Origin: a virus
Taxonomy: Duplodnaviria; Caudoviricetes
Reading direction: 5' to 3' (one strand)
Length of the DNA stretch: 64,000 bases
Virus record (IMG/VR): IMGVR_UViG_3300029288_000063
Location: 64,001-128,000 of that record
Shown here: positions 1-64,000 of the stretch, one piece after another
Layout: the number at the start of each line of letters is the position of its first letter
Position numbering within the stretch: the stretch's first letter is position 1
Position numbers and translations under genes: made by a program
Notes under the pieces: model-generated
The model's database searches: none
The model's input: only the letters and a program-made list of their open reading frames with translations
What the model was told of the DNA's origin: nothing

Positions 1-6
1 TTTTGT

Positions 7-921
7 TTGGTGCCGTCGAAAGAGCGTGGGAATGTTACACTTGTGAAGAGTGAAAAGGGTAAGTGGGTTCCGCAGGATGCCAATAAGGAATTGGGGCGGG
101 ACTTTGACGCTGAGGCGAAGTTGTGTTGGGATTCCCTTCCTGATATGTTGGGGGAGTATATTGTGATGAAACGTAAAGACTTTGAGAAGATGGCGAGCCG
201 GGTGGCGTCGGATCCTTCCGTGTTGTATATGAGTGTTCCGATGGTTGGTCGTCTGAATCTGAATCAAGAGGGCGGCTCGTATGGCATTTTGGAAATTTCG
301 GAAGACTTCAAGCGGTCTGTGTTTGAAGCCATTCGTGAGCCGGGTATGGAGTACGATGGTGAGTATAAAGCCCACATCTCTGTGTTCACAGAAGACGAGA
401 TGGGTCAGCTTGTTCATCCGATTGAGGAGAGCGGGAAGGCGTTCAGATTCTCGTTGCGCTCGATTGAGACGGTCGAGCCGGAAGGTTGGGACGAGATGGA
501 GCGGGTTTGGTTTGTCACGGTTGAATCACCTGAGTTGGAGGCGTTGCGTTTGAAGTATGGTTTTCCGGCGAAGCTGAATGGTGGGCACGAATTCCACATT
601 ACGGTTGCCGTGAAGCCGAATGTGCGTCCATGTCTTGAAAACAGAATAAGTGCGATGGTATTGCGTGTCGCGTCGTGGTCGGTAGCATCGTGCGATTTGA
701 TTCGTACTGCAAAACCTTTGATTTCCGATATTCGCGTGGACACCAAGAAATGGCAGTTCTCATCGGGGCGTAAAATCCCTAGCGGGCGTGGGGCGTGGGC
801 GTTCGAGATAGGTGGGGAAGAGGTTATGATTCCCGGCACCCTCCAATATGCTGATGCGAAAAAGAAGGCCGTTGAGATGGCGAAGGCGAAGGGTGTCAGG
901 TCTATCGTGTTATTGCCGTGA
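7..921 (+). CDS. 2H phosphoesterase-domain protein (may be 5'-truncated)
   Basis: Two Hx(S/T) motifs: AHISV and FHITV. Confidence 0.7.
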   Translation: MVPSKERGNVTLVKSEKGKWVPQDANKELGRDFDAEAKLCWDSLPDMLGEYIVMKRKDFEKMASRVASDPSVLYMSVPMVGRLNLNQEGGSYGILEISEDFKRSVFEAIREPGMEYDGEYKAHISVFTEDEMGQLVHPIEESGKAFRFSLRSIETVEPEGWDEMERVWFVTVESPELEALRLKYGFPAKLNGGHEFHITVAVKPNVRPCLENRISAMVLRVASWSVASCDLIRTAKPLISDIRVDTKKWQFSSGRKIPSGRGAWAFEIGGEEVMIPGTLQYADAKKKAVEMAKAKGVRSIVLLP

Positions 922-932
922 GGTGAGGTGAT

Positions 933-2615
933 ATGGGTGATGCGCCGAGAGTTGTGATTTTGTCGTTTATTCCCCAGTATGGGGAGTTGACGTTTTTCAT
1001 TGGTGACAAGAAGTATGTTGCCAGTGGTGTTTCACCGTTTCACAAGAAACAGGTTGAATATATGTTGAAGCACGGTGCGAATGGACGTGCCATTAACTAC
1101 CTGAAGAAATTCAACCCGGAAAGGCTTGGTCAGAAGTTGGCGAAAGAATTGGTTGGTGTTGCAAGGTTGTTGTTGGCGTCCAGTTCGGAGAAAGAGGTGG
1201 AGCGGTTGCTTCGTGTTGTTTTACGGGGCACACAATGGGCAGGAAAGGCGCACGCCGTTGGTGGCTATGTCCGGGACGAGTTCATGGGTTTGGACGCGAA
1301 AGACTTGGATATCGTCGTTTCTGTGCCGGGCGGGTCTGAGAAGTTGACGAGGTATTTGTTCGGGTTGTTTCCCGGCTCCATAACCAATCCGCACCAAATG
1401 GGCGCGTCATATCCAATTTGGCAGATAACGTTCAGGGATGATATTGTCTTGGACGGTGAGGTCTATAAGACAAAGGGTGCGGTGATTGAGTTTGCTGATA
1501 CCATGAAGGAGCAATTCCCTGATGATACGTCGCGTCAGCGGAGTGTGCAGCCGGGGACGCTTGAGGAAGATATCGAGCGTCGTGATTTCACGACGAATAT
1601 GCTTTTGAAGGACCTTTCGACCGGTGAGATTGTTGATCTTACCGGTGTGAGTAAGAACGACATCGAGAAGGGTATCCTGCGCGGGCACCCCCGTGTTTCG
1701 CTGGATAAGATTTTCAGTGACGACCCATTGCGGATGATTCGACTTGTTCGGTTTCAGTGCAAGTATGGGTGGTCTATTCCGAAATCGGTTTTGCGGACAG
1801 TTCAGCGTAATGCGAGGCGGATTGAGATTGTTTCGGCCGAGCGCATTATGGGTGAGCTGACAAAGGTTATGAAGATTGGTAAATTGTCACAAGCCATCCG
1901 CCTGATGAAAATCACCGGGCTGTTGCAGTACGTGTTGCCGGAGGTTCAGGCGATGGTCGGGGTCAAGCAGCAGAAGGAGTTTCACGCCGAGGGTGATGTG
2001 TTCCGTCACACGTTGGCTGTTTTGCGTAATGCCCCGGCGACGGTTGAAGGGCAGTTGGCGGCGTTGCTTCATGATGTTGGGAAACCGGCGTCGCAGGAGA
2101 TGGTTGGGGAGGCGATTCACTTCTATGGTCACGAAGAGGTTGGGGCTGAGATGGCCTCGGCAATCCTGTATCGCCTGAAGTTTGACGCGGCGACTATCAA
2201 GAAGGTTGTTTCTGTTGTTCGGAGCCACATGCGTCCGTATCACCTTGTGAAGTCGGATGGAAAGGCAATTCGGAAGTTCATTCGAGACCTTGGTGACGAG
2301 GTTGTTGATGCGGTTTTGGATCAAGCCGAGGCGGACGAAAAGGGCAGTTTGCCTGTTGGGGACGACGTGTCGGTTGTGCGGGAAAAGATTCGCAAGGTGC
2401 GTGAATCGCCTGTGCAGGTGAAGAAGTTGCCGGTTTTGAATGGTCGTGAGATTATGTCCATTCTTGGTATTGGTCAGAACGAAAGGGATAGGCTGCCCGA
2501 GATTGGTGAGGCGGGAAAGTTCCTTTTGGATTTGGCGGATGAATATGCGTCTCACGGTGAAGAGTTGAGTAAGGGAGATGCGGCGAAGGCTTTGAGGAAA
2601 AGGATGTCGTTATGA
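933..2615 (+). CDS. cca: CCA-adding tRNA nucleotidyltransferase with HD domain and short N-terminal extension
   Basis: VGGYVRD, KDLDIV, RRDFT, DDPLRMIR, SAERI, LLHDVGK motifs. Confidence 0.9.
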   Translation: MGDAPRVVILSFIPQYGELTFFIGDKKYVASGVSPFHKKQVEYMLKHGANGRAINYLKKFNPERLGQKLAKELVGVARLLLASSSEKEVERLLRVVLRGTQWAGKAHAVGGYVRDEFMGLDAKDLDIVVSVPGGSEKLTRYLFGLFPGSITNPHQMGASYPIWQITFRDDIVLDGEVYKTKGAVIEFADTMKEQFPDDTSRQRSVQPGTLEEDIERRDFTTNMLLKDLSTGEIVDLTGVSKNDIEKGILRGHPRVSLDKIFSDDPLRMIRLVRFQCKYGWSIPKSVLRTVQRNARRIEIVSAERIMGELTKVMKIGKLSQAIRLMKITGLLQYVLPEVQAMVGVKQQKEFHAEGDVFRHTLAVLRNAPATVEGQLAALLHDVGKPASQEMVGEAIHFYGHEEVGAEMASAILYRLKFDAATIKKVVSVVRSHMRPYHLVKSDGKAIRKFIRDLGDEVVDAVLDQAEADEKGSLPVGDDVSVVREKIRKVRESPVQVKKLPVLNGREIMSILGIGQNERDRLPEIGEAGKFLLDLADEYASHGEELSKGDAAKALRKRMSL

Positions 2616-3007
2616 GACCAGCTATAGCAATGCGTTTGTTGCGGTTGGCGAAGGAACTTGTTTCTGCCGACGTGTCGGAACAGGATGTTGCGAAGTTCCT
2701 TTTTGAAAATCCGAACCCGTCCGACAAGGCTGTTCATGATTGGGCGGAAGGTCAGGGTTTGAATGTCCACAAGGTGGAGGAGCATATCTACCGTTTGGCG
2801 ACGAAGTTTGCCCATATTCTGAATGGCGGGTTGGCTGCGAAGAAGGGTTTCAAGAAAGAGGATGCCGACCCGAAGGAATTGGCGATGGGTGTAAAGGTGG
2901 AAATGGAGCACACATCTGATAAAGATGTGGCTGAGGTTATTGCGTTGTCACATTTGGCGGAGTTGAAGAACTACTATTCGCGTCTGAAAAAGATGGAGGG
3001 TGAGTGA
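2612..3007 (+). CDS. DUF5661-like protein
   Basis: ELAMGVKVEMEHT...HLAE..NYYSRL signature. Confidence 0.6.
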   Translation: MRPAIAMRLLRLAKELVSADVSEQDVAKFLFENPNPSDKAVHDWAEGQGLNVHKVEEHIYRLATKFAHILNGGLAAKKGFKKEDADPKELAMGVKVEMEHTSDKDVAEVIALSHLAELKNYYSRLKKMEGE

Positions 3008-3216
3008 TGGACAGGATGATGGTTGCAGAGAAGTTGGTTCGTATGGCGAAGTCCCTTATGGGTCGTGAGTTGAGTGAGAAGCAGAAGGAGTATCAGGAAT
3101 ATTTCCTCGACATGCTCGACAAGTACGGTGTTGAGACACCCGCAGATATGGACGAAGAGACAAAGAAGAAGTTTTTCAGCGAAATCAGCAGTGGTTGGAA
3201 GGGTGGAAAATCATGA
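3004..3216 (+). CDS. hypothetical protein with shared N-terminal helix motif
   Basis: Overlaps neighbouring ORFs; VAEKLVRMAKSLMG. Confidence 0.7.
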   Translation: MMDRMMVAEKLVRMAKSLMGRELSEKQKEYQEYFLDMLDKYGVETPADMDEETKKKFFSEISSGWKGGKS

Positions 3217-3602
3217 AGAGGACTGCCGTGGTGAGGGAGATTATTGCCCTTGCGAAATCGTTGGTTGCCGCCCCGGTGGCTGCGAAGTTTTCTGCCCGTT
3301 ACAATCAGTGGTCCGGCGGGCGTCAGGCGAACATTTCCGTGGACGTTGAGTTGCGCTTTACCGATGCAGATGCGCGTGATTTGTCGAGTGCCATACTGAG
3401 TGCCGAGGCAAAGGTTGGGAAGATTGCAGAGGCTATTGGTGCGAAAAACAACGAGTGGTATCAGGACGAAGGTTGGTCGTCCGATAACGGGAGGCTGTTT
3501 TCGACGTATCAGATTGAGCCGCGTGACATAAAGGTCGAGTTGCTTCCCGACGTGTTCAAAAAGTTCAATGTTCCGTTGTTTGGGGATTTCATGGACGACT
3601 GA
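3213..3602 (+). CDS. hypothetical protein with shared N-terminal helix motif
   Basis: ATGA overlap with upstream stop; VVREIIALAKSLVAA. Confidence 0.7.
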   Translation: MKRTAVVREIIALAKSLVAAPVAAKFSARYNQWSGGRQANISVDVELRFTDADARDLSSAILSAEAKVGKIAEAIGAKNNEWYQDEGWSSDNGRLFSTYQIEPRDIKVELLPDVFKKFNVPLFGDFMDD

Positions 3603-3628
3603 AAGTTTTTATTTTTTTTCGTTTTTTA

Positions 3629-3657
3629 TTTGCCTGTGTTCGATGTTTGTGTATAGT
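3629..3657 (+). promoter_or_regulatory. sigma70-like promoter of the Y-like RNA/tRNA/Ro60 unit
   Basis: TTGCCT ... TGTGTATAGT after a T-rich tract; boxA-like GTTCTTTGACAA at 3722-3733. Confidence 0.55.
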
Positions 3658-3737
3658 CAGTTGATGCGGCGCGGTACGGTTTGATAGCAAACACTTCGAT
3701 TGGCAGTATGTCGACGCGCTTGTTCTTTGACAAATGA

Positions 3738-4010
3738 ACCCAACACGCTTACTGTCGGGGATACTTCATGACTCAGACAGAACAAGGGGGGCTTCGGTTC
3801 AAGTAGCCGAACGCTTTCGTTGAAATTCTTTACTTGTGACGGCGTGGAAAGCACACGCTAGTGAGCGGGGAAAGCCGCTCTGACTATCGGAAAATAAGAC
3901 CGATTGACCGTGGGGAAAGTCCCAATGACGGAGGTGAAAGGACCTCGACTGCCGTCCTTATATGAGGACATTGTGTGGCAGCTTGCCTCGGCAAACCATT
4001 GGTGTTGGGT
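3738..4010 (+). ncRNA. Y RNA-like ncRNA, long form
   Basis: Terminal stem ACCCAACAC/GTGTTGGGT, GCTTAC loop, second stem, ATACTTC; multi-hairpin insert; upstream of Ro60. Confidence 0.65.
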
Positions 4011-4020
4011 GAAGTTATTT

Positions 4021-4083
4021 TGTCCGCTCTTCAGTCAAGGGTTACTTCTGGATGAAAAGTCTCTTGGCGATTTTTGGCGGACA
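4021..4083 (+). ncRNA. Y RNA-like ncRNA, minimal form
   Basis: TGTCCGC-TCTTCA-GTCAAGGG-TTACTTC...CTCTTGGC-GATTTTTG-GCGGACA. Confidence 0.65.
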
Positions 4084-4124
4084 TTTTTTACGGCATTCTT
4101 CAGAAGATGGTGATTGGAGTAGTC

Positions 4125-4226
4125 ATGGCGAAGAAGGTTGTTGGTGCGGTTTCCAAGGTCAAGCCGAAGGTCAAGCGTGTTGTTGCCTCGAATGAGGCGA
4201 AGGTGACCAAGGGTCGCAAGAAATAA
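4125..4226 (+). CDS. 33-aa Lys-rich peptide
   Basis: GGAG SD; MAKKVVGAVSKVKPKVKRVVASNEAKVTKGRKK; below the ORF-track cutoff. Confidence 0.55.
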   Translation: MAKKVVGAVSKVKPKVKRVVASNEAKVTKGRKK

Positions 4227-4229
4227 CAT

Positions 4230-4321
4230 TGCGGGGTCGAGTAGTCTGGATATGCTCATCGGTCTCATAAGCCGGTAGGGGATGAAACCCCTCGAAGGTT
4301 CAAATCCTTCCCCCGCGTCCA
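4230..4321 (+). tRNA. tRNA-Met(CAT), fMet-like acceptor stem, long variable arm
   Basis: Cloverleaf, CT-CAT-AA loop, GGTTCAAATCC, CCA. Confidence 0.85.
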
Positions 4322-4507
4322 CTATAAAATGTTCCGCGCCATGCGCCGAGCATTATGGGGCTGCCTTCGGGCAGCCTTTTAAAACAATAAAAGCATTTTT
4401 TCGGTATCAAGCGATAACGAATAGAAACGTGCACTTGTGTCATTTGGCGGGACAACAATCCCGCCCTTCCGCGCCCCGATAAGGCGCGATAGAATGGAGG
4501 TAGTATT

Positions 4508-6235
4508 ATGGGTACGATGAAGGGTATTGTTAAGAAGGCTGTTGCGAAGGCGAAGCTCCCCTCGGAGTGTCCGGATGCGATGGTGAACCGTGCAGGCGGT
4601 GTTGCGTTTGACATTTCCGACCCCGCCACGAAGCTTCTGACTATGACCGGTGGCAGCTTTTTCGCGGAACCGCGTTACTACAGTGACTCGGCGTGCCGCC
4701 CGAAGCGTCTGGCGTCCGGCAAGTTCGGCAAGCTGGAAGAGCGTCTGCGTCTGGCGTCCGACAAGGCCGCGAAGTTCGTCAACTGTGAAGAGCTGGATGA
4801 TGTTGCGAAGGAAATCATCGCGACGGCTGTCGATGTGGCGAATGGTTCCAGTCCGCGTGACTTGCTTGCGCTGGCGAACTGGCTGCGCAACGAGGGCAAT
4901 ATCCGTCTGACGCCGCAGGTGTTCCTTGTGCTGGCGTCACGTATGGAAGGTTCGAAGCCGTACGTGAAGAAGTACGTCGAGAAGATTGTGAAGCGTCCGG
5001 ACGAAATCAAGACCGTTCTGATGCTGTACCGTTACTTCTTCGGCATGAAGTGTCTGCCGAACGCGCTGGCGACCGGTCTGTCCGACCGTCTGTCCAAGAT
5101 TGGCGAGTCCGCCTTGATGAAGTACGATGGGAAGGACTTCCCGACGTGGAAGGACGTTTTGTGCTGGCTGCCCCGTGAAAAGGGTTGGCCGCTGTCCGAT
5201 GACCTTTCTGTTTATTTCAAGAAGGGTGTCGTGACGGACAAGACCCCGATTGCTCGTGACCGTTCGCTTCTGGCGAAGTGTGGTGAGTTCGACGCCAAGG
5301 CGCGTGCTCTTGCGAAGTCGTCCAATGTTAACTGGGAGGTTCTGCTCTCGCAGTTCGGCACGAGCGACTCCGGCAAGAAGGCTGTGTGGGAGTTCCTGAT
5401 TGCGGAAGACCTCGTCGGTTACATGGCGATGCTCCGTAACCTGCGGAACCTCGTTCAGGCGGGTGTTGGCAAGGACACGCTGAAGAATGTGTACGACAAG
5501 CTGTCCAATGCCGAAGAGGTCAAGCGGTCGAAGCAGCTTCCGTTCCGGTTCCTCGCCGCGTACAACGAGTTGGAGCATGTCGGTGCGTCCGGAAACATCT
5601 CCAAGATTCTGGAGGCTATCGAGAACGCGACTGAGGTTGCCATCGAGAATTGCCCGAAGTTCCCCGGCAGCACCATCGTCGCCGTGGATGACTCCGGCTC
5701 TATGGGAGCCGGAATCTCGCGGATGTCCTCGATGACCGCCTTCGACGCGGCGTGTTCGCTCGGTGCCATCTGTGCGCGTCGTGGTGAGGATGTCAACCTG
5801 TGGGCGTTTTCGGATGGTGTCCGTGAGGTCAATATCACGAAGCACACGACCATGATGGGCATCGCCAAGAAGGTCGGTAATCACAGTGGTGGCACCAACA
5901 CGTACCTCGTGATTCAGAAGATGATTGACGAGAAGCTGTTCCCAGACCGTCTGTTCATTTTCAGCGACATGCAGGCTTGGAACTCGGGTTGGGGTTCCGC
6001 GAACTGTGCCGACCTGTGGGCGAAGTATCGGCGTATGGGCGCGGCGGCTGGCAAGACGTGGCTGCACAGCGTCAACATCATGGGCTACGGCGACACGCCG
6101 TTCTGTGAGGCTGACAAGCGTTTGAACCTCATCGGTGGCTTTAACGAGGCGGTTCTGTCGATGGCGCTCAAGGCTGAGGGTGTGAATGGGGAGGACAACA
6201 TTCCGCCCATGTCCTACATCCGCGATAATTTCTAG
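4508..6235 (+). CDS. rsr: Ro60/Rsr-like TROVE + vWA RNA-binding protein
   Basis: NRAGGVAF, YMAMLRNLRN, SKQLPFRF, vWA DDSGSM and FSDMQ. Confidence 0.9.
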   Translation: MGTMKGIVKKAVAKAKLPSECPDAMVNRAGGVAFDISDPATKLLTMTGGSFFAEPRYYSDSACRPKRLASGKFGKLEERLRLASDKAAKFVNCEELDDVAKEIIATAVDVANGSSPRDLLALANWLRNEGNIRLTPQVFLVLASRMEGSKPYVKKYVEKIVKRPDEIKTVLMLYRYFFGMKCLPNALATGLSDRLSKIGESALMKYDGKDFPTWKDVLCWLPREKGWPLSDDLSVYFKKGVVTDKTPIARDRSLLAKCGEFDAKARALAKSSNVNWEVLLSQFGTSDSGKKAVWEFLIAEDLVGYMAMLRNLRNLVQAGVGKDTLKNVYDKLSNAEEVKRSKQLPFRFLAAYNELEHVGASGNISKILEAIENATEVAIENCPKFPGSTIVAVDDSGSMGAGISRMSSMTAFDAACSLGAICARRGEDVNLWAFSDGVREVNITKHTTMMGIAKKVGNHSGGTNTYLVIQKMIDEKLFPDRLFIFSDMQAWNSGWGSANCADLWAKYRRMGAAAGKTWLHSVNIMGYGDTPFCEADKRLNLIGGFNEAVLSMALKAEGVNGEDNIPPMSYIRDNF

Positions 6236-6259
6236 ACGCGGTGAAACAACGTAAAGCCA

Positions 6260-6299
6260 ATGGGCGGATGTCTTTATGGCATCCGCCTATTTTATTTTA
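6260..6299 (+). terminator. intrinsic terminator
   Basis: GGGCGGATG/CATCCGCCT hairpin and T tract. Confidence 0.7.
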
Positions 6300-6339
6300 T
6301 AATCTCCGGACGTTAGATGACTATATTCAGGAGGCTGCT

Positions 6340-6990
6340 ATGGGTATATTGTCGGAGAATTCCCTTCAAGATATTCATGAGTATTGGGTGGATATTGACC
6401 GTCGTGAGATTTGGATTCACGGATTCGACACGAACATTCAGAGTGACTATGAGGGGAACGAACCCGGTGTAGACTACATGATGGCCAACAGGGTTATTAA
6501 GAACCTTCACATGTTGCGCTATGCGTCTGCCAAAAAGCCTGTTGTTGTTCACCTGCATACCTGTGGTGGTATATGGGAAGAGGGTATGGCTCTCTATGAC
6601 ACGATTCGTATGATGCCATACCCTGTTACGATGGTTTCCTACACCCATGCCCGGAGTATGTCGAGTATAATCTTGCAGGCGGCGGATACACGTCTGATGC
6701 TTCCGAATTCGTGTTTCATGTTTCATTATGGAACCCTCGCCGTTGGTGGACATGCCCCGACGGTTCACTCGAATGTCGATTTTGCCAGACAGAACGACCA
6801 GACTATGTTGTCGATTTATGTCGAGAGGTGTTTTGGTTCGAAGCACTTCAAAAAGAAATCGAGGGAAGAGGTGCGGGCCGAGTTGGCGATGATGATGGAC
6901 AAGAAGGGTGATGTTTTTTTGACTGCACAACAAGCTGTCGATTGGGGTTTTGCAGATGGTATTCTTGAAAACTGGTCGGACCTGAAATAG
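6340..6990 (+). CDS. ClpP-like serine protease
   Basis: ARSMSS (Ser), FMFH (His), DVFLTAQQAVDWGFADGI; AGGAGG SD. Confidence 0.85.
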   Translation: MGILSENSLQDIHEYWVDIDRREIWIHGFDTNIQSDYEGNEPGVDYMMANRVIKNLHMLRYASAKKPVVVHLHTCGGIWEEGMALYDTIRMMPYPVTMVSYTHARSMSSIILQAADTRLMLPNSCFMFHYGTLAVGGHAPTVHSNVDFARQNDQTMLSIYVERCFGSKHFKKKSREEVRAELAMMMDKKGDVFLTAQQAVDWGFADGILENWSDLK

Positions 6991-7000
6991 TGGAGGTTTA

Positions 7001-7252
7001 ATGGATGTGTTAATGGAGTTGGCGTTTTCGTGGAAGTGTCCGTTGTGCGGGAAAAGGAATTTTGTTCGTAGTGTTCCCGTCGAGTGGTCTGAGTCTGATT
7101 TGCGTTTGCAGTTGGGCTTGGAACCGTGGGAGGCGATTCCTGAAGATGCGATTGAAAACACGGAGTGTGTTGCCGCCCCGGTAAAGGTGTCGTGTGAGTG
7201 TGGTGGAAAGTTCGGCACGATTCACGCGGGCGACCAGTTGCCGGGTGAATGA
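7001..7252 (+). CDS. small Zn-ribbon protein
   Basis: CPLC and CECG; GGAGG SD. Confidence 0.6.
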   Translation: MDVLMELAFSWKCPLCGKRNFVRSVPVEWSESDLRLQLGLEPWEAIPEDAIENTECVAAPVKVSCECGGKFGTIHAGDQLPGE

Positions 7253-7545
7253 TTTTTCATCTTTTTTTAAGAATTCTTGTTGTCGATTCTGTTTGTTGTG
7301 ATATAGTGCTGGTGACTTGGTAGTGAGTCTTTTGAAAGACTTTGTTTGTGTGTAAGGAGAAAATCATGTAGATTCGATGAAGCCGGTCGCAGGCAGGATT
7401 GCGATATGAAAGGCGTGGCCACAGCCTAGAGTGGCATTTTCGGCAGTGTAAGCAGTGCGGGTGTTCCGCGTGTGTAAACTGCCCAAAGAACAGGGTAAAC
7501 TGCGTTGTCAGTGTAGCCTGTTCACAAGAGAGAGAGGAAAATACC

Positions 7546-8571
7546 ATGAATACCAATCCCACCAGTGTTTCTTTGTCTGCCAATGTTTCTGAAGCTGCCC
7601 GCCTGCTTATTTGTATCCCCGGCTTTGTTGATAGTGTTCCGTCCGTTGGCAGTACGTTGCCCGGCGCGATGGAAGAGTCTGACCAGCAGATTGCCGAGCG
7701 TTACATTTGGGATCGCCTTTCCAAGCTTGGTATCTACAACGATGATGTTTCGGCTGAATTGATTGCCTCCCCGGAATGCACCGAGGGTGATGCCCGCCAT
7801 GTGTTTTGTGAGAATGGTGAGCCGAACCTCCCCGTTGTTCGCTTCAAGAAGCTTTGGTCTATCATGAAGACAGGCGCAATGTTCTCGCCTGTCCCCGTTG
7901 AGCGTGAGGAAACGGATGTCGATCTTTCATCCTTGGCTGCCGACCTGAAGTCCGGTTTTGGTGCTATGAAGCCGATTGGTCAGTGGACGGATGCCGAGTT
8001 GATGGAGAAGTATGGTCCGGAGTGCGCCGACGACATTATCGACGAGTTGAGCAAACGGGCCAAGGGTCGCTCGTTTGTTGTGTTTGTTGACGAGGCTTCG
8101 TGCAAGGTTGATGTCGAGGCGTCGTTGCGCCTCCTTAAAGAAGCACGCAAGCGCGAGACTCCGGTGCATTACAAGACGAGTGATGTGCTGAAACGCCTCT
8201 TTCGTGCTGGTGACTTTCCCACTCAGGTCTACTTCGAGTGTCCCATCCATAAGGGCGTCCTCCTGTTGGACGGATACTGTGATGAGTGCGGGCACACTTG
8301 GGAAGGCATCCCCTACTCTGTTCGGCAGTTCGTGCGTGTCATCGCAAACGAGGGAGAGGCTCCTGATTCAGGCCCGTCAATCCGTCAGCTTATCGCGACT
8401 GCTCGGACATGCTCTGAGTCCGATGTCGACCCGCTTGCGGCAGATTACCCGAAGGTGCTCGGGGTGTTCCGTGAGTTGGCGGCTGAAGACAAGCTCCCGT
8501 CCCTGAAGTCGAGGACAGCGTCCTCCGACACAAAACGTGCCGACCCGTTCAATACGTCGCGCCGTTATTGA
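7546..8571 (+). CDS. hypothetical protein with CPxH...CxxCG Zn ribbon
   Basis: GAGG SD; CPIH..GYCDECGHTW. Confidence 0.7.
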   Translation: MNTNPTSVSLSANVSEAARLLICIPGFVDSVPSVGSTLPGAMEESDQQIAERYIWDRLSKLGIYNDDVSAELIASPECTEGDARHVFCENGEPNLPVVRFKKLWSIMKTGAMFSPVPVEREETDVDLSSLAADLKSGFGAMKPIGQWTDAELMEKYGPECADDIIDELSKRAKGRSFVVFVDEASCKVDVEASLRLLKEARKRETPVHYKTSDVLKRLFRAGDFPTQVYFECPIHKGVLLLDGYCDECGHTWEGIPYSVRQFVRVIANEGEAPDSGPSIRQLIATARTCSESDVDPLAADYPKVLGVFRELAAEDKLPSLKSRTASSDTKRADPFNTSRRY

Positions 8572-8640
8572 TTTTCCGCGTGGGGCACTCCACTTGTATA
8601 ATGGTGGAGTGCCCCGCATTTCAGTCTGGAGGATGATAGA

Positions 8641-9681
8641 ATGAAGTTTTTCGCAAAAGAGATTGCAAAGAGTGGGTATGTTTTCCGCATGGAACATGCC
8701 GGTTTTATGGCGTCGTTGATGTGTGCCCCTCGACTTGAAGATACGGGTCGTGCGTGCGATCTGCCGCCGGGTGAGCCTATCCCGGTTTTCCCATTGGCGG
8801 CGCTTCCCGGTGCCCCGGAGGGATGGGTGCGTGAGGTTGGTTCGTATGTTTGCCCTGTTGATGCGGATTGGGGGCTGTGGTTCGATTGGACGATGAATGA
8901 CAAGATGAACACTGCCGTTGTTCCGTCTGTAAAGGGTATGAATCCCATTACCGGTCAGAAGCTCGAAGGCTTGTCGCTCTCGGAGTATTCCGATAAGTGC
9001 CCGGTTCATGGTGAGCCGTTTACCCACGGGAACTTCTGCGAGAAGTGCGGGTATGATTGGCCACCTCAGAACTATATTTGTGCGCCGAACACTCTGTGGT
9101 GGGATGGGTTCCGTCAGCCTGATGGCAAGGTGCGTCAGTTCTTTTTCACAGCCGACGAATCGCGTGATGTTGCGTCCTTGGTGATTGGAAAAGAAAACAC
9201 CGTTCCTGCATTCGGGTTTGGTTTCTTCCGTCCGAAGAATCCGCGCACTGCACCAAAAACGACGTATCGTTCGTCTGTGATGGATTTCGGTGAGTCGTCA
9301 TTTGGAAGTTTCTGTAATGCCGGTGACGTTGTGTATGGGTGCTCCAACTCCACTCTCGATTATTCTGAGCCGGACGGTTTGTGCATGTCGTGTTTGGATG
9401 GTGCCGAGGTCGCATCGAAAGGAATCACCCGTGGATTTGTGAATTCCCAGTCTGTTCGCAAGCAGCCGGTTGCATCTGTGTCTGTTGGTGCCGGTGCTGA
9501 AATCAGTCAGGAACTCAATCGGGACTCTCTTGGCGTTGATGGTTGGCAGCCCGAAGCGGCAGCGACGATTCGTCTGTATTTCTGCTTCAGGGAACAGTTT
9601 ATGAGTATTGTGAACAACGGCGGAGTGAAGACGTTTTCATCTGACCCGGCAGGGTTTATGAAAAATGTGCCGGTTGGTTAG
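8641..9681 (+). CDS. uncharacterised conserved protein with Zn ribbon
   Basis: LPPG..FPL, QNYIC..WWDG..GKVRQF, GAGAEISQ; CPVH..CEKCGYDW. Confidence 0.7.
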   Translation: MKFFAKEIAKSGYVFRMEHAGFMASLMCAPRLEDTGRACDLPPGEPIPVFPLAALPGAPEGWVREVGSYVCPVDADWGLWFDWTMNDKMNTAVVPSVKGMNPITGQKLEGLSLSEYSDKCPVHGEPFTHGNFCEKCGYDWPPQNYICAPNTLWWDGFRQPDGKVRQFFFTADESRDVASLVIGKENTVPAFGFGFFRPKNPRTAPKTTYRSSVMDFGESSFGSFCNAGDVVYGCSNSTLDYSEPDGLCMSCLDGAEVASKGITRGFVNSQSVRKQPVASVSVGAGAEISQELNRDSLGVDGWQPEAAATIRLYFCFREQFMSIVNNGGVKTFSSDPAGFMKNVPVG

Positions 9682-9772
9682 ACGGGTTGGTTTCCATGAA
9701 GTCTATGGGTCAAGGGTTTAACCCTTGACCTTTTTTTTATATTCTTCCGTTATAGACAACATGGAGACTATT

Positions 9773-11302
9773 ATGGAATCGGAAGAGAAAACTAGGTATA
9801 AGGCGATTTTTGATAGCCTGATGATGGGTGTTGTAATTATTGGTCAGGACTTTCGTATCGCCGCCTACAATGAACAAATGCGTGCTTGGTTTCCCGAAGT
9901 TCGTGTGGGGATGTTTTGCCACGATATTCTTGGTTGTGGCTCCGAGTGCAACGGCGTTGGTTGCTTGGTGCATCAAACCTTTATTGATGGGTGTCGTCAC
10001 GAAAAAAAGTTCCGGGTTGTCAAGGACGACGAAGAAATTAAGGTTTACAGGATGGTTGTGTATCCGATGCGTCAACCGAGTGGTGAACAAACTATTGCGG
10101 CTGCAATTAGGGTTGTTGAGGACGTCACGGAGTGTGCCAATCGTGAGGCGACGGATATTCAGACGCTTCAGTTGGCCGCCGTTGGTCAGTTAGCTGCCGG
10201 TATTGCGCATGAGTTCAACAATATAAACTCTGTAGTAAAGGGTCATCTTGAGTTGTTATACCAAGATGACTCGTTATCACAGAAGAATCGTGATCAGATA
10301 AAGGTTATGTTGGAGGTTGTTCGTCAGGGGATAGATATTACCAAGAACATGTTGATGTTTGCCCGTGACAGGAAGGGTCGTGCAACTGGTACGTTTATTG
10401 CTGATATTGTTCGTGACGTGCTCTCTATTATTAGTAACGACCTAAGGTCGGAGGGCGTTGAGGTTATTGTTGACCATCAACCGAACGTGCGCGTGTTGGT
10501 GAACGTGTCTCAGATGGGTCAGGTGATCATCAACTTGCTGCTTAACGCCCGGCACGCGCTTACAGGTAGGAACATAAAGCGATTGACGATTCGTTCGTGG
10601 TGCGACTCAAAATCGGCGTACATCTCTGTTGAAGATACAGGGTGCGGTATTGCTGAGAAGAATATCAAGAAACTGTTTAGCCCGTTTTTTACAACCAAGG
10701 GTGAACACGCCGAATCCGGTTCGCAGATGTCATATGTAAAGGGTACGGGGCTTGGGTTGTCGATTTGTCATACTATTGTCGAGAAACACCACTCCGGCAA
10801 GATTCTTGTGGAAAGCAAAGAGGGTGTTGGGTCAAAGTTTACGGTTGTTTTGCCGTTGTTTGAAGGTCCGGTTGAGATTAAAAAGAGCAGCACTGTAATG
10901 ATGAAAGCTCTTACTCCGGGTAATGGTGAAAGGGTCTTGGTTGTAGATGATGAGCCAAAGATTTCAAGTGTTATAAAAATGGTGTTGACGAATCAGGGAT
11001 ATTCCGTTGTATGTTGCTCTGATAGTTTAAAGGCTTTGAAGCTTTATAATGAGAAACCGTTTGACGTAGTTATTTCGGATATTAAGATGCCGGGTATTAG
11101 TGGTCTTGAGATGGCTGAATACCTGTATGAGATGAAACCGCGCCCGGTGACGATTCTTATGACTGGTGCCTTGCAGGATGAGGCGTCGGTGAAGCCTCCT
11201 AAAGCAGATGCCATGCTGACTAAACCATTTGCGTTTGAGGATATGCTGGCAATTATTAGTTTAGGTCTTTTTGGTCGTAAATCAGCAAAAGATATTGCCT
11301 AA
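9773..11302 (+). CDS. hybrid sensor histidine kinase (PAS-HisKA-HATPase-REC)
   Basis: AHEFNN, N box LLNA, DTGCG, FFTTK, GTGLGL, VVDDE, SDIKMP. Confidence 0.92.
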   Translation: MESEEKTRYKAIFDSLMMGVVIIGQDFRIAAYNEQMRAWFPEVRVGMFCHDILGCGSECNGVGCLVHQTFIDGCRHEKKFRVVKDDEEIKVYRMVVYPMRQPSGEQTIAAAIRVVEDVTECANREATDIQTLQLAAVGQLAAGIAHEFNNINSVVKGHLELLYQDDSLSQKNRDQIKVMLEVVRQGIDITKNMLMFARDRKGRATGTFIADIVRDVLSIISNDLRSEGVEVIVDHQPNVRVLVNVSQMGQVIINLLLNARHALTGRNIKRLTIRSWCDSKSAYISVEDTGCGIAEKNIKKLFSPFFTTKGEHAESGSQMSYVKGTGLGLSICHTIVEKHHSGKILVESKEGVGSKFTVVLPLFEGPVEIKKSSTVMMKALTPGNGERVLVVDDEPKISSVIKMVLTNQGYSVVCCSDSLKALKLYNEKPFDVVISDIKMPGISGLEMAEYLYEMKPRPVTILMTGALQDEASVKPPKADAMLTKPFAFEDMLAIISLGLFGRKSAKDIA

Positions 11303-11328
11303 GTCCTTTTGTTTTAGGAGTATTGATT

Positions 11329-11910
11329 ATGGATGTTTTAAATAGCTCAAAGATGGCTGCCGCAGAACTGCGAGATAACGCTGCAAAAATGTTGGCAGAG
11401 GCCAATCGTGAAATGAGAAAGTTGTTTCGGTCATCAAGGAAAATCCAACTTACCAGTCGTTCCGGCGTTATTTTGTTAGTTGATGATATGCCTCAGCAAA
11501 AAACCGTTCTCGAAAACATGGTAACGCGTTATGCGTTACATATGGAAGTTAAAAATGTTGCAACGGCACGTGAGGCTCGTGCTTATATTGATTCCGAACA
11601 TAACAACATCCGATTGGTTGTTATAGATATCATGTTAGTTGGTTCTGCGGCGCATCCGGATGGGTCGCTGACAGAAGATGGTCTTTCTCTTGTGGATTGG
11701 TTGAAATTAAGATGTCCAGACCTTCCGTTTATTATTACAACGGGTCATGCGGAGCGTGCAGAAGAAGCGACTATAAGGTTTCCGGGTGTTGATGTTTTGC
11801 TAAAGGGTCAGACTGACATTGAGGAATACGCTGATGCTATTGGCTTGGCAGATTTGCCAAACTGTTGTTCCGGTATTGTTATTCCGCCGGATGATTCTGA
11901 AAATAGTTAG
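11329..11910 (+). CDS. response regulator receiver protein
   Basis: LLVDD, VIDIML, DGL, ITTG, K. Confidence 0.8.
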   Translation: MDVLNSSKMAAAELRDNAAKMLAEANREMRKLFRSSRKIQLTSRSGVILLVDDMPQQKTVLENMVTRYALHMEVKNVATAREARAYIDSEHNNIRLVVIDIMLVGSAAHPDGSLTEDGLSLVDWLKLRCPDLPFIITTGHAERAEEATIRFPGVDVLLKGQTDIEEYADAIGLADLPNCCSGIVIPPDDSENS

Positions 11911-11954
11911 TTTTTTGTCGTCCTCGTCGGTATATTATCACAGAGGACGAATTT

Positions 11955-12266
11955 ATGACTGAACGAAACTGTTCGCAAGATTGGGTAAATGTTCGTGGTT
12001 TTGAGTTCACGCACGAAGAGGCGCGTGACGCGGCCGACTTTAATGACGTGGTTTCATTCTTCTGTGTCCAACCGGAAATGTTGATTGATTTTGTAAATGA
12101 CCAAAAACTTTTGGTCGGTCACCGATTATATTTAGTAGAGAATCTCCCTGTTGATGACCTTGGTCCGGTCTTGATGGGTGAGGGTGATGACCGTGTTTGT
12201 GCTATAGCCAAAATTCGTTGTGATGAGGCGAATCGTGGTGATGGTGTGCTGTGGTTGCCGGAATGA
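11955..12266 (+). CDS. hypothetical protein
   Basis: GAGG SD and ORF. Confidence 0.55.
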   Translation: MTERNCSQDWVNVRGFEFTHEEARDAADFNDVVSFFCVQPEMLIDFVNDQKLLVGHRLYLVENLPVDDLGPVLMGEGDDRVCAIAKIRCDEANRGDGVLWLPE

Positions 12267-12300
12267 CATTTCCGAAAAGATGAATGGGGTTGTGATGGCG

Positions 12301-13518
12301 ATGAATGTGTCGGTAGAAAAAGCGATAATGATGTCGTCCGTCGAGTTGATTCGCAACAAGATGTTTTATGGACACATCGTTCAACAGTTGAGTAAGACCT
12401 ATATTGACGAAAGTGGACCTGTCCCAACCATCGGTGTTGGTAAGCGTAAAGGGGACCTGCTGGTTCGCCTTTTTGTGAACCCGAAGTTCATAGAGGGTCT
12501 TTTTGAAGACTCTGAAAAAAACCACAAGGGTTCCGCGAAGGCTTGGTGTTGGCTTGCTTCGTTGATGGAGCACGAGATTCTTCACATCGTGTTTGAGCAT
12601 TTGTCTATGGTTTTTGCCGACAAGATGCGTGGTGCCGTCGCAGTTGATCTTGCTGTTAATTCGTGTATTCCGAGGGAAAATCTTCCGCCGCATGGGTGTT
12701 TTGCCGAGGACTATGGGTTTGAACCCCACAAGTCTGCGTTGTGGTACTACCAGAACCTTCGGGATAACGAGAGGTTTCAATCGCAATGTAAGAACGGTGA
12801 CTTCGGTGCCGATGGTGCCCTCGGGGATTCTATTAAGTCTCACGAAGCGTGGGAAGCCGCGAAGTCTGATCCGGTATTTCAGGAGTTTGTAAAAGATATC
12901 GTCAGGAAAGCGAAAGACCTGTGTCAAGGTAAAGATTATGGTCGTATTCCCCAAGAGGTTATTGACCAGATTGACAGCATGCTTGAAAAGAAGCCTCAGA
13001 TTGTCCCGTGGCAGCGCATCCTTCGAAACTTCGTGTCGTCTGCTACCGAGTCTAACCTCGACTATACGATGAAACGCATCAGTAAACGTTTTGGCACGCG
13101 TCCCGGCATTCGCAAAGAGGACGTGTTGTCGATTGCTGTTGCGGTTGACACGAGCGGTTCAATATCGCAAGAACAGTTGGAGGTTTTCTTCAACGAGATT
13201 CGGTGGGTGTGGAAGAACGGTGCCATTATTACGATATACGAGGCGGATGCCGATATTGCGGCTGTGTATCCCTACAAGGGGAAATTCAGTGGTCAGGTGC
13301 ATGGTCGTGGTGGTACAGATTTGAATCCAGTTTTGCGTGAGGTTGAGGGGAAGTATGACGCGTTGATATACTTCACCGATTTCTATGCGCCGCAACTTGA
13401 GCGGCGTTTTAGAATTCCGACGTTGTGGGTGCTGCATTCTGAGATAGACCCGTCGGATTACCCGGCGGATTGGGGTCGCTATGTTCGTATAGAATCCGGT
13501 GTTGCAGAATCCGGTTGA
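12301..13518 (+). CDS. DUF2201-type metallopeptidase + vWA protein (start uncertain)
   Basis: HEILH, DLAVN, VDTSGS, GRGGTD, YFTD. Confidence 0.85.
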   Translation: MNVSVEKAIMMSSVELIRNKMFYGHIVQQLSKTYIDESGPVPTIGVGKRKGDLLVRLFVNPKFIEGLFEDSEKNHKGSAKAWCWLASLMEHEILHIVFEHLSMVFADKMRGAVAVDLAVNSCIPRENLPPHGCFAEDYGFEPHKSALWYYQNLRDNERFQSQCKNGDFGADGALGDSIKSHEAWEAAKSDPVFQEFVKDIVRKAKDLCQGKDYGRIPQEVIDQIDSMLEKKPQIVPWQRILRNFVSSATESNLDYTMKRISKRFGTRPGIRKEDVLSIAVAVDTSGSISQEQLEVFFNEIRWVWKNGAIITIYEADADIAAVYPYKGKFSGQVHGRGGTDLNPVLREVEGKYDALIYFTDFYAPQLERRFRIPTLWVLHSEIDPSDYPADWGRYVRIESGVAESG

Positions 13519-13547
13519 CGCGTATAATAGTTGGTCTGGAGGAAAAC

Positions 13548-13832
13548 ATGAAGTCGATTTTGATTACGGATGCTGTCGGTCGTGAACGTCATGTTGGTGA
13601 AGAGTTCGATGATTTTTTGCAGATTGATGGAGTGCCTGACGCGGAGTCTATCGACCTGTGGGCGGACAGGATTCGCCAGCACATACGGAAGCTGTGGAAT
13701 GAGGATGCCTCTACAAACAAGGAGGTAACTGTTGTTTTGGATGCTCCTATCCACTATCGTATTGTGGTTGACCACCTGCAAACCACGATGTTACGTGAAG
13801 AGAAGATCAAGTTTCTGTTGACTGGTATGTAA
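13548..13832 (+). CDS. hypothetical protein
   Basis: GGAGG SD. Confidence 0.6.
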   Translation: MKSILITDAVGRERHVGEEFDDFLQIDGVPDAESIDLWADRIRQHIRKLWNEDASTNKEVTVVLDAPIHYRIVVDHLQTTMLREEKIKFLLTGM

Positions 13833-13855
13833 TTTTTTTGTTTGGAGGGAAAATA

Positions 13856-14449
13856 ATGCCGAAGTTTACTGATTGCCACACCTCGACTGACGTATCTGAC
13901 ATCATGGAGGATATTATTGACAAGTTCCCAAGGGTGTTTCCGGGGTTCGATTTGAACCAGATTGGAATTATCCATTCCAACGGTAAGAAGTCGAAGAAAA
14001 ACCCCCTGAAGATTCGTTCTGTCCGTTATCCGTACGATGTGTGGATGAGTAAGGTTTACATTATCGAAGTTGCGGATGAAACGTGGTCTGAAATGTGTGA
14101 CAAAAAGAAGCACTTGTCGGTTTTTCACACCATGTGTGCTATGCCCGAGGGTGCGTTTGATGCTCAATCGGATAATTACGCCAAGATTCGGAAGCCGGAT
14201 TATGAGATGTATGCCGAGGAATTTGCGGTGACTGGTGGCATTCCAAACTGGATGGACAATGACGAAGCTCGCGACCCGATGGAGGTCAATGGTTCGGTTG
14301 TTGGAGGTGAGGAAAAAGACGAAAAGAAGGGCTTGAAGAAAGCGACAAAGCGTGTTCCCGTCACTGCGGAATCTCTTGTTTCTTCGGAAGAGGAAGAGGC
14401 TGAAGCTGAGGATGGAGATAAGGCTGTAGACAATTCAGATGAGGACTAA
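13856..14449 (+). CDS. phage metallopeptidase-like protein with degenerate HExxH
   Basis: YIIEV..TW...KK..VFHTMCAM..KPDYE; acidic tail. Confidence 0.5.
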   Translation: MPKFTDCHTSTDVSDIMEDIIDKFPRVFPGFDLNQIGIIHSNGKKSKKNPLKIRSVRYPYDVWMSKVYIIEVADETWSEMCDKKKHLSVFHTMCAMPEGAFDAQSDNYAKIRKPDYEMYAEEFAVTGGIPNWMDNDEARDPMEVNGSVVGGEEKDEKKGLKKATKRVPVTAESLVSSEEEEAEAEDGDKAVDNSDED

Positions 14450-14452
14450 CTG

Positions 14453-15100
14453 TTGAGTGGGTTCCCTCCTTATATTCAGAAAATCATCGGTCTGGACAAG
14501 AAGAAACGGCGGGCGAGTAATCTTTTCGCCCGCCGTGTTCGTGGCTCTTATGAGCGTCACGATAGGTTTACCAGAAAAGATTTAGTTGATTTTTTACGTG
14601 ACAACGGCATCTTTTCGACGTATAAATTAAAACAGGTATGGAAGCCCGGCAATCCTAAAGTATATAACTATTACAAGGAGTTCGGGTCGTGGGATAATGT
14701 TCGACTCGAAGTATGGGGTGATCTTGATGTTATTGGTGCTGGTCATTTGGATGACCCTGAATACCATATACGTGTTGTTAGGGATTGGGGACTATACTCT
14801 GCACGGGCATATAGGGCTGCCCGTGCCAAGTCTCCCGCTGTTATACCGTCCATGCGAAAGATATTGACTCATTGGGGTTATTTTTCCAACCTTATAGACG
14901 CATCTATAAGGACATCAACAAAAGGACAAGTTACTGCCCTGATAATGCTCTCTAACAAGATTGGTTGTATTCCAAGCGCAAAAGATTGTCGGGATGCGTT
15001 TATTGATTTGGATTTGATTTTGGAACAGTTTGGCTCTCGGGCTGCTCTTAAAAATTTCCTCGCTTTTGTTAGCTTAAACAAGCAGAGGGGCAAAAAATGA
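14453..15100 (+). CDS. protein with FGSW-type repeats (homing endonuclease-associated repeat-like)
   Basis: YKEFGSW, HWGYFS, QFGSR repeats. Confidence 0.45.
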   Translation: MSGFPPYIQKIIGLDKKKRRASNLFARRVRGSYERHDRFTRKDLVDFLRDNGIFSTYKLKQVWKPGNPKVYNYYKEFGSWDNVRLEVWGDLDVIGAGHLDDPEYHIRVVRDWGLYSARAYRAARAKSPAVIPSMRKILTHWGYFSNLIDASIRTSTKGQVTALIMLSNKIGCIPSAKDCRDAFIDLDLILEQFGSRAALKNFLAFVSLNKQRGKK

Positions 15101-15546
15101 GAACGGAAGAAGACGTTCTTCAGCGTTTTCGTGACGCGTATGACAAGGTGCTCCGCGAGAGACGCGAGAAGTTCTTATCGACAAGTTTTATGAACTGTCG
15201 ATTTAACGTGCGGCATCGTCTGAAGAAGCATGGCATGGTTGGTTTTTGTCAGAACTCTATTGTAACCGCGAAAGCCCGACACGGTGCCGCCATTTGCAAC
15301 GATGACTGTGTTGCGGCGGAATGCAGCATGTTTGAGTGTCGGCATTCGGAGGAATCTGTGCGGGAAGACCTGAATAACGTAATGAAGAATCCGAATCAAT
15401 GTGGGCAGGAATACCCGAAACTTGCGGTACTTTTGTGGTTTTTGCAGAAGGACAATCCCGGCTCGTCGCGAATGTCCCGTGCCTTTGGTTGTTTGGCGGA
15501 TGCTGTGAACTCATTTTGGGCTTTTGTTACATTGAGGTGGTGGTGA
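15097..15546 (+). CDS. Cys-rich hypothetical protein
   Basis: Translationally coupled ORF. Confidence 0.6.
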   Translation: MRTEEDVLQRFRDAYDKVLRERREKFLSTSFMNCRFNVRHRLKKHGMVGFCQNSIVTAKARHGAAICNDDCVAAECSMFECRHSEESVREDLNNVMKNPNQCGQEYPKLAVLLWFLQKDNPGSSRMSRAFGCLADAVNSFWAFVTLRWW

Positions 15547-16223
15547 TGGGTAGGTGGATTTGTGCCCATGTTGATTCGAAACTCATGAAGCGCGGGAACG
15601 CCCCGAAGCTTATTCGTGCTGATTTGGAAAAAATTTTTGGTCAAGACCTTCACGGGATTGTTGTTGTTGGCGGCAACCTAACACCCGATTATTTTGAGTC
15701 CGGCATAGAAGATTATGTTTTTGTAAAATGTTCTAATTATTTTGATCATATTGCGGGTTTAAGGCGAAGCAAAACGATTACGGGTGTTCTTGAAGACTTT
15801 GATCATCCAAATTTTTGTGACGAGGCGGAAATAGAAAAGTTTGCCCGATCTGTCGGGCCAATCGAGAGAGATTTCCAGTACGGAGATGTTGTTCTTGTCC
15901 GTGAGGGATATCTCAAGGGTTTGCGTGGTGTGGTTGTTCGGTTGGCTCGTCGGGGATTTTTCCAAGTCTTTTTCCGCTTGTATACCCGTTCGTTCATGGA
16001 AGTCCTGAACGCATCAAACCTTGTGTTTGAGTTGAACATCGTTGATAAGTTCAGGTTTCCGGTTACGGTAAAGGCGAAGAAAGTCTTGTCAACTGGGGAG
16101 ATCATCTTTCCAGAGGGTTCTATCAGTCCTGATGTAGCCAATCTTCTTTCTCGCGAAGCGGGGGTTTCTTATGAAGATTCGCTATGTCGGAGACGGAATA
16201 GAAAACGTCGCGTCAGAGAGTGA
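15546..16223 (+). CDS. NusG-family antitermination factor
   Basis: NGN-like DYVFV and KOW FQYGDVVLVREGYLKGLRGVV. Confidence 0.75.
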   Translation: MGRWICAHVDSKLMKRGNAPKLIRADLEKIFGQDLHGIVVVGGNLTPDYFESGIEDYVFVKCSNYFDHIAGLRRSKTITGVLEDFDHPNFCDEAEIEKFARSVGPIERDFQYGDVVLVREGYLKGLRGVVVRLARRGFFQVFFRLYTRSFMEVLNASNLVFELNIVDKFRFPVTVKAKKVLSTGEIIFPEGSISPDVANLLSREAGVSYEDSLCRRRNRKRRVRE

Positions 16224-16734
16224 TCGCGACGTTCGATTCGTACTGTCCCAAGAAGACATCAAAACGTTTGGCTCCGTTTTCGATTTTTTGAACGAAAAGG
16301 ACAGAGACATTTTGTATCTTATTTTCCTGTCCGGAAAATCGCAAAGTGCTGTCCAGAGGATACTTAACAGAAGCCAACCATCGTTGTGTTATGATATTCG
16401 TCGCATCAAAGAACGCTTGCGTTTTATTTGCTATCTGCATTCCGTATTCGATCTATTCGTAGAATTCCTCGAAAAACAATCCTCTCAGTATGAGATAGAA
16501 CTCATCGAAGTGTTGGTTTTGATGTTCTATACGACCTCCTATACTCATGCCGCTCGTGTTACAGGGCAAGAATACCTCAAGATTCGTTATCGCTTTGATA
16601 AAGCTATTCGTGAGTTGGAGCTTCAAAAGCAATGGGAAATATATGAGATTTTTGCGGCTATTCGTGAAAACTTGAACATTGTTAGGCGTTTTTGTCGGAC
16701 TCCGAAGGCCGTTCGTGAAGGTGCATGTTTGTGA
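16171..16734 (+). CDS. sigma70 region-4-like HTH protein
   Basis: LNEKDRDILYLIFLSGKSQSAVQRILNRSQPSL, followed by a second similar repeat. Confidence 0.6.
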   Translation: MKIRYVGDGIENVASESDRDVRFVLSQEDIKTFGSVFDFLNEKDRDILYLIFLSGKSQSAVQRILNRSQPSLCYDIRRIKERLRFICYLHSVFDLFVEFLEKQSSQYEIELIEVLVLMFYTTSYTHAARVTGQEYLKIRYRFDKAIRELELQKQWEIYEIFAAIRENLNIVRRFCRTPKAVREGACL

Positions 16735-16801
16735 TTTGTATATATTTTTTTTATTTACAATATCTCAATAGGACTTATAGTTTTTTCAAAAGGAGGAGTT
16801 T

Positions 16802-17056
16802 ATGGACATCTTTGACAAGTTTGAGTGGCATAGCTCGTGTCCTGTAGATAGTATCTTGGGTGTTTCACGTAAGGTTATACGTCGAATGGCGAACAACTCT
16901 GTCAATCGTTTGGCGTTTTATTCCGCCGGTGAACAATTTCTGATTCACAAGTCAAAACGAGCGCTTTGGAAAGTTTCAGAAGATGGTGTGTCAATTGAGC
17001 CAGTTTTTGCGTCTGATGTGTTGGATGAGTCCGACCTTGAAGGGGGCAAGTCATGA
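16802..17056 (+). CDS. hypothetical protein
   Basis: AGGAGG SD; first gene of the head operon. Confidence 0.65.
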   Translation: MDIFDKFEWHSSCPVDSILGVSRKVIRRMANNSVNRLAFYSAGEQFLIHKSKRALWKVSEDGVSIEPVFASDVLDESDLEGGKS

Positions 17057-18366
17057 ATTTGGACAAGATGTTAACGTCTGCCGTTCAAGACCTCTCTTGG
17101 CTGGAAGAGCCGGAAACTTATGATGTTTCCAAGCATCACAAAAAGAACGATATGCTTCGTGAGTTGGATCTTCAGTGGGGTAATGGTGCGACGAACCTTG
17201 CTGACGAACCGATTGATGTCGTGTCGCCGCGAGTTGTTGAGGATGAGTCACAGTTTGTTGTGTCGTCTGCCCGCAAGCTGATTGCGTCCGGTCGTTCGGG
17301 TTCTGATGTTGTTGCGTGCTTGCAGAAGAAATATGGTTCGAAGACTATCGAAGGGATGATTCCGAGTCTACGGGAAGCATTTGAACTTGACGGTGTCGCT
17401 GGTTGCTTCGCTGTGGATTGCGAAGGATTCGCGAATTGTCGTGAAGCTTTGCGTCACGCAAAGAAATCTCCGTTCGCTAGATTTATAGCCTTTGTTGTCA
17501 ATCATGACGAAGAGAAGGTGTGTCATCGTATTGGAAGGAAGACGACTGCTTCCGGTGGTGGCTCTGTTGATGGGTTGTTGTCTGATGAACGTCTGGTTGT
17601 TGGTTCCGACCGTGCGTATTGTCGCGAGCTTGGTTTGCCTGTACTGTCGTATGACGGTGTTGCCCCTGAGTTTGTCGACAAGACGGTTATAGACCTGTTG
17701 ACTCTTGGTCAGATTTCGGAAGATGACGCGGAATCTATTCGTTCGATGGAAGCATCATCGTTTGTGAAGCTTCGTGAGGCGTTCCGTGTTGCATCTCGCA
17801 ACATGAAGAAGTCGGGAAAGAAGTATTCTGGAAAAGTTGATGTGTCTGAATACAAGGTCAGTTCTGATTTGTCGTTTGACCTTAACGCCACCACAGATAT
17901 GAAGGCGCTTGAGGTTGATGATAGTGGTGGGGCGTTTGGGTTGTCTGTAGATGTTAACGACGAAGTTGGATTTGTTGCACAGGATGTTGATCGTGGTGTC
18001 AAGAAGGTATCAGATTTCGATGTTGACAAAGAGGTGTTCGACATTCCTATGGAGGATATGCATGGTATCCGTCCTCGTGTCGAATCTATAGATGTTGATT
18101 CTGTTGACTCTGTTGATGTTGATGCTGAAATTCCGTTGCTGTTTGATGTGCCTGTTAACAATGAGAGCGTTTTCACGAATCTGGATGTTGACGAGCGTGG
18201 AGTATCGCCAGAGGTTGATGTTGACGATGAGTTTGTTGGAATAGAAATAGACCCGTCAACGTTTGTTGAAGACGAGTTTGTTGGTTCTGATGAATTCGAG
18301 TTGATGCCGATTGCTCGTCGTGCTCGTAGGCTTGATGTTGATGGTCGTTCTGATTTCTCGTTCTGA
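17053..18366 (+). CDS. hypothetical protein with acidic (L/V)DVD-repeat C-terminus
   Basis: Long coupled ORF. Confidence 0.7.
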   Translation: MNLDKMLTSAVQDLSWLEEPETYDVSKHHKKNDMLRELDLQWGNGATNLADEPIDVVSPRVVEDESQFVVSSARKLIASGRSGSDVVACLQKKYGSKTIEGMIPSLREAFELDGVAGCFAVDCEGFANCREALRHAKKSPFARFIAFVVNHDEEKVCHRIGRKTTASGGGSVDGLLSDERLVVGSDRAYCRELGLPVLSYDGVAPEFVDKTVIDLLTLGQISEDDAESIRSMEASSFVKLREAFRVASRNMKKSGKKYSGKVDVSEYKVSSDLSFDLNATTDMKALEVDDSGGAFGLSVDVNDEVGFVAQDVDRGVKKVSDFDVDKEVFDIPMEDMHGIRPRVESIDVDSVDSVDVDAEIPLLFDVPVNNESVFTNLDVDERGVSPEVDVDDEFVGIEIDPSTFVEDEFVGSDEFELMPIARRARRLDVDGRSDFSF

Positions 18367-18378
18367 AACGAGGGTAAT

Positions 18379-18975
18379 ATGAGTGGTGAATTTTCAGTAG
18401 CAGATAAAGATGGAGATGTGAGTCTGCCGACCGTTGTCTCACAGTCTTCTGATTTGTCTCAGGTAGACAATGTTGAAGGTGTCATGAAGTTTCGTTCCGA
18501 ATTGGTGAAGAGTTACCATCAAGGCGCGGTTTCTCTTTTGGATCGAATGGAGCGGAACGGGTGCAATAGTACCGAGCAGTTGGTTATGGAGATGATTCGC
18601 GAGGTTATCCGTGAGACTGATAACCTTTTAGGCAACCAACTTATTGCAACTCAAAATGGCAACCTTCGTGATGCATCTATTATATCCAGTAAGCGTGCTG
18701 AGGTTTTTCAGTCTGCTATTAAAGCGATGCAAACGAAACAGGCGATGGAGAAGGACGGAAGTATAGGCCTAGATGTAAATTCTCCTTCCATGACTGTTGT
18801 TTTTCGATTTTTCATGTCGAAAGTCCGTTCTATACTTATGAGCATGAATTTTGATTCGGAACTTTCTGATACCTTTTTTCGCATGTTCAAAGACGTGATG
18901 AAAGATTGGCGAAAAGAGCTGACTGCCGAAATTGCGGCTAATTCTGGCGGTGTAAATATTCAAGGGGAATTATAA
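18379..18975 (+). CDS. candidate terminase small subunit
   Basis: Helical 198 aa ORF coupled directly to terL; positional inference. Confidence 0.4.
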   Translation: MSGEFSVADKDGDVSLPTVVSQSSDLSQVDNVEGVMKFRSELVKSYHQGAVSLLDRMERNGCNSTEQLVMEMIREVIRETDNLLGNQLIATQNGNLRDASIISSKRAEVFQSAIKAMQTKQAMEKDGSIGLDVNSPSMTVVFRFFMSKVRSILMSMNFDSELSDTFFRMFKDVMKDWRKELTAEIAANSGGVNIQGEL

Positions 18976-20807
18976 TGGGTCGTAAGCCAAAGCTTCCTGT
19001 CCGAGATTTTATGGAAGACCTTGCCAATTCATTTATCTCAGGGAATAATGGGGATGCTGTTGATATTATCACCTTTGTTCAAGCTCCTTGGGGTTTGAAT
19101 TTTGTTTTGCGTCCGGTTCAGATTTTCATTCTGAAGGCGTTGTATGGTCTGAAACTCAATGATACCGACAGGACGATTGAGGTTCCAGACGTTACAAACG
19201 ACAAGGTTCTCTATACGCTTTCGGAGACAGAGTTTCATCGCTGGCTGTTGGACGAAAAACGTTGCAACACGGCGGAGATTGGTGAGGGAAAATCGTTCCG
19301 AGAGTTGGTCTTAGTGATTGGAAGAAGAGGTGGCAAGTCGACCATTGCTTCGATTATTTCTGCATATGAGATGTATCGCCTTATCAAGCTTGGCGATCCG
19401 GCGAAGTATTATGGCCAGTTGCCGGACACTGTCATTTCGATTTGTAATGTTGCGCCGACAGACGATCAAGCGGATATCGTTTTCACGTCTATATTGAATA
19501 TGGCGTCCAAGTCTCTATGCATGCGAGATAGAGTTCTTAATCAGACCCAAACATATTTCAACTTAATGACTGATAAAGACGTGGCATCGTTTGGGAAAAA
19601 GAACGCCTCCATTGTTGTTGTCGCTGGTGGTTGTTCGTCTGGTGCGTTGCGTGGTCGAAGCAACATTGGTGTTATTATGGATGAGATGGCGTTCTTTCTC
19701 GACAACGGCGGACGTTTTGCCGGTGATGCTGTTTATAAGGCGTTAACGCCGTCTGTTGGCACATTTGGCAAAGACGGGAAAATCATTTGCATCTCGTCGC
19801 CGTATGCGAAATACGGTGCGTTCTACAATCGGTATGTGCAAAGCTTTGAGGAACAAGAAACAACGTTGATGCTTAAAATGTATACGTCGTTGGCCAACCC
19901 ATCCATTGACCCGGTGATTCTCAAGACAGAGCGTCGTCGTGATAAAATCAATTTTTTGTGTGAATTTGGCGGGGAGTTCTCCGACTCGGTCGTTGCGTGG
20001 ATTGACGATGAGACCACTTTCAAAAAGTGTGTTGTGCAGCGTCCGGCACCGACAAAGGGTGTTACAAACGAGCAATATTTTATGGGTGTAGACCTTTCGG
20101 CGAAGAACGACGGAACGGCAGTTGCCATTGTGCATCGGGACACCAAAACCAAGAAAATCATCCTCGATTACGCTGATGTTTGGTTTCCGGGCGAGTCCGA
20201 CGTGTGGGAGTCGAACGATTCCATATACAGAGAATGTACGCGTTATCAGAATTTGGAGTTTCTTCGTGTTGCTGATATAGCGCGTGATATTCAGGAGTTG
20301 AGTAAATGGTTCCCAATCAGGGATGGGTGGTTTGACTTGTGGTCTGGACATGCGTTGTTGGAACAACTGCATAACATCGGGATGAAACAGTTGCGCGTTG
20401 AGCAGGTAACGGACACATTGAACAGCAGTATTTATACGCTCCTGAAGTCTCTTTATATGGAGGGTATGGTTGAGCTGTTTGACCATCCTGTTTTGGTTCC
20501 TGAACTTCTGAGTTTGGAGGCGGAACACAAAGCGAAAAACAAGGTTAAGGTTCGTGCGCCGAACAAGCGTGGGGCGCATGATGATATCTCTGATGCGTAT
20601 GCCCGTGCAGTCTGGGCGTGCTTCAATTGGGACCAAGACCGCCAAGTAAACCGCACTGTTGTTGCTGGTGGTTTGTCGCCGGTTGATGTCAGTGGACAAT
20701 CGTTCAACATGCACCGTATTAGTAAGTTACGGAGTCATGGAATGGGTTCGCGAGATATGGCGTCAATGTCTATGAGTGGAAGAGCGTCCTTGAAGAGGGG
20801 TAGGTAA
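18975..20807 (+). CDS. terL: terminase large subunit
   Basis: Walker A GRRGGKS, Walker B VIMDE, coupling motif ISSP, nuclease GVDLS and HDDISDA. Confidence 0.9.
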   Translation: MGRKPKLPVRDFMEDLANSFISGNNGDAVDIITFVQAPWGLNFVLRPVQIFILKALYGLKLNDTDRTIEVPDVTNDKVLYTLSETEFHRWLLDEKRCNTAEIGEGKSFRELVLVIGRRGGKSTIASIISAYEMYRLIKLGDPAKYYGQLPDTVISICNVAPTDDQADIVFTSILNMASKSLCMRDRVLNQTQTYFNLMTDKDVASFGKKNASIVVVAGGCSSGALRGRSNIGVIMDEMAFFLDNGGRFAGDAVYKALTPSVGTFGKDGKIICISSPYAKYGAFYNRYVQSFEEQETTLMLKMYTSLANPSIDPVILKTERRRDKINFLCEFGGEFSDSVVAWIDDETTFKKCVVQRPAPTKGVTNEQYFMGVDLSAKNDGTAVAIVHRDTKTKKIILDYADVWFPGESDVWESNDSIYRECTRYQNLEFLRVADIARDIQELSKWFPIRDGWFDLWSGHALLEQLHNIGMKQLRVEQVTDTLNSSIYTLLKSLYMEGMVELFDHPVLVPELLSLEAEHKAKNKVKVRAPNKRGAHDDISDAYARAVWACFNWDQDRQVNRTVVAGGLSPVDVSGQSFNMHRISKLRSHGMGSRDMASMSMSGRASLKRGR

Positions 20808-21785
20808 ATGTTGCGTCGCGGACAGTTGTTGACGAACCCAATTCATGAAGTCAATCACGGAACGACGGCAATAGAACGTATCGTGTCGGGTGCGTTGTTT
20901 GATTTCATCGGTATGCTAACCACACTGGAAGAACCAATTGTTTTGAGTGAACGTCACAACCCGACCCGTTTGGTTGATATGTTGGTGGATTGGGCATATA
21001 ACAAACGTGGTCTGAACACCTTTGACGCGGACGTTTATGGGTGGCAGGACAAAATTCACGTCGCACATGAATTGGTACGTGTTGCGCGTATTTTGTCAGG
21101 TGAAGAGGAAGATGTCAAAGCCGAAAAAAAACGTGCGGAAAAGAAGGTCAGGGCTGTGAAGACTCTGGCTGAAAACATTACCCGTCTTCGTCACAACGTA
21201 ACCCGTGACTTACAGAGTGATGACGAACGTACCCGGATGACTGCCCTTGCTATCGCCCTGATGGATAAGACTGCGGAACGTGTTGGGAATGACGAGTCTG
21301 CACAGAACGGTCATGTGGGTGTGACTGGCTTCAAGAAGAAGCATATTTCTACAGATGGCAACCGGGTGCTTTTGAAGTATATTGGGAAGTCCGGTGTGGA
21401 ACATGAGAAGTCTTTTTCTGATAAGCGTATCTCGGACATAATTCGTGGTCGTCTTGAGCGTTGCACCCCGAATGACTTTTTGTTGTCGTGTTCTGATGGG
21501 TACAAGGTTCGTGCCGACCGAGTCAACCGGTACTTGGAAGACTTCGGAATTACAGCCAAGGACATTCGTGGGTATTCTGCCAATCGTCTGATGATTGAGG
21601 CTTTGCAGCGTCAGAGTGGCTCTCAAGAAGAGGATGAGCGAAAGAAGGTTTTTCTTTCCGTTCTGAAGCGTGTTGCCGAAGCGGTCGGACATGGTCCGCA
21701 GATGCTTCGTAATAGCTATTTGATTCCGTCTTTAGAGACGTCGTGGGTTAAGCAGGGGAAAATTATCAAGCTGACCGAAGAATAG
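20808..21785 (+). CDS. DNA topoisomerase IB with N-terminal extension
   Basis: ERVGN, YIGKSG, TAKDIR, VGH, catalytic SY. Confidence 0.85.
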   Translation: MLRRGQLLTNPIHEVNHGTTAIERIVSGALFDFIGMLTTLEEPIVLSERHNPTRLVDMLVDWAYNKRGLNTFDADVYGWQDKIHVAHELVRVARILSGEEEDVKAEKKRAEKKVRAVKTLAENITRLRHNVTRDLQSDDERTRMTALAIALMDKTAERVGNDESAQNGHVGVTGFKKKHISTDGNRVLLKYIGKSGVEHEKSFSDKRISDIIRGRLERCTPNDFLLSCSDGYKVRADRVNRYLEDFGITAKDIRGYSANRLMIEALQRQSGSQEEDERKKVFLSVLKRVAEAVGHGPQMLRNSYLIPSLETSWVKQGKIIKLTEE

Positions 21786-21796
21786 CGGGGTGATAT

Positions 21797-22417
21797 ATGG
21801 GTGATTCTGTTTATGTGATGGGTGGTCAGTTGAAGGTTCCTGTTGAACCTGTTGGTAGTTTAGCCGTTGAAGGTTGGCTGCCGGGAACATTTGTGAAACT
21901 GATTTCTTCGTCGGCGTCTGTCTACAGTGGTGCCATTGCGTGTGTTGACCGTTCTGACGGAACGGGAACCATAGCTGGATTGTTGATTACAGGTCCGCAG
22001 CACAATCAGCCTGTTGAAAAACTGAGCGACATGTGGACGACTGACACAAGGATGCGTCCCGGAGGAGAAACACGTTCTGACTGGACGGCTATTGATGCTT
22101 CCGCATCAATTCAAATTGACTCAGATAAAATGGTTGGGAGGATTGGCTCAGCCATTGTTACTATGGCTGGTGGTTCGGATGGTCTTTTCAAGACGTATGT
22201 GTATGAAAAGAAAGACCTTGCCGAGAGAACCACACCCGGAACTGGGTCTGTGTTGACGTATAATGCCGGTGACAACTTGTATGTGAGCAATCGTGGACTT
22301 TTGACGAAAGAGATTGAGTCACCAGACCATGTGTTTTTGGGGTATGCGGTTTACCGTGCCGGGCGTGACCAAGAAGGTGATTTTGTTATTTTCGGTACGG
22401 TTATGGCTTTTGGTTAA
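21797..22417 (+). CDS. decoration-protein paralog
   Basis: YNAGDNLYVSNRGLLTKE resembles YAVGQKLYASDAGLLTNE of 35913-36419. Confidence 0.55.
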   Translation: MGDSVYVMGGQLKVPVEPVGSLAVEGWLPGTFVKLISSSASVYSGAIACVDRSDGTGTIAGLLITGPQHNQPVEKLSDMWTTDTRMRPGGETRSDWTAIDASASIQIDSDKMVGRIGSAIVTMAGGSDGLFKTYVYEKKDLAERTTPGTGSVLTYNAGDNLYVSNRGLLTKEIESPDHVFLGYAVYRAGRDQEGDFVIFGTVMAFG

Positions 22418-22437
22418 CTTCCGGAAAGGGAGACAAT

Positions 22438-22953
22438 ATGGATGGTGATGTTAAAAGGTCCAAAAGGGTTGATATTCCTGCCTCGGCAATAGAGGCTATG
22501 AAAATGGCCTCGCGTCATATGGACGAGCAGGACAGGGAAAAAGAAGGTCTGCCGCCCGACCTTCCGAAAGGTCACCCGGCGATTCGTGCCATGATGTCAC
22601 AGCGTCATCGTGAGTCGATGGGTGCGTCTAAAGAAAAGCCACAAAAGAAACAACAGAAAAAGCAGGCATCTGTTGATGCCGGTCAAAAGGAAAAGGTCAA
22701 GAGGTGTGTTGACCTGATTGGTTCAATCTCTGAACGGTCTGTCGCTGTAGACAAGTCACTGCGTGAACTATATGAAGCCTCTGTTGAGGCTTCAGAGTTG
22801 ATGAGTGATAATCCATCCATGCGCGTGCGTCTTGGACGTCTTGGTCGGATGATATTTTCTTTTCACGCCGTTCTGCGGGATTGTTGTGGGCCGCTTCAGC
22901 ATGTTGCCCAGCAGATGCAACAGAATCCTGACAGTATGAAGTCGGAGGAATAA
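22438..22953 (+). CDS. hypothetical protein
   Basis: GGAG SD. Confidence 0.6.
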   Translation: MDGDVKRSKRVDIPASAIEAMKMASRHMDEQDREKEGLPPDLPKGHPAIRAMMSQRHRESMGASKEKPQKKQQKKQASVDAGQKEKVKRCVDLIGSISERSVAVDKSLRELYEASVEASELMSDNPSMRVRLGRLGRMIFSFHAVLRDCCGPLQHVAQQMQQNPDSMKSEE

Positions 22954-22956
22954 CAC

Positions 22957-25900
22957 ATGGCCAAGCGGAAAGTAAGCGCGAAATCCGAACCGGTTGTTGC
23001 CGCCTCGAAAGACGGCATTATACGTGTGCCAGTAACGAGTGCGTCGGCACGGACAGGTAAGGTTGACCCGGTGAAAACGAAGATTGCCGCGAAGCAGGAG
23101 CGGTTCCAGCGTATCGCGTCCGGCGTTGCAAATGGGATGTATCGTGAGGCAGGCATGATGATGTCCACCTCGCCGAATGCAACCGGCACGTGGGGTTCAG
23201 GTAGCCTTCCTGCGTTCCGAACGTCCTATGCGTCGGGAAACACGATGGTCGGAGGTGGAACGACAGATATTCCGCCGTACTTCCAAATCATGAACGACAA
23301 AAACGGCGGGTTGATTTACTGGCCGGTATCGTTGCGTGAGAAGTATGAGTGGTATCGATATTGGGCGAGGTGCTTCACAAACCCCAACGTCATGATTACA
23401 CGAGAAGATGGAACAGAAGCACCGCTGTGCTCTTTCAAAAAGGGTGATCGGGTTATCAACGGAATCGGCGGGGTTACTGAGGTTTCAGAGGTAACGACTC
23501 AAAAATATGAGGGTGCTGTTGTTCGCCTTGATGTCGAGGCTAATCGGTGGAACGATATTGAGACGACACCAGAACATCCATTTTTTGTTCTTCGTTCTGA
23601 GAATGTTTGTCGGCACCACAACCGGATTACAGACGAGGACGGTGTGGAGCATCGCAAGACGAGCGTTGAGATTAACTTTTTGCCGGAGTGGGTTGAGGCG
23701 AAGGATATTCGTGTTGGGGATATGTTGATTGTTCCTTCAACGAGTAAATCCTTCGAGTCAGTTATGTCTGTTGAGCGTGCGAGGCTTGTTGGTTATTATG
23801 CGGCAGAGGGCAATGTAAACTTTGATCGAAACGGAGAACCAGAAGCTGTCACGTGGAGCCTTGGGACTCACGAGGACGATTTGATCGAAGAGATAAAGAG
23901 CCTGTGCGTTACAGAGCTTGGTTGTGTTCCTTCCACTTACAATTACCCAGAACGTGAGTCTTGTACCTCTCTGAGGGTGTGGGATAGGGAATTTGCAAAA
24001 TGGGTCGTTGAAAACTGCGGGGTTGGTTCTCATTCCAAGAAGTTTTCTCGGCTCATTTTTGAGGCGGACGATGAGACTGTTCGCCATATTGTTGGCTGCT
24101 GGTTGAACGGTGATGGAAATCGGGACGATGCGGAGGCTGAAGGTCAGGTTGATGGGACAACCTGTTCGTTTGATATGGCAAACCAATTGTTCCTGATGAT
24201 GGTGCGAGTTGGACTTGCGCCAGCTAAAAGGGTGAAAGATGTGACGGTTTTTGGTTGCGGAGAGAAGTCTGGAAACAAGGCTTGTCGAATCTTTTTGCCT
24301 CCGATGTTTGCCAACAAGATCGTTGAGTACTTCAAGTGGGATGGGTGTGTGAAGTCTCATCGTCATCGAAAGTACAACCACGATGGGAACATGTTGTTGC
24401 CAGTTCGAGGGATAAAGCTTCGTGAGTTTTCTGGTGTTATTTGGAACCTCTCAACGAGTGGCTCTTCGTACGAAGAACGCACTTTCTTGGTTCACGGGAT
24501 GGTCACCCACAACACTGACGCCTTTATTGGGCGCGGGTTGGAGCTTCTGGCCGACCTTCCAATGTCACGCATCTCTTTAAACATGCCGAAGATGGAGAAG
24601 AAGCCCAAAAAGCTCCGCGATGAGATTTACGCCTTCTTCACGGGGATGTGCGAGAACATCGGGCTGTTTCGCAGGTTGCAGGAAAACCTGTGGGAGTACA
24701 ACCTGATTGGGAACGTGTACATCTATCACGAATGGAACAGCAAGCGCAAGATGTGGGAGCGCATCGTGACGTTGCCGCCTGAAGAGGTGAGTGTTTTTCA
24801 GTATCCTTTCCAAGACAACGCTCGCGTTGAATACCGTCCGGAGGCACTCATGCGGGTTGTTCAAGCCGCAGATGCTGGCAATATGGATGGTGATGATATC
24901 TCTCAAAGAATATTTGCCGGTATTCCGAAGGATGTCGCAGAGATGATTCGTGGGCAGGGATGCGTGATCTTTGATAGCTCACCTATTATTGATAGCAAGG
25001 TTGGGTCGTTTGTTTACCATATGGCAAGGCGTCGGTCGCCATATCTTGACCTCGGGGCTTCTGTGTTGGAGCGTGTTCTTGTTCCAATGCTGATGAAGGA
25101 GCACTTCCGCTATACCCAGCTTGGTTTGGCGTCGCGTAATATGACTCCGAAAAATAAGGTTTCCGCTCCGGGGTTGACACAGCCTGAGCTTGACGACCTT
25201 CGGATGCAGATGGATTTGTCCTATATGGACCCCGATTATTCCATCGTGACCAACTACGATTGGGACTGGGAACAGATTGGTGCCGACGGACGTTTGCTTG
25301 ATTTGCAGGGCGAATATGAAGCTATTGAAAATCAGGTGTTTTCGGCTATGGGTGTGACACGTGAATTGATGACGGGTGAAGGCTCGTGGTCAGGCAACCG
25401 CGTCACCATCGAGATTATCAACACAATGTTCCTCCTGACCCGTGAGATGCTTCGTGAGTATGTAGAGAACTTTTTGTTTCGCCCTGTAGCCATTGCACAT
25501 GGATGGTATGAAGAGGACAAGAATGGTGTCAGGGAATACTGGTATCCGAAGCTTGGGTTCAATCGCCTGTCAATTCGTGATAATTCGGAAGTTTTTGACA
25601 GTCTCTTCCAGCTCTACATGAAGGGTTCTGTCCCGGTCGATGTTATGTACGAGCTGTTCAACCTCGACCCGGAAGCCATGCATGAAAAAATGCACTCTGA
25701 TGTGTTTACGTTGAAAGATTCAACATTCAACCGGCTTCTGGAAGAGGTCAACTTTTCTGTTGGTCAAAAAATTGTTGAATCGACTGACGTTATGCAGAGG
25801 GTTGCTGATTACCTTGGTTTGAAGGTTTCGGACAATCCTCCTGCCAGTGATGAAGATGGTGGATTCGGCGGTGGTGGGTTTGATGGTGGCTTTGAATCCG

Positions 25901-26037
25901 GTGGGGGTGAAGAACAGCCGGAGACCCAAGAAGAATCCGCCCCCGAGGAAAGTGCGAGTGAGCCGGATGAGGAGTCTGTCGGTCTTGATGACTTGTCGAG
26001 CTTGTCGGATGTTTTGCTTGATAATAACGAGGAGTGA
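22957..26037 (+). CDS. portal protein containing an intein
   Basis: Lies between terL and protease; EYNLIGNVY, YH.AR.RSPY..G.S motifs; about 645 aa after splicing. Confidence 0.75.
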   Translation: MAKRKVSAKSEPVVAASKDGIIRVPVTSASARTGKVDPVKTKIAAKQERFQRIASGVANGMYREAGMMMSTSPNATGTWGSGSLPAFRTSYASGNTMVGGGTTDIPPYFQIMNDKNGGLIYWPVSLREKYEWYRYWARCFTNPNVMITREDGTEAPLCSFKKGDRVINGIGGVTEVSEVTTQKYEGAVVRLDVEANRWNDIETTPEHPFFVLRSENVCRHHNRITDEDGVEHRKTSVEINFLPEWVEAKDIRVGDMLIVPSTSKSFESVMSVERARLVGYYAAEGNVNFDRNGEPEAVTWSLGTHEDDLIEEIKSLCVTELGCVPSTYNYPERESCTSLRVWDREFAKWVVENCGVGSHSKKFSRLIFEADDETVRHIVGCWLNGDGNRDDAEAEGQVDGTTCSFDMANQLFLMMVRVGLAPAKRVKDVTVFGCGEKSGNKACRIFLPPMFANKIVEYFKWDGCVKSHRHRKYNHDGNMLLPVRGIKLREFSGVIWNLSTSGSSYEERTFLVHGMVTHNTDAFIGRGLELLADLPMSRISLNMPKMEKKPKKLRDEIYAFFTGMCENIGLFRRLQENLWEYNLIGNVYIYHEWNSKRKMWERIVTLPPEEVSVFQYPFQDNARVEYRPEALMRVVQAADAGNMDGDDISQRIFAGIPKDVAEMIRGQGCVIFDSSPIIDSKVGSFVYHMARRRSPYLDLGASVLERVLVPMLMKEHFRYTQLGLASRNMTPKNKVSAPGLTQPELDDLRMQMDLSYMDPDYSIVTNYDWDWEQIGADGRLLDLQGEYEAIENQVFSAMGVTRELMTGEGSWSGNRVTIEIINTMFLLTREMLREYVENFLFRPVAIAHGWYEEDKNGVREYWYPKLGFNRLSIRDNSEVFDSLFQLYMKGSVPVDVMYELFNLDPEAMHEKMHSDVFTLKDSTFNRLLEEVNFSVGQKIVESTDVMQRVADYLGLKVSDNPPASDEDGGFGGGGFDGGFESGGGEEQPETQEESAPEESASEPDEESVGLDDLSSLSDVLLDNNEE
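23371..24513 (+). mobile_element. intein with LAGLIDADG homing endonuclease (381 aa)
   Basis: Begins CFT, block B TPEHPF, LVGYYAAEG and IVGCWLNGDG, ends THN followed by Thr. Confidence 0.92.
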
Positions 26038-28004
26038 CAATGTTTAGCTCTGTGTCGGTTGACAGCATGATTCGTGCCGAGATTGAAGCGGTGCGAATTG
26101 CCCAAAACCCTTTCGCGGAAGGCGTCTTGATTGAGGCGCGTTCGGTTGTTGCGCAGGGTGGTGTTGACCTTGATACGGAAATCACTGAGGAAAACCTTGA
26201 CGACGTTATCAAGAAGATGACGGAGTTTGCCGGTAACGTGGACGTCGAGCTTTCAGAAGACGACGTATCAGACGAATCTGAGAAGCCAGAAAAACCCGCA
26301 AAGACCGAGAAATCCGAACCATCTCCAGAAGTAGAGAGTTCAGCCATTGACCCGCTGGATGTTGCAAGTCGAGCTGTGGATATGGTTTTGGAGATTCTGA
26401 AAACACCTTCCACCCGAGTGGCGTCTGCCGTTGCAGATGTTGTGTTGGCGACTGAGCTTATTGAGTCGAAATCGTCGGAGAAGTCAAAACAATGGTTCCG
26501 TAGTCTTTCGGATGAGGCACAGAAGAGTTTCTGTGAACGTTCCCCGGACTCTGAGTTGTGTGGAGGCAACGGAGCCGGGAAGAAGCAGAAGTCAGAAAAG
26601 CCATCAAAACAACAAAAAACTCCCGAGGAGCAACCTCAACAAGCTCCGGAACCCGTTTCACAAGACGGTATTCATCCAAGTCAGTTGGGTGATGGTCCGT
26701 TTGATTTTGAGTCCCGGAAGGAAAAGCCGCTCTCTGAAAAACAGCACAAGAAGATCATGGATGGTGGCGGCGTTGCTCTGATTCTGTCACAAATGAGAAA
26801 CGAATTCCAAAGGGCAGGTCAGGGTGCGATTTTTGACAAACGAATCGGACAGGGTGTTTTGTCGCAGGGTGACGTGACGTCCATTCAGAAGGCAGTCATG
26901 GATTCGTCGGAAGGTAATAAGTACGACCCTGAAAAGGCTTTGAAGGCTGTTACAGCCTATCTGTTTAAGCCCGCCGGTGATGCTCAAAAACCGACAAAGA
27001 AAAAACCTGTAAAGGAAGCTCCGGTCGAAAAGACGGAGACTCCGATTAAGGAATCACCGTCAGAGAAAACAGAAACCCCGACCGAGAAGGCTCCTGAAAA
27101 GAAAGAGGAGCCGAAAAAGACTGAGTCGCCATATGGTGACGCGAAGTCACAGGGACAACATGAACTTGTGTCCAAGGACAACCCCCTGAACTTTTCGGAT
27201 AAGGATGGGATGAAGTCTCGTGGTTTTCGTGAGCCGAAGCCGGGTAGTCCAAATTTATCGGACGAATCGGTACTCATCAATCCGAATTCCGGAGAAAAGT
27301 TCCGATTCGGTGACTTGCCGAAGCAGACTCAAGAAAAAATCCGGCAGATAGTCGAGAAAAAGGGCGCATGGCTTGCCCCCAAAAAGCAGTCTGAACCGAA
27401 GAAGGAAGAAAAGCCCGAGGAACCCAAAAGCGAGAAGCCGGAAGAAAAACCGGAATCTTCTGCCGGTGATGTTTTGTCAGAGACGAAGTCTAAGTCTGTC
27501 GGGAAGTCATTGGCCAAGTCTGTTGCGAAGTCGATTGGGAAGAACGTTGGTGGTTTTGCGAAGGCCGTCAAGAAGTTCATCAAAAAGACGGACGCCGCGT
27601 TTATCAAGAAATATGTCGGGACGAAGAAAACAGTGCGTGAACTTTTGCGGGATGTGATTGATAGTGCGAAAGAGTCATATGCCGATTCAGAGGCAAAGAC
27701 GTCGTCTGTTAAGACAGCCTCGGTTGTTGATGAGTTGGTTGTTGCAATGATTGCCGATAGGATTGTTTTGGCTGCCCGTGGGCTTCAGGTAAGGCGTAAG
27801 GACAAAGACCTGATGCGTGATACCGGCGGAACATCGAAGAACAGACCGAGACAGCCGTTGGACAAACCTCCGCGTGATGACCTCCGTAACCGTTTGTCGC
27901 CCAAACGGAAGCCGTCGTCCGACAAGGACAAAGATACAGATTTGAATCCGGATAAAAAGGCCGGAGAGGAAGATGACAACGAAGAAGCCATGATTTTGAT
28001 GTAG
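26034..28004 (+). CDS. large low-complexity K/E/P-rich protein (possible head-internal protein)
   Basis: 656 aa ORF in the head module. Confidence 0.65.
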   Translation: MTMFSSVSVDSMIRAEIEAVRIAQNPFAEGVLIEARSVVAQGGVDLDTEITEENLDDVIKKMTEFAGNVDVELSEDDVSDESEKPEKPAKTEKSEPSPEVESSAIDPLDVASRAVDMVLEILKTPSTRVASAVADVVLATELIESKSSEKSKQWFRSLSDEAQKSFCERSPDSELCGGNGAGKKQKSEKPSKQQKTPEEQPQQAPEPVSQDGIHPSQLGDGPFDFESRKEKPLSEKQHKKIMDGGGVALILSQMRNEFQRAGQGAIFDKRIGQGVLSQGDVTSIQKAVMDSSEGNKYDPEKALKAVTAYLFKPAGDAQKPTKKKPVKEAPVEKTETPIKESPSEKTETPTEKAPEKKEEPKKTESPYGDAKSQGQHELVSKDNPLNFSDKDGMKSRGFREPKPGSPNLSDESVLINPNSGEKFRFGDLPKQTQEKIRQIVEKKGAWLAPKKQSEPKKEEKPEEPKSEKPEEKPESSAGDVLSETKSKSVGKSLAKSVAKSIGKNVGGFAKAVKKFIKKTDAAFIKKYVGTKKTVRELLRDVIDSAKESYADSEAKTSSVKTASVVDELVVAMIADRIVLAARGLQVRRKDKDLMRDTGGTSKNRPRQPLDKPPRDDLRNRLSPKRKPSSDKDKDTDLNPDKKAGEEDDNEEAMILM

Positions 28005-28012
28005 GAGATTTT

Positions 28013-28291
28013 ATGAACTCAGAAAGGCTCGCTCACATGGTAGACAGGGTTGCGGGTTTGGAAGATGCCCCCGGTGGTACGAAAGATCCCGTGGAGGTTG
28101 TTGACGAATCTGTGGACAACATTATTGCCGCCATAGAGGCAATCGGCGAAGCCTTGCCTCAGGTTGACGTGTCATCTGCCGAGGAATCTGCGGCTGTTGA
28201 GAAAATAAAAGACCTGATGGAAACGGCAATCGCCCCGTATATGGTTGATGTTGCGAAGGCTATGGATGTGTTTGTTGGTAGCGAAGAGTAG
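28013..28291 (+). CDS. hypothetical acidic protein
   Basis: AGGAG SD. Confidence 0.65.
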   Translation: MNSERLAHMVDRVAGLEDAPGGTKDPVEVVDESVDNIIAAIEAIGEALPQVDVSSAEESAAVEKIKDLMETAIAPYMVDVAKAMDVFVGSEE

Positions 28292-28364
28292 CGGGTTTAA
28301 AATATTTTATATCTGCTAATAGTTATGTGGAGAATGTATCACCAACTACAAAAGGAGAGACAAG

Positions 28365-28586
28365 ATGGGTACTTATAGGAAAAATCCCGATTTGAAGTCT
28401 GACGAAGAACTCTTGGCATCACAAACTGCTGGTGGAATCCGTGTTTATGAAGGTCCAAGAGTCGTCGATATTCGCCGTGCGAATGGTGGTGGAGCGTATA
28501 AGGTTATTGGTCGTGCGTCTGCTAATACTGGTGTTGCCATGTCGCATCAGGATTCTGCGTTGATTCGGCGTAAGCCCGGAGAGTGA
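28365..28586 (+). CDS. hypothetical protein
   Basis: AGGAG SD after an AT-rich motif. Confidence 0.6.
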   Translation: MGTYRKNPDLKSDEELLASQTAGGIRVYEGPRVVDIRRANGGGAYKVIGRASANTGVAMSHQDSALIRRKPGE

Positions 28587-28656
28587 CTCCGGGCTACGGT
28601 ATGTTGTTGTTTTGTATCAAGATACAGTGTCCGCACAGATTATAAGGTAGAAAACC

Positions 28657-29451
28657 ATGAAACGTCGTGTTGCTAAAGAAATCCTTCGCATAGCGAAGTC
28701 CATCGTGTCTGGTGCATCTGAGTTTTCCGTGCTTATTCACGAGTCTGATGCCAAGAAGGCATTTGATAAGGCGGTTTCATATGCGCAGTACGATGCAGGT
28801 CATGGTGGGTATACCGGAACGATTGCAGAGAAGGCCGGGTATGGTTTCAAAATCGTATCTGAACCTGTGCCGCCCTCCGTTGCTAAATCAATAGCGCGTG
28901 AAAAGATGGACGACAACGACAAGTGGGGTCCTGCGTTTGCCATTCCGGTTACAGATGATTATGAGGTCAAGATTGTTCCTGTGAAGTTGAAAGTCGAGGC
29001 GGATTCATCTGAGGACGCCGTGAAGTTGGTCTTTCAGAAGATTCAAGAGAAGTATCGTAAGTTTGAAGTGTCGTGGAAAGAAAAACCACAAACCACTGTG
29101 TTGAAACCGACTCGTTGGGACATAAAGGTGACGAAGAAAACAGCACCCAAGTTGGTGCCAGAGTTTGGATTCACACTGGACCGGCCGTTTCGTGGTTCCA
29201 AAAACATGAGGACACCCAAGGAAGCAATTGATGGGGCGAAGCGCCTCATTGAAGAGTTGGTGAAGGGTGGTGGTGAGCTTCCGGAATCTGTGAAGTTTTT
29301 TGTGTCGGCTCGTCCTGTTGAGTTTATGCTTGGAGAGGTTTCCAACAAGGGCGGAAAGAAGTCAACCTTTGAGGTGGTGGGTAATGTTTCTGTCTTGTTG
29401 AAGTCGAATCTCGTGAAGAGCTATTTGTTCTTTGGTTTGGCCGCTGACTGA
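28657..29451 (+). CDS. hypothetical protein with shared helix motif
   Basis: VAKEILRIAKSIVSG; GHGGYTGTIAEK. Confidence 0.7.
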   Translation: MKRRVAKEILRIAKSIVSGASEFSVLIHESDAKKAFDKAVSYAQYDAGHGGYTGTIAEKAGYGFKIVSEPVPPSVAKSIAREKMDDNDKWGPAFAIPVTDDYEVKIVPVKLKVEADSSEDAVKLVFQKIQEKYRKFEVSWKEKPQTTVLKPTRWDIKVTKKTAPKLVPEFGFTLDRPFRGSKNMRTPKEAIDGAKRLIEELVKGGGELPESVKFFVSARPVEFMLGEVSNKGGKKSTFEVVGNVSVLLKSNLVKSYLFFGLAAD

Positions 29452-29458
29452 GGTTTGT

Positions 29459-29782
29459 ATGGCACTATCATTTCCATACCCTGTGTCCGGTGGTGAGGTG
29501 CGCGATGCCGGAAATGGCTGCATCGCGTCGTGTGTCCATCGTATGTATTGTCCGGCTTTTTATTGGTTGGCGCGTTATCAAAACCGGCAAGACATTCGGT
29601 CGTCATCGTTGGGAACGAATTGTGCGGCGTGGTCCGACAACCCGGCTGACCGCATAATTGGAAACACCCCGGATGATATTGCCCAAAACGAGCGTCTGAA
29701 TGACGATGGTATTTTGACAGAGACAGATACCGGTGGAATAATAGAGCCAGTAACCGGCGGGCGTTGGCGGGACGAATCGTGA
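29459..29782 (+). CDS. hypothetical Cys-containing protein
   Basis: GAGG SD; CxxCxH. Confidence 0.55.
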   Translation: MALSFPYPVSGGEVRDAGNGCIASCVHRMYCPAFYWLARYQNRQDIRSSSLGTNCAAWSDNPADRIIGNTPDDIAQNERLNDDGILTETDTGGIIEPVTGGRWRDES

Positions 29783-29988
29783 AGATTGCCTGTTCGTGCG
29801 GTATTGACGACGAGTTTCTCGAAAAACACACCCTGAGAAACGAGTCGCATGCTGGTGTCGAGTCGTTGGCGGACGCCGCGAAGGAGCTTTTGTCTGTAGC
29901 GGAGCTTCTGGTTGGTGAGCCTGTGATCGATTACTCCAAGTATTTGAATCATACACCGTCTATGGGTGGTGAGTATTATGCCTCGTGA
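29779..29988 (+). CDS. small protein with shared helix motif
   Basis: AAKELLSVAELLVG; GTGA overlap. Confidence 0.5.
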   Translation: MKIACSCGIDDEFLEKHTLRNESHAGVESLADAAKELLSVAELLVGEPVIDYSKYLNHTPSMGGEYYAS

Positions 29989-30427
29989 TGTGAAGTTTGA
30001 TAGGGCAGCATGGGTTGCGGCAATGGAGAAAAAGGCTCCAAAGCGTCGTGCTGTGAGAACTCGGGTCAAACCCGGTGAATTGCGTGGGACGCTTGGTGCG
30101 TCGCGGAATTTCCGCTTGGTTATTCGCGAATCAGCGTTGCGTCAGGTATTGGTTATGATTACCTACAAAAAAACTTCGACAGATGTGACTAATAAATACT
30201 TAGTTGAACCATATAGTTACCGTTCTAGGAAGTTAAAGGTCGGGCGCAGGAAAATGTTGTTTGCGTACGATACGCACAAATTGCCGAACCCGGACAGCAA
30301 CCGCTCAAAAGCGGAAGCGTTACGATCCAAAAAACCGTCTATCAAGGGTTTTGCAATGAGCAATATCAAAAAAGCCGTTATTACGGACACCAAGTTCCGC
30401 CCCCGGTGGCCGGTCGAGATTCGCTAA
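29978..30427 (+). CDS. WYL-like domain protein
   Basis: ITY...VEPYS...LFAYD...IKGF..SNI pattern. Confidence 0.55.
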   Translation: MPRDVKFDRAAWVAAMEKKAPKRRAVRTRVKPGELRGTLGASRNFRLVIRESALRQVLVMITYKKTSTDVTNKYLVEPYSYRSRKLKVGRRKMLFAYDTHKLPNPDSNRSKAEALRSKKPSIKGFAMSNIKKAVITDTKFRPRWPVEIR

Positions 30428-30513
30428 TTCAACTCTTGTATATTTTTTTTATACTGAACTTTTGTCTGAGGGACACCTTAAACAAATGTCCTTGATGTTT
30501 CGTTTTTTTTTGG

Positions 30514-31191
30514 ATGGATGGGTCGACCATGATGAGACGAGGGACGCTTGAAAGCTTGCTGTCTAATCCTTCAGTTTTAACTGACCGATTTTTGGAAATG
30601 ACCCGGATTTTTCGTCCGGGTGATGTCGTTGAAAGTGCCTTAACACCGGGATTGAATTATGGTGTGGTCGAGGATGTAAACGACAAAACTCGCAAAGTCA
30701 TGGTGGTGTGGAATAGCGGGATTCAAGACCAAGTTGACCAAAATGACATTCAGCTTGTTCCAAATATTCGTCCAGAGATTGAAGACCGCATTCGTGCCGC
30801 TCTCCTTCCGCTGAATGGACGTCGTATGGCGGGTGATCAAGAAGACGCAATTATTCCACCTAACTACATATCAGATCCAGACTTACACGGCATAACAGAA
30901 AGTCGTGGTGGTGGGTTCTCTATTATGCAAAACCTGCAAGAAGACCTCCACAAAGAGAGCATTGAAGACGCGAAGACGGGCAGCGTTGATGGGATGCGTT
31001 CCCGGCGTGCTGTTTACCACAAGCAACGTGGCAGGGTGTACCAGCGTTCCCGAGTTGAGGTTGAAAACGAAACCCTGAGGTGTCCTCGCTGCGGCGAGGA
31101 TGGTATGGAGAAAGAATCGTACACGAAGGGTATTTATATGTTTCGTTGTCCGTCTTGTGGTTGGAAAATCACTACAGACAAATTGTTGTAG
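30514..31191 (+). CDS. hypothetical protein with C-terminal Zn ribbon
   Basis: CPRC...CPSC. Confidence 0.65.
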   Translation: MDGSTMMRRGTLESLLSNPSVLTDRFLEMTRIFRPGDVVESALTPGLNYGVVEDVNDKTRKVMVVWNSGIQDQVDQNDIQLVPNIRPEIEDRIRAALLPLNGRRMAGDQEDAIIPPNYISDPDLHGITESRGGGFSIMQNLQEDLHKESIEDAKTGSVDGMRSRRAVYHKQRGRVYQRSRVEVENETLRCPRCGEDGMEKESYTKGIYMFRCPSCGWKITTDKLL

Positions 31192-31203
31192 GAGGGTGAA
31201 ACC

Positions 31204-31464
31204 ATGTGTGACAAGAGTGAATATGACCGGGATGTTTCAAGTGTCACATCCGGCGTGAAGGAAATCGTTGGAATCCTGAAGCCGTTTTTGGTCGCCGCTC
31301 TGATTATCGTTGCTGGTGTTTTGCAGTATAAGGGGTTAATCGACTCGGCGACGTTCAATTTGATTATCTCTGTTCTTGGTGGAGGTGTTGTGGCGTCTGT
31401 TCAGACTGCCCAGCGTCGTCTTGAACGGAAAACGGACAGGGCTATTCGGTCGCTTGGGAAGTGA
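31204..31464 (+). CDS. small two-TM membrane protein (holin-like)
   Basis: Two hydrophobic segments and a basic tail. Confidence 0.45.
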   Translation: MCDKSEYDRDVSSVTSGVKEIVGILKPFLVAALIIVAGVLQYKGLIDSATFNLIISVLGGGVVASVQTAQRRLERKTDRAIRSLGK

Positions 31465-31511
31465 ATCTGTTTGTGTTGGTTTTCGTTTAACGAAAAGAAG
31501 AGGGTAGGAAT

Positions 31512-32318
31512 ATGAATCGAGAGATGATTGCCAAGCAACTGGTTGTTCTTGCGAAAGAGTTGATGGGTTCAGGAGCCGATGCCGGTCGTGATATGATTCG
31601 TTCGGCGAAGAAGGTGTTGGAGCTGCGTGCACGTCGCGCCCAGATGGTTGTTGCGTCTGAAAAGGCGAGCTACAATCGCTATGCCGCCCGTCAGGTTCTT
31701 GCTTTCAACGTTCCACAGAAAGCCGAAACCCTCGCCAAGATGATGAAGGTTCACGGGTTCACCATCAACGACGATGGGAAGATTGCCTATTGGCCGTTTG
31801 GTGCCGGTGGGATGATTGATTACTCCAAGCAGCCGACCACTGTCGGTGGCGGCGTGTCATACAACGACTTTCCGACTGCGATTCGTCAGATGCAGCACAT
31901 GGTGACGGGTGCTGACGAAGAGATTGCCAAGATGCGCGAGCTATTGGATGCGACCGCACGTTTCCGGAAAGACATTCGCGAATCTGCCGGTACTCCGGAC
32001 GACGAGCTGAAGGAAATCTTTGACAAGCAGTTGTCGAAATCTGTGGCGGAGTTGTCTCGCGCCCGGATGCCTGCGAAGCTGGAAATCAAGAAGATTCTGG
32101 ATGAAACTCAGAAGCTTTGTGATGGTGGGAAGTTCAAGGAGGCTATTGCCAAGTCGAACGAGGTGGACGAGCACGTATTCAACCTTTTGAAGTCTTGGGA
32201 CTCTCGCAAGAAGGTTTATGCCGACCGCATCAAGATGTTCTATGGGCTGGACAATGCACGCCGCAAGCGCCCGGACACGTTCAACTCTGTTCTTTTGGAA
32301 ATCATGACCGGAAAGTGA
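31512..32318 (+). CDS. hypothetical protein with shared helix motif
   Basis: IAKQLVVLAKELMG. Confidence 0.7.
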   Translation: MNREMIAKQLVVLAKELMGSGADAGRDMIRSAKKVLELRARRAQMVVASEKASYNRYAARQVLAFNVPQKAETLAKMMKVHGFTINDDGKIAYWPFGAGGMIDYSKQPTTVGGGVSYNDFPTAIRQMQHMVTGADEEIAKMRELLDATARFRKDIRESAGTPDDELKEIFDKQLSKSVAELSRARMPAKLEIKKILDETQKLCDGGKFKEAIAKSNEVDEHVFNLLKSWDSRKKVYADRIKMFYGLDNARRKRPDTFNSVLLEIMTGK

Positions 32319-32331
32319 TCGGGGGTGTCTG

Positions 32332-33345
32332 ATGCGTCGTTGCACGTCTGACCATTGTCTTGTTGCCGCAGCCCGGAAGTCCAGACTTGTTGGTTTGGAC
32401 TTGCCGGTTGCCGGTATTCTGCACAGCCCGTCTAGGGATTGGAATGCCATCTCGAAACGCGGCAGCATACGGGTTGCGTCGGATAGGCGTGCGTTGGATG
32501 TTGACTGGAAGAAGTTCAACGTCAACGACTTTCTATTCTCGCACTGTACTATTGTGACGAGTGTGAAGACGGCGGATAACGGATTTTGGATTGAGCCGCC
32601 CTGTGAAGAGCTTGTGAATGCGAACGGGAACGCATGGACGACTCCGGTTTTGCTTGCGACTTTCAAGTCGTTTGGGAACGCGGAGAATTACTATGAACAC
32701 GTTCAGGTTCCCGAGCTTTCCAAGGGGAAGATTTTGGATGCCGTATTGCGCCCAGTGACCTATGTTGGGCAGACTGGTTTGAAGGCGGATGTTCTGTATT
32801 GTGACATCCTCGTGGCGACCAGCCGCACGCATGGGGAGTTGGTTGATAGGATTGAGCACGGCGAGCTGACGACCATGTCGATGGGTTGCTTGGCGCATGT
32901 CGTTCAATGCTCGAAGTGCGGCAAAGAAATCAAGGACGATGATGCCAACTGCGAACACCTTGACAACGAGTTGATGCAGGAGTTTGTTGACAAAAACGGC
33001 GTCCGTCGCATTGTTTCCGAGCTGTGTGGTCGGTCGTTTAAGAGGAATGGAGAGTGGGTTGGCGACCCGGAATCGCTTGAGTTCATTGAAGCGTCGTGGG
33101 TTGAAAAGCCTGCTTTCAAGGGTGCGGTTCTCAACCACATGATTAGCGAGGTTGATGCCGAAAAGCACGCGTCCATCCTGTCGTTGCCCTCCCGCAAATT
33201 GGCTGCTTTGTTTGATGACCTTCCGCACATTCGCGTTGCGGATGCGGAGGGGATGTTGGTGTTGCGTGTTGCCCGTGAGGAGTTGTTGCGGCGTCGTGAA
33301 GAACATTTGATTTCTCGTGTAGCGCGTTCCATTTGGTGCGCGTAG
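32332..33345 (+). CDS. prohead (maturation) protease with Zn insert
   Basis: YEH, TMSMGC, CSKC..CEH, FIEASWVEKPAF; upstream of capsid genes. Confidence 0.75.
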   Translation: MRRCTSDHCLVAAARKSRLVGLDLPVAGILHSPSRDWNAISKRGSIRVASDRRALDVDWKKFNVNDFLFSHCTIVTSVKTADNGFWIEPPCEELVNANGNAWTTPVLLATFKSFGNAENYYEHVQVPELSKGKILDAVLRPVTYVGQTGLKADVLYCDILVATSRTHGELVDRIEHGELTTMSMGCLAHVVQCSKCGKEIKDDDANCEHLDNELMQEFVDKNGVRRIVSELCGRSFKRNGEWVGDPESLEFIEASWVEKPAFKGAVLNHMISEVDAEKHASILSLPSRKLAALFDDLPHIRVADAEGMLVLRVAREELLRRREEHLISRVARSIWCA

Positions 33346-33390
33346 GAAATGGCGTATCGGCTGATAGATGTGTTGAGAAGGAGGAGTGCG

Positions 33391-33987
33391 ATGAGTAAGG
33401 CTCGTGAAGCCCTGTTGTTTCAGATTGATGAGATGGAAGCGCGTCTGGCTAGTGAATCAGACGAAGCGATTTCGCAGTGGGCTGATGAAATCGTTGAAGA
33501 AGAAGCGCAGGTGATTGAGGAAAGCACCGGTATTCCCGTTGAGGATGAGGCGGATTTCTCCGACCAGAACACCAAGATGTCCTCTGTTGCCGAATCGTTG
33601 GTTGCGATGGCTCAAGCTCTGATGGGTGAAGAATCCGAAGGAGACAAGCAGGTTGACCAGCAGTACGAAGAAGAGGTTAAGGAAGAGGATAAGGCTATTG
33701 GTGCATCTATGGAAAACCGTGTCGCATCCTCGCTCGTTCGTCTCGCCTCGATGTTGATGGCTGAAGATGACGAAGAGACCACGGAAGAGGAAGACAAGGA
33801 AGAAACCACGGCCAAGAAGGGTGCAGACAAGAAGGATCTGCCGCCGGAGTTCCTCGAAAACATCAAGAAGAAGGAAGATGACGCCAAAGCGAAGAAAGGT
33901 GCCGTTGCCGCTCGCAAGGCTGAAATCGAGAAGTTGGAAAAGGTGATTGCTTTTGCCAAGAAGAAGCTTTCGTCGATGCGTGGGTAG
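33391..33987 (+). CDS. acidic scaffold/core-like protein
   Basis: Two copies of the shared helix motif; AKKGA repeats. Confidence 0.6.
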   Translation: MSKAREALLFQIDEMEARLASESDEAISQWADEIVEEEAQVIEESTGIPVEDEADFSDQNTKMSSVAESLVAMAQALMGEESEGDKQVDQQYEEEVKEEDKAIGASMENRVASSLVRLASMLMAEDDEETTEEEDKEETTAKKGADKKDLPPEFLENIKKKEDDAKAKKGAVAARKAEIEKLEKVIAFAKKKLSSMRG

Positions 33988-34078
33988 CCTATCTCGTCCG
34001 AATGGGTTTTTAATATTTTTTTTATAGTTTCACAAGTGTTGAGACTATTGTTCGAAAAAAGTTTAGAGGAGATAGAAA

Positions 34079-34636
34079 ATGTCCCAGAAGAAAATTGGCA
34101 GGGAAGCAATTCTTGCTGAAATTGGCCGCCTCGAAGGGATGTTGAGCCTGCGTGGTGCCGAGCGGAAGTCGTCGGAAGACCTCGTTGAAGAGGTTGACCT
34201 GAATACCGACATGGGTGAGGGTGCCAAGGAAGCAGCGAGCCGTTGCGGCGACTTTGATGACATTGTTCCCCTCGATGTCGATTCCGACGAGGGGTTGTTG
34301 GAAGATGTTCTTGATGATGTCGACTTCGAAGGTGGTGCGGATGTTTTGGATGCCTGTGGTACTGTGGCGTCTGAGATGGAACCCGGCATCGAAGACGAAA
34401 TCACTCAAGACAGTTTCGACGAAGTTGAGGAAGAGCTTGGTGCGGATGATATTGCGACTGAAGACACCACGAAGGATGTTGTGGCGTCGGAATATGTCGG
34501 ACGTTTGTCCGAGGCGTCGAGTCGTCTTGACCGTGTTGCTTCCTATTTGGAAAAGAATGGTCAGGTAAAGTTGGCCTTCCGCATTGACCGTTTGGCGGAT
34601 GCCTTGGATGCGGAGAGGTCACGGCTGTCAAAATAA
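34079..34636 (+). CDS. acidic head-associated protein
   Basis: GAGGAG SD; position in head module. Confidence 0.6.
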   Translation: MSQKKIGREAILAEIGRLEGMLSLRGAERKSSEDLVEEVDLNTDMGEGAKEAASRCGDFDDIVPLDVDSDEGLLEDVLDDVDFEGGADVLDACGTVASEMEPGIEDEITQDSFDEVEEELGADDIATEDTTKDVVASEYVGRLSEASSRLDRVASYLEKNGQVKLAFRIDRLADALDAERSRLSK

Positions 34637-34676
34637 TGACGGGCTTTGACTACTTTTTGAGAAAGAAAAAGGAGAC

Positions 34677-35822
34677 ATGAAGATGGAAAAGCGTGTACGT
34701 CTTACAGCCCGTCGTCGCAGTGCCTCGGATGACATTCCGTATCCGGGAACGGTGAATCAGGAAGACCGCAAGTTTGTTGAACGTGACAAGTATGACACGT
34801 TCGAACAGACCATCAACCATGAGCTGCCGGATATGCGCACTGAGTGGCGCAACGATGCTCGTGACGAAATCGGTTTCCCGATTGCCGAAGACCATACCGA
34901 AATCACGGGTACGAAGGATGGGGGTATGACCGTCGCCAGCGTGCGTCAAGCTGCCAGCAAGGCTGTCAAGCTCTCTATGTTGCTGTTGGGCAACAAGGTC
35001 CCGGAGAAAATGATTGAGGGGCAGGCGAAGGATTTCATGCTTCTCGGTTCTGCCGGTCTTGACCGTGCCCTTTCCCGCTTCGCCAAGACCGAGACTTTGT
35101 ATGCTCGCAAGGCGGAAGATGAGGAGGAAGACGAGGAAGAGACTGTCGAAGCTAAGAAGAGTGCTGACGAAGCTCCTGCCGAGGAAAAGAAGGAAGAAAC
35201 CACAGCCAAGAAGTCTGCCGACGAAACGCCTGCCGAGGAGAAGAAGGAAGAAACCACGGCCAAGAAGGGCTCGGACGAGGAAGAGACCACGGCTGAGGAA
35301 GAAGCCCCGAAGGCGAAGAAGGGTGCTGATGAAGCCCCTGCCGCCGAAGAGAAGAAGGAAGAAGCCCCGAAGGCGAAGAAGGGTGCCGACGAGGAAGAGA
35401 CCAAGGCTGATGACGAAGCTCCTGCCGAGGAAACCAAGGCGAAGAAGGGTGCCGAGGAAGACGAGGAAGAGACTGTCGAAGCCAAGAAGGGTGCTGATGA
35501 GGAAGACGACGAGTCCAAGGTTGCCGAGTTGGATATCGAACTTTCTGCCGCAGAAGAGGAAGACACAGAGGAAGATGAGAAATCTGCATCTATTCTGTCC
35601 TCTCTCTATGAAGAGGTGAAGAAGCAGGAAGCTGCTCGTCGCGGTAAGACCTCTGAAGATGATACCGAAGAAGAGGTTGTTGAATCCAAGAAGAGTGCTT
35701 CTGTAAAAGCCCGTGGTGCCCAGAAGCTTGGTGGTCAGCCGCGTATCGCCAGCGACATGTCTGTGAAGGACATCTCTGAGATTTGGGGAGATGTTCCGGA
35801 TGTCAGTGGCGTGTTTAACTGA
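34677..35822 (+). CDS. scaffold-like protein with AKK(G/S)ADE repeats
   Basis: Highly acidic; between protease and capsid genes. Confidence 0.65.
   Translation: MKMEKRVRLTARRRSASDDIPYPGTVNQEDRKFVERDKYDTFEQTINHELPDMRTEWRNDARDEIGFPIAEDHTEITGTKDGGMTVASVRQAASKAVKLSMLLLGNKVPEKMIEGQAKDFMLLGSAGLDRALSRFAKTETLYARKAEDEEEDEEETVEAKKSADEAPAEEKKEETTAKKSADETPAEEKKEETTAKKGSDEEETTAEEEAPKAKKGADEAPAAEEKKEEAPKAKKGADEEETKADDEAPAEETKAKKGAEEDEEETVEAKKGADEEDDESKVAELDIELSAAEEEDTEEDEKSASILSSLYEEVKKQEAARRGKTSEDDTEEEVVESKKSASVKARGAQKLGGQPRIASDMSVKDISEIWGDVPDVSGVFN
35110..35520 (+). repeat. imperfect coding tandem repeats
   Basis: About 7 units of EE..AKK(G/S)(A/S)(D/E)E. Confidence 0.8.
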
Positions 35823-35912
35823 GGCTAACCCGGTGTGTGCCGGATTGGTTTGAAAAGCGGATGGGTTCACGGGTTGTGACCCTTTGTCGAAAACAGGATA
35901 GGAGGTTGTACG

Positions 35913-36419
35913 ATGAGTTTGACGATTTTGATTCGTGGACACCTCTCGTCGATTCCGAGTCTCGCCGATGTCTGCTTCACGCAGGACAATTATGGCGATG
36001 GCACGAACACGACGATGAGTGTGAACACCCCGCGTGGCGTGCTGGGTGGTTCTGTGGCGGCTGTGGCGGCTGCTCCGGATGGCGGTGACTATATTACCGT
36101 TCCGGGCACCCGTGCCTTGACTCCCCTTGGTCTTTTCGTGAATGACGCTGCGGGCGCAGCTTTTGAGAACGCCCCTGCTGTCGCGAGCGGCAAGGTCACG
36201 GTGATGAAGGCTATGGCGTCGGTTGAGGTCGATGTGTTTGAGACACAGACTCGCGCTGACCACGGCGTTGCACTGGTCTATGCGGTTGGTCAGAAGTTGT
36301 ATGCCTCGGATGCTGGTCTGTTGACCAACGAGGCGTCCACCGATGGGACCGTGATTGGTGTCGTCACAAAGATTCCGACGACTGCCAGCCCGACCCTCGG
36401 TTTGGACATGCGTATTTAG
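35913..36419 (+). CDS. head decoration/cement protein
   Basis: Beta-rich 168 aa ORF directly before the major capsid gene. Confidence 0.6.
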   Translation: MSLTILIRGHLSSIPSLADVCFTQDNYGDGTNTTMSVNTPRGVLGGSVAAVAAAPDGGDYITVPGTRALTPLGLFVNDAAGAAFENAPAVASGKVTVMKAMASVEVDVFETQTRADHGVALVYAVGQKLYASDAGLLTNEASTDGTVIGVVTKIPTTASPTLGLDMRI

Positions 36420-36500
36420 TAGTTGAAAATTGGAAACGACCCTGCCCGTATGTGGCGGGCAGGGTTAAAGTTGAAGGTGCCGTGAGAGGAGGAATTTCAA

Positions 36501-37361
36501 ATGGCTGTTGATAACCAGACCAAGAATGAAATCATCAGCGCTTTTATCAAGACGTCCGCCGGTCGGTCGCGTCTTGCCGCGTCGATGATTCAGCCTCTCA
36601 GAAAGCGCCGGGACTACGCTTCCGTGGGACGCCGTGCGTTCTTCGTGGAACAGCTTCCGGATGGTGCTCTCCCCATTTACGACAAGGACCCGAACGTTAC
36701 GGCCTATGTCGTTGGTGAGGAAGGCGAGAACATCGTGGCTGTCGCGAAGCCGAAGAGGGTGTTGTTTCCTCTCTTCGAAGTCGCATCGAACCCGGAAATT
36801 CAGCTCACTGAAATCAAGGCTCGTCGCTTTGATTTGATTGAGCGTAGCGTGGACCTCGCGAAGTCTGAGATTCAGGCTGAGGAAGACCGCAAGGTGTTTG
36901 CGGTTATGGATGCGTTGGCCGCTGACCCGACCAACCCGAACCCGGACATCCCGGTCACGACGAACCTGACGGCGAACGCTCTTGCTGACGCCTTCGCGAA
37001 CGTCGAGCGTTCGGACATGCGTGTTGCAAATGTGTTCTTGAATGCCAAGGACTACGCGGACCTGCGTAAGTGGGACCGTGATACCCTCGACATCGAGACT
37101 CAGGCCAAGTTGTTGAAGACCGGTCTGATGGCAACCCTCTGGGGTGCGAAGCTCATCACAAGCCGTATCGTTCCGGAAGGAACTGTTTACGTTTGTGGCG
37201 AACCAGAGTTCTTCGGACGTATCCCCGTCCGCACCGAGTTGACTGTCCTATCCGCCGACGACCCGAAGAACCGCCTGATTGGTTTCAGCATCTTCGAGAA
37301 CATTGGTATCGGGGCGTACAACCCGTATGCGCTCCAGCGCCTCCTGATCTCCCGCGCCTAA
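36501..37361 (+). CDS. major capsid protein (HK97-like)
   Basis: Strong SD and biased codons; EIQAEED, LWGAKLITSRIVPEG; follows protease, scaffold and decoration genes. Confidence 0.8.
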   Translation: MAVDNQTKNEIISAFIKTSAGRSRLAASMIQPLRKRRDYASVGRRAFFVEQLPDGALPIYDKDPNVTAYVVGEEGENIVAVAKPKRVLFPLFEVASNPEIQLTEIKARRFDLIERSVDLAKSEIQAEEDRKVFAVMDALAADPTNPNPDIPVTTNLTANALADAFANVERSDMRVANVFLNAKDYADLRKWDRDTLDIETQAKLLKTGLMATLWGAKLITSRIVPEGTVYVCGEPEFFGRIPVRTELTVLSADDPKNRLIGFSIFENIGIGAYNPYALQRLLISRA

Positions 37362-37398
37362 TCGCGCCTGAGTGAAGGTGGTGTAGGTCTCATCCGCT

Positions 37399-37436
37399 GC
37401 CGCCCCCAGTCTACGTGACTGGGGGCGGTTTTTTGG
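37399..37436 (+). terminator. intrinsic terminator after capsid gene
   Basis: GCCGCCCCCAGT/ACTGGGGGCGGT and T tract. Confidence 0.85.
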
Positions 37437-37523
37437 ATTTATTCCCATTTTTACACTCGTTTTTCTTTGGTGTTATCCCCGTTGTTTGTATAATGTGTTG
37501 GTTCTTTCTGAGGAGAAAAAACA

Positions 37524-39512
37524 ATGGGGACGCAAACGCACAAGAATCATGGGTTGAATAAAGATATGGTGGAGCAGTTATATCTTCGAGACGGGTTGAG
37601 TGATTCGGAGATTGGTTCGAGGTTTGGGTTGACTGGTGAGGGTGTTGCGTACTTCAGAAGAAAGTACGGCATCAAAACGATTTCTCAGTCTGATAGGATA
37701 TCTATCAGGGCAAGAAAGATCGGACTGATGGAGCTTTCTGTGGTTTCTGATGATGAGTTGATTCGGTTATATGATAAGCATGGGATGGTTACTCTTGGGA
37801 GGATGTTTGGGTGCAGCAAAATTCCAATCCGAGAAAAACTGCGCCGTCTAGGGGTTTGCATAAAAACGAAGCAAGATAGGACGGTAAGCGGGCATCCGGA
37901 CAGCCTGTCCCTGATGCAGCAGGAGGTGTTGATTGGGTCGCTGCTTGGAGATGGATGCCTCGTTGTGAACAACCTCGGGGATGCTGCCCATTTCCAAGAG
38001 ATGCATTCGGCAGCTCAGAGGCGATATCTGGAGTGGAAGCACGATGTGTTCATGCCTTTCTCCAAAAGGATTCACAAAGAGGATAAGGTGTTGGACGATG
38101 GGAGGGAATCGAAGGGTTTTGGTTTTAAGACATGTGTTCATCCGTTGTTTGTTCGGTTCTATGATATGTTTTATGGGGGAGCCAAAAAGCATCTTCCAGA
38201 TGGCTTGATGAGGAATATCTCGCCACTGAGTTTAGCGGTCTGGTATATGGACGATGGCTGTCTTTCTGATCAAAATAAGGACGGAGTATTCACGATAGCC
38301 TCTGGGTTTTGTAAAGAATCTGTTGAGGTTATTGCTGATTCGCTTAATGATCGGTTTCAGTTTGATATTGAAGTTCGCGAAGTAGATAGTGTGTCTGTTC
38401 TTGTTTTTCATAACAAGCAGAAATTCTTCGATGTTATTGGTAGGCACATTGTTCCGTCGATGGCATATAAGGTTCCTTTGAGTTTGAGGTTTTCCATGCC
38501 TCATATTCGGAATCCGAAGTTGTATGGGTTGCCAAACAAACTTTCTCCTGCGGAGGTTGCGAATCCATCTGAAGGACTGTTGGATGATCTTGTTGAGTTT
38601 TGGCAGGTTGCAGGGTTTCCTTTTCCAAGCGTTCCGAAGAAAGACAAGAGGTTGAGCGAGATAGAAGCGGTCAGAAATTCCAAGATAGAGCTTTCAGAAG
38701 TAGTTGGGTCTGGATTCTCTTCTGGCTGTGGGTTGTGTCTGTCGTTCTTCGAGAATGTTTGGTCGGTGAAACGGCATGGGCAAAAAAGCCCAGAGGATGT
38801 GTTTTACGATAAGGCTCTCTTGAGGCATGCTATCCGTGACTGCTTGAAGCATCGTGGTGGGTGTCGGGAGTCGGAATTGCGTTCTGAGCTTCGAACGTTT
38901 GGAGGGGTCCAAACGTTTCGTCCGGTTGTCGCAAGGGCAATTTATGATCGCTATTGCCCGGTTGGCGGGCGAGTTCTTGATCCCTGTTCTGGTTGGGGAG
39001 GGCGATTGCTTGGGTTCTATGCGTCCGTTGTGTCGGAGTATATCGGGGTTGATGCGAATCCAGATACCGTGAAGGGGCTGAAACATATGCGGTGTTTGTT
39101 GGGTCGGGATGTTGCGGGTAAGTCTGTTGATATTAAATATGCCGCTTTTGAGGACTTGAAACTTGATGGATCATTTGATGTCGTCTTTACGTCGCCTCCG
39201 TATTTCTGTAAAGAGTTGTACGGGGACGATGAGTTTCAGAGTTATGTCCGGTATGGCAAATACAACGATTGGCGGGATGGATTTTTGAAGCCTCTTGTTG
39301 AGAAGTCCGTTTCCGTTTTGAAGCGTGGAGGTTTTTTGATACTCAATGTTGCGGATGTTCGGGTTGGTGGTGATGTTTTCCCACTTGTCGAAGACACACG
39401 CTCGCTGATGAAGTCTGTTATAGGGCTGTTTGCGGAACACAACATGGAGTTTCTGAGTCCATATGGCGGGAAGACAAGGTTTGAACCAATTCTCGTTGGT
39501 CGGAAGGATTGA
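37524..39512 (+). CDS. HTH + LAGLIDADG endonuclease fused to an amino-DNA methyltransferase
   Basis: IGSLLGDG and AVWYMDDG; DPCSGWGGR and FTSPPY. Confidence 0.85.
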   Translation: MGTQTHKNHGLNKDMVEQLYLRDGLSDSEIGSRFGLTGEGVAYFRRKYGIKTISQSDRISIRARKIGLMELSVVSDDELIRLYDKHGMVTLGRMFGCSKIPIREKLRRLGVCIKTKQDRTVSGHPDSLSLMQQEVLIGSLLGDGCLVVNNLGDAAHFQEMHSAAQRRYLEWKHDVFMPFSKRIHKEDKVLDDGRESKGFGFKTCVHPLFVRFYDMFYGGAKKHLPDGLMRNISPLSLAVWYMDDGCLSDQNKDGVFTIASGFCKESVEVIADSLNDRFQFDIEVREVDSVSVLVFHNKQKFFDVIGRHIVPSMAYKVPLSLRFSMPHIRNPKLYGLPNKLSPAEVANPSEGLLDDLVEFWQVAGFPFPSVPKKDKRLSEIEAVRNSKIELSEVVGSGFSSGCGLCLSFFENVWSVKRHGQKSPEDVFYDKALLRHAIRDCLKHRGGCRESELRSELRTFGGVQTFRPVVARAIYDRYCPVGGRVLDPCSGWGGRLLGFYASVVSEYIGVDANPDTVKGLKHMRCLLGRDVAGKSVDIKYAAFEDLKLDGSFDVVFTSPPYFCKELYGDDEFQSYVRYGKYNDWRDGFLKPLVEKSVSVLKRGGFLILNVADVRVGGDVFPLVEDTRSLMKSVIGLFAEHNMEFLSPYGGKTRFEPILVGRKD

Positions 39513-39562
39513 GGAACACATGTTATACTTATTTTATATATTGATGAGTGTAGGAGGATATT

Positions 39563-40018
39563 ATGCCTGATTCGTTTCGCAAAGAAGTTGATGTAGCGTA
39601 TCGTCGTGTTCATGGTTTCGAGAGAGAAGACATGATGGCTCAACGTATTGCGTCTGAGTTGGTTCGTGTTGCCCGTGATGTGTCGGCTGTTCCTGCAACA
39701 GATATTCTTGTGACGAAAAACGCCCTTGTTGGGCGTTCGGAGCGTGTTGTTGCGGCTGTCAATCGCGAGAGTGTTTTGTTCAATCTCTCTATGCGGATGA
39801 ATCAAGTGTATAGTCGGAAAAACATGATGTTGATTACCTTTAGTCCTCGTTGGAAAGAGGATAAATTTATCAACAAGGAAGGACAGAGTTCTGAGGTTCC
39901 GGTGTCGGCAGTGTATCGTCGTTTTGTTGAGAAGGCGATATTGTCGAGCTTTGGAGACGATGTTCTTGTTCAGTGGAAAGATGATATTTGTTGGATTAAG
40001 GTTTCGTTTGAGGATTGA
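39563..40018 (+). CDS. hypothetical protein with shared helix motif
   Basis: IASELVRVARDVSA. Confidence 0.65.
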   Translation: MPDSFRKEVDVAYRRVHGFEREDMMAQRIASELVRVARDVSAVPATDILVTKNALVGRSERVVAAVNRESVLFNLSMRMNQVYSRKNMMLITFSPRWKEDKFINKEGQSSEVPVSAVYRRFVEKAILSSFGDDVLVQWKDDICWIKVSFED

Positions 40019-40037
40019 TGTTTTCTAGGGGTCTATC

Positions 40038-40691
40038 ATGGTTGACAATAATGTTGCTTTCGAGTTGATTCGTTTGGCAAAGACGCTTGTCGGTTTAGAT
40101 GTTGATGTGTATAAGAAGAAGGCTTTTATTATTGCTGACCAAATGTCTAAAAAGTCTAAAGTTATTCGTGTCAAGTCTGAGGTTGAGTTGAAGTCTGGTA
40201 AGGTAGTAATAGTGTTCAAAGCCAGCCTTATATTAAAAGACATATATATAAACACTGACGAAGGTAGTGGTTTGATTTTTACCATGTCTCGCGAATATAT
40301 GGAAGATTTAAGGAATTTGGTAAAAATTCACATCGGTTTGTTTGATGTTGATTTCTCGTCCGGTTCTGTTATGAGTTATGGTCGTTTGGCTCGGGTAGTT
40401 GTTCCTGTTGAGCGTTCCGTTGATAAGGTTCAGTATTTTAAACTATTTGATGATGGTGTTTTGTCAAGTAAGATTGAAAGTGTTTTAACACCTCCCAGTA
40501 GCTTACCAGTTGATTGGGATTTTGTTTTGATTCAATATTCAGATGGTTCTATGGCTTCTGGGCGTTCTTTTTCTAATGGTTGGCGTATGAATAATGAAAA
40601 CAACCTCAACCTGAAGTTTGTTGGTGAGAGTAAAAAGTTTTCATATGATGCTCGTCCTTTTAGCAAGTTCAAAAAACTTTTAACCAAGTGA
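40038..40691 (+). CDS. hypothetical protein with shared helix motif (AT-rich gene)
   Basis: VAFELIRLAKTLVG. Confidence 0.65.
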   Translation: MVDNNVAFELIRLAKTLVGLDVDVYKKKAFIIADQMSKKSKVIRVKSEVELKSGKVVIVFKASLILKDIYINTDEGSGLIFTMSREYMEDLRNLVKIHIGLFDVDFSSGSVMSYGRLARVVVPVERSVDKVQYFKLFDDGVLSSKIESVLTPPSSLPVDWDFVLIQYSDGSMASGRSFSNGWRMNNENNLNLKFVGESKKFSYDARPFSKFKKLLTK

Positions 40692-40735
40692 TGTGTTTTG
40701 TCTGGTTGTTCTTGTTTAATTTCAAAAGGAGAAAG

Positions 40736-40984
40736 ATGATGGATAGGCAGGTTGTGGCGGCAAAGCTTGTTCGTATGGCGAAGGTTCTGATGTCCGAAGA
40801 GAAACTCGAAACAACGAATAACCCGGAACTCAACACGGCCGTGAATGCGCTCGTGAAGGCGACCGGTGGTGACCTTGGTCAGATTCTTCAGGCTGTGTTC
40901 ATGGTGTTGCGTAAGACCGGCAATGCGTCGGCTGTGACGAAAATCAAGCCGTTGTTTCAGCAGGCGTTGAACAAGGTCGAGTAG
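40736..40984 (+). CDS. hypothetical protein with shared helix motif
   Basis: VAAKLVRMAKVLMS; AGGAG SD. Confidence 0.7.
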   Translation: MMDRQVVAAKLVRMAKVLMSEEKLETTNNPELNTAVNALVKATGGDLGQILQAVFMVLRKTGNASAVTKIKPLFQQALNKVE

Positions 40985-40988
40985 TCCT

Positions 40989-41780
40989 ATGAATGTGTCT
41001 GTTGAACTTGTTCGTGTCGCCCGGTTGTTGTGTGGCGAAAAGACTGTTGAGGTTGATGGTGGGAAAGATGTCCGCCATCAACTTCAGTCTATTCAGCGTG
41101 CCGGTGATGTTGCGACGTTTATGTACCAGAAGAAGGACGGAACGTCGCGCAAGGTCCACGTTAAACCGACGTCTGTATTTGGCGATAAGTTCAAAGCTGT
41201 TGACCTTGATGCGGCGGGTGCAGAGAAGTTGTTTTTGATGAGCGGCGTGCAGCCGTTGGCGTCGAGTCATGCACCGGCGGTTCCGGTTGTTCATGAGCCG
41301 AAGAAGTTCAAGTTTCAAGACAAGGTGCTTATGGACAATGATATTTCCCGGTCATTGCATGGACTGGTAAAAAAGGGCGGCGCGTGGGCGTCCGAGCGGC
41401 AGCGGGATTTCATTCTCGGGAAGATTGCTCGGGATGGTGATTCTGCAAGAAGGTTGTTGCCGCGAGGTGTGTTTGGTTTGATAGGGAGAGGTGGAGTTTT
41501 GAGCGGTTGGGAGTCGACAGGTGATGGGTTTTCGAGCTGCTGGTTGTTCCGGGTTGACGATGTTGGTGTTGTTGACAAGATTTTAATTTGGCAAAAAACA
41601 ACCCCGATGGACCGTGAGCAAGCGGCGTATGAGCAGGCGATGGAAGACCTGTATGATGATATGGGTGGTCGTCCGGACCGCTATATGGTTGAAGAGCTTA
41701 AGTCGCATTATTCCCAACATGCGCGGAGTTGGTCGGGTCAACAAAAAGGTGGTACGAAAGTAAAATGGAGTCGTATGTGA
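40989..41780 (+). CDS. hypothetical protein with shared helix motif
   Basis: VSVELVRVARLLCG. Confidence 0.65.
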   Translation: MNVSVELVRVARLLCGEKTVEVDGGKDVRHQLQSIQRAGDVATFMYQKKDGTSRKVHVKPTSVFGDKFKAVDLDAAGAEKLFLMSGVQPLASSHAPAVPVVHEPKKFKFQDKVLMDNDISRSLHGLVKKGGAWASERQRDFILGKIARDGDSARRLLPRGVFGLIGRGGVLSGWESTGDGFSSCWLFRVDDVGVVDKILIWQKTTPMDREQAAYEQAMEDLYDDMGGRPDRYMVEELKSHYSQHARSWSGQQKGGTKVKWSRM

Positions 41781-41827
41781 TTTTTTTTCCAGATTTTTGT
41801 TGCACCCTCGATGCTTGGTTGTATAAT
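41781..41827 (+). promoter_or_regulatory. promoter of RNA operon 1
   Basis: TTTTTTCCAGATTTTTG-TTGCAC-N16-TATAAT; near copy at 59691. Confidence 0.75.
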
Positions 41828-41877
41828 CTGTTTGAAATCGCCCATTGTGAGGGCGAACTTGTAGTGGAGAAAACAAA

Positions 41878-42073
41878 GTGCTTACTTTCCTGACCACCAC
41901 ATCATCGAACGGATTCTCGATGTCCCTCAACTGCGGTAATAAGCGCAGTCAGAGGCAAGGGCATATTACGTGCAAAATGCCCGGTGGTGGAAAGACGGAG
42001 ACCTGACGTAGTAGAGGGTTCTCATAAATGTCTTCCCGCCGCCGGAGCTTAAAAGTTCCGGCGGTTTTGTTTT
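41878..42073 (+). promoter_or_regulatory. leader ORF (41878-42006) with antiterminator/terminator attenuator
   Basis: GGAG SD; 41981-41996 is complementary to 42030-42045; hairpin 42038-42065 and T tract. Confidence 0.65.
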
Positions 42074-42084
42074 GGGGGTGTGTC

Positions 42085-42264
42085 ATGCGGGAGTATGTTT
42101 TCACTGTTCGGGTTCGCCTTGAGGCGTTTGATGATGTAGAGGTTCGTCAACGTCTTGAAGAAGTTCGTAAGGCGGCATCCGGCGAAGTGGTAGAGGGAAT
42201 GAGTAGCGAGGTGTCCTTGCAAGAGGTTTTCAAAAACAAGGCTCCGAGGAAGTTGGTTCTTTAG
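42085..42264 (+). CDS. small hypothetical protein
   Basis: GGGGGTG SD-like site. Confidence 0.5.
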   Translation: MREYVFTVRVRLEAFDDVEVRQRLEEVRKAASGEVVEGMSSEVSLQEVFKNKAPRKLVL

Positions 42265-42328
42265 TCGCGGTGAGGTTTGGTTCGGGTGGTTGCGGTCCGC
42301 GCAGCGATAACCGTCCGAAAGAAAACTA

Positions 42329-42366
42329 TACGGGCAAAGTTCCCGTGGATGGTCTTTGACAATCGA
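42329..42366 (+). promoter_or_regulatory. boxB/boxA-like antitermination site
   Basis: Hairpin ACGGG-CAAAGTT-CCCGT then GGTCTTTGACAATCGA; repeated at 59937-59974. Confidence 0.65.
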
Positions 42367-42454
42367 AGGAAAGTAGTGTACGCCGAAAAAAGCCCCCACG
42401 GGAAGGGGGCGTGATTGGCTATTCCCCCTTCCCGTGTTTTTTCTGTTTTGAACT

Positions 42455-42529
42455 GGGCCGGTAGCACAGTGGTAGTGCAGCGGATTCTTAATCCGAAGGT
42501 CGAGGGTTCAAATCCCTCCCAGCCCACCA
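42455..42529 (+). tRNA. tRNA-Lys(CTT)
   Basis: Cloverleaf, CCA. Confidence 0.9.
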
Positions 42530-42532
42530 AAC

Positions 42533-42608
42533 GGACGCGTAGCTCAGTAGGCAGAGCATCTGCCTTTTAAGCAGGTGGTCGTGGGTTCGATTCCCGCCGC
42601 GTCTACCA
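42533..42608 (+). tRNA. tRNA-Lys(TTT)
   Basis: Cloverleaf, CCA. Confidence 0.92.
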
Positions 42609-42611
42609 AAT

Positions 42612-42688
42612 GGGTATGTAGCTCAATTGCGTTGAGCATCCGGTTCTTACCCGGAAGGTTGGAGGTTCGAGTCCTCTCACACCTACCA
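42612..42688 (+). tRNA. tRNA-Lys(CTT), divergent
   Basis: TCCGG-TTCTTAC-CCGGA, CCA. Confidence 0.8.
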
Positions 42689-42689
42689 T

Positions 42690-42763
42690 TGGCGAGTCAT
42701 ATAATGGTATTATGCGCGGTTGTTACCCGCGTCATGGGGGTTCGACACCCTCCTCGCCAGCCA
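42690..42763 (+). tRNA. tRNA-Asn(GTT), divergent
   Basis: CGCGG-TTGTTAC-CCGCG, CCA. Confidence 0.8.
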
Positions 42764-42777
42764 TTTTTTTGACGCAT

Positions 42778-42854
42778 CCGGTGGTAGCTCAGTTGGTAGA
42801 GCATCTCTCTGATAAGGAGAAGGTTCGAAGGTTCAAGTCCTTCTCACCGGACCA
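42778..42854 (+). tRNA. tRNA-Ile(GAT)
   Basis: Cloverleaf, CCA. Confidence 0.9.
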
Positions 42855-42857
42855 AAT

Positions 42858-42933
42858 GTGCCCGTAGCACAACGGATAAGTGTATAAGGCTACGAACCTT
42901 AAGATGGGGGTTCAATTCCCTCCGGGCATACCA
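42858..42933 (+). tRNA. tRNA-Arg(ACG)
   Basis: Cloverleaf, CCA. Confidence 0.9.
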
Positions 42934-42985
42934 TTTTGAAAATCAAAGTCGCGAGACTTGTATAATAGTAACGATGGGTTTTTAT

Positions 42986-43094
42986 CAGCACGCTTCAGAC
43001 ATGGGTTACTTCTTTTCTCATACAAAAGACCTGACGGTTCGACTCCGTCGTTGGGTGGCCCCGGTAACGTCGCCTGTGTCGCTTTTTGGTGCTG
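42986..43094 (+). ncRNA. Y RNA-like ncRNA
   Basis: CAGCAC-GCTTCA-GACATGGG-TTACTTC ... T arm ... CCTGTGTC-GCTTTTTG-GTGCTG. Confidence 0.7.
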
Positions 43095-43106
43095 GTTTTT
43101 CGGTTT

Positions 43107-43247
43107 GCGTCACACTTCAGGATGGACATACTTCTGACGCTTAATAGCCGGCTGCGGGTTCGATTCCCGTCGGTCAACTTCGGTTGGCTGTTGCTCATGG
43201 TTGAGCCGTTTGTTCGGTTGAGCCGTTCGTTCGACTTTTGGTGACGC
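43107..43247 (+). ncRNA. Y RNA-like ncRNA with permuted tRNA domain
   Basis: Shared terminal module; T arm, UUCG-closed acceptor-like stem, D arm. Confidence 0.75.
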
Positions 43248-43258
43248 TTTTGTATTGC

Positions 43259-43332
43259 GACGGAGGAGTTGGGTTCGAGTCCCGACCGGAAGCCCATACG
43301 GGATTCCGTGGCGTAACAGGCAGCGTGCCGTC
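43259..43332 (+). ncRNA. stand-alone permuted tRNA-like element
   Basis: GACGG/CCGTC closing stem, T arm GGGTTCGAGTCCC, looped acceptor stem, D-like arm. Confidence 0.55.
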
Positions 43333-43345
43333 ATCTTGTTTTTTT

Positions 43346-43505
43346 CCACACGCTTCAGCGATGGGTTACTTCCATGCTAAGGACGAGGTCGCAGGTTCGA
43401 ATCCTGCTCCCCCAACCCTTGCCCCTGTGATTCTGCGGGGGTATGGGCTGGGGGATGGCTCAGCGGTAGAGCGCGTAAACTAGCCTGTTGCGACTTTTGG
43501 TGTGG
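43346..43505 (+). ncRNA. Y RNA-like ncRNA with permuted tRNA domain
   Basis: Shared module; GCAGGTTCGAATCCTGC precedes GGCTCAGCGGTAGAGC. Confidence 0.8.
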
Positions 43506-43508
43506 ATT

Positions 43509-43697
43509 TTATATTCTGTAGGCGATGTGGTGTCCGAGGCGTCGGAAGTATGATGCCATGCCGCAGACCGACTTTCTTGTGTCGAGGTCGAAGATTTCGG
43601 CGAGGAGGTCGAGGCTTTCGTTTGGAAACCATTCTGCGAAGATGGCGATTTCGTTTTGGTTCCATGTTGCGTGTTTGGTGCGTATTGCTGTTGCCAT
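43509..43697 (-). CDS. small hypothetical protein (possible HTH)
   Basis: AAGGAG SD on the minus strand; only convincing minus-strand gene. Confidence 0.55.
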   Translation of the reverse strand: MATAIRTKHATWNQNEIAIFAEWFPNESLDLLAEIFDLDTRKSVCGMASYFRRLGHHIAYRI

Positions 43698-43775
43698 GAT
43701 ATTCTCCTTGAAAGGTGTGAGTTTCAGTATTTTATCCTACCATGTGTGTTTTGTAAAATATCTTGCTAAAATAAT

Positions 43776-43990
43776 GCCTCGGTGGCCTAACGGATAAGAC
43801 ACGACCCTCATGTCCTCGTAGCACAACGGATAGTGCATGCGGCTCCGAACCGCAAAATCCATGTTCGATTCATGGCGAGGATACCATTTTGTGGTATGGT
43901 TTCACGGTAAAGGAGTTCTCGTGAGAAGTCGTCCGTCTAGTGCAACTGCTGTAGGTCGTCATGTAGGTTCGATTTCTATCCGGGGTCCCA
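43776..43990 (+). pseudogene. split tRNA-Arg relic (5' half 43776-43809, 3' half 43953-43990) enclosing tRNA-Arg(CCG)
   Basis: GCCTCGG/CCGGGGT acceptor and CGACC/GGTCG anticodon strands pair. Confidence 0.7.
43812..43886 (+). tRNA. tRNA-Arg(CCG), nested replacement
   Basis: Cloverleaf, CCA. Confidence 0.9.
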
Positions 43991-44581
43991 AAAAAAGATT
44001 CGAAGAAGGTTCCAGTTTTTTCAAATATCCTCGATAGTGTGGTGTAGAATAGAACGAAAGGATTTTGACAAGCTACTGCGGTGTAAGTGCCGCCTCGGGT
44101 TGTGAAAAGGTCGGTCCAATCAACCGACCCAAGCGAACGGTTCGAGTCCGTCCAAGTTGGCAAGTAAAGTCGGCTGATTACCGAAAACACTTGTCGGGTT
44201 GGGTTCCCTCGGGTGAGGGCGAAATCGCCAAACCGACTGTTTTGTTCTTTGAAAACCACCGACAATTCGCCTAATGGGTTACGTCATCGGTGCCACCATC
44301 ACTGATGTACGTGTAAAACGCATAAGGCATCCCTAGTGAGTTGTCAACCGAGTCTTGTATGGTCGGCCGTTATATGGGATAGGTGGGTTTCATCGTTGTC
44401 GGTATACGATGAATTTAAGATTGGTGCCTCGTGGGATGTACGTTTGGCGCAAAATCGGGGTCTGCGGTTCGAGTCCGCAGTCGAAGAACCCGGAAACGGG
44501 AAAGGAATACCCCGGTGGGTGTAGCGGAGACAAATAGCCGGTAGCCAGCGTGGCGAACAAGCATCCCGTTTTGAAGTTTTT

Positions 44582-44647
44582 TTCGCACGCTTCTGTTGTG
44601 GGTTACTTCCTTTTGACGAAAATACCCATAACAACTTTTGGTGCGAA
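44582..44647 (+). ncRNA. Y RNA-like ncRNA, minimal form
   Basis: TTCGCAC-GCTTC-TGTTGTGGGT-TACTTC...ACCCATAACA-ACTTTTG-GTGCGAA. Confidence 0.7.
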
Positions 44648-45071
44648 TGTTCTTTGAAAACCACCGATGCACGGAAATAGCGTGTAGGAGCGACTCGGTC
44701 GACCCCCGTCGATTATGTTGCTTTGCCCCCAGTACCCCAAGTTACATGCTGAGCTGTGCGTCAACCGTGTCCTTGGTGTTGCGTCCCGCCCTTCGTGACG
44801 CCAAATGATAGGTGGGGTTCCTCGGTGGTCGGTGTGCCGGGGAGTTTTTTTTGAGTTCTTTGAAATCTGCTCTTGGACTGTAGTAGGAAGAACCAGCGAC
44901 ATCAATGAGAGGTCAATGCCGAACATGTCGTGGTGTAATGTAGCATAGCCACCATTGGGTGGAAGGTTCTTGTCGAGTCTTGACGAACAACGGCTTCCGA
45001 AAACACAGGGACATATCGCGGTCGCATGCAACCGTTGATGTGCTTGCCAAGGGTAGATTTCAGGGAATTTT

Positions 45072-45136
45072 ATTCGCACTCTTCAGTGACGGGATACTTC
45101 TCATACAAGCGACCTGTTGCGATTCTTGGTGCGAAT
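45072..45136 (+). ncRNA. Y RNA-like ncRNA, minimal form
   Basis: ATTCGCAC-TCTTCA-GTGACGGG-ATACTTC...CCTGTTGC-GATTCTTG-GTGCGAAT. Confidence 0.7.
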
Positions 45137-45186
45137 TTTGATTTCCCACGCTGACGGGTTGGCGTCCAGTGGGGTTTTGCAAACAT

Positions 45187-45263
45187 ACGCCCGTAGCTCA
45201 GTTGGATAGAGCGTCGGTTTCCTAAACCGAAGGGCAGCAGTTCAAATCTGCTCGGGTGTACCA
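45187..45263 (+). tRNA. tRNA-Arg(CCT)
   Basis: Cloverleaf, CCA. Confidence 0.9.
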
Positions 45264-45272
45264 AAATTTAAT

Positions 45273-45300
45273 GCGCCAGTAGCTCAGTGGTAGAGCACAA
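45273..45300 (+). pseudogene. orphan tRNA 5' fragment (Gly-like)
   Basis: GCGCCAG-TA-GCTCAGTGGTAGAGC-ACAA, no T arm. Confidence 0.55.
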
Positions 45301-45326
45301 TAGAGGCGCTGTTTGGCTTAATAAAA

Positions 45327-45401
45327 GCGGGCATAGCCTAGTGGTCAGGCACCACCTTGCCAAGGTGGGTCACGCCGGTTCGACTCCGGTTGCCCGCTCC
45401 A
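45327..45401 (+). tRNA. tRNA-Gly(GCC)
   Basis: Cloverleaf, CCA. Confidence 0.92.
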
Positions 45402-45423
45402 ATATTGAAGTTTTTTGAAGCAT

Positions 45424-45496
45424 GGTGCATGAACCCAAATGGCGCGGGAACTGGCTGTGAACCAGTTGTTAGCGGGTTCGAATCCCGTCTTGCACC
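45424..45496 (+). tRNA. tRNA-His(GTG), CCA not fully encoded
   Basis: G-1:C73 pair, CT-GTG-AA loop, T arm. Confidence 0.8.
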
Positions 45497-45620
45497 CGGT
45501 CGACAAGGAGAAGCCTCCACGTGGCTCGGCTGGTAATCACCTAACGGTGAGCCAATGTCTCCTGATTTATTATGCCGGTTATACAATCGAGGAAAGGTTG
45601 TGACGTATTGCACCCCAAAT

Positions 45621-45696
45621 TCCCCTCTAGCTCAATCGGTAGAGCGTCTGGCTGTTAACCAGTAGGTTGCAGGTTCGAGTCCTGCGGGGGGAGCCA
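45621..45696 (+). tRNA. tRNA-Asn(GTT)
   Basis: Cloverleaf, CCA. Confidence 0.92.
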
Positions 45697-45699
45697 AAT

Positions 45700-45791
45700 G
45701 GAACGGTGGCAGAGAGGCTTATTGCACCGGTTTGCTAAATCGGAGGGCATCGTAAGGTGTCCCGTGGGTTCGAATCCCACCCGTTCCTCCA
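45700..45791 (+). tRNA. tRNA-Ser(GCT)
   Basis: Long variable arm, CCA. Confidence 0.92.
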
Positions 45792-45923
45792 TTCGATTCG
45801 GTGTATAATGAGTTGTCAGTCTCATGGAAACAAAAGACTCCAAGATAGTCTGTGATGCCGGGAGGAGTGCTTGGAGATGACAAAAACAAAGAAGCGAAAG
45901 TATGAAAGTTACCTTGAGTTTTT

Positions 45924-46013
45924 GGAGGGTTGGTCGAGTCTGGTTTATGGCACTGGTTTTGAAAACCAGAGACGTGAAAGCGTCCGGGGGTTCGAATCCC
46001 TCACCCTCCGCCA
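45924..46013 (+). tRNA. tRNA-Ser(TGA)
   Basis: Long variable arm, CCA. Confidence 0.92.
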
Positions 46014-46034
46014 AGTTTAAGGGGTTCTCAAACC

Positions 46035-46346
46035 ATGAGTGATAAAAAAGACCTTGGTGTTTTCGAAGACGGAGAGTTGGTTCCGATTCAGCCTGTTTGT
46101 AGTGGGCTGACAAGGTGTTGTCGGTGCAATGTGGAGTTGACGCCCGAGAACAATTCTGGTTGGGAGGTTTTTGTTTCGCCAACAAGAACAGCACCAGTTT
46201 GTAAAGAGTGCAATGTTGAGAGATGTAGCGTGTGCGGTGCCCCGATGACAAAAGAAAACTGGGGTGCCTTCTTGAAGGTCTCCGACGATACTCTTATGAT
46301 GTTTTGCAAGGGTTGCTACGAGGTTGAAAAAAGATTTAAGGGGTGA
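46035..46346 (+). CDS. double Zn-finger repeat protein
   Basis: Two CxxC..T.EN..W..CxxC units. Confidence 0.6.
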   Translation: MSDKKDLGVFEDGELVPIQPVCSGLTRCCRCNVELTPENNSGWEVFVSPTRTAPVCKECNVERCSVCGAPMTKENWGAFLKVSDDTLMMFCKGCYEVEKRFKG

Positions 46347-46433
46347 CCGTTGTTTTGGGGTTCGTTGTAACACCTCTCACAAAAAAAAAGAATCAAACCC
46401 CACTTTTAGGAGAACCAATGAGCGTAAATTGAA

Positions 46434-46509
46434 GGACCTATAGCTCAGTGGTCAGAGCGGGCGGCTCATAACCGTCTGGTCGAAGGTTCAATCCCTTCTG
46501 GGTCCACCA
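46434..46509 (+). tRNA. tRNA-Ile2/Met(CAT)
   Basis: Cloverleaf with Ile2-like body, CCA. Confidence 0.88.
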
Positions 46510-46529
46510 ATAATCAGAGAGGGTTTTTC

Positions 46530-46853
46530 GTGTGGTGGCATTATGCGTTGTGGGTTCCGACTGTCGTTGTGTATTACGTTGGCTATTCGTGGCTGAGTAA
46601 GCAAAACAACGATATAGGCGGCAAGTGGTTCTGGTTCATGTTCGCCTATGGCGCGGCTTGCCCGCTTTGGCTGATTGTTTCCCGCATATCGAAAAATCTT
46701 TTATTTGATGGCGTCTTATATGACAACCTGATGTTTTTGACGTATGTCGGGGCGATGATATTTCTCGGGGCGCATGCGAGGATGACCGCGCACCAGTGGG
46801 TTGGACTTGGGTTAGTGGTGTTGGGTTCGGTCTTGCTTCGCTGGGAATTGTGA
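46530..46853 (+). CDS. small four-TM DMT/SMR-like membrane protein
   Basis: Hydrophobic; QWVGLGLVVLG end. Confidence 0.6.
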   Translation: MWWHYALWVPTVVVYYVGYSWLSKQNNDIGGKWFWFMFAYGAACPLWLIVSRISKNLLFDGVLYDNLMFLTYVGAMIFLGAHARMTAHQWVGLGLVVLGSVLLRWEL

Positions 46854-46858
46854 AATCT

Positions 46859-46946
46859 GGAGACGTGTGATAATGGTATTCAGCCTGCCTCGAAAGCAGG
46901 TGCTCCAGCAATGGAGTTGGGGGTTCGAGTCCCTCCGTCTCCGCCA
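46859..46946 (+). tRNA. tRNA-Ser(CGA)
   Basis: Long variable arm, CCA. Confidence 0.88.
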
Positions 46947-46953
46947 AACACAA

Positions 46954-47042
46954 GGAGAGGTTGCCTAATTGGTAAGGCACCGCATTGGAAGTGCGGCGTG
47001 GTGATGAGTCATGTGCAGGTTCGAACCCTGTCCTCTCCGCCA
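46954..47042 (+). tRNA. tRNA-Ser(GGA)
   Basis: Long variable arm, CCA. Confidence 0.9.
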
Positions 47043-47202
47043 AATTTATAATCGCCTATGGTCGGGCGTTGGGGGTGCCATTAGAAACGCCAGCATATGG
47101 CTGTGCAAGCGTTTCTGACGGTGTCTCGGTTTGACAGTACCAAGCAGCCTCCCAGTGGCGTCAGACGGGCACGGTGCGAATCGTGGCGAATGCTTGGGAC
47201 CT

Positions 47203-47277
47203 GCCGACAAAGCATAGATGGCGATGCACCGGTTTCGTAAACCGGAGAGGTGGGTTCAAGTCCCTCTGTCGGCTCCA
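47203..47277 (+). tRNA. tRNA-Thr(CGT)
   Basis: Cloverleaf, CCA. Confidence 0.88.
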
Positions 47278-47329
47278 TATTTATGTAATAGTTGTTGTTG
47301 TATAGAGGTGGTTTTCAACGGTGAAAAAT

Positions 47330-47404
47330 GCCTCCGTAGCACAGCGGATAGTGCACCGGATTTCTAATCCGGCTACAGGGGTTCGATTCCCTTCGGGGGT
47401 GCCA
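47330..47404 (+). tRNA. tRNA-Arg(TCT)
   Basis: Cloverleaf, CCA. Confidence 0.92.
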
Positions 47405-47492
47405 AAAATGATTGATGCAACTTTGCGTCATTGGTTCTGTTCCTCCTTCATGTGCGCGGGCGGTGAGCGCCCGCCTTTGGAGGAGGCATACC

Positions 47493-47804
47493 ATGCAAGA
47501 GAAGGTGAAAGAAAAAAGTCGTCGTAGGCGGAATGATGTTGCTCGGATGAAAGAGCGTGCGCGTCGTGTTGTTTGTGGGAACGAACCGGCTCGTGGGTTT
47601 GTAATGTATAACCTCGATGGTTCGTTGGTTTCCCGCGAGGAGTGGGTTGAGGATTGTGCCGTTCGTTGCGCGAATAATATGGCAAAATGTTCGTGTGCAA
47701 TGTGTGGAAATCCTCGCCATCGGAAGTATAGTAAAGGGTCGGAACGTTTAACCATGCAGGAACGGCGACAACTACAAGACGGGGACTTATACGAGGAAGA
47801 ATGA
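47493..47804 (+). CDS. hypothetical protein with CSCxMCGNPR motif
   Basis: GGAGGAGG SD. Confidence 0.7.
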   Translation: MQEKVKEKSRRRRNDVARMKERARRVVCGNEPARGFVMYNLDGSLVSREEWVEDCAVRCANNMAKCSCAMCGNPRHRKYSKGSERLTMQERRQLQDGDLYEEE

Positions 47805-48025
47805 TGTCTACCGAAAAGAAAGATCGTCACGCCCCGCCGCCATTAGGGTTGATTGCGTTGGTCGTGTTGGTGCCGATTGTAATTCTTATCGGAATTGCAG
47901 GGTTTGTCGGGTGGCTGTCTGTCCGTCTTGGTTTTGTGGAATGGTATCTTGGTCCGGTTGTCGGTATCGCTGTGGATGCCATTCTGTTGGGGATTCTTTG
48001 GTTGATGAAAAAGATGCGGGCGTAG
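47801..48025 (+). CDS. small membrane protein
   Basis: Two hydrophobic segments. Confidence 0.55.
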   Translation: MMSTEKKDRHAPPPLGLIALVVLVPIVILIGIAGFVGWLSVRLGFVEWYLGPVVGIAVDAILLGILWLMKKMRA

Positions 48026-48089
48026 CTCAATGGCAGAGTGCCAGCTTCCCAAGCTGGTTATGAGGGTTCGATTCCCTTCGCCTGCTCCA
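48016..48089 (+). tRNA. tRNA-Gly(CCC)
   Basis: Cloverleaf, CCA. Confidence 0.92.
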
Positions 48090-48109
48090 AATTTGGCGGG
48101 GGGCGTATT

Positions 48110-48325
48110 ATGGATTCGATTCAAGCCGCTATTTCACGTTTGTTTGTTTTGGTAGAAAAAGCAGAATCCAACCAAGAAGACATTTCGGTAAGCCGATATG
48201 TATGTCGGTTGTGCGGTGAAAGTCGACAGTCACTTTGCGAGTGTATAGATCACATTGTTGGTCTGCATTCTGAAAGGCTGAATGAGGTTCGCAACGCTGT
48301 AGATGTGATATGTAAGCGGGTGTAG
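48110..48325 (+). CDS. small C2H2-like Zn-finger protein
   Basis: CRLC...HIVGLH. Confidence 0.45.
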   Translation: MDSIQAAISRLFVLVEKAESNQEDISVSRYVCRLCGESRQSLCECIDHIVGLHSERLNEVRNAVDVICKRV

Positions 48326-48373
48326 CTCAATGGTAGAGCGCCAGCCGTATTAGAAAGGATTTGGGATAGATTA

Positions 48374-48447
48374 GCGCCTATGGTGTAGTGGCCGCATCTT
48401 TGCCTTCCAAGCAAAGGGTCCGTGTTCAAATCACGGTAGGCGCTCCA
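48374..48447 (+). tRNA. tRNA-Gly(TCC), nested replacement
   Basis: TTTGC-CTTCCAA-GCAAA, CCA. Confidence 0.9.
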
Positions 48448-48522
48448 AACCAATAAATTCTTTATATTCGACCCGCTGTTTTGGAACCCGTAATTGGGTT
48501 CCAAAACAGGAGGGGGGTCGAC

Positions 48523-49185
48523 ATGAAGAGTGATGAACGACAAGAGGCAAGAAAACTCAGGGGACAGGGATTATCTGTCAAAGAAATAACAAGGAGAGTC
48601 GGAGTCGCAAAGTCGTCAGTGAGTCGCTGGGTCAGAGACATCGAGCTTACTGACGAACAAAAAATGAACCTCCGACCATGCACAGTTGCTTTTGGAATCA
48701 ATCGATTAAGGTATTTTTCTGAACTTCGGGACTCATACAGAGAAGTAGGGAGAGACCAAGCCAAGAAAAACAACCTTTTGCATGCAATGGGGTGCATGCT
48801 CTACTGGGCAGAAGGATGGCACACAAACAATCGGAACTGTATGAAGTTTTCAAACTCAAGTGTTCCGATGATGAAATTGTTTCTGAAGTTCCTGCGGAAT
48901 GAGATGTCTGTAAAAGATAATGATGTCATCATCAAGATACATTGTTATACAGACAAAAGGAGCGCAAGCGACATTGAATCGCACTGGCTTAACGAACTCG
49001 GTCTTCCGCAAAACTGTTTGAGGAAAACGGTGGCAGACAAAAGGCCGGGGTGTACGCAGAACAAACGCAACAACATTCTGGAATGGGGAACATGCCATCT
49101 GATTATACATGACGTGAGAGTCGTTCAAGGCATCTACGGCGCAATCGAGGAGTATGGGAAATTCAGGAATGGTGCATGGGATTGA
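48523..49185 (+). CDS. HTH + LAGLIDADG-like endonuclease
   Basis: GLSVKEITRRVGVAKSSVSRW; GCMLYWAEG, FSNS; A-rich composition. Confidence 0.7.
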   Translation: MKSDERQEARKLRGQGLSVKEITRRVGVAKSSVSRWVRDIELTDEQKMNLRPCTVAFGINRLRYFSELRDSYREVGRDQAKKNNLLHAMGCMLYWAEGWHTNNRNCMKFSNSSVPMMKLFLKFLRNEMSVKDNDVIIKIHCYTDKRSASDIESHWLNELGLPQNCLRKTVADKRPGCTQNKRNNILEWGTCHLIIHDVRVVQGIYGAIEEYGKFRNGAWD

Positions 49186-49247
49186 GCCAAGCTGGTTATG
49201 AGGGTTCGATTCCCTTCACCCGCTCCAAATTTGGAAGGTGGTGAGAC

Positions 49248-49475
49248 GTGGACAGGGAACACTTAAAATCTTTGATCGAATCACTGAAATCCATCAACCT
49301 CGACGAGTTTGACAGTATATCTGACGATGAGCTTCAAAAGAGGCTTGATAAGGCTCGTGCGTGTAATCCGGAAGGAATGGTGGCGTACGAGAAAATGTTG
49401 AGCGAAATTGACATTGATGAACTCGGACAGGACATCGGTTGTGAGTTGAGGGACGACGTGACAGATATGGTTTGA
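49248..49475 (+). CDS. hypothetical acidic protein
   Basis: GGAAGGTGG SD-like site. Confidence 0.5.
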   Translation: MDREHLKSLIESLKSINLDEFDSISDDELQKRLDKARACNPEGMVAYEKMLSEIDIDELGQDIGCELRDDVTDMV

Positions 49476-49708
49476 GTTTTTTTGGGGAAAGTGAGGGGGC
49501 AACAAGTGTCGGCACAGGAAGGTGTTTGTTGTGTTGTGGCGTTTCCGCATTCCGCAGAGTGTAAGGGTTGTGGGAAGTCGTTCAAAAAGAGAAGTCGTTT
49601 TCATCTTTATTGCAACAGATGTAATAAAAAGGTTTCACGAACGCCTCGGTTTGGATGTGGGACGTTTACAAGACGCCATTCTTGTCCTGATGAAGAAATT
49701 AAATAAAC

Positions 49709-49896
49709 GGCGGCAGAGCCTCGGTGGTCGGGGGACGGTGTGAAAAGAAGTCCAATATGGGAAATACAAAAAGAAAGTCTTGAAGAGATTATCTCTTTGT
49801 CGGCTTCCGTGTCAGAGGTTTTGCGGCGATTGGGGATGAAAACAACGTGCGGTGGAACATATCGAACGCTGATGCGAAGGATAAAAGAAGAAATAA
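49709..49896 (+). pseudogene. tRNA-Cys-like 5' half (49709-49739) and truncated HNH N-terminus (49740-49896)
   Basis: GGCGGCA-GA-GCCTCGGTGGTCGGGG-GACGG; peptide resembles the N-terminus of the 62073 HNH. Confidence 0.6.
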
Positions 49897-49972
49897 GGCG
49901 AGCGAACCCATGCGGCATGGGGACGGACTGCAAACCCGTTAAACTCTGGTTCGACTCCAGCGCTCGCTTCCA
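49897..49972 (+). tRNA. tRNA-Cys(GCA), divergent
   Basis: CT-GCA-AA loop, U73, CCA. Confidence 0.82.
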
Positions 49973-49985
49973 TAAAGGGACGGTA

Positions 49986-50531
49986 ATGTACCCTGAGCAT
50001 CTTTTACCAGTCTTGAAGGCGATGTTGGTCGAGTTGAATTCGACTCGGCTTGAGGTTTTGCTTGTACCTGCGGAAGACCAAAGGCATTGTGGTCATAAAG
50101 TGCGTGTGGTAGAATCGAACAACCCGTGGTGGTATCGGGAAATTTGTTCCCGGTATCCGTCGCGGTCAAAGTCGCATAGTCGTTGTCCGTGGAAGCACAC
50201 AAGGGTGAAAAGGCGAAGGATTTTGGAAGCCCTTGAAAAAATGTCTGCCGATATTTGCTCGAAAAGTTCCTTTGTGGACGATATCCTTGAGGTGGCGGAA
50301 GAAGAGTTGTGCCGATGGGAAGAGGAACGCATAGAGTGGGAGGAACGGTCTACACACTACACCGTGGCGCAATTGGTGGCGCACGACGCTCTGAACGTCG
50401 GGGTTGAAGGTTCGAGTCCTTCCGGTGTAACCATTACCCCGTCGTCTAACGGTAGGACACAAGACTTTGACTCTTGTAACGATGGTTCGAATCCATCCGG
50501 GGTAACCAAATTTGAAGGAGTTCCGTGGTGA
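49986..50531 (+). CDS. hypothetical protein (frame continues through two tRNA-Gln genes; true end uncertain)
   Basis: Start follows tRNA-Cys; protein-like up to about 50357. Confidence 0.4.
   Translation: MYPEHLLPVLKAMLVELNSTRLEVLLVPAEDQRHCGHKVRVVESNNPWWYREICSRYPSRSKSHSRCPWKHTRVKRRRILEALEKMSADICSKSSFVDDILEVAEEELCRWEEERIEWEERSTHYTVAQLVAHDALNVGVEGSSPSGVTITPSSNGRTQDFDSCNDGSNPSGVTKFEGVPW
50358..50433 (+). tRNA. tRNA-Gln(CTG)
   Basis: Cloverleaf, CCA. Confidence 0.9.
50435..50508 (+). tRNA. tRNA-Gln(TTG)
   Basis: Cloverleaf, CCA. Confidence 0.92.
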
Positions 50532-50830
50532 AGATGTATATTCTGATAAAAAATGACTTGGCTGTTGGTCATTCGGTGTTGGCTGCCGCGCACGCTTCGT
50601 TGGCGTGCTATCTGAAGTTCCAGAACGACGAAAGAATGCGCCAGTGGGTGTCAGGCGTGTTTTACAAGGTTGTCTGTGTGGTGTCGCCTGAAGAGTTTGA
50701 GAGGGCGAAGGAGGTCGAGGACAATGTCGTCATGACGGAGTCGTCCCTTGGTGGTGCGGAAGTTGCTGTTGCGTTTTGTCCGAGAGAAGAATGGCCGAAG
50801 ATGTTCAGGTTTCTTCGGCTTTTGAAATAG
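50525..50830 (+). CDS. Pth2-family peptidyl-tRNA hydrolase-like protein
   Basis: KMYILI..DL..G...AAHAS..W...YKVVC. Confidence 0.7.
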   Translation: MVKMYILIKNDLAVGHSVLAAAHASLACYLKFQNDERMRQWVSGVFYKVVCVVSPEEFERAKEVEDNVVMTESSLGGAEVAVAFCPREEWPKMFRFLRLLK

Positions 50831-50833
50831 AAT

Positions 50834-50910
50834 GGTGGTATAGCTTAGTTGGCCGAAAGCACCGGCTTCATAAGCCGGTATCGGTGGTTCGAATCCACCT
50901 ACCACTACCA
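50834..50910 (+). tRNA. tRNA-Met(CAT)
   Basis: Cloverleaf, CCA. Confidence 0.9.
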
Positions 50911-50916
50911 TAATTT

Positions 50917-51008
50917 TGCGGGGGAGTGAAACGGATTTCCCGAAAGGGAATAATCATTCAAGCCCCATAAGCTTGAGATAGTGGGTTCGACTCCCATCCC
51001 CGCGTCCA
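50917..51008 (+). tRNA. tRNA-Met(CAT), fMet-like, with a hairpin inserted in the D loop
   Basis: TGCGGGG/CCCCGCG, CC-CAT-AA loop, CCA. Confidence 0.8.
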
Positions 51009-51029
51009 AATTGCAACGGAGGTTGTATA

Positions 51030-51266
51030 ATGGGTCATATGACGAAGGCGTCTGATTGTATTTGTTGCGTTTGTCATAAGGAAAAGGCTGTTGCCTTTTG
51101 GCCTATGGTTGATATCGACATTCCTGCCCATCCGTATTGTAAGAAGTGTTTGGATGAGGCACAGTTGAAGGTGATGATTCAGTTGGCAGAAACGGACTTT
51201 TATGGGTTGCCGAAGAAAACAAATTCACCGAAGAAGGCGAAAGCAAAGAAAAAGCGAGGTGGTTGA
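51030..51266 (+). CDS. small Zn-finger protein
   Basis: CCVC..YCKKC; GGAGG SD. Confidence 0.6.
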   Translation: MGHMTKASDCICCVCHKEKAVAFWPMVDIDIPAHPYCKKCLDEAQLKVMIQLAETDFYGLPKKTNSPKKAKAKKKRGG

Positions 51267-51359
51267 TGAAGTGGCTATTTAATATTGTTTTCCCGTTTGG
51301 GATTCCGTATTGATATCGCCAGCATAGCTCAATTGGTAGAGCACCTGCTTTGTTGTAAC

Positions 51360-51433
51360 GCTGGCATAGTTCAATGATAGAATAGTTGTCTTGTAAGCAT
51401 CAGACGATGGTTTGATTCCATCTGCCAGCTCCA
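51360..51433 (+). tRNA. tRNA-Thr(TGT), nested divergent replacement
   Basis: CT-TGT-AA loop, A19:U56 compensatory pair, CCA; one anticodon-stem mismatch. Confidence 0.75.
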
Positions 51434-51506
51434 ACAAACAGAAACGCAGACCAAGTGACCAATTCTTTTATGGTCTCCATTCGAATAGCGTAGTCGGCTA
51501 TTTTGG

Positions 51507-52199
51507 ATGGAGGACAAGAGAATGTTCAAGTGCGAAAAGTGTGGTAAGGAGTTTGACAACGAGAGGTCGTTTAGTGGGCACAAAGGTGCCTGCGGGAAGA
51601 AAAAAGAGTGTCCTGTTTGTTGTCGGATGATAAGTGTTTCGAATTTTATTGCGCATGTGAAGTCGCATGAAAACGACAAGGCTTGTCCAGCGTGTGGTGG
51701 GGTGGTTCATGGTCGTGGACGCTTTTGCTCGAAAAGTTGTGCTGCCTCGGTGAACAATGTTGGTGTTGTTCGCAATGGGGTAAAAAAGAAAGACGCGTTT
51801 TGTTTAACGTGTGGAAAGATTTTGGTTCGACGTCAGGTTAAATATTGTTCAAATCATTGCCAACAAGAAAAGAAATATAGAGAATACATAGGTCGGTGGT
51901 TGATTGGAAAAGAAACAGGCAACATGGATGGTTGTATGAATATATCAAATTATGTTCGACGTTGGCTATACGAAACGAGGGGGAAAAGGTGTGAGGGGTG
52001 CGGGTGGGCGAGAAAACATTCGATGGACGGTTCGATTCCGATTCAAGTCGAGCACATTGATGGTAATGCTCAAAACACGACACCTGAAAACTTGAGGATA
52101 TTGTGTCCGAGTTGCCATAGTTTAACGTTGACCTTTGGAAACAGAAACAAGGGAAAGGGTCGATCAAAGAGGCGATCAAAGAGGTGTTCAAAAGAGTAA
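51507..52199 (+). CDS. Zn-finger HNH endonuclease
   Basis: EHIDGN..N..PENLRILCPSCH; several CxxC. Confidence 0.9.
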   Translation: MEDKRMFKCEKCGKEFDNERSFSGHKGACGKKKECPVCCRMISVSNFIAHVKSHENDKACPACGGVVHGRGRFCSKSCAASVNNVGVVRNGVKKKDAFCLTCGKILVRRQVKYCSNHCQQEKKYREYIGRWLIGKETGNMDGCMNISNYVRRWLYETRGKRCEGCGWARKHSMDGSIPIQVEHIDGNAQNTTPENLRILCPSCHSLTLTFGNRNKGKGRSKRRSKRCSKE

Positions 52200-52309
52200 G
52201 CAGGCGGTTGGGGGTTCGAGTCCCTCTGCTGGCTCCATAAAGAAGCTACTTTCCTTCATGAAAACGCCGATATGGCTCAGGAGGTACTCTACCTACTTGG
52301 ACAACAAAT

Positions 52310-52383
52310 GCTGGCATAGTTCAGTGGTAAAACAGATTCTTGGTAAGAATCAGACGAGGGTTCGATTCCCCCTGCCAGCTCCA
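52310..52383 (+). tRNA. tRNA-Thr(GGT)
   Basis: Cloverleaf, CCA; same family as 51360-51433. Confidence 0.88.
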
Positions 52384-52517
52384 AATTGGACTGTTATGAA
52401 AAGATTGCATCATGACCCGGAAAACGGTATAAGTAAAAGGCAGTCGTTGTATGCCAAGAAGACCAGAGCTTGGCTCAGGGGTGTGATGTGTGTTTTGAAA
52501 AAAAAAGGAGAAAATGA

Positions 52518-53021
52518 ATGAGGGTTATTGACGCTCCCGAGTCGTTGTCAGATTTACCGCGCCCGGCAGTGTTCTTGGCGGGCGGGATTACCGGGTGTCC
52601 GGATTGGCAAAATAAGGTTATCGCAGGTCTGTCGGACCTTGACTTTGGGTGTGTCCTGAACCCGCGTCGGGCGAATTTTCCGATTCACGACCCCAATGCG
52701 GCGCGGGAACAAATCACTTGGGAGTTCAACGCCTTGCATAAGGCTGATTTGTTCTCGATGTGGTTTTGCAACACGGAGTCAGACCTACCGATTTGTTTTT
52801 ACGAGTTGGGTCGGTATGTCGCGATTCGGCAGGTAAACGTGCAGCTTGACCGTGTTCTTATTGGTGTTGAGACGGGGTTTAAGCGGTCACAGGATGTGTA
52901 TATTCAAATGGAATTGGTAAACAAGGGAATTTCGGACAACATTTTCTCATCGTTGGACGATTATATAGTGGCGCTTCGTGAGTTGGTGTTGAACTTTGTC
53001 TCGAACACAGTGTTCGAGTAA
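52518..53021 (+). CDS. nucleoside 2-deoxyribosyltransferase-like protein
   Basis: VFLAGGI..CPDWQ, LNPRR, QITWE, YELG. Confidence 0.8.
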   Translation: MRVIDAPESLSDLPRPAVFLAGGITGCPDWQNKVIAGLSDLDFGCVLNPRRANFPIHDPNAAREQITWEFNALHKADLFSMWFCNTESDLPICFYELGRYVAIRQVNVQLDRVLIGVETGFKRSQDVYIQMELVNKGISDNIFSSLDDYIVALRELVLNFVSNTVFE

Positions 53022-53110
53022 ACTGGAGGGTTCTACCATGTTTAGCCTTTTGTGTTCGGAAGTCTTGGTGTTTCGGTGTTGAACTAAAACCAGAGAAAGG
53101 AGGATAACCG

Positions 53111-53620
53111 ATGAAGGTATTGCTTTTGAACCATTCGGAAGAAATTTTGGACGTGATCTCGTGGCAGCGTGCGGTGACGTTGTTGTTTTCGGGAAAGGCC
53201 CGGAAGCCGCATGGCTATGATGATGAGTACGAAATCAAGACCGTGTCCGGTGTTTTCCGGCTTCCGTCGGCTATTGTCCTCGTCTCGTATGTTCGGATTC
53301 CGTACAAGAAGGCGGCAGTCAACAAGGAAAACGTGTTGAAGCGTGACAAGTTCACCTGTCAATACTGTGGTAAGCATTTGACGATGTCATCCGGCACAAT
53401 CGACCACGTTCACCCGACATCTCGTGGCGGGCGGCATGAGTGGAAGAACGTTGTTGCTGCGTGCGCAAAGTGCAACAATAAGAAGGCGAATCAGCGTCCG
53501 GAAGAAGCCGGGATGGTTTTGTTGTCTCATCCGTCCGTGCCGACCCGCAACCTGATTGTTTTGACGGGTATAAATCCCCATACTCTTGGGACGTGGACGA
53601 GGTGGGTTGACCTTGGTTAA
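53111..53620 (+). CDS. HNH endonuclease (McrA-like)
   Basis: RDKFTCQYCG, TIDHVHP.SRGG..W.N..AC.KCN. Confidence 0.9.
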   Translation: MKVLLLNHSEEILDVISWQRAVTLLFSGKARKPHGYDDEYEIKTVSGVFRLPSAIVLVSYVRIPYKKAAVNKENVLKRDKFTCQYCGKHLTMSSGTIDHVHPTSRGGRHEWKNVVAACAKCNNKKANQRPEEAGMVLLSHPSVPTRNLIVLTGINPHTLGTWTRWVDLG

Positions 53621-53662
53621 CGTGTGTGTGGTTTCGTAGATCAATAACACCCGTCGTGCCGT

Positions 53663-54019
53663 GTGGCGACGGGTGTTGTTTTAGGAGCCATCATGATTTT
53701 TTCGTCTCCAATAACCTGTCCACCCGAAACGACTGGTTCGGTTTCATACACTGTTTATTCTGGAGGGACAACATCGACGACCGAAACGACGTTTGTGGCG
53801 AGCAGTGATTGTTCGTGTTCGGCGGGTTGTTCGCGTTGTGCGGATTCGCATGAATATGTTCTGACTGTCTTAATGCCAGTTGAGGGTTATGAGGTTCCAG
53901 TCTTACCGAAAACAAAACACGATTCGTATAAAGGTCATCGTGCGGGGCATCCACGTAAAGTGCGGTCGTGGAACAAGATACACAAGCCATTCGGTGGTTA
54001 TGGATTCTTCCGTGGTTAA
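53663..54019 (+). CDS. hypothetical protein (start uncertain)
   Basis: ORF only. Confidence 0.35.
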   Translation: MATGVVLGAIMIFSSPITCPPETTGSVSYTVYSGGTTSTTETTFVASSDCSCSAGCSRCADSHEYVLTVLMPVEGYEVPVLPKTKHDSYKGHRAGHPRKVRSWNKIHKPFGGYGFFRG

Positions 54020-54037
54020 ATGCGAAGAATCCATCTC

Positions 54038-54111
54038 GGGGCGTGCGTCCCGGTTGACCGGATGGGTCTTATAAACTCGTTGGCAGGGTTCAACTCCTTG
54101 ACGCCCTACCA
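54038..54111 (+). tRNA. tRNA-Ile(TAT)
   Basis: CT-TAT-AA loop, T arm, A73 and CCA; atypical D arm. Confidence 0.75.
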
Positions 54112-54187
54112 AAAAAACAGGCGGATAACCTCCGCCTTTTATTTTTTGAATTACTGACTCTCTGTAGAAACGTAATGGAGAGATCAG

Positions 54188-54649
54188 ATGACCATACAGG
54201 AAATCGGTGGTATATTTGGTATTTTGTCGATGGTTTTCAGTCTAGGTATTTGGCTTTTCAAACGAGGAGCCGATGTGGGTGCGTTTTCGGCTCGCTTCGG
54301 TCAGTTTGCGGAATCGTTGAACTCCTTGAGGCGGCGTCAAGATTCAGCGGAAAAAAGCATTAAACTGTTAGTGGAGGATAGCGTTGATGGTGGTGTTAAT
54401 TGGTCGGTTAAAAAGCTGAAAGAAGATGTCCGTGGTATAATTGAAGATAGTAGAAATATTTCTGACTCGGCAAAACAATCCGAAGTGTTGGCAAGGGAAG
54501 CCTTGGAGCAGATTAAAAAGTTAGACGAAGAGAATGACAAGGAACACGGTAAGAATCAAGCACAGATTATTTTGCTTGCAAAGCAGATTCGTGCAATCAT
54601 TGAACACCTTAATGAGAATGTGCGGAATCAGAAAACAAAACCACAGTAA
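54188..54649 (+). CDS. single-TM coiled-coil protein
   Basis: N-terminal hydrophobic helix; GGAG SD. Confidence 0.6.
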   Translation: MTIQEIGGIFGILSMVFSLGIWLFKRGADVGAFSARFGQFAESLNSLRRRQDSAEKSIKLLVEDSVDGGVNWSVKKLKEDVRGIIEDSRNISDSAKQSEVLAREALEQIKKLDEENDKEHGKNQAQIILLAKQIRAIIEHLNENVRNQKTKPQ

Positions 54650-54717
54650 AAAGTCGTTCCGGAACTATATAGTGTAATTGATTGGTGTTTTTTTGTATTT
54701 TTATAAGGGGTATGAGA

Positions 54718-55236
54718 ATGAAAACGTTTTCTGTATTTCTTGTCGTTGTGTTGTGCTCTGGGTGTGAATTTTCGACCTCTGGGTCATCCTCTGTGTTGCC
54801 TGTAAGTATGAATGTTCAACGTGCGGTGTTGCATTCCGGTGGTCAGGTTGCCACATCTGCCCTTTTAGACAGTTCGTCTATAGACAAGGTTGACCAGCGT
54901 ATTGCAGACACGAAGGTTATTGTCAATGAGATTCGGCAACTCCTTGATACAGGTAAGTTTGGGGCAATGACTTTGGTTGAGCTTCAGTCTGGATTGAACA
55001 AGATTGTTCCGGCTGAATATTCCATTTACTCATCTCAGATTGTATCGGCTGTGTCTGCGTTCGTAACTGTTCCTACCGATAAGCTTGGTGAAAACAACAT
55101 TCTTCGTATTAAGGAAGTTTTGGACGGCATCGAACTTCGCTGCGAACGCTACGACAAGACTGCCCGTCTGAGCGACCGCAGTCTGTCTGCTCCTGCGAAG
55201 ACTCCGAAGAGTGCTGTTCGCATTGTTGTTCAGTGA
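54718..55236 (+). CDS. putative lipoprotein
   Basis: Signal peptide with CSGC lipobox. Confidence 0.6.
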   Translation: MKTFSVFLVVVLCSGCEFSTSGSSSVLPVSMNVQRAVLHSGGQVATSALLDSSSIDKVDQRIADTKVIVNEIRQLLDTGKFGAMTLVELQSGLNKIVPAEYSIYSSQIVSAVSAFVTVPTDKLGENNILRIKEVLDGIELRCERYDKTARLSDRSLSAPAKTPKSAVRIVVQ

Positions 55237-55251
55237 TTCCGCGAGGAAAAT

Positions 55252-55473
55252 ATGATTGACAACCACACTGTTGGTTCTGTGAAACGCATTTCGCCGGTGT
55301 TGAATAGGAATGCTATTGTAAAGAGTGGTGGAGTCCTCCAACAGTCGGAGGAGGTTGGTTATGTTGTAAGGGAGAAAATCGGCGTTGGAGTATATAACCC
55401 ATCCGCGTTAAATCTGTTCTTAAAAAAAGAGTCTGAAGGGGCGTTGCCTGTTTATGATGAAGACCCGAATTGA
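55252..55473 (+). CDS. hypothetical protein
   Basis: GAGG SD. Confidence 0.45.
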   Translation: MIDNHTVGSVKRISPVLNRNAIVKSGGVLQQSEEVGYVVREKIGVGVYNPSALNLFLKKESEGALPVYDEDPN

Positions 55474-57641
55474 AATTCTGTTATGAACTTGATATAGGAA
55501 AGCTGAATATGATCAGGAGAGTTCTTTTTTCGATAGTAGTGGTTGCTGCTATTTGCACTGTTGTTTTAGTGACGATATCAATGACTGTCGTCAAAAATGG
55601 ATTCTCTTCTGTAGATGAGGATCGGGTGATTGAATCCTCACACCTTGTTCGTTCTATCGTTCAAAGAGAATTGCTCGGTTTGGCCAGCACTGTTGGGGAT
55701 TGGTCACGGTGGGATGATGCTTGGGAGTATGTTAATCAAGACGGCAAAGATAGGTCTTTTGTCGAACAAAATATTGATCTCGCTTCACTATTACAGTTGC
55801 GCGTGTTTTATGTCATGTTTCTTGGACGGGATGGACATCCTATTTCCGAATTTGTTGTTCGTGACGGGGACATCTATGAGGTTCCGAATTCCGAGCTGTC
55901 CTTGGCGTCTATAGATGGTTTTCAATCGGCATCTGAACGGTGCATGCGCGGCGAGGTTGTGCAGGGTTTGTCTTGGATAGGAGACAAGATGTCCTTGGTG
56001 GCAATGTCGTCTATCTCTAAGTCGGACGGTTCGTGTGTCGGAAACGGTATGTTGGTTTTCTGTCGTGATGCGTCCGGTATGGTTTCGGAAATTAACAAGA
56101 CGTTTGAGTCGTTTTCGATATCCGGTGATTGTTCAAGCGAGATAATGAACGACCTCGTTATCAATACCTCCGATTCGAGCGTGTCTGGGACTTTTCTTGT
56201 TCCCAGTGTTGAGGGAGGGAAAAACTATCTCGCAAGCCTATCTGTTCCGAGCTTTTCCGAGTTGCAGGGCAACCGCATTATCCTTGTTTTCGTTTTTGCG
56301 AGTATAGGGTTTGTTTTCGTTGTTTCGATTGCGCTGTGGAAGGTTGTTGATAGGATGGTATTATCGAGGCTTTCTGTCACAATGTCCGCTGTCAAAGAGA
56401 TTGGTCGTTCTGCCGATGTGACAAAGAAGCTGCCCGGTGGTGAATGTTCTGATGAGTTTGGCGTTTTCATTCACAACTTGAACGATATGCTTGAATCTAT
56501 TCGCGTGTCAGAAGAAAAGACAAAAGAATCAGAAAATGCTTTAAAACGTTCTGAGCGAGTAACACTTCTTGGCAAATTCGCGGAGGGTATTGCGCACGAC
56601 CTGAATAACCTTTTGGCAATTATTAAGGGCTATGCGGACTCGTTGAAGTTTGCCGGTTCACTTTCTGAATCTCTCGTGCTGTGTGACAACATAAGTTCCA
56701 CAGTCGGAGAATGTACGGCTTTGATTGGTAAGATTTTGTCGTTTTCGAGGCGTGGTAATATCAACTTTGTGCCGGTTGATCTGCACCCATTGTTGGGTGA
56801 TATATGTTCGATGTTTCATTACGCCATAGAGAAAAAGAGTGTATGTTTTGAATCGGTTATGGGGGCGGAGAACAGTGTGGTTCATGGGAACAAGTCTGAA
56901 ATTCAAAATGCCATATTGAGTCTGTTGGTTAATGCCCGAGAGGCTGTTTCTGATAATGGTCATATCTTTATCAAATCAAGAAACGTTATCGACCCTGACG
57001 GTTTGTCTTCTGGTGAATATGTGGAGGTGGAGGTGAGTGATGACGGTGTTGGAATTCCTCCGTCGATTATGAAAAATCTTTTTGTTCCATTTCAAACAAC
57101 AAAGGAATATGGAAAGGGTCTTGGACTTTCTTTTGTTCATGGGACGGCGGAAAGACACAAAGGAAGGGTAAGTGTTTCCAGTATTCCCGGTAAAACATCT
57201 GTGCTGCTCTTGATTCCGTGCTCTGAAAAAAAGGCTAGTGTTCCGGAGAAAAACAGCGTTATGAGACATAAGACTCCGTGTGTTGTGCATGTCGAAGATG
57301 AGGCGGCCATTCGTGAAATCGTTAAGTTGCAGCTTGAGGATGATGGGTTTTGTGTGAAATCTTTTGCGCATGGTGATGGTGCGATTAGTTATGTTCGTGA
57401 ACACAAGCAAGATGTTGACTTTGCGATTCTCGACTTCGCGGTTCCTCCTGTGGATGGTGTTTACATCTTTCATGAGATGAGAAAGATTATACCAACTCTT
57501 CCAGTTGCGTTTATGACTGGTTTTTGTGACGCTAGGGCTGAAGACTTGCGTGCCGAGGGGGCGGTCGGTGTTTTCGAGAAACCAATCAATTTCAAGTCAG
57601 TTCTTAGTCTTCTGAACGATATACTTGGAAAGCGTGGGTAG
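55470..57641 (+). CDS. membrane hybrid histidine kinase (CHASE4-HAMP-HisKA-HATPase-REC)
   Basis: DWSRWDD, two TMs, DEFG, AHDLNN, DDGVG, GLGL, VEDE. Confidence 0.9.
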   Translation: MKFCYELDIGKLNMIRRVLFSIVVVAAICTVVLVTISMTVVKNGFSSVDEDRVIESSHLVRSIVQRELLGLASTVGDWSRWDDAWEYVNQDGKDRSFVEQNIDLASLLQLRVFYVMFLGRDGHPISEFVVRDGDIYEVPNSELSLASIDGFQSASERCMRGEVVQGLSWIGDKMSLVAMSSISKSDGSCVGNGMLVFCRDASGMVSEINKTFESFSISGDCSSEIMNDLVINTSDSSVSGTFLVPSVEGGKNYLASLSVPSFSELQGNRIILVFVFASIGFVFVVSIALWKVVDRMVLSRLSVTMSAVKEIGRSADVTKKLPGGECSDEFGVFIHNLNDMLESIRVSEEKTKESENALKRSERVTLLGKFAEGIAHDLNNLLAIIKGYADSLKFAGSLSESLVLCDNISSTVGECTALIGKILSFSRRGNINFVPVDLHPLLGDICSMFHYAIEKKSVCFESVMGAENSVVHGNKSEIQNAILSLLVNAREAVSDNGHIFIKSRNVIDPDGLSSGEYVEVEVSDDGVGIPPSIMKNLFVPFQTTKEYGKGLGLSFVHGTAERHKGRVSVSSIPGKTSVLLLIPCSEKKASVPEKNSVMRHKTPCVVHVEDEAAIREIVKLQLEDDGFCVKSFAHGDGAISYVREHKQDVDFAILDFAVPPVDGVYIFHEMRKIIPTLPVAFMTGFCDARAEDLRAEGAVGVFEKPINFKSVLSLLNDILGKRG

Positions 57642-57706
57642 CTCAATGGCAGAGCGAGGGCTTCTAAAGCCCTGCGTTATGGGTTCGAGTCCCATCCTAC
57701 GCACCA
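57632..57706 (+). tRNA. amber suppressor tRNA (CTA)
   Basis: AGGGC-TT-CTA-AA-GCCCT, canonical D and T arms, CCA. Confidence 0.85.
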
Positions 57707-57835
57707 CAAATAGTGACGGGGTCGGAAATTCCGACCCCGTTTGGTTTGATATATTTTTTTTATACCGTGCGTACAGTGTGAAGTTGTTTTTTTTGAGATG
57801 GTTGGTTTCAAAAGACCAGAGTAGGAGGATTTGAC

Positions 57836-58060
57836 ATGGCATATCGCACGTTGGATGGAGCTGGACGTGACCGTGCCGAGGCCGTTCTTGAGGAAACCAC
57901 CTTCAAGGGTGGTATTCCGGTTCGTGCGGACGGAGCTGTCCGTGTGATCAGGAAGTATGGCCACGGTGTTGTTCGCACCTCGGGTGCAACGTCCCTGAGT
58001 GGCGCAAACGCTGGTGTTGTTCGCAACTACAATGACAACGGAAAGAACTTCGGGAACTAG
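57836..58060 (+). CDS. small hypothetical protein
   Basis: AGGAGG SD; followed by a terminator hairpin at about 58095-58130. Confidence 0.6.
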   Translation: MAYRTLDGAGRDRAEAVLEETTFKGGIPVRADGAVRVIRKYGHGVVRTSGATSLSGANAGVVRNYNDNGKNFGN

Positions 58061-58185
58061 GTTTTCCGTTTTCCGCCGCCGCGCCTGCAATTGGCACCCC
58101 CGTCTTTGGCGGGGGTGTTTTTATTTTTTTCTTATTGCAATACCTTTTCGCGTGTGTATAGTATTCGCAAATGGAGGATTTGACC

Positions 58186-58512
58186 ATGTTGTAGGTGTCG
58201 CCGAAAAACTTCGTTCTTGTTTGTTCTGACCTACCCCTTGCACATCAGATTGTTCAGGCTGCCCATGCGGCGTATGAAGCCGGAACCACATCCAATATAA
58301 AATCGCCTACCCAACAACGCCTTGTCCTGTGCACTGTCGCGGATGAGGCGTGTCTTTTTTTCGCCTGTGAAAAACTCGAACGGGCGGGAATCAATTTCGT
58401 TTTATTTCGTGAGCCAGACATGGGGAACCGTGCAACGGCTTTGTGTACCGAGGCGCTTAATGACAAGCGTGGTCGGGTGCTGTCGTCGTTTCGTTTGTGG
58501 AAGGAGGGATGA
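58186..58512 (+). CDS. Pth2-like protein with in-frame TAG at codon 3
   Basis: GGAGG-N8-ATG TTG TAG GTG; QIVQAAHAA, FREPDMG..TALC. Confidence 0.7.
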
Positions 58513-58781
58513 ATATGCGCCGGGTCAAGAATCCGTATGGAGACCGTCGCGCTCCTGATGGTGATTTTGCCCACGGGTGGAGGTGGGTGAGAAAAGGCGG
58601 AAGGGTTAAGGTTGCCGGTCTGTGGTATACCGCCCCAAAGCTGGGTGAGATTGTTGGTGAGTACGTCAAAGTCTCCATGAATGACTACTGGCGTTCTGAG
58701 GTGATTATTGAGCGTGGTGCGATTGGTTGTGTTGGTTTTTTCTGCTATGCGAAGCCGGAGAGCGAACATGACGACGAATGA
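58509..58781 (+). CDS. hypothetical protein
   Basis: Coupled ORF. Confidence 0.5.
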   Translation: MNMRRVKNPYGDRRAPDGDFAHGWRWVRKGGRVKVAGLWYTAPKLGEIVGEYVKVSMNDYWRSEVIIERGAIGCVGFFCYAKPESEHDDE

Positions 58782-59118
58782 GCTTATTGATGCGTTGCGG
58801 TCAGCCGACCAGTCAGGCAAGTTGCAGGTGGTTGTTGGTAATGTGCCGATATATACTGTTGACCGGCTTCCTGCGTATTATGACGGGCGGATGCAAGAGC
58901 TGATTCAAGACCACAGTCGTGACCCGTATTACAACATCGTTGGTTTTCGGGTGAAGAGAAGTGGTCAGAAAATCAACTTGTGCACGATAGATTTTGAGAC
59001 GGTACTCTGGGACAACCCGGACGCCGAGGTTGACCTGTCAGACCTGTCCGAAAGGGAACGGTTTGAATGGGAGGCGCGGGTTGCCGAGGTGATTGTTCAA
59101 GCGAAATCTGAGTCCTGA
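58768..59118 (+). CDS. hypothetical phage protein
   Basis: MTT.ELI..L...D.SG; PAYYDG. Confidence 0.6.
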   Translation: MTTNELIDALRSADQSGKLQVVVGNVPIYTVDRLPAYYDGRMQELIQDHSRDPYYNIVGFRVKRSGQKINLCTIDFETVLWDNPDAEVDLSDLSERERFEWEARVAEVIVQAKSES

Positions 59119-59231
59119 TTGTGTGAAAGGAGAAAGCCATGAAGTAGCTGTGTCCCGCGAAGCCTCCGTAATAGGTGTTTGTGTTCTGGTGCTTTTCTGT
59201 GAAACTACAAACCCTATTTTGGAGAAAAATC

Positions 59232-59558
59232 ATGAGCGCAATTGAGAATGTGGTGACTTTTGAAGAACTTCAACGTTCGAAGTGGTTGGAAAAGCGTGCT
59301 GAGTTTCGGGAGTTGATTAAGAGTCTGGCGGCAGAGCAGTCGGCTGAAAAGAAGCTGTTGCGTATGCCGCATGGGTCGATTCCCGAGCAGGAGTATCCGG
59401 CCTATGGTGGCGGGAAGATGACCCTGAAAGGGACTGCCCGCGCCTCGCGTCTGATGTATTCCTGTTGGAGTCGTGCTAGGTCGATTAGCGGATTGCTGGT
59501 TGATTATAAGAAGTTCCTTGGCAAGCCGTATGACATGCACGAAAGCAAAAAGAAGTGA
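59232..59558 (+). CDS. hypothetical protein
   Basis: GGAG SD; hairpin terminator follows. Confidence 0.6.
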   Translation: MSAIENVVTFEELQRSKWLEKRAEFRELIKSLAAEQSAEKKLLRMPHGSIPEQEYPAYGGGKMTLKGTARASRLMYSCWSRARSISGLLVDYKKFLGKPYDMHESKKK

Positions 59559-59690
59559 TTCGCCATGTACCCGCCCGTGAAAAGGCGGGTACATTTTTAT
59601 TATTGGCTTGTTGTTGGAAGAGAATGTCTCTTGGTGCACTTTGTTCGTTGGGAATAAATGCTGTTGTGATGTTTTCGAAAAAATATATTG

Positions 59691-59736
59691 ATTTTTTCCA
59701 GATTTTTGTTGCGCCTACGATGTTTGAATGTATAGT
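59691..59736 (+). promoter_or_regulatory. promoter of RNA operon 2
   Basis: TTTTTTCCAGATTTTTG-TTGCGC-N16-TATAGT. Confidence 0.75.
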
Positions 59737-59773
59737 GGGTCATGTGTGGTAAATTACTTTTATGGAGTCTGTC

Positions 59774-59929
59774 ATGAATAAGTTTGCATTGCTTCCAGTC
59801 CTGCCGGTGTTTGATGCGGCGGCCTATGAATGGCTGACGGCGGGTAGGGAGCTTTGCGGATAAAACAGATTTCAACAAATCCGTAAAACACCTGACCCCG
59901 CCGAGAAGTTCCGGCGGGTTTTTTGTTTT
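59774..59929 (+). promoter_or_regulatory. leader ORF (59774-59863) with antiterminator/terminator attenuator
   Basis: GGAG SD; CGGCGGGTAGG in the leader pairs with the terminator 5' arm CCTGACCCCGCCG. Confidence 0.7.
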
Positions 59930-59936
59930 GCGGTGA

Positions 59937-59974
59937 TGCGGGCATAGTTCCTGCAAGTGGTCTTTGACAATCGA
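59937..59974 (+). promoter_or_regulatory. boxB/boxA-like antitermination site
   Basis: TGCGGG-CATAGTT-CCTGCA then GGTCTTTGACAATCGA. Confidence 0.65.
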
Positions 59975-59996
59975 GTGGCCAAGAAAAGAATTATCC

Positions 59997-60081
59997 GGTG
60001 TGGGTGGCGCTTCGGAAGCGCGGCGGGCTGTAAACTCGTTCCCTTATGGGCAAAGAGGTTCGACTCCTCTCCACACCACCA
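59997..60081 (+). tRNA. tRNA-Tyr(GTA)
   Basis: CT-GTA-AA loop, long variable arm, CCA. Confidence 0.85.
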
Positions 60082-60084
60082 AAT

Positions 60085-60160
<76 letters not shown>

Positions 60161-60190
60161 AATTCAATCCGGGCGTGTGCCCGGTGGAAT

Positions 60191-60267
60191 AGGCGTTTAG
60201 CTCAGGAGGCTAGAGCGTGTGCGTCACAAGCACGAGGTCGCTGGTTCGAATCCAGCATCGCCTACCA
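60191..60267 (+). tRNA. tRNA-Val(CAC)
   Basis: Cloverleaf, CCA. Confidence 0.88.
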
Positions 60268-60278
60268 TAGTTTTTTTT

Positions 60279-60433
60279 GCAGCACTCTTCAGTATGGAGT
60301 TACTTCCTTTCAAACCGAAAATGTGGGTTCGATTCCCACACCTGATGCCGCAACACACGACGGTTCGCCGTCCAGTCGGGTTCGTCTAATGGTAGGACTC
60401 GGGCGCAAGTCTCCATGCGTTCTTTGGTGCTGT
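60279..60433 (+). ncRNA. Y RNA-like ncRNA with permuted Glu-like tRNA domain
   Basis: Shared module; CTTTCAA-ACCGA, T arm, then GTCTAATGGTAGGAC D arm. Confidence 0.8.
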
Positions 60434-60441
60434 TTTTTCAT

Positions 60442-60516
60442 GTCCCGCTCGTCTAGCGGCTAGGACGACAGCTTTTCAAGCTGTAAACCGGAGTTCGATT
60501 CTCCGGCGGGATGCCA
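60442..60516 (+). tRNA. tRNA-Glu(TTC)
   Basis: Cloverleaf, CCA. Confidence 0.92.
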
Positions 60517-60523
60517 AATTCAT

Positions 60524-60610
60524 GCGGGTATGCTGGAATGGCAGACAGGTTGCGTTGAGAGCGCAATGGACGAATTGTCCGTGAGGGTTCAAGTCCCTCT
60601 ATCCGCACCA
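60524..60610 (+). tRNA. tRNA-Leu(GAG)
   Basis: Long variable arm, CCA. Confidence 0.92.
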
Positions 60611-60615
60611 AATTT

Positions 60616-60814
60616 ACCAGTCGTCTGAGGAAGCTCGGGACTGCACCGCGAAAACGGAGGAGGATTGTATAATCTGATTGGACTCCGGAGGCAGCAACCC
60701 CAAATAGGCCCGGAGCGGGAGCGCGGCGTGTTGAAGGGCGGGTTGGGGGCTTAGACCAATGCACGGTTGAAAAACAGAATCCCGGCTACGTAGAACTGTG
60801 CGCGGTCGACTGGT
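60616..60814 (+). ncRNA. rnpB: RNase P RNA, minimal and circularly permuted
   Basis: GAGGAAGCTCGGGA, GCAGCAACCCCAAATAGG, GGGT, TAGACCAATG, ACAGAATCCCGGCTA conserved blocks. Confidence 0.85.
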
Positions 60815-60820
60815 TATTAT

Positions 60821-60897
60821 GTCTCGGTAGGCGAATGGTTGAAGCCGTCACCCCTTCAAGGTGAAAATTACGGGTTCGAATCCCGTCCGAGATACCA
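60821..60897 (+). tRNA. tRNA-Glu(TTC), C33 variant
   Basis: TCACC-CC-TTC-AA-GGTGA, CCA. Confidence 0.8.
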
Positions 60898-60985
60898 CAA
60901 GAAAAGGGAAAGCCCCCCTATGGGAACCATGAAGGCCAAATGGGTTCTCGCAGGCTTGACAACCGGAGAGTACGGTGCCAATGAT

Positions 60986-61061
60986 GTCCCGCTCGTCTAG
61001 TGGTCTAGGATGGCAGATTCTCAGTCTGCGGACAGGGGTTCGAATCCCCTGCGGGATACCA
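60986..61061 (+). tRNA. tRNA-Glu(CTC)
   Basis: Cloverleaf, CCA. Confidence 0.92.
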
Positions 61062-61125
61062 AGATTTCCCTTCGGGTTGACTGGAGGTTGTTCGTACCGC
61101 TGTCGAGGTATGGCGGCGGTAGTTT

Positions 61126-61201
61126 GGAAGGTTAGCCTACGTGGTCACGGCGTCTGCCTGAAGAGCAGAAGAAGTCGGTTCGATTCCGACACCTTCCACC
61201 A
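61126..61201 (+). tRNA. tRNA-Phe(GAA)
   Basis: Cloverleaf, CCA. Confidence 0.85.
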
Positions 61202-61204
61202 TAA

Positions 61205-61290
61205 GCGGGTGTGCTGAAATGGCATACAGGTCGCGCTCAGAACGCGATGCCCGTAAGGGCGTGTGGGTTCGACTCCCTCCATCCGCACCA
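61205..61290 (+). tRNA. tRNA-Leu(CAG)
   Basis: Long variable arm, CCA. Confidence 0.92.
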
Positions 61291-61298
61291 AAAACAAT

Positions 61299-61387
61299 GC
61301 GAGTGTGCTGGAACTGGCATACAGGTCTGTCTCAAAAGCAGATGGGTGAAAAATCCCGTGTGGGTTCGACTCCCACCGCTCGCACCA
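61299..61387 (+). tRNA. tRNA-Leu(CAA)
   Basis: Long variable arm, CCA. Confidence 0.92.
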
Positions 61388-61395
61388 AATATATG

Positions 61396-61544
61396 ATGAC
61401 GCGCTTCGGTAGGGAGATACTTCCATAAGGCTGGTGTCCCTCGGGACGTGTGGGTTCGAGTCCCACAGACTTAACGAAAGTTGGGCGATGGCGAAATGGC
61501 AGACGCACCGGAAAAAAGAAACTCCTTGCGACTTTTGGCGTCAT
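61396..61544 (+). ncRNA. Y RNA-like ncRNA with permuted Leu-like (class II) tRNA domain
   Basis: Shared module; variable arm and T arm precede GGCGAAATGGCAGACGC. Confidence 0.8.
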
Positions 61545-61555
61545 TTTTGAATTTT

Positions 61556-61718
61556 CGGCACGCTTCAGTGATGGGTTACTTCTCACCCAATGAGAGAGGT
61601 CGTAGGGTTCGAATCCCTACCCGCCCGGCCATGAAGGCTTTCGATGAGAGCCTTCATACTTCGGGCGGTAGCTCAGTGGTAGAGCGCTACAACTAGCCTG
61701 TTGCGACTTTTGGTGCCG
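61556..61718 (+). ncRNA. Y RNA-like ncRNA with permuted tRNA domain
   Basis: Shared module; T arm, extended closed acceptor stem, GCTCAGTGGTAGAGC. Confidence 0.8.
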
Positions 61719-61735
61719 TTTGTTGCGTTTTATGT

Positions 61736-61810
61736 AGTCTCGTCGTTCAAAGGCTAGGATTCGGGATTGTCTATCCTGAGATGCGGGTTCGAGTCCCGTC
61801 GAGACTGCCA
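61736..61810 (+). tRNA. tRNA-Asp(GTC), divergent
   Basis: Cloverleaf, CCA. Confidence 0.85.
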
Positions 61811-61813
61811 AAT

Positions 61814-61890
61814 GGACACGTAGCTCAGTTGGTTAGAGCGCTGCCCTGTCACGGCAGAGGTCACCGGTTCGAGTCCGGTCGTGTCCGCCA
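61814..61890 (+). tRNA. tRNA-Asp(GTC)
   Basis: Cloverleaf, CCA. Confidence 0.92.
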
Positions 61891-61898
61891 AAATTTAC

Positions 61899-61974
61899 TG
61901 TGTGGTAGCTCAGTTGGTAGAGCACGGCCCTGAAAAGGCCGGTGTCACCGGTTCGACCCCGGTTCCCACAACCA
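61899..61974 (+). tRNA. tRNA-Phe(GAA)
   Basis: Cloverleaf with one acceptor mismatch, CCA. Confidence 0.82.
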
Positions 61975-62072
61975 AATATAGGCGTATAGCTCAATTGGTA
62001 GAGCACCGGTTCCAAAAACCTTCGGTTTGATAAATAATTTTATAATCTCGTGTCTGTTGAATGGAGACAGAC

Positions 62073-62600
62073 ATGAGGAAGACAAAGTGGACAGATGAAG
62101 AATTGTCGTTGTATGTTGCCGAGTCGTTTGGTTTTTCTGACCTTTTGAGAAAGTTAAAACTTTCAGTATCTAGTGGAAATTACAAGACAATAAGAAGACG
62201 TATAGAAAGTCTTTGTTTGGATACTAGGCATTGGACTGGAAAGTCTCAATGTGGAGATCGAAACCCAAGTTTTCGTCACAGAATTCCGCTTGAACAGATT
62301 TTGGTAGAGAATGGGTTTTATAGGAATCTGCCAAGATTGAAACAGAGGTTGATTAAAGAGGGTTTGTTAGAAAACAAGTGTGCTATTTGCGGACTTAGTT
62401 CTGTGTGGAATAATAAGAAAATTGTTATGATTTTGGATCATGTAAATGGTGAATCATTTGATCATAGATTTGAAAATTTGAGACTTGTTTGTCCGAATTG
62501 TAATAGTCAGATTGATACTTTTGCTGGAAGAAACAAGAAGAAAAAACGAACGGATGCAGCAAGTGGGTGTTGCGGTCAGACTCCAAATCTGACGTCTTAG
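62073..62600 (+). CDS. HNH endonuclease
   Basis: CAICG, LDHVNG..DHRFENLRLVCPNCN; AT-rich. Confidence 0.9.
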   Translation: MRKTKWTDEELSLYVAESFGFSDLLRKLKLSVSSGNYKTIRRRIESLCLDTRHWTGKSQCGDRNPSFRHRIPLEQILVENGFYRNLPRLKQRLIKEGLLENKCAICGLSSVWNNKKIVMILDHVNGESFDHRFENLRLVCPNCNSQIDTFAGRNKKKKRTDAASGCCGQTPNLTS

Positions 62601-62627
62601 CGGGTTCGATTCCTGTCATCCGTGCCA
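62550..62627 (+). tRNA. tRNA-Trp(CCA), nested divergent replacement
   Basis: ACGGATG/CATCCGT, TCAGA-CTCCAAA-TCTGA, C8:G14, G73 and CCA. Confidence 0.85.
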
Positions 62628-62685
62628 ATCTTGTAATCCGTTCAAAACCGGCGGTTGGGGGTTCGAGTCCCTCTGCGCCTGCCAT

Positions 62686-62759
62686 AGTCGTGTCGCTTAA
62701 TGGTAAAGCGTCTCCTTGACGTGGAGAAGCTGAAGGTTCGATTCCTTCCATGACTACCA
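62686..62759 (+). tRNA. tRNA-Val(GAC)
   Basis: Cloverleaf, CCA. Confidence 0.88.
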
Positions 62760-62767
62760 TATTCAAA

Positions 62768-62846
62768 CGGGGCGTAGCTCAGCTTGGTTGAGAGCGCGTG
62801 TTTCGGGTACACGAGGTCGCAAGTTCAAATCTTGTCGCCCCGACCA
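62768..62846 (+). tRNA. tRNA-Pro(CGG)
   Basis: Cloverleaf, CCA. Confidence 0.9.
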
Positions 62847-62964
62847 AATTATGAACCCTATGCACATGACCGGACACTTGTGTGTAGGAGCAACGACGCC
62901 CATTATGGAGAGCGGTGGGTGTAGCCGAAAGGCAGTGCGGTAAAACGCCGAAGCTCCTGTGAAT

Positions 62965-63041
62965 CGGGGTGTGGCTCAGCTTGGTAGAGCGCCGCGTTCG
63001 GGACGCGGAGGTCGGAGGTTCAAATCCTCTCACCCCGACCA
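62965..63041 (+). tRNA. tRNA-Pro(CGG)
   Basis: Cloverleaf, CCA. Confidence 0.92.
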
Positions 63042-63102
63042 ATTTCAATGTATATCGGGTTTCCGGTATACTGTGGTATACATGGGTAGAAACGACTATA
63101 AT

Positions 63103-63179
63103 CGGACTGTGGCTCAGTTTGGTAGAGCGCGTGACTGGGGGTCACGAGGCCGCAGGTTCAAATCCTGTCAGTCCGACCA
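63103..63179 (+). tRNA. tRNA-Pro(GGG)
   Basis: Cloverleaf, CCA. Confidence 0.92.
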
Positions 63180-63248
63180 AAATTATTTCTTCGTTGAGCT
63201 TTTTCATGTCGCCGCGATAGGTTTGTAAGGTATTATATTGTAGGTGTT

Positions 63249-63956
63249 TTGAAAAGGACGAAGATTATGCCGCCTCCTGTTGTGAAATGTTGCATCTGTG
63301 GTGAAGAGGTTCTCAAGGCTCAAACCTATGCTATTGCAGGCGGTCGTGCCTGCAAGAAGCATGAAGGCGTTGTTGAGCAATCGCAGCAGATTCAACAGAA
63401 AGCAATCGACGATAAGTCGAGGCAGCGTGCCGCAGAAGACGAGCGTGAACGTCGGCGTGAAGAGCGAATGAACATGCCGCATGCTTCAATGGAAGCAAAC
63501 CTGTCGTTTGCGAGGGATAACTGTTGGTGCTGTGGTCGTGTTGGATTGGAACACAGCATGTTTATGCAGCTCCAGTTGGCTGCGATGGAAAAGGCTCAGA
63601 ATGAGAATATCAATGTGTTTGGTGAGCTTGTTGGAGACCACGCTTTCAAAAACATGTTGCTTGCCGTGTTAAAGCGGCTTGGTGCTGAGTGTGTTTTCAA
63701 AAGGTTTGACCTGAACGATGAGATGTTTGAGCGGTACGTTCAGTGGGAAGCGCGGATAGACCATCGAGTGCGGGATATTGTTCGCTTTGGTCGTGTAATT
63801 CAGCTTTGTGGTGATTGTCAAAACGGCACAGGTATCAAGTTTGACTTCGAATCCATCATTCCGAAGGTGCCGCTGCAAACGCTCTTATTGGTTGGTTCTG
63901 CTTATGAGAACAGTGACTTCCATAAGCATGTTCAAGAGATTGCGAAAAATATATAA
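63249..63956 (+). CDS. hypothetical protein with Zn-binding motifs
   Basis: CCIC..CKKH, CWCC..CGDC. Confidence 0.65.
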   Translation: MKRTKIMPPPVVKCCICGEEVLKAQTYAIAGGRACKKHEGVVEQSQQIQQKAIDDKSRQRAAEDERERRREERMNMPHASMEANLSFARDNCWCCGRVGLEHSMFMQLQLAAMEKAQNENINVFGELVGDHAFKNMLLAVLKRLGAECVFKRFDLNDEMFERYVQWEARIDHRVRDIVRFGRVIQLCGDCQNGTGIKFDFESIIPKVPLQTLLLVGSAYENSDFHKHVQEIAKNI

Positions 63957-63957
63957 C

Positions 63958-64000
63958 GGGCGCGTAGCATAGCTGGTCGAATGCGCTTGCTTTACAAGCA
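63958..64000 (+). tRNA. tRNA-Val(TAC), cut by the window end
   Basis: D arm and CTTGC-TT-TAC-AA-GCA. Confidence 0.75.

Follow-up and report, generated by a model that had tools for sequence, protein, structure and literature searches.

Nuclease genes nested with a same-amino-acid tRNA in interrupted phage tRNA genes: a candidate form of homing with a rescue tRNA

Homing endonucleases are thought to enter conserved, essential sites mainly by way of self-splicing introns or inteins, and the locus described here raises the question of how such a gene could occupy a tRNA gene by other means. In the 64,000-nt window analysed, which comprises positions 64,001-128,000 of the record IMGVR_UViG_3300029288_000063 (a giant-phage contig of 253 kb with a CheckV completeness of 75%) and to which all coordinates refer, three tRNA genes, for Gly, Thr and Trp, are interrupted in the anticodon loop by an insert that carries a nuclease gene and a complete tRNA of matching amino acid (Table 1). 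The nuclease-family genes in the window lie outside any intron or intein. The inserts are probably free-standing, intron-less homing endonuclease genes, each accompanied by a cognate tRNA allele that its own nuclease would ignore.

Table 1. Features of the three interrupted tRNA genes, in window coordinates
Feature	Position	Strand	Remarks
Outer tRNA-Gly 5' half	48316..48346	+	acceptor strand, D arm, anticodon 5' stem, C32; U33 lost
Inner complete tRNA-Gly(TCC)	48374..48447	+	sole TCC decoder in contig; Rfam tRNA 57.3 bits
Long hairpin over Shine-Dalgarno and start codon of Gly nuclease	48459..48529	+	-41 kcal/mol, z -7.2
Gly nuclease, 220 aa, HTH + single-motif LAGLIDADG fold, putative homing endonuclease	48523..49185	+	LYWAEG at residue 93
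Outer tRNA-Gly 3' half	49187..49227	+	C35 to CCA end
Outer tRNA-Thr(TGT) 5' half, through anticodon	51318..51353	+	
Inner complete tRNA-Thr(TGT)	51360..51433	+	D and T loops non-canonical; Rfam 61.3 bits
Hairpin over ribosome-binding site of Thr HNH	51456..51528	+	-27.3 kcal/mol, z -3.6
Thr HNH endonuclease, zinc-finger, 225 aa, phrog_1271	51522..52199	+	PHROGs E 2.5e-24; catalytic motif intact
Outer tRNA-Thr 3' half	52196..52237	+	overlaps 5' half by 2 nt
Outer tRNA-Trp(CCA) 5' half	61980..~62014	+	C32 missing; then degenerate repeat of loop and 3' stem
Hairpin over ribosome-binding site and start codon of Trp HNH	62047..62079	+	62014-62085: -21 kcal/mol, z -4.0
Trp HNH endonuclease, 174 aa, phrog_10822	62076..62600	+	PHROGs E 1.8e-43; HNH motif complete
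Inner tRNA-Trp(CCA)	62550..62627	+	divergent: C8, unusual D arm; contig's sole Trp tRNA; ARAGORN
Outer tRNA-Trp 3' half	62643..62684	+	

The presence of three tRNA genes split in this manner had been proposed in an earlier note on this DNA, and it is confirmed by searching the entire 253-kb contig for fragments with a D arm or a T arm that lie outside complete tRNAs, together with a script that pairs the halves. Exactly three pairs of halves were recovered in the window, each with complementary acceptor stems and an anticodon stem in which five of five pairs form, and each insert holds a single nuclease ORF. Several details are additional to that description: the stop codon of the Thr HNH gene is formed by U36-A37-A38 of the outer tRNA-Thr, whose halves overlap at the junction by 2 nt; the outer Gly halves lack U33 and N34; the Trp 5' half lacks C32; and the last 51 nt of the Trp HNH ORF lie inside the inner tRNA-Trp, as is likewise the case at L272, where a 57% homolog overlaps a Trp(CCA). 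The outer Gly anticodon would be xCC and is not fully readable, and the halves look dead. No other gene for the anticodons of the inner Gly(TCC), Thr(TGT) and Trp(CCA) is present in the contig, which is 75% complete; the inner tRNA-Trp gives a weak tRNA-clan match in Rfam (36.7 bits).

Integrative elements and prophages that reside in tRNA genes need an integrase, and the same gene is restored from a duplicated end. The cassettes share with these elements the choice of target and the keeping of tRNA function after insertion, but they contain no recombinase, and the tRNA inside them is an entire allele unrelated to the outer gene; an integrase gene together with a duplicated tRNA end (attL/attR) was not found in the three window inserts. 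A group I ribozyme core (P3-P9) was not found in them either, by Rfam, and the sequence in each insert that belongs to neither ORF nor tRNA amounts to less than 90 nt, mostly hairpins, which leaves no room for an intron core. Rfam intron models had no match within 40-64 kb, although these models also miss introns interrupted by an ORF. The earlier statement that neither an integrase nor a group I core is visible stands.

The same is true of the assignment of the nucleases to two families, one protein having a HTH-LAGLIDADG fold according to structural matches and two being HNH proteins according to PHROGs, with complete HNH motifs in both. The Gly nuclease carries a HTH at its N-terminus, which is all that was named by searches of Pfam, PDB sequences and the ESM Atlas, with no LAGLIDADG match in Pfam. 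The full-length protein had no significant match in Foldseek, no match was found among cultured phages, and no LAGLIDADG family was among the 25 families listed for its 115 homologs. The best structural matches of the C-terminal domain are LAGLIDADG proteins: the six best VIA matches all belong to this group (7qsu, Z 7.5; WhiA, 6.9; I-DmoI, 6.6), the similarity to 7qsu being moderate, with an rmsd of 2.8 over 83 aligned residues. These moderate scores point to a LAGLIDADG fold for the domain, and the residues E97-G98 that close the LAGLIDADG-like helix are invariant, in keeping with an intact catalytic site. When modelled as a homodimer through the motif helix the domain scored 0.74, compared with 0.15 for the best control; the mark applied to this score was reached by 20 of 30 solved homodimers and 1 of 23 monomers, with an agreement between runs of at least 93% and a pLDDT of at least 83. 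The model thus suggests dimerization through the motif helix, a result that may stem from resemblance to solved LAGLIDADG dimers.

The survey of phage genomes for a tRNA gene split around a nuclease and a same-isotype tRNA, which the earlier note had proposed, recovered 21 further nested cassettes outside the window, whose nucleases belong to HTH-LAGLIDADG, several HNH groups and PD-(D/E)XK_5. The pattern persists in these: the amino acids of inner and outer tRNA match clearly in 18 and tentatively in 2, and the one mismatch is L504, with an outer Ile(GAT) and an inner Phe(GAA). With the tentative cases counted as misses, 18/21 compares with a background of 17.6% for neighbouring tRNAs (p 2e-11, for loci that are not independent). 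DNA-pattern scans that used no nuclease criterion yielded few cassettes, with L465, L476 and L504 among the matches listed. The linkage is also specific to the family, since 59 of 112 Gly-family nuclease ORFs adjoin Gly(TCC), which makes up 5% of tRNAs, and 30 of 88 Thr-family ORFs adjoin Thr(TGT), which makes up 4%. Most members of the nuclease families adjoin an intact cognate tRNA and have no halves around them. The claim that the element destroys a tRNA gene and leaves halves is accordingly true in the window but describes a minority outcome across the families; the element itself is better regarded as a unit of nuclease and cognate tRNA, with the halves as its less frequent scar.

The inner tRNA had further been described as a divergent copy recoded from the broken gene. 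The amino acid is indeed the same, but the identity of inner and outer tRNA bodies is 0.61 against 0.58 for random same-anticodon tRNAs (p 0.10), and that of the stems is 3.4 against 4.0 of 10 positions (p 0.17), so that a special divergence of the inner tRNA from its victim is not supported. The nested tRNA is an unrelated allele and would have been imported. Homologs of the Gly nuclease with 57-58% identity occupy different alleles of Gly(TCC) and vary in inner tRNA and break point, and hairpins similar to that of the Gly nuclease are found at L003 and L005. Target-like arms are weakly depleted among the linked tRNAs family-wide (p 0.05-0.5).

Alternatively, the cassettes could descend from group I introns that lost their ribozyme core, were later rescued by capture of a second tRNA and are now immobile relics. 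In favour of this, a Thr-type HNH gene lies at L116 within a Thr(TGT) intron of group I-like form, and such an intron of Leu(TAA) at L002 holds a Trp-type HNH gene (both read by eye; Rfam missed them). PD-(D/E)XK_5 is the family of I-Ssp6803I, known from a tRNA-fMet intron. Group I introns that carry homing endonucleases in bacterial and phage tRNA genes (here L002, L037, L116) resemble the cassettes in their anticodon-loop target and in their HNH and PD-(D/E)XK_5 nucleases, but the cassettes lack core remnants, and rescue would come from a spare gene and not from splicing. At the junctions the overlap varies between -4 and +5 nt; the U/G rule of group I introns is obeyed by 1 of 18 junctions and by none of the three window cassettes, and the unit of nuclease and tRNA is common where there are no halves at all. 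Such a descent is unlikely; that introns supplied the nuclease genes is plausible and agrees with homing plus rescue.

The halves could instead be exons of protein-spliced tRNA introns, rejoined by a host or phage nuclease with RtcB or Rnl2, the nuclease gene and the inner tRNA being passengers. The contig encodes RtcB (E 1.6e-62) and a Rnl2-type ligase (E 1.5e-22), the stems of the halves are near-perfect, and exact rejoining is possible for the Thr halves; moreover, tRNA introns are reported from Lak megaphages, one of them holding a possible tRNA (PMC6784885; repeated in PMC13037316). Introns are not mentioned in the main text of Al-Shayeb 2020. The Lak inserts also interrupt the anticodon loop, but they are about 80-115 nt long, lack any nuclease ORF and show conservation between cohorts. 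Short nuclease-free nested tRNAs in the surveyed loci are mismatched to the outer type in 4/4 callable groups; nuclease cassettes are thus unsupported as an explanation of the Lak cases, which look like a separate phenomenon. Against splicing of the cassettes themselves, no junction gives a canonical 7-nt loop for the Gly or Trp halves, break points are not fixed but range from about position 27 to 38, and the contig (75% complete) has no match to the EndA splicing endonuclease. C35 of the Gly 3' half is T in L006, a strain 92-95% identical, and splicing would leave a same-amino-acid spare pointless. This explanation is improbable.

Uninterrupted alleles, which the earlier note had suggested seeking in related phages, were found for the Thr-HNH family, whose presence in T5-like phages and Asteriusvirus is patchy, closely related phages having the empty cognate allele. 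For the phage of the window itself, neither clusters of neighbour proteins nor BLAST of the genome against all fetched loci yielded an empty allele from close kin; the sole relative in the BLAST was L006, where the cassette is present too. Among cultured T5-like phages, the anticodon stem of a Thr tRNA is rewritten in 7/7 distinct carriers of a related HNH gene, whereas the common stem is found in 302 records and the rewritten stem in 3 non-carriers; the association may reflect one single event. In Asteriusvirus, carriers and non-carriers of the HNH gene hold different Thr(TGT) alleles at the same site.

The three rewritten stems without HNH, like the unusual features of the inner tRNAs, would also be expected if host anticodon nucleases selected for phages that take up resistant tRNA alleles, with the nuclease gene hitch-hiking or aiding recombination, in the way that SegB amplifies tRNA-Tyr against Septu; SegB-driven tRNA amplification overcomes Septu, OLD and ToxIN (PMC13096335). 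Alone, such selection leaves unexplained why unrelated nuclease families lie at the anticodon of a same-type gene, and why catalytic motifs are intact and hairpins repressive. It is improbable as an explanation in its own right, though it can act on top of homing. SegB of T4/T6, beside which F-TflI/II of T5 are mentioned, is a free-standing GIY-YIG homing endonuclease of the tRNA cluster (PMC2330249; PMC13096335). SegB, which cuts tRNA genes and whose mRNA is cut by tRNA processing, resembles the window nucleases as an intron-less gene among phage tRNA genes with a start-codon hairpin; the hairpins here, which sequester start codons, match the control described for T4 homing endonucleases (PMC2330249). 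It differs in recognizing a common T-loop motif of many tRNAs, with no isotype preference in the surroundings of its gene and no location inside a broken tRNA gene, whereas each family of the window type is tied to one tRNA type, in the anticodon arm, with a cognate allele.

The anatomy, the family-specific linkage, the amino-acid match, the imprecise junctions, the decay of the halves and the stem rewriting in nuclease carriers among T5-like phages are observed; cutting, immunity, homing and tRNA expression are inferred. The nuclease would cleave the DNA of the common allele within its anticodon arm, where the target forms a 17-bp pseudo-palindrome that would suit a homodimeric LAGLIDADG enzyme. 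Repair would usually replace the entire gene with the unit of resistant tRNA and nuclease, or co-convert the stem; occasionally the unit would be joined into the break by imprecise end-joining, which would produce two dead halves as in the window. During co-infection the unit would spread by gene conversion, for which the halves could act as conserved homology arms. The carried tRNA would complete the anticodon set of the phage, so that splicing would be unnecessary. Nuclease expression would be kept low by the ribosome-binding-site hairpin and by tRNA processing through the mRNA. Of 28 positions in the rebuilt Gly target, only 3 differ in the intact Gly(CCC) gene at 48016, so the Gly enzyme must be highly discriminating, be kept repressed, or have no activity.

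Fractured genes, in which a free-standing endonuclease lies between split inteins (PMC2677866), offer a comparison. There too a phage gene is split by a homing endonuclease that comes with control elements, but the product is restored by protein trans-splicing, while here the halves would be abandoned. Synthetic home-and-rescue gene drives are engineered, RNA-guided and eukaryotic; they share the logic of a nuclease directed against an essential gene and linked to a resistant copy, by analogy only. A description of the nested nuclease and tRNA design was not found in the literature searchable here, which included few subscription papers.

Bringing along a resistant spare of a small, essential gene would be a different solution from introns and inteins. 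The chances are about even that it constitutes a general third homing route beside them, by which at least three nuclease superfamilies arrived independently at natural home-and-rescue drives, each aimed at the anticodon arm of a single tRNA type and equipped with an immune allele. It would account for the crowding of HNH, LAGLIDADG-like and PD-(D/E)XK genes in phage tRNA clusters, and for the frequently unusual stems of phage tRNAs, which are usually ascribed to codon usage or escape from anticodon nucleases; plain annotations of an HNH gene next to a tRNA can conceal such drives. With HdH2 as carrier and TrudiGerster or NBEco001 as non-carrier among the T5-like phages, existing phages suffice to test the idea in E. 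coli K-12. If it is true, these drives would rank among the major forces behind phage tRNA gene turnover and the odd sequences of these genes, and nucleases with specificity for tRNA genes could be obtained from them.

The earlier note had described three tRNA genes of the window as split by inserts carrying a nuclease gene and a complete tRNA for the same amino acid. When D-arm and T-arm fragments that belong to no complete tRNA are collected from the whole contig and paired by complementarity of their acceptor and anticodon stems, exactly these three pairs of halves emerge in the window, and between the halves of each pair lie a single nuclease-like ORF and a single complete tRNA. The enclosed tRNAs are Gly(TCC), Thr(TGT) and Trp(CCA), each the contig's only gene with that anticodon, and nearest-neighbour typing of the outer halves alone returns Gly, Thr and Trp, which bears out the amino-acid match as well. 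The split-gene cassette design is real and widespread.

The match also holds in a wider survey of about 510 loci, collected by homolog scans and two nuclease-agnostic DNA-pattern scans. The 21 distinct cassettes found outside the window among the loci listed comprise 18 clear amino-acid matches (in L044c, outer Leu CAA and inner Leu TAA), two tentative ones (L044b, L103) and one mismatch (L504). Of 2,039 background pairs of neighbouring complete tRNAs, 17.6% have the same amino acid and 4.4% the same anticodon; against this, 18/21 gives p 2e-11, for loci that are not independent of one another and were not sampled at random. The outer tRNA types were partly called by eye; blind nearest-neighbour calls agree in 10 of 13 cases, and in the three misses the anticodon is legible in the loop remnants. 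Gly-nuclease homologs with 57-58% identity lie in split Gly(TCC) genes whose inner tRNA is also Gly(TCC), but the outer and inner alleles differ, as do the break points. One locus, L003, holds six cassettes within 20 kb (Thr GGT, Val CAC, Arg CCG, Gly TCC, Ile GAT, Arg CCT), with nucleases of the HNH, PD-(D/E)XK_5 and LAGLIDADG-like families. Short nuclease-free nested tRNAs (83-127 nt; L159, L298, L345 and the L430 group) mismatch the outer type in 4/4 groups, so the amino-acid match is tied to the nuclease-bearing form, from which Lak-type nested tRNA (PMC6784885) looks like a separate phenomenon. In L504 the anticodons of the inserted unit and its host gene are one base apart, and the mismatch suggests that a pre-formed unit landed off target.

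The claim that no group I intron core is visible stands: a search of 40-64 kb of the window against Rfam finds no intron, although Rfam also misses the ORF-interrupted introns recognised by eye in loci L002 and L116, and each window insert has less than 90 nt of free sequence, most of it taken up by a hairpin. In 18 cassettes the overlap between the halves ranges from -4 to +5 nt, with just a single cassette satisfying the group I U/G rule. The tested features of group I introns, of Lak-type introns and of integrative islands are lacking in the cassettes. Members of the same HNH families are found within tRNA introns, which makes introns a likely source of the enzymes; that the cassettes themselves are decayed group I introns, rescued later, is unlikely. 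Enzymatic splicing of the halves is improbable, even with RtcB and Rnl2 encoded in the contig: U33 is missing from the Gly halves and C32 from the Trp 5' half, so that in neither case does any junction restore a canonical loop, and no EndA match was found in the 253,102-bp contig (CheckV completeness 75%). The Thr halves overlap by 2 nt and could be rejoined. C35 of the Gly 3' half is replaced by T in a strain of 92% identity.

Lak-like introns of 45-100 nt are numerous in anticodon loops elsewhere (L113, L122, L123, L131, L169, L382, L430, L506). The nuclease inserts of L345 and L123 hold no inner tRNA and give no Rfam intron hit, and the ends of the L345 inserts are paired; these phages may splice their tRNAs by some further route.

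Halves are absent in most members of the nuclease families (only about 8 distinct loci in the Gly family have paired halves), and cognate adjacency is common: 59/112 Gly-family ORFs adjoin Gly(TCC), which is 5% of all tRNAs, and 30/88 Thr-family ORFs adjoin Thr(TGT), which is 4%. The unit is therefore the nuclease with its cognate tRNA, and the nested form would be the footprint of such a unit joined into the cut. The proposal that the inner tRNA is a recoded copy of the broken gene fails, since nested inner and outer tRNAs are neither closer nor further apart than random same-anticodon tRNAs from other loci. A lone 3' tRNA fragment directly follows the nuclease unit in L010, L022 and L197; these are partial scars, between the nested and clean forms. 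Dozens of high-GC metagenome contigs (L195-L270) that resemble bacterial chromosomes also carry the HTH-LAGLIDADG-like family, placed some 30 nt behind tRNA-Gly(TCC) and under the annotation of transcription regulator or transposase.

The nuclease assignments of the earlier note are likewise sustained. The Thr and Trp ORFs encode HNH proteins (phrog_1271 and phrog_10822, respectively) whose catalytic motifs are complete. The Gly ORF fuses an HTH to a second domain that no profile searched names; the top six VIA structural matches to its AlphaFold model (pLDDT 90) are LAGLIDADG structures, the best with a moderate score (Z 7.5, rmsd 2.8 over 83 residues). Modelled as two copies it packs via the motif helix and scores 0.74, against 0.15 for the best control, with runs agreeing to at least 93% and pLDDT of at least 83; 20 of 30 solved homodimers reach the mark, as does 1 of 23 monomers, and resemblance to solved LAGLIDADG dimers may be the cause of the pass. 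The anticodon arm, in DNA a 17-bp pseudo-palindrome, would suit such a dimer as target. All three window ORFs have a ribosome-binding-site hairpin (z -7.2, -3.6, -4.0), as do L003 and L005; regulation by a hairpin over the start region has been proposed for SegB, I-TevI-III and MobE (PMC2330249). The Trp HNH frame extends 51 nt into its tRNA, as does that of a 57% homolog in L272, so tRNA maturation would cut the nuclease mRNA, as has been proposed for segB.

Relatives of the Thr HNH, only 45-50% identical to it over the HNH domain, lie next to tRNA-Thr in the cultured phages GAP32, Kpn_B01, Ec-M-J, HdH2 and OspM_OC. T5-like non-carriers have the tRNA-Thr anticodon stem GTTGC/GCATC, which in the carrier HdH2 is rewritten within the same tRNA as ACGGT/ACCGT; the rewritten stem occurs in 7/7 distinct T5-like HNH carriers and 3 non-carriers, the common stem in 302 records. 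Where Asteriusvirus non-carriers have their Thr(TGT), the carriers have an entirely different Thr(TGT) allele. Such patterns are what linkage of a nuclease to an immune allele would be expected to produce, each lineage's association possibly reflecting one event, and they back the linked-allele step rather than cutting itself. Specificity presents difficulties: the intact Gly(CCC) gene differs from the rebuilt Gly target by 3 mismatches in 28, which requires that the enzyme discriminate at the centre of the loop or else be silenced or inactive; a single base separates the window's inner Thr arm from the common arm of the T5-like phages, so specificity must vary within the family; and target-like arms are only weakly depleted among linked tRNAs. 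A defence-driven exchange of tRNAs in which the nuclease hitch-hikes (PMC13096335) is improbable.

The window comes from a jumbo phage whose tRNA set is nearly full (57 tRNA calls and one tmRNA); beside the tRNA cluster, RtcB, the Rnl2-type ligase and the tmRNA form an RNA repair kit. The HNH remnant beside tRNA-Cys(GCA) is possibly a decayed fourth nuclease and tRNA unit.

Positions of cassettes and other features (window coordinates unless a locus is named; G000 is the whole contig)
Feature	Position	Remark
Gly, Thr, Trp cassettes	48316-49227; 51318-52237; 61980-62684	
Intact Gly(CCC)	48016	
RtcB; Rnl2-type RNA ligase	G000:22691-23920; 135903-136532	
tmRNA	G000:133990-134334	
RNase P RNA; Y RNA-like YrlA	60609-60798; 43376-43484; 61595-61688	sub-threshold Rfam (RNase P RNA 31.7 bits)
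Orphan T-arm RNAs	43033-43400; 44463; 50981; 60323; 61450	
D-arm-like pieces	43456; 45280; 61669	repeated
tRNA, CTA anticodon	57632-57706	amber suppressor-like; overlaps the end of the 723-aa ORF
723-aa ORF	55470-57641	candidate sensor kinase/receiver hybrid, by eye
PTH2-like ORF; look-alike	50525-50830; 58195-58512	Pfam; by eye
Free HNH_5 gene	53111-53620	no associated split tRNA
Nucleoside deoxyribosyltransferase-like gene	52518-53021	
phrog_10822 HNH remnant	49740-49895	N-terminal, E 1.2e-5; abuts tRNA-Cys(GCA)
tRNA-Cys(GCA)	49897-49972	
HNH + Phe(GAA) in Ile(GAT) gene	L504:4542-5196	
Nucleases in Lys, Pro, Thr tRNA genes	L345:3932-4496, 6165-6721; L123:2287-3008	PD-(D/E)XK-type, HNH
Whole tRNA of other amino acid in Lak-like insert	L345:4972-5124	also L159, L298, L430 group

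No description of the nested design of nuclease and same-type tRNA was found in the searchable literature. The best reading, and a probable one, is intron-less homing with a resistant rescue tRNA: the cassettes would work as SegB-class free-standing homing endonucleases do, and share the tested features of that class.

Follow-up and report, generated by a model that had tools for sequence, protein, structure and literature searches.

The locus analysed here raises the question of how a phage tRNA gene can be split in its anticodon loop by a nuclease gene, and why a second tRNA with the same anticodon should have arrived with that nuclease. The locus lies in a stretch of 64,000 nt (the window) taken from the linear, 253-kb record of a landfill phage with 57 tRNA genes, within the first block of its array of tRNA genes; among sequencing runs, a landfill metagenome matches the record best. 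All of its parts are encoded on the plus strand. The 5' half of a resident tRNA-Thr(UGU) gene (51318-51353) provides the 5' strand of the acceptor stem, the D arm, the 5' strand of the anticodon stem and the loop up to U36. An 844-nt insert then interrupts the anticodon loop. It consists of a 6-nt spacer whose first letters repeat the anticodon and a following AA (51354-51359), a second tRNA-Thr(UGU) of 74 nt with an encoded CCA, called by both ARAGORN and Rfam (the passenger, 51360-51433), an 88-nt leader, and a gene for a zinc-finger and HNH endonuclease (51522-52199). The 3' half of the resident gene (52198-52237) supplies A37-A38, the 3' strand of the anticodon stem, the variable loop, the T arm, the 3' strand of the acceptor stem, U73 and CCA, and is followed by an intact tRNA-Thr(GGU) with the pair G19:C56 (52310-52383), the closest relative of the passenger.

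Joined together (51318-51353 plus 52198-52237), the resident halves form a 76-nt tRNA-Thr(UGU) in which all stems are Watson-Crick or G-U paired and the loop reads TT-TGT-AA. Its ARAGORN score of 123.5 is exceeded by only 5 of the genome's 57 tRNAs. The four observations made in the preliminary description of this DNA were all confirmed in the sequence, and the split-plus-replacement locus is real. The assembly is supported by one 10.9-kb Logan contig from run X1, possibly the source sample, which covers 49202-52800 with zero differences at a depth of 47. The junctions had been described as exact and free of loss; nothing is indeed lost upon rejoining, but each junction carries a GT (51352-53 and 52196-97), so that a cut at any of the registers 34/35, 35/36 and 36/37 fits equally well. 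This locus is miscalled by tRNA finders with intron options, and ARAGORN run in this way reports a Thr(AGT) with an 844-nt intron.

The split threonine gene has company in the same genome. When the 40-kb array was searched for orphan tRNA halves able to pair with one another, only three pairs turned up, of Gly, Thr and Trp tRNAs. In each case the halves flank a nuclease-like ORF together with an intact tRNA of corresponding type. The Gly cassette (48316-49227, plus strand) splits a tRNA-Gly(UCC) and carries a passenger tRNA-Gly(UCC) at 48374-48447, besides an HTH-containing ORF that ends at 49185 and belongs to a different family. Intact Gly(UCC) genes in four sequencing runs have TT between the positions corresponding to 48346 and 49187, and the Gly cassette cannot be restored by splicing, because these 2 loop nt have been lost from the split gene. 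The Trp cassette (61980-62684, plus strand) splits a Trp-type tRNA at an unclean junction and holds an HNH ORF (62073-62603) and a passenger tRNA-Trp(CCA) (62550-62627). Its passenger is located after the HNH gene and overlaps the 3' end of that gene, and its halves carry an imperfect 7-nt duplication; the sole way of rejoining them that keeps a canonical U33 yields UCA, an opal-reading anticodon. A copy of the Gly-cassette ORF that is about 95% identical was seen in run X2.

The nuclease gene of the Thr cassette encodes 225 aa when read from the ATG at 51522, which is led by a Shine-Dalgarno sequence and is the probable start, or 230 aa when read from 51507. The protein matches the Pfam HNH domain above cut-off and PHROG 1271 (E 2.5e-24), and has several N-terminal zinc-binding units followed by a C-terminal HNH domain. 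Its structure model has a pLDDT of 90; Foldseek returned weak matches only for the whole model, to zinc-finger and McrA-type HNH structures, and the closest protein relative is P0002, at 59%. In an alignment of 58 relatives H183, N195, H204, C162, C165 and C200 are invariant, and C203 and N190 near-invariant. The protein thus has a nuclease domain of a homing family, with its catalytic and zinc residues intact.

The leader of this gene contains a long RNA hairpin (51456-51524, plus strand; fold of -31 kcal/mol, z -3.8 against shuffles), in which the Shine-Dalgarno sequence at 51509-51513 is paired and which extends to the AUG at 51522. As judged from the fold, the hairpin likely represses HNH translation; control of this kind, by a hairpin that sequesters the ribosome binding site, is described for the endonuclease gene mobE in a work cited in PMC2988022. 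A scan for promoters and terminators gave nothing above chance. In the 110 nt before the starts of family genes the T-loop-like motif TTCGAA is enriched about five-fold (15 of 115, against about 3), an enrichment partly confounded by orphan tRNA halves; the motif may possibly be an operator of these genes. TTCGAA also occurs upstream of the HNH gene in the window, at 51480-51485. Many HNH relatives are preceded by a TATAAATA-like late promoter placed between inverted repeats.

The HNH stop codon TAA (52197-52199) coincides with tRNA positions 36-38, and had been taken as a stop borrowed from the target. That the codon falls on the junction is clear, and its register recurs: a TAA occupies positions 36-38 of an orphan 3' half in four relatives (L035, L068, L083 and L116), and a TAG does so in a fifth, the same-register stop being found in at least 4 of 24 (P about 2e-5 under a uniform null). 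The borrowing itself is another matter, and the stop may be native. Because the tail of the protein, at 26 residues after CPxCH against a family median of 25, is of typical length, and the family's stops are most often TAA (90 of 153), a crossover within a shared (G)TAA microhomology explains the stop as well as borrowing does. We read the recurrent register as probably reflecting joining at shared TAA/AA microhomology, or selection for termination, and not as proof of borrowing. The idea that the junction shortened the C-terminus of the nuclease was rejected on the same tail length.

Apart from the passenger, the contig has no intact Thr(UGU), and ACA makes up about a fifth of the threonine codons in long ORFs. 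The determinants of E. coli threonyl-tRNA synthetase (ThrRS) are C2-G71, G35 and U36. The passenger keeps all of these, together with G1-C72, A37, A38 and U73, and with its cloverleaf and CCA it has the predicted make-up of a bacterial-type tRNA-Thr. It had been suggested that the inner tRNA be checked for a pseudogene score; by Rfam it does not score as one, its 61.3 bits being mid-range (rank 21 of 45 in the window, cut-off 29) and equal to those of the neighbouring Thr(GGU) (60.8). Its ARAGORN score of 101.7 is the lowest of 57 in the genome, because the program penalises both A19 and U56; when these two bases are reverted the score is 110.8. The passenger also has a U28.U42 mismatch (51386/51400), a U31.G39 wobble and an A15.C48 Levitt mismatch. 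U28.U42 need not be a sign of decay, because the common T5-like tRNA-Thr(UGU) has the same mismatch; the passenger's anticodon arm matches the arm of that tRNA at 16 of 17 nt.

The passenger matches the Thr(GGU) at 52310-52383 at 60 of 74 ungapped positions (81%), the next best among 100 Thr tRNAs being 53 of 74. Against the rejoined resident tRNA the figure is 53 of 76 (70%), with 9 nt across the anticodon common to both. The preliminary statement that the inner tRNA resembles its neighbour but not the split gene thus holds for the neighbour, and is slightly overstated for the split gene. Compared with the neighbour, the pairs 19:56, 30:40 and 51:63 have changed in a compensated manner, two mismatches are repaired, two wobbles are new and one pair is broken, and 20 of the 21 stem pairs are retained. 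In a random-substitution test such conservation had a P of 0.0003 when the 14 changes were counted from the neighbour, and of 0.006-0.08 when counted from a repaired ancestor.

The pair A19:U56 is present in the passenger as first reported (51377 and 51413), and was held to show selection for folding and a compensatory change in the replacement tRNA. Selection for folding is supported, but mainly by the stem changes against the neighbour and not by A19:U56 itself. The two bases do covary: the pair occurs in 24 of 824 phage tRNAs, and 24 of the 29 tRNAs with U56 have A19 (OR 332). However, the change may have been inherited, since a Thr(GGU) of an unrelated phage (L165), with no such HNH gene nearby, shares the passenger's first 25 nt and A19:U56; the pair may thus predate the cassette. 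An engineered double change at 19:56 is tolerated by a protein-only RNase P (PMC4797305). The possibility that U56 gives immunity against a SegB-like enzyme that reads the T-loop was unsupported, as A19:U56 is not enriched beside these nucleases (6 of 174, against 17 of 598). Non-canonical T-loops were counted in 21 of 57 HNH-adjacent Thr(UGU) tRNAs, against 2 of 16 (p 0.075).

To place the cassette in a wider context we collected 153 distinct relatives of the nuclease from viral and metagenome contigs. A tRNA stands directly beside the HNH gene in 131 of them. Thr(UGU) fills 65 of 192 HNH-adjacent slots, compared with 18 of 659 other tRNAs at the same loci (OR 18), an association whose p-value is overstated because the relatives are not phylogenetically independent and each cultured genus may represent one event. 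The isoacceptor labels are clumped on the HNH tree (35 changes, against 54.6 when shuffled). The nearest relatives of the window's HNH for which DNA is at hand (UFBoot 99) lie behind Thr(GGU), as in L008 and L154, or behind Gln, not Thr(UGU), and the nuclease's own target may therefore differ from the Thr(UGU) gene that it splits. This neighbourhood, where the closest relatives follow Thr(GGU) genes, and the passenger's likeness to the gene next door together suggest that the passenger has a GGU-type body whose anticodon was switched to UGU.

Group I introns occur generally in the anticodon loops of bacterial tRNA genes, and some family members lie in or beside group I introns inserted after TGT and before AA (36/37) of tRNA-Thr. 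The one in L142 matches RF00028 of Rfam with an E of 8e-12, and homologous intron pieces are present in L009, L111 and L133; the call for L009 is based on similarity to L142, the 3' part of the L009 intron alone giving no RF00028 match. In L142, the intron (2120-2420) interrupts a tRNA-Thr(UGU) and a free-standing HNH gene starts just downstream, at 2501, as in a collaborative-homing arrangement. The layout of a split gene plus passenger is found in two further relatives, L073, where a tRNA-Ala within a tRNA-Ala rejoins exactly, and L130. Single-half relics are found in L012, L065, L035, L068, L083 and L116, and most relatives retain one tRNA half or none. Short inserts without an ORF, each a tRNA within a tRNA, were seen in L063 (2587-2741), L022 (2250-2395) and L052 (668-865), and concern a Thr-UGU split at 36/37, an Asn-GUU and an Asp-type tRNA; all three are Lak-like, and those in L063 and L022 may be decayed cassettes.

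Cultured phages of E. coli, Salmonella and Klebsiella carry HNH relatives next to a swapped tRNA, and alleles lacking the HNH gene exist for family members in three cultured genera. In T5-like phages (2 filled and 3 empty alleles compared) the tRNA-Thr(UGU) beside the HNH gene differs from its HNH-less allele almost only in the anticodon stem, the anticodon loop being unchanged; this variant is found in 7 of 7 HNH-bearing phages and only 2 others. A wholly different tRNA-Thr is present in exactly the 4 Asteriusvirus records that bear the HNH gene. The Sugarlandvirus phages B01 and EK80 have a tRNA-Thr in which the replaced stretch begins inside the acceptor stem, although similar tRNAs also occur without HNH. 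The allele with the nuclease is thus one in which the target is altered, split in the window phage and changed in the three cultured groups, and would presumably be resistant. Intronless homing on an anticodon-arm target would be expected to leave just such a pattern, which would correspond to at least three independent events. For the window phage itself no empty allele was found: the exact-junction pattern matched only an unrelated tRNA (L084), and patterns from the 3' half and the passenger T arm had no match. Among the read joints listed, none was a Thr with the right loop, and one was an Ala(UGC) look-alike. A metagenome scan with two sequences had no match. HNH relatives beside a tRNA-Thr also lie in Enterococcus phage iF6 (L173) and Salmonella phage MET_P1_137_112 (L184), unannotated in the GenBank records.

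The best explanation that we can offer for the anatomy, the intact active-site residues, the family link to Thr(UGU), the allele swap in cultured phages and the hairpin is that the cassette moves by intronless homing with a resistant passenger tRNA and is aimed at tRNA-Thr(UGU) genes, and we hold this to be probable. It is supported by the Thr(UGU) link, the introns at the same site, the allele swaps, the same layout in relatives, the two sister cassettes and the hairpin over the ribosome binding site. The cleavage and its site, the resistance and charging of the passenger and the order of events are what we infer. Counting against the explanation are the negative search for an empty allele of this phage, the dependence among the relatives counted, the position of the nearest relatives behind Thr(GGU) or Gln, the pristine and exactly rejoining halves in a genome with RtcB and an Rnl2-type ligase, and the passenger's ARAGORN score, the lowest in the genome. 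According to this model, the HNH enzyme would nick or cut a sensitive tRNA-Thr gene of a co-infecting phage within its anticodon arm, and repair off the donor would bring in both the HNH gene and a passenger tRNA-Thr that has a different, resistant anticodon arm. The usual outcome would be that the old tRNA gene is overwritten. Here, joining at a short microhomology would have placed the module in the anticodon loop, so that the target site was destroyed, the two halves remained as fresh scars and the phage was left with the passenger as its only Thr(UGU). The promoterless cassette would be co-transcribed with the tRNA operon and freed by tRNA processing, with HNH translation damped by the hairpin, and the passenger would be a Thr(GGU)-type body with a UGU anticodon, related to the gene 72 nt downstream.

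One may extend this model to the whole family, a generalisation to which we give about an even chance. According to it, this widespread HNH family would be specialised on the anticodon arms of genes for single isoacceptors (Thr-UGU in most cases), and would be rendered harmless either by a self-splicing intron or by a resistant passenger. The passenger route would constitute a natural cleave-and-rescue drive that rewrites phage anticodon arms, its decayed forms would be the tRNA-in-tRNA introns of Lak and other huge phages, and in the present case an anticodon switch would have turned a member of the neighbouring Thr(GGU) lineage into the passenger.

It is unlikely that the insert is instead a true tRNA intron, excised by an endonuclease and sealed by the phage RtcB or Rnl2-type ligase so that the phage obtains the outer tRNA as well as the inner one. 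Such splicing would agree with halves that are exact, undecayed and predicted to re-pair around the insert, with a site compatible with the 36/37 group I introns of the same tRNA, and with the presence in this genome of RtcB (E 1.6e-62) and of a PF09414 Rnl2-type ligase (E 1.5e-22), the two at record positions 22691-23920 and 135903-136532, and the Lak tRNA-Thr(UGU) offers a precedent (PMC6784885). However, no ribozyme match, group I (RF00028) or other, was found in 51200-52450 at E up to 10, the insert has no similarity to the group I introns of the relatives, no register has both a U at the end of the 5' exon and a G at the end of the intron, and the precursor fold has no bulge-helix-bulge at the junctions. 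The archaeal-type endonuclease EndA (PF01974) is absent from the contig, which is an estimated 75% complete, while the control search was positive in four archaea. Furthermore, the Gly sister cassette is short of two loop nt, most relatives have kept one half or none, and a passenger with the same anticodon would be redundant if the outer tRNA were restored.

We consider it quite unlikely that the swap was driven by selection on the phage, with a passenger that escapes host anticodon nucleases and an HNH enzyme that merely supplies the breaks by which the array is reshuffled, as SegB does under Septu pressure. The anticodon arm is the part of a tRNA that anticodon nucleases read, and the differences between filled and empty alleles are indeed concentrated there, but the swapped alleles leave the anticodon loop as it was. 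The two T5-like phages that have the variant tRNA without HNH could speak for such selection, yet they are also expected after loss of the nuclease. SegB does amplify tRNA loci and thereby allows escape from defence (PMC13096335), but the tie of one nuclease family to one isoacceptor, and its riding on introns at that very site, would be left unexplained. Escape from anticodon nucleases is compatible with intronless homing as an added benefit.

Very unlikely, finally, is a neutral accident, in which a local Thr(GGU) copy and a neighbouring HNH gene were duplicated into Thr(UGU), the copy having switched G34 to U34 or being in decay while a host tRNA reads ACA. The gene next door is the passenger's closest relative and the nearest HNH relatives follow Thr(GGU) genes, and such a local origin may hold as one step within the homing explanation. 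As an account of the whole locus, it would have to produce three cassettes with three different nucleases in one genome, each with a matching passenger, and the same design in relatives. The decay that might be read from the lowest ARAGORN score and from the U28.U42 and A15.C48 mismatches is countered by the compensated stem changes and by the near-identity of the anticodon arm (16 of 17, mismatch included) to the T5-like arm, which makes it a viable form. The insert is no integrative element with a tRNA att site (a tRNA and an HNH gene only, no integrase, a 2-nt end repeat), no group I intron (no RF00028 match, end rules violated in every register) and, as a zinc-finger and HNH protein and not a GIY-YIG one, its enzyme is no member of the SegB family.

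The homing explanation sets the cassette beside several known systems without equating it with any of them. SegB of T4/T6 is a free-standing GIY-YIG homing endonuclease in a phage tRNA cluster (PMC2330249; PMC13096335) that likewise targets tRNA genes, its homing converting the flanking tRNAs to the donor version. However, SegB sits between intact tRNA genes and recognises a T-loop motif of many tRNAs with no isotype preference, whereas the window cassette encodes an HNH enzyme tied to one isoacceptor, lies inside an anticodon loop and carries a substitute with the same anticodon. In Lak phages, the tRNA-Thr(UGU) anticodon loop is also interrupted by an insert bearing a tRNA-like sequence, and alleles with and without the insert exist; this "intron", which encodes a possible tRNA, was called enigmatic (Devoto et al. 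2019, PMC6784885), and no nuclease gene was reported in it, whereas the window insert encodes an HNH. The free-standing HNH endonucleases mobE of Aeh1, in nrdA, and mobA of T4, in gene 60, split genes too (PMC2988022). They are promoterless and occupy a critical part of a host gene without intron or intein, but their split protein genes still work from pieces, whereas the split RNA gene of the window is presumably dead and its function supplied by the passenger. Group I introns that carry HNH ORFs and sit in the anticodon loops of tRNA genes (L009, L142) share the nuclease family and the 36/37 insertion point and are harmless by self-splicing, while no ribozyme is present in the window insert. 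Integrative elements with tRNA att sites also insert in a tRNA gene with its function preserved, but they encode an integrase and duplicate the end of the gene to make it whole again, whereas here the substitute is a complete, separate gene, 70% identical to the one it replaces. Our literature search, which covered few subscription papers, did not find a split-plus-replacement design described.

If the model is correct, a selfish nuclease that brings a substitute along needs no splicing in order to occupy an RNA gene. Nested and "intron-containing" phage tRNAs, a question that has stood since the Lak paper, could then be explained without introns, and a selfish cause would be on offer for divergent phage tRNA anticodon arms, which are usually credited to escape from host anticodon nucleases. 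The filled and empty pairs in T5-like phages, Asteriusvirus and Sugarlandvirus make the target, the resistance and the drive testable by crosses.

Several further features of the array were seen. Shortly before the cassette, at 50911-51009, there is a tRNA-like gene with a CCA end, a loop with a UAU/CAU region and an orphan T arm at 50981, which both ARAGORN and Rfam missed. An orphan tRNA 5' half at about 45272-45300, whose matching 3' half is absent, is possibly an older scar. The array also holds a PTH2-like gene (50525-50830), a CHASE4 hybrid histidine kinase gene (55470-57641) and a tRNA with a CUA anticodon, resembling an amber suppressor (57632-57706); long ORFs still stop at TAG, and amber recoding of the genome was not supported, as all three stops are used in them. 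An RNA frame containing T-arm-like and D-arm-like pieces in permuted order is repeated at about 42990-43130, 43330-43500, 45070, 60280-60430, 61400-61545 and 61560-61715, with no Rfam match found. Upstream of the first tRNA block, a 42-codon leader (41878-42006) contains ACA and GGA, the codons that are read only by the Thr and the Gly passenger, respectively.

What the first reader, a model, noticed from the sequence alone, without database searches (positions are those of the whole stretch)
60279..61718. Y-like RNAs appear to mimic different tRNA isotypes and keep anticodon-loop remnants
Seen: 60279-60433 has CT-TTC-AA and a Glu/Gln-type D arm, and sits next to tRNA-Glu. 61396-61544 has a long variable arm and a Leu-type D loop, and follows the tRNA-Leu genes. 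42986-43094 has a TTTT-CTCATAC-AAAA stem-loop, and CTCATAC recurs in 45072-45136. Inference: repeated independent capture of tRNAs into the module, perhaps as non-chargeable decoys for anticodon nucleases or tRNA-modifying toxins.
Basis: inference. Interest (0 to 1): 0.7.

Follow-up and report, generated by a model that had tools for sequence, protein, structure and literature searches.

The report
Phage Y RNAs built from tRNAs
A 253-kb phage carries nine small RNAs that share one handle for its Ro60 protein; two of them hold a rearranged copy of the phage's own leucine or glutamate tRNA, which suggests these tRNA look-alikes are rebuilt repeatedly from neighbouring tRNA genes.

Summary
The window lies in a 253-kb phage that encodes Ro60. 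It holds exactly nine Y-RNA-like genes with one conserved, covarying handle. Three lie in the flagged stretch: 60279-60433, 61396-61544 and 61555-61719.

- **61396-61544:** the un-permuted module is a class-II tRNA-Leu. Its D arm matches the phage's own tRNA-Leu(UAG) at 18 of 19 bases, and it has a long variable arm.
- **60279-60433:** it has a Glu/Gln-type D arm, the acceptor top and G73 of the adjacent tRNA-Glu, and CUUUCAA in the anticodon-loop position.
- **Other modules:** these are the generic YrlA type.

Relatives from metagenomes add two points. Many of these RNAs encode N73-CCA after the acceptor 3' strand. Many also keep a hairpin like an anticodon arm (U33 in 10 of 10).

Best reading: these are YrlA-like partner RNAs of phage Ro60, and their tRNA modules are exchanged with tandem tRNA genes. 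This fits the published dimeric-tRNA origin model.

An AU test could not reject a single clade of all the modules, and no orthologues of the two special RNAs were found. The scan has already noted Ro60-linked handle RNAs in tRNA arrays of other phages. What is new here is the isotype signal, the encoded CCA and the anticodon remnants.

The parts
4508..6235 (+). Ro60/Rsr orthologue (575 aa), the presumed protein partner of the Y RNAs
   Evidence: Pfam TROVE 84.9 bits and vWA_Ro60 37.6 bits. It is the only TROVE match in the 253-kb genome.
4021..4083 (+). Ya, a short Y RNA (handle plus apical hairpin), 425 nt upstream of the Ro60 gene
   Evidence: Fold; model R1 66.6 bits (it was part of the seed alignment).
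42985..43095 (+). Yb: handle, anticodon-arm-like hairpin (loop CUCAUAC at 43017-43023), T arm and a mini acceptor hairpin; no D arm
   Evidence: R1 55.4 bits. The hairpin-to-T-arm stretch of 41 nt is identical in the syntenic relative L112, while the inner helix covaries.
43107..43247 (+). Yc: handle plus permuted tRNA-like module (T arm, acceptor closed by UUCG, D arm GCUC/GAGC), with a 17-nt tandem duplication in its 3' part
   Evidence: R1 29.5 bits; module parsed.
43345..43506 (+). Yd: generic YrlA-type module with an anticodon-arm-like hairpin (loop AUGCUAA), a 7-bp acceptor, A73-CCC and a 34-nt spacer
   Evidence: R1 43.4 bits; Rfam YrlA 31.1 bits over the module only; in a clade of Y modules with support 99/96.
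44582..44647 (+). Ye, a short Y RNA
   Evidence: R1 71.2 bits. The orthologue in L112 (2122-2187) has the same apical part and a covarying helix.
45073..45135 (+). Yf, a short Y RNA with apical loop CUCAUAC (45100-45106); it looks like a deletion derivative of a Yb-type RNA
   Evidence: Fold; R1 60.5 bits; CCUG repeats flank the part missing relative to Yb (inference).
60279..60433 (+). Yg: handle plus a Glu-like permuted tRNA module. Heptamer CUUUCAA 60307-60313, 4-nt variable loop, T arm 60323-60339, acceptor 3' strand 60340-60346, G73-CCG 60347-60350, spacer hairpin, acceptor 5' strand 60375-60381, D arm 60382-60398.
   Evidence: R1 47.3 bits; D arm 17 of 18 identical to tRNA-Gln(UUG), Glu next; clade with two tRNA-Glu genes, support 99/92; parsed.
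61396..61544 (+). Yh: handle plus a Leu-like (class II) permuted tRNA module. Heptamer CAUAAGG 61423-61429, variable arm 61435-61449, T arm 61450-61466, degenerate acceptor region, tRNA-Leu 5' half 61482-61513.
   Evidence: R1 39.4 bits; 20 of 20 identity from the 3' end of the variable arm through the T arm to a tRNA-Leu; only annotated tRNA-Leu genes are hit in INPHARED.
61555..61719 (+). Yi: generic YrlA-type module with a 7-bp acceptor, G73-CCA and a 36-nt spacer hairpin
   Evidence: R1 45.1 bits; Rfam YrlA 26 bits; parsed.
60442..60516 (+). tRNA-Glu(UUC) next to Yg. It shares with Yg the pairs G1.U72, U2-A71 and C3-G70, G73, the D arm type and the T loop.
61205..61387 (+). tRNA-Leu(CAG) and tRNA-Leu(CAA), directly upstream of Yh
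   Evidence: 19 of 20 identity from the 3' end of the variable arm through the T arm between tRNA-Leu(CAA) and Yh.
7..2615 (+). 2H phosphoesterase (7-921) and CCA-adding/poly(A) polymerase-type enzyme with HD domain (933-2615), upstream of Ya and the Ro60 gene: RNA-repair context
   Evidence: Pfam 2H-SAK, PolyA_pol, PolyA_pol_RNAbd and HD. RtcB and an RNA ligase lie elsewhere in the genome.

Best explanation
The nine elements are paralogous Y RNAs of the YrlA kind, the RNA partners of the phage's own Ro60 protein.

Anatomy. All nine share one handle: an outer stem, an internal loop with invariant CUUCAG opposite a U-rich strand ending in UUGG, a covarying inner helix, and then UACUUC. The apical 'cargo' is modular. 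It is a small hairpin in Ya, Ye and Yf. In the other six it is a circularly permuted tRNA-like module, in the order T arm, acceptor, D arm.

Expression. They lie inside the two tRNA operons and are most likely co-transcribed and processed with the tRNAs.

Origin of the modules. The tRNA modules are rebuilt or overwritten from tandem tRNA genes of the array. The first tRNA supplies the anticodon region, variable region, T arm, acceptor 3' strand and N73-CCA. The intergenic spacer closes the acceptor. The second tRNA supplies the acceptor 5' strand, the D arm and the 5' strand of the anticodon stem. Yh was made in this way from tRNA-Leu genes and Yg from tRNA-Glu. Yc, Yd and Yi carry the older, generic YrlA-type module.

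Function. Inferred from the published Ro60/Y RNA tether model, and not shown here: the handle binds Ro60 and the tRNA module docks tRNA-binding proteins. The Leu and Glu versions would offer isotype-specific docking, for example to synthetases, tRNA repair enzymes or tRNA-targeting nucleases.

What is shown and what is inferred. Shown: the handle family, its covariation, its co-occurrence with Ro60, the isotype resemblance, the encoded CCA and the anticodon-like hairpins. Inferred: Ro60 binding, processing, the direction of exchange and the function.
For: - Ro60 gene in the window.
- Handle: 10 of 13 predicted pairs have compensatory changes among 14 short forms.
- Model R1 finds exactly nine hits in the window, including the six long forms it was not trained on.
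- The same motif occurs twice or more in five viral contigs, and four of them encode a TROVE protein. One is a complete 200.9-kb phage with five Y RNAs directly upstream of its Ro60 gene and no tRNA gene.
- Yh: D arm 18 of 19 identical to tRNA-Leu(UAG). Acceptor 5' strand, D arm and anticodon-stem strand are 28 of 32 identical to tRNA-Leu(UAA). The 3' end of the variable arm through the T arm is 20 of 20 identical to another tRNA-Leu. All top hits are Leu. In INPHARED only annotated tRNA-Leu genes are hit.
- Yg: Glx-type D arm, Glu-type acceptor top, G73, 4-nt variable loop, and a clade with two tRNA-Glu genes (99/92).
- Best identity to a tRNA against best identity to another Y module: Yh 0.74 against 0.59, Yg 0.67 against 0.60. 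The other modules show no difference.
- N73-CCA follows the acceptor 3' strand in 6 of 20 parsed modules (p about 5e-7), and in two more seen later.
- Anticodon-arm-like hairpins: U33 in 10 of 10, R37 in 9 of 10, and the three loop-proximal pairs covary.
- The dimeric-tRNA origin model is published (bioRxiv 10.1101/312249).
- RNA-repair genes are present in the genome.
Against: - No RNA data: expression, ends and Ro60 binding are all unshown.
- Rfam YrlA scores stay far below the gathering score (at most 31 bits in the window, against 69). They cover only the tRNA-like part, so the handle is not the catalogued one.
- The AU test does not reject one clade for all 16 modules (p 0.21; 80 columns only).
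- Yh has no proper acceptor stem (4 pairs plus 3 mismatches) and Yc carries a duplication, so some copies may be decaying.
- No orthologues of Yg or Yh were found, so their conservation is untested.
- The 3' half of Yg is only weakly Glu-like.
Confidence: 0.65

Rival explanations
1. One reading: the modules are non-chargeable decoys. They soak up host anticodon nucleases or tRNA-modifying toxins, each copy imitating one target isotype.
For: - Anticodon-loop signatures (U33, R37) are conserved in relatives.
- Isotype-matching triplets sit in register in Yg and Yh.
- The phage invests in tRNA repair: RtcB, an RNA ligase, a 2H phosphoesterase and a CCA-adding enzyme. This implies pressure from tRNA-cleaving defences (PMC7824862).
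Against: - In Yg and Yh the heptamer lies in an open internal loop, not in a closed anticodon loop.
- Loop triplets in relatives (AUU, ACU, GCU, CCU, UAU, UAG) mostly match no known nuclease target.
- A decoy needs no Ro60 handle.
- Many copies encode CCA, so 'non-chargeable' is not evident.
- No defence gene or assay was examined.
Confidence: 0.15
2. Yg and Yh are non-functional recombination debris: chimeras between a Y RNA gene and neighbouring tRNA genes in a recombination-prone array, on their way to decay.
For: - The acceptor stem of Yh is broken, and its two halves match different tRNA-Leu genes best.
- Yc carries a 17-nt tandem duplication.
- No orthologues were found.
- The array is full of endonuclease cassettes and split tRNA genes.
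Against: - The handles of both score as full-length matches, 39-47 bits.
- U8, A14, G18-G19, A21 and the T loop are intact, and so are the D and T stems.
- Non-generic D arms recur in unrelated contigs (L077 4509-4645 Gln-type; L077 4148-4283).
Confidence: 0.12
3. All tRNA-like modules descend from one ancestral YrlA module. The likeness of Yh to Leu and of Yg to Glu is convergence or chance.
For: The AU test does not reject a single clade (p 0.21). All modules share the same permuted order and the same handle.
Against: - Identity of 18 of 19, 28 of 32 and 20 of 20 to the phage's own tRNA-Leu genes extends into positions that do not determine identity: the acceptor and anticodon-stem strands.
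- A class-II variable arm is present.
- The free ML tree places Yg with tRNA-Glu with support 99/92.
Confidence: 0.08

Closest known systems
YrlA Y RNAs of bacteria and mycobacteriophages with Rsr/Ro60 (Rfam RF02553; Chen et al. 2014, PMC4201824; structure: bioRxiv 10.1101/312249)
   Same: - Encoded together with a Ro60 orthologue on the same strand.
- The 5' and 3' ends form a long stem.
- The effector domain is a tRNA look-alike in the order T arm, closed acceptor, D arm.
- Yc, Yd and Yi have the GCUC/GAGC D arm of the Rfam consensus.
- M. smegmatis YrlA is cleaved by RNase P and receives CCA, which matches the CCA encoded here.
   Different: - The handle sequence is different, and Rfam scores stay at or below 31 bits in the window (gathering score 69).
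- There are nine paralogues, scattered through the tRNA operons as far as 57 kb from the Ro60 gene.
[quoted passage not shown]
- Many copies keep an anticodon-arm-like hairpin and an encoded N73-CCA, both of which the solved YrlA lacks.
Dimeric-tRNA origin model for YrlA (Sim and Wolin 2018, as cited in bioRxiv 10.1101/312249)
   Same: As the model predicts, the T arm comes from an upstream tRNA and the D arm from a downstream tRNA, with the junction between them closing the acceptor. The CCA, the spacer and the anticodon-region remnants found here are the expected footprints.
   Different: The model derives the acceptor-like stem from the spacer and the Ro60-binding stem from the leftover tRNA parts. 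Here the acceptor strands come from the tRNAs themselves and only the closing loop is spacer-like. The handle is a shared, conserved unit, so only the cargo seems to be renewed, and more than once.
Yrl1 and Yrl2 of Thermus phage phiLo with phage Ro60 (PMC12135203)
   Same: Phage-encoded Ro60 with several phage-encoded Y-like RNAs. These were shown to bind the phage Ro60 and to form complexes with host PNPase.
   Different: The paper's text, searched for 'tRNA-like', describes no tRNA-like module. Those RNAs were picked by a CGAA motif next to the gene, not within a tRNA array.
Circularly permuted tRNA genes (Cyanidioschyzon merolae; Soma et al. 2007, as cited in bioRxiv 10.1101/312249)
   Same: The 3' half lies upstream of the 5' half, the acceptor is closed by an intervening sequence that starts after the CCA, and the termini pair with each other.
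   Different: Those genes mature into real tRNAs through a splicing endonuclease and a ligase acting at a bulge-helix-bulge motif. Here the paired termini form a long conserved Ro60-type handle, and no such processing is known in bacteria.

Membership tests
YrlA (Rfam RF02553) | Reaches the family's gathering score (69 bits) | tested here: not met
   Best scores are 31.1 bits (Yd), 26 (Yi) and 21.5 (Yc). Yg and Yh give no hit. Relatives reach at most 39.6 bits.
YrlA (Rfam RF02553) | Encoded with a Ro60/TROVE protein on the same strand | tested here: met
   Ro60 gene at 4508-6235 on the + strand, with all nine RNAs also on +. Ya lies 425 nt upstream and the others 37-57 kb downstream. Four of five viral contigs with the motif encode a TROVE protein.
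YrlA (Rfam RF02553) | tRNA-like domain in the order T arm, closed acceptor-like stem, D arm, with the nucleotides needed for the tRNA tertiary fold | tested here: met
   Yc, Yd, Yg, Yh and Yi have this order. U8, A14, GG in the D loop and UUCGA in the T loop are present. Yb has no D arm, and Ya, Ye and Yf have no module (YrlB-like).
YrlA (Rfam RF02553) | Nearly invariant D and T stem sequences (Chen et al. 2014; bioRxiv 10.1101/312249) | tested here: not met
   The D stems are GCUC/GAGC in Yc, Yd and Yi, GUCU/GGAC in Yg and GCG/CGC in Yh. The T stems also differ.
YrlA (Rfam RF02553) | Stem formed by the two ends that carries the known Ro60-binding motif (GNCGAA...G), and binding to Ro60 | tested here: inconclusive
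   A covarying terminal stem is present. Its conserved letters (CUUCAG, UACUUC, GCGAYUUUUGG) are not the published motif. Binding cannot be tested with these tools.
Canonical tRNA (Rfam RF00005) | Contiguous cloverleaf called by ARAGORN, or reaching the Rfam gathering score (29 bits) | tested here: not met
   ARAGORN calls none of them. The Rfam tRNA model gives only 18.7 bits on the 5' part of Yd and 15.8 bits on that of Yg.
tRNA-Leu (class II), as source of the Yh module | Long variable arm, Leu-type D arm with a 3-bp stem, A73 | tested here: met
   The variable arm is 14-15 nt and the D arm is 18 of 19 identical to tRNA-Leu(UAG). All top hits are Leu, and an A follows the acceptor 3' strand. 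No isotype covariance models were available.
tRNA-Glu, as source of the Yg module | Glu-type D arm (U11-A24, U13.G22), no nucleotide 47, U2-A71, anticodon UUC/CUC. This identity set comes from the E. coli literature and is recalled, not looked up. | tested here: inconclusive
   All the listed features can be read in the sequence, and the tree gives 99/92 with two tRNA-Glu genes. However, the best single D-arm match is tRNA-Gln(UUG), and the 3' half is only weakly Glu-like.
Permuted tRNA genes that mature into tRNAs | Bulge-helix-bulge processing site at the paired termini, and a mature tRNA product | not testable with these tools
   No bulge-helix-bulge motif is evident in the handle. The products are unknown.

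The most novel reading that the evidence does not exclude
The copies that encode N73-CCA are opened in vivo: RNase P cuts 5' of the acceptor 5' strand and the 3' trailer is trimmed back to the CCA. The result is a two-piece, tRNA-shaped RNA with a free CCA end and a Ro60 handle that emerges beside the anticodon stem. Such a molecule could be recognised, and perhaps charged, by the matching synthetase (Glu for Yg). It would tie Ro60 to isotype-specific tRNA surveillance or repair.
Probability: 0.1. Interest if true: 0.85.

Novelty: new variant of a known kind. Interest (0 to 1): 0.6.

Why it matters
Bacterial Y RNAs of the YrlA type are known tRNA mimics with almost invariant D and T stems. Whether they arose once or many times from dimeric tRNA transcripts is an open question in the papers read here.

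This phage and its metagenomic relatives show what look like fresh intermediates: one conserved Ro60 handle carrying tRNA modules of recognisable isotype, with the CCA, the spacer and the anticodon remnants still in place. This makes the origin model testable on sequence data.

It also raises a concrete functional question: do different Y RNAs direct Ro60 to different tRNA-specific proteins during infection? The phage's 57 tRNA genes, RtcB, an RNA ligase and a CCA-adding enzyme suggest that tRNA damage and repair matter to it.

Tried and rejected
- **Rfam at gathering score:** only tRNAs were found.
- **Ro60 protein as query in viral contigs:** no relative was confirmed.
- **Neighbouring histidine kinase:** The second tRNA block of relatives was therefore never reached.
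- **Pattern specific to the Yg handle:** no hit in viral contigs.
- **blastn of Yg against INPHARED:** no match.
- **Quick ML tree:** its search was poorer than the constrained searches, so its AU tests mean nothing. The careful tree still could not reject a single clade of all modules.
- **Pro-like and Lys-like readings:** whole-sequence local alignment is dominated by the T arm. The Pro-like score of Yd and the Lys-like score of Yi are no higher than their scores against other Y modules, so I dropped both readings.
- **Gly-like reading of L077 4148-4283:** it rests partly on my memory of the E. coli tRNA-Gly sequence and on a small margin, so I treat it as weak.
- **Not available:** isotype-specific covariance models were not at hand.
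Full report
**Setting.** The window is bases 64001-128000 of a 253-kb IMG/VR phage record. It holds 47 of the genome's 57 tRNA genes, in two operon-like blocks. It also holds a Ro60/Rsr orthologue at 4508-6235 (TROVE 84.9 bits, Ro60-type vWA 37.6 bits). Upstream of that gene lie a 2H phosphoesterase and a CCA-adding-type enzyme. RtcB and an RNA ligase lie elsewhere in the genome.

**The elements.**
- Motif scans and folding show nine RNAs with one architecture. Each has an outer stem of 6-8 pairs. Next comes an internal loop with CUUCAG on the 5' side and a U-rich strand ending in UUGG on the 3' side. Then follow an inner helix and UACUUC.
- After UACUUC there is either a small hairpin (Ya 4021-4083, Ye 44582-44647, Yf 45073-45135) or a larger cargo. 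The cargo-bearing forms are Yb 42985-43095, Yc 43107-43247, Yd 43345-43506, Yg 60279-60433, Yh 61396-61544 and Yi 61555-61719.
- An alignment of 14 short forms from this and other contigs gives 13 consensus pairs, 10 of them with compensatory changes.
- A covariance model built from that alignment finds exactly nine hits in the window, all on the + strand. The six long forms, which were not in the seed, score 29.5-55.4 bits.

**Link to Ro60.**
- An exact scan for the 5' motif in viral contigs gave five contigs with two or more true copies, and four of these encode a TROVE protein.
- One is a complete 200.9-kb phage with five such RNAs directly upstream of its Ro60 gene and no tRNA gene at all.
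- A metagenome scan gave many more, mostly inside tRNA arrays. Contig L112 is syntenic with the window's first block and carries orthologues of Yb and Ye. Their apical parts are unchanged and their helices covary.

**Cargo anatomy.** Five cargos (Yc, Yd, Yg, Yh, Yi) read T arm, acceptor 3' strand, closing insert, acceptor 5' strand, D arm. This is the YrlA order described by Chen et al. (PMC4201824). Rfam's YrlA model aligns only to this part and stays far below its threshold, so the handle is not the catalogued one.

**Isotype test.** I un-permuted each module and compared it with 92 phage tRNAs, and later with 162.
- **Yh.** Its D arm is 18 of 19 identical to the genome's tRNA-Leu(UAG). Its acceptor 5' strand, D arm and anticodon-stem strand are 28 of 32 identical to tRNA-Leu(UAA). 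The 20 bases from the 3' end of the variable arm through the T arm are identical to a third tRNA-Leu. It has a 14-15-nt variable arm. The six best D-arm hits are all Leu (p about 6e-7). In INPHARED the only matches are annotated tRNA-Leu genes of Caulobacter phages. The two halves match different Leu genes best and the acceptor strands barely pair, as expected if two different adjacent genes supplied them.
- **Yg.** Its D arm is 17 of 18 identical to tRNA-Gln(UUG), and the Glu genes come next. The first three acceptor pairs, G73 and the T loop are those of the adjacent tRNA-Glu. The variable loop has four bases, as in the Glu genes.
- **The tree.** In a careful ML tree Yg groups with two tRNA-Glu genes (99/92), while Yd sits in a clade of Y modules (99/96).
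- **The others.** For every module other than Yg and Yh, the best tRNA and the best Y module are equally close (0.64-0.76), so I read no isotype into them.
- **Limit.** The AU test does not reject a single clade of all 16 modules (p 0.21, 80 columns).

**Footprints of tRNA genes.** The base after the 7-bp acceptor 3' strand is followed by CCA in Yi, CCC in Yd and CCG in Yg. In relatives N73-CCA is exact in five of the parsed modules and in two more seen later. In all, 6 of 20 parsed modules have it (p about 5e-7). The phage's tRNA genes also encode CCA. The insert therefore looks like CCA plus an intergenic spacer. This is what the dimeric-tRNA origin model cited in bioRxiv 10.1101/312249 predicts.

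**Anticodon remnants.**
- In ten distinct RNAs the stretch between UACUUC and the variable loop forms a 3-5-bp stem with a 7-nt loop. The stem sits five (or four) bases before the T stem, where an anticodon arm would sit. U33 is present in 10 of 10 and a purine at position 37 in 9 of 10, and the three loop-proximal pairs covary.
- The loop of Yb (CUCAUAC) resembles the Met loops of the phage. The 41-nt stretch that holds it, from the hairpin through the T arm, is identical in L112.
- In Yg and Yh the strand after the D arm pairs with positions 39-43 instead. The heptamer just upstream reads CUUUCAA in Yg (UUC, Glu) and CAUAAGG in Yh (UAA, Leu). The Yh reading uses the register that gives five pairs.
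- A third case, L077 4148-4283, shows GCC with a body that seems Gly-like, but this is weak.
- In the generic modules the loop triplets do not fit the body, so I do not claim a general rule.

**Function.** Nothing here tests it. Published work shows that Y RNAs tether Ro60 to effectors such as PNPase, also for a phage Ro60 (PMC12135203). Jumbo-phage Ro60 has been placed among RNA-repair systems (PMC7824862). I therefore read the handle as the Ro60 site and the module as a dock for tRNA-binding proteins. The decoy idea remains possible but has no support of its own.

**Earlier notes of this scan.** They describe the two tRNA operons of this genome and, in other phages, Ro60-linked handle RNAs with tRNA-like bodies. 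I did not re-test those notes.

Noticed in passing
window 60609-60800: Between tRNA-Leu and tRNA-Glu, inside the flagged interval, lies a roughly 190-nt RNA that matches the archaeal RNase P model weakly (31.7 bits, E 8e-6; gathering score 84). The GAGGAA..UC and ACAGAA..GGCUAC core motifs align. It could be a minimal phage RNase P RNA. No such hit appeared in four related tRNA-array contigs.
   Followed up: partly
window 43258-43336: A permuted tRNA-like element (T arm, long closed acceptor, D-like arm) closed by a plain 5-7-bp stem and followed by a U run, with no Ro60-type handle. It lies between Yc and Yd. Model R1 does not find it.
   Followed up: partly
window 4230-4321; also L009 about 2871-2947, L016 about 676-752, and locus L090: An initiator-like tRNA-Met gene lies between a short Y RNA and the Ro60 gene. 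In this phage it carries an extra hairpin in the variable region and ends in GUCCA. The order short Y RNA, tRNA-Met, Ro60 recurs in two other phage contigs, and a short Y RNA followed by tRNA-Met recurs in one metagenome contig.
   Followed up: partly
window 43197-43230: Yc holds a direct tandem duplication of about 17 nt (GGTTGAGCCGTT.GTTC, twice) in the strand after its D arm.
   Followed up: no
window 61975-62046, 62061-62600, about 62640-62685: The 5' half of a tRNA is followed by an HNH endonuclease ORF and an orphan T arm. Further orphan T loops lie at 44139, 44466, 49203, 50984, 52029 and 52213. This fits the split tRNA genes with endonuclease cassettes noted earlier by the scan.
   Followed up: no
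window 57632-57706: A tRNA with anticodon CUA (called Pyl by ARAGORN) scores 66.8 bits as a normal tRNA. It is a possible amber suppressor.
   Followed up: no
G001 (200.9-kb complete phage), 177843-181060: This phage has a Ro60 gene and five handle RNAs, two with tRNA-like modules, but ARAGORN finds no tRNA gene in the whole genome. The RNAs therefore do not depend on a tRNA array.
   Followed up: partly
L009 2594-2790 and L016 391-590: A long member of the family (about 190 nt) carries repeated hairpins with GGAAGAC/GGAAAGAC instead of a tRNA module. This is a third kind of cargo on the same handle.
   Followed up: no
window 43355-43415 and 60294-60347: The Rfam tRNA model aligns end to end, but weakly (18.7 and 15.8 bits), to the 5' two-thirds of Yd and Yg. 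This stretch is the handle 5' strand, the anticodon-like region, the T arm and the acceptor 3' strand. The handle strand GCUUCAG...GGGUUA also faintly recalls a D arm. Both would fit an origin of the handle itself from the first tRNA of a dimer.
   Followed up: no
window 9725-11302 and 55470-57641: Two hybrid histidine kinase/response-regulator genes lie in this phage, one of them inside the tRNA region. The second has homologues at 41-44% identity on a 7.9-kb contig and on a 344-kb contig.
   Followed up: partly

What the first reader, a model, noticed from the sequence alone, without database searches (positions are those of the whole stretch)
60616..60814. Circularly permuted RNase P RNA with no P1 and a reduced specificity domain
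Seen: the catalytic-domain landmarks are present in only about 200 nt: P4 (GCTCGGGA/TCCCGGC), P5 (CTGC/GCAG), P6 (CCGCG/CGCGG), P7 (CGGAG/CTCCG), P15-16 with GGU, and TAGACCAAT. The P2 5' strand (AACTGTGC, pairing with GCACGGTT), J2/3 (GCG) and the P3 5' strand (GTCGACTGG) come after the P4 3' strand, joined by about 5 nt (CGTAG) where P1 should be. The gene's ends therefore lie in P3. The S-domain is one short hairpin and P18 is absent. Known: canonical order is P1-P2-P3-P4, and S-domain-reduced forms exist in some archaea. I do not know of a natural permuted form but cannot verify that.
Basis: partly seen in the sequence, partly recalled or inferred. Interest (0 to 1): 0.88.

Follow-up and report, generated by a model that had tools for sequence, protein, structure and literature searches.

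The report
Rewired phage RNase P lacking P1
A large phage carries, between two tRNA genes, a 199-base gene for a miniature RNase P RNA (the RNA enzyme that trims new tRNAs) whose parts are written in a rotated order and whose normally universal end helix is missing, a natural arrangement I found in six other sequences but in no paper.

Summary
Confirmed. 60616-60814 is an RNase P RNA gene in a 253-kb phage, wedged between tRNA-Leu and tRNA-Glu. Catalytic-domain helices P2-P7 and P15-P17 and the CR-I, CR-IV and CR-V landmarks are present; P1, P18 and most of the S-domain are not. The P2 and P3 5' strands follow the P4 3' strand through a 6-nt linker, so the ends lie in L3. That P2+P3 partner is the best in the whole genome (44 against 31). 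Four more L3-opened genes show compensatory changes (15 of 26 pairs among four aligned), and two further genes carry the same P1-less junction but are opened at the P18 site. About 160 canonical-order relatives form a phage mini-RNase-P family; this scan noted that family before on other DNA, but its look-ups showed no permuted member elsewhere. Eight literature searches found no natural permuted or phage RNase P RNA. Most likely it is cut out of the tRNA operon, clamped by a lengthened P3, and cleaves pre-tRNAs with host RnpA. Expression and catalysis are inferred, not shown. Small corrections: linker 6 nt, J2/3 one G, P4 8 bp.

The parts
59964..59991 (+). sigma-70-like promoter pattern ahead of the tRNA run (Tyr-Ala-Val-Y-like RNA-Glu-Leu-RPR-Glu)
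   Evidence: pattern match only, 10 of 12; 2 found against 1.4 expected in shuffles, so weak
60524..60610 (+). tRNA-Leu(GAG) with encoded CCA; cleavage of its 3' trailer would make the RPR 5' end
   Evidence: processing inferred
60616..60627 (+). P3 3' strand, here the 5' end of the gene
   Evidence: covariation
60628..60640 (+). J3/4 and P4 5' strand (CR-I); bulged U69 equivalent at 60635
60641..60650 (+). P5 5' strand (60641-44) and P6 5' strand (60646-50)
60655..60687 (+). S-domain stub: P7 (60655-59 with 60683-87), internal loop and short hairpin (60662-75); no P8-P14, no CR-II/III
60691..60697 (+). P5 3' strand and J5/15 (A248, A249 equivalents)
60698..60748 (+). P15-L15-P16-P17 arm; P6 3' strand at 60722-26; GGU motif for tRNA 3'-RCCA within 60740-44
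60749..60760 (+). J15/2 with CR-IV; no P18
60761..60768 (+). P2 3' strand
60769..60787 (+). J2/4 (CR-V, no P19) and P4 3' strand (60780-87)
60788..60793 (+). 6-nt linker in place of P1
   Evidence: hexamer AC(G/T)(T/C)AG in 7 of 7 P1-less genes and 1 of 161 canonical ones
60794..60802 (+). P2 5' strand (60794-801) and J2/3 G (60802)
60803..60814 (+). P3 5' strand, here the 3' end of the gene
60821..60897 (+). tRNA-Glu(UUC); RNase P cleavage at its 5' end would make the RPR 3' end
   Evidence: processing inferred

Best explanation
A functional, circularly permuted, P1-less member of a phage family of miniature type-A-like RNase P RNAs. SHOWN: identity, wiring and conservation of the fold. INFERRED: (1) it is transcribed inside the tRNA operon and released by tRNA processing on both sides, leaving about 5 and 6 nt overhangs; (2) a lengthened P3 clamps the ends, the job P1 normally does, and P1 is dispensable because its tertiary partner L9 went with the S-domain; (3) it folds to the ordinary catalytic domain, binds host RnpA, holds pre-tRNA through the acceptor stem and the 3'-RCCA/GGU pairing, and cuts 5' leaders by the two-metal P4 mechanism; (4) its use is extra or host-independent maturation capacity for the phage's 57 tRNAs and tmRNA. 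Identity as a permuted RNase P RNA about 0.95; this linear trans-acting mechanism about 0.65.
For: All catalytic-domain helices present in five L3-opened genes with different sequences; 99% of cells paired and 15 of 26 pairs with two-sided change among four of them, against 23-46% paired for slid controls. P3 has 11, 13, 13-14, 9 and 6 pairs in the L3-opened genes against a median of 5 in 161 canonical ones. P1 is already 6 bp or shorter in 14 of 161 canonical relatives and L3 tolerates inserts up to a 185-codon ORF. 55 of 58 predicted tRNA/tmRNA genes encode CCA and 36 of 58 have U at -1 by my count. The phage has a tmRNA, so the host is bacterial; no RnpA found in a genome 75% complete. Literature: the E. 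coli C-domain without S-domain and P18 still cleaves, about 100-fold slower, and C5 protein stimulates it (PMC5839562); the L9-P1 contact is minor (PMC8457005); the metal ligands are backbone phosphates (PMC13254310); end-joined circular M1 RNA is reported active (bioRxiv 10.1101/2025.06.30.662392).
Against: No expression or activity data. No family member was found as the only RNase P RNA of a complete cell: two bacterial genomes that carry it also have a full-length rnpB, three MAGs were inconclusive. C-domain-only RNAs are weak enzymes. The CCA and U(-1) features fit host RNase P equally well. Whether the 6-nt linker lets P4 and P2 pack correctly was not modelled.
Confidence: 0.65

Rival explanations
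1. Same catalytic RNA, but the mature form is a covalent circle: the 5'-phosphate and 3'-OH ends held together by P3 are ligated, as for the permuted SRP RNA of Thermoproteus.
For: The phage encodes an Rnl2-type RNA ligase (PF09414) and RtcB; two different opening points share one sealed P1 junction; circular RNase P RNA isoforms are reported; permuted SRP genes give circles (PMC10085705).
Against: P3 alone suffices to clamp the ends; no bulge-helix-bulge or other splice signal seen; such ligases are common in tRNA-rich phages; the predicted ends do not suit RtcB chemistry (own knowledge).
Confidence: 0.15
2. Non-catalytic or weakly catalytic decoy: it binds RnpA or tRNA 3' ends, or lures a host nuclease, rather than processing tRNA.
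For: S-domain, P1 and P18 are all gone; the only described viral RNase P-like RNA (camelpox) was inactive in vitro (PMC3001073); the same array holds tRNA-mimic Y-like RNAs.
Against: P4 with its bulged U, A248/A249, CR-IV, CR-V, GGU and the P6 pseudoknot are all kept with compensatory change, more than a protein sponge should need. My search patterns required CR-I and CR-V, so their conservation is partly built in.
Confidence: 0.12
3. A cis-acting ribozyme that cuts only the leader of the tRNA directly downstream in the same transcript.
For: The window gene ends 6 nt and L019 about 3 nt before a tRNA.
Against: L208 and L209 have no tRNA directly downstream and L426 has about 90 nt; the tether sits at the far end of a 12-bp P3, away from the active site (inference).
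Confidence: 0.05
4. Assembly artefact, chance pairing or a decayed rearranged pseudogene.
For: Below Rfam gathering scores; folding z-score not significant.
Against: A Logan contig (probably of the source sample) covers 60102-61400 with no difference, and a 151-nt record from a second study spans the permuted junction with no difference; six other P1-less genes with covarying P2 and P3.
Confidence: 0.03

Closest known systems
Bacterial type A RNase P RNA (Rfam RF00010; E. coli M1 RNA)
   Same: P2-P7, P15-P17 with the P6 pseudoknot, 8-bp P4 with bulged U, G19, A248/A249, GGU in L15, CR-IV, CR-V. Canonical-order relatives score up to 106.8 bits against RF00010.
   Different: No P1, ends in L3, no P8-P14, no P18 or P19, 199 nt, phage-encoded.
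Type T archaeal RNase P RNA (Pyrobaculum, Caldivirga; PMC13462272)
   Same: S-domain reduced to essentially one stem off P7; P15-17/P6 kept.
   Different: Type T keeps P1 and the canonical order, is cellular and uses archaeal Rpp proteins; here the host is bacterial and no T-loop was identified in the stub.
Naturally permuted RNAs: hammerhead, twister, 5S rRNA, group II introns, two-piece tmRNA, permuted tRNA and SRP genes (list in PMC10085705)
   Same: Gene-level circular permutation that keeps the fold; several opening points, as for hammerhead and twister.
   Different: RNase P is not on that 2023 list; here the helix that held the old ends is deleted outright rather than capped by a loop.
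Engineered circularly permuted and C-domain-only RNase P RNAs (PMC13022451, PMC5839562); circular M1 isoform (bioRxiv 2025.06.30.662392)
   Same: Show that removing the S-domain and P18, or joining the native ends, is compatible with activity in the bacterial RNA.
   Different: Those keep P1 and are artificial or post-transcriptional; the permuted human H1 conjugates in PMC13022451 did not cleave.
Phage mini RNase P RNA family
   Same: Same core, same S-domain stub, same place in tRNA arrays; HMM score 76 bits.
   Different: About 160 members have P1 and canonical order; 7 distinct genes lack P1.

Membership tests
RNase P RNA (clan CL00002) | P4 pseudoknot helix with bulged U between CR-I and CR-V | tested here: met
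   8 of 8 pairs, bulge at 60635
RNase P RNA (clan CL00002) | P2, P3, P5, P7 core with CR-IV | tested here: met
RNase P RNA (clan CL00002) | P1 helix closing the 5' and 3' ends; order P1-P2-P3-P4 | tested here: not met
   replaced by a 6-nt linker; no upstream P2 partner. This is the variant feature: homology holds, canonical topology does not
RNase P RNA (clan CL00002) | Mg2+-dependent cleavage of pre-tRNA 5' leaders | not testable with these tools
   needs an assay
Bacterial type A (RF00010) | P15-P16-P17 with P6 and the GGU motif | tested here: met
Bacterial type A (RF00010) | S-domain P8-P14 with CR-II/III, and P18 | tested here: not met
   33-nt stub; 4 nt between P15 and CR-IV
Bacterial type A (RF00010) | Rfam gathering score | tested here: not met
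   no RNase P hit at gathering; best clan hit RF00373 31.7 bits against 84
Bacterial type A (RF00010) | Holoenzyme with RnpA | not testable with these tools
   no PF00825 hit in the 75%-complete phage genome; use of the host protein is inferred
Type T archaeal RNase P RNA | S-domain reduced to one stem | tested here: met
   PMC13462272
Type T archaeal RNase P RNA | Archaeal (Thermoproteaceae) cellular gene working with Rpp proteins, P1 present | tested here: not met
   virus record with tmRNA; no RNaseP-T hit listed, where one overlapping clan hit was hidden
Phage mini RNase P RNA family | Short core with P7 stub, inside a tRNA array | tested here: met

The most novel reading that the evidence does not exclude
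The first natural circularly permuted RNase P ribozymes: active enzymes that have lost the otherwise universal P1 helix, exist in at least two opening registers (L3 and the P18 site) sharing one sealed junction, arose more than once or by exchange of a P1-less module between phage lineages, and may mature into covalent circles.
Probability: 0.65. Interest if true: 0.92.

Novelty: new variant of a known kind. Interest (0 to 1): 0.85.

Why it matters
P1 and the P1-P2-P3-P4 order are treated as universal in RNase P and MRP RNAs (own knowledge). A natural gene without P1, in two permutation registers, would show which parts of this ancient ribozyme are really needed, give a natural 199-nt minimal enzyme for structure and engineering, and explain why covariance-model searches miss such genes. 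It also bears on whether phages bring their own tRNA 5'-maturation enzyme. The test is cheap: one in vitro transcript and a pre-tRNA.

Tried and rejected
Canonical reading with a degenerate upstream P1/P2: rejected. Folding z-score: uninformative. Re-permutation with an HMM: gain of 1-4 bits only; Infernal could not be run on a re-permuted sequence with these tools. BLAST of the window against deposited phages: nothing; L309 likewise. Sequencing runs: no RNA holder listed, which says nothing on expression. Pattern scans returned mostly chance hits, filtered by P4 and P2 pairing; L207, L219 and L266, flagged as permuted by script, were rejected (P4 unpaired, or canonical P1 present). No permuted form among 95 genome hits, but that pattern only sees short cores. 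One origin or several: the 170-row quick tree could not reject one clade (p 0.66); a core-only tree of 40 hand-picked rows and 103 columns rejected it (p 0.025 for all seven, 0.009 for the five L3-opened); short, paired columns and chosen taxa make this weak. MAFFT misregistered P6, P7, P15 and P16 (where my P6 coordinates were also off by one), so those were read by anchors and left out of the pair count. No 2'-5' RNA ligase; the T4 Rnl1 search had no working control. Lai et al. 2010 (type T) was not held. Selection bias: L208, L209 and L426 were found with patterns that contain the linker; the window, L019, L309 and L328 were found without it.

Full report
Setting. The window is part of a 253,102-base virus record, about 75% complete, with 57 predicted tRNAs and a tmRNA, so a large phage of a bacterium. 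The element fills the 210-nt gap between tRNA-Leu (ends 60610 with CCA) and tRNA-Glu (starts 60821). Rfam finds only tRNAs at gathering level but matches RNaseP_arch here at 31.7 bits, E 1.2e-7.

Observation. Reading from 60616: P3 3' strand, AGGA, P4 5' strand with the bulged U, P5, P6, a P7 stub with a short hairpin, P5', CAA, the P15-16-17 arm with the P6 partner and GGU, CR-IV, P2 3' strand, J2/4, P4 3' strand, a 6-nt linker, P2 5' strand, one G, P3 5' strand. P4 pairs 8 of 8; four of these pairs differ on both sides from the E. coli helix as I recall it (own knowledge). The strand that completes P2 and P3 is the best such partner in the whole genome, 44 against 31, and nothing upstream can do it. 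A contig of the probable source run matches 60102-61400 exactly, and one short record from a second study spans the junction exactly.

The family. A pattern for CR-I, CR-IV and CR-V at short spacing gave 67, 19 and more than 120 viral loci. About 160 distinct ones have paired P4 and the canonical order P1-P2-P3; most lie in tRNA arrays. Of 20 loci tested, one passes Rfam's gathering score. A canonical-order copy sits unannotated in cultured phage DLP_6 and others lie in tRNA arrays of bacterial genomes, next to a full-length rnpB in the two cases that could be settled. Earlier notes of this scan describe the same short family on other DNA; I found it by my own scan before reading them.

The permuted members. 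Four further distinct genes are wired like the window: L019, L208 (identical in L210 and L212), L209 and L426. Among the window, L208, L209 and L426, 99% of cells in P2, P3, P4 and P5 pair and 15 of 26 pairs change on both sides, including the first P3 pair; slid controls pair 23-46% (four rows only, and the structure came from one of them). A covariance model with this wiring gives L019, which it had not seen, 92 bits, against 32-71 for L019's nearest canonical relatives. Two more genes, L309 and L328, carry the same P1-less junction but have a closed P3 and are opened at the P18 site, where a perfect 11- or 9-bp helix joins their ends. All seven share a linker AC(G/T)(T/C)AG (1 of 161 canonical genes has it at that place) and a longer J2/4 (0 of 161). 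Four of the seven were found without the linker in the pattern.

How it probably works. Shown: fold and wiring. Inferred: the RNA is cut out of the tRNA operon by the processing of its neighbours; P3, longer than the family median of 5 bp in four of five L3-opened genes, holds the ends. P1 has two jobs in type A RNAs, closing the ends and accepting the L9 tetraloop; the second is minor (PMC8457005) and void once P9 is gone, and P1 is already 6 bp or shorter in 14 of 161 canonical relatives. L3 accepts large inserts in this family, so it is a free place for ends. The catalytic domain without S-domain and P18 is a slow but accurate enzyme that RnpA stimulates (PMC5839562), and the metal ligands are backbone phosphates (PMC13254310), so G and C at positions 67-68, found in 26 of 161 relatives, need not harm it. 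With no elbow reader, recognition would rest on the acceptor stem and the CCA-GGU pairing; 55 of 58 genes encode CCA. No RnpA gene was found, so the host protein is the likely partner. I put this at 0.65; a ligated circle at 0.15 (the phage has RtcB and an Rnl2-type ligase); a decoy at 0.12; cis-only action at 0.05; artefact at 0.03.

Origin. A head-to-tail duplication, deletion of the inner P1 strands and loss of the outer parts can give either register (inference; the model is discussed for ribozymes in PMC10085705). The cores of the seven genes resemble different canonical subtypes, L309 and L328 even keeping CR-II and CR-III like canonical L026. A core-only tree rejects one clade weakly, a whole-gene quick tree does not. 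So either repeated origin with a strongly constrained junction, or exchange of the P1-less module between lineages; not settled.

Comparison with what is known. It works like the catalytic domain of bacterial type A RNase P RNA and parallels archaeal type T in S-domain loss (PMC13462272), but fails the type A tests for P1, S-domain and P18 and is not type T. A 2023 list of natural RNA permutations does not include RNase P (PMC10085705). Searches for permuted or phage RNase P RNA found only engineered constructs, post-transcriptional circles and the inactive camelpox RNA. The library lacks most subscription journals, so prior description is not excluded.

Verdict. A real, conserved, apparently undescribed variant: a gene-level circular permutation of a miniature phage RNase P RNA with complete loss of P1, in two registers. 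Activity is the open question. Interest 0.85.

Noticed in passing
L309 2499-2733 (+) and L328 about 790-1075 (-): Second permutation register: same P1-less junction, closed P3, ends in a perfect helix at the P18 site; both keep CR-II/III and follow a tRNA gene directly.
   Followed up: yes
L015 10982-11800 (-): Canonical-order mini RNase P RNA with a 185-codon ORF (HNH-like by eye, not scanned) inserted in L3, flanked by an extended P3; L044 and L202 have inserts of about 140 nt there.
   Followed up: partly
window 60279-60433: tRNA-mimic with the T arm before the D arm and a closing stem, like a YrlA Y RNA; the phage has a Ro60/TROVE gene at window 4508-6235. RF02553 did not list this element at E 0.01.
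   Followed up: partly
L221, L225, L229, L230, L234, L241, L267-L269, L282, L295: Canonical-order mini RNase P RNAs in bacterial assemblies (many Gemmataceae, Achromobacter anxifer), often beside tRNA arrays; a second copy where a full rnpB was found, inconclusive in three MAGs.
   Followed up: partly
L215-L303 (DPANN genomes): Many Woesearchaeota, Pacearchaeota and Iainarchaeota have short canonical-order RNase P RNAs that keep CR-II but lack the P16-P17 arm.
   Followed up: no
L427 1465-1705 (KU682439.2): Unannotated canonical-order family member in cultured Stenotrophomonas phage DLP_6; also a hit in the 735-kb phage LR756501.
   Followed up: partly
window 57632-57706: tRNA with a CUA (amber-reading) anticodon; the genetic code of the phage was not examined.
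   Followed up: no
window 55470-57641: 723-codon ORF that reads like a membrane sensor histidine kinase with a receiver domain, inside the tRNA array; not scanned.
   Followed up: no
window 42455-63179: About a dozen tRNAs start with U, A or C rather than G (both Gln, Asn, Ile, Arg, Trp, Asp, Phe, Val); possible poor substrates for the host enzyme, untested.
   Followed up: no
G000 C1 22691-23920 and 135903-136532: RtcB and Rnl2-type RNA ligase genes.
   Followed up: partly
L209 456-616 (-): Its P4 5' strand has one extra base, either a second bulge or a sequence error.
   Followed up: no
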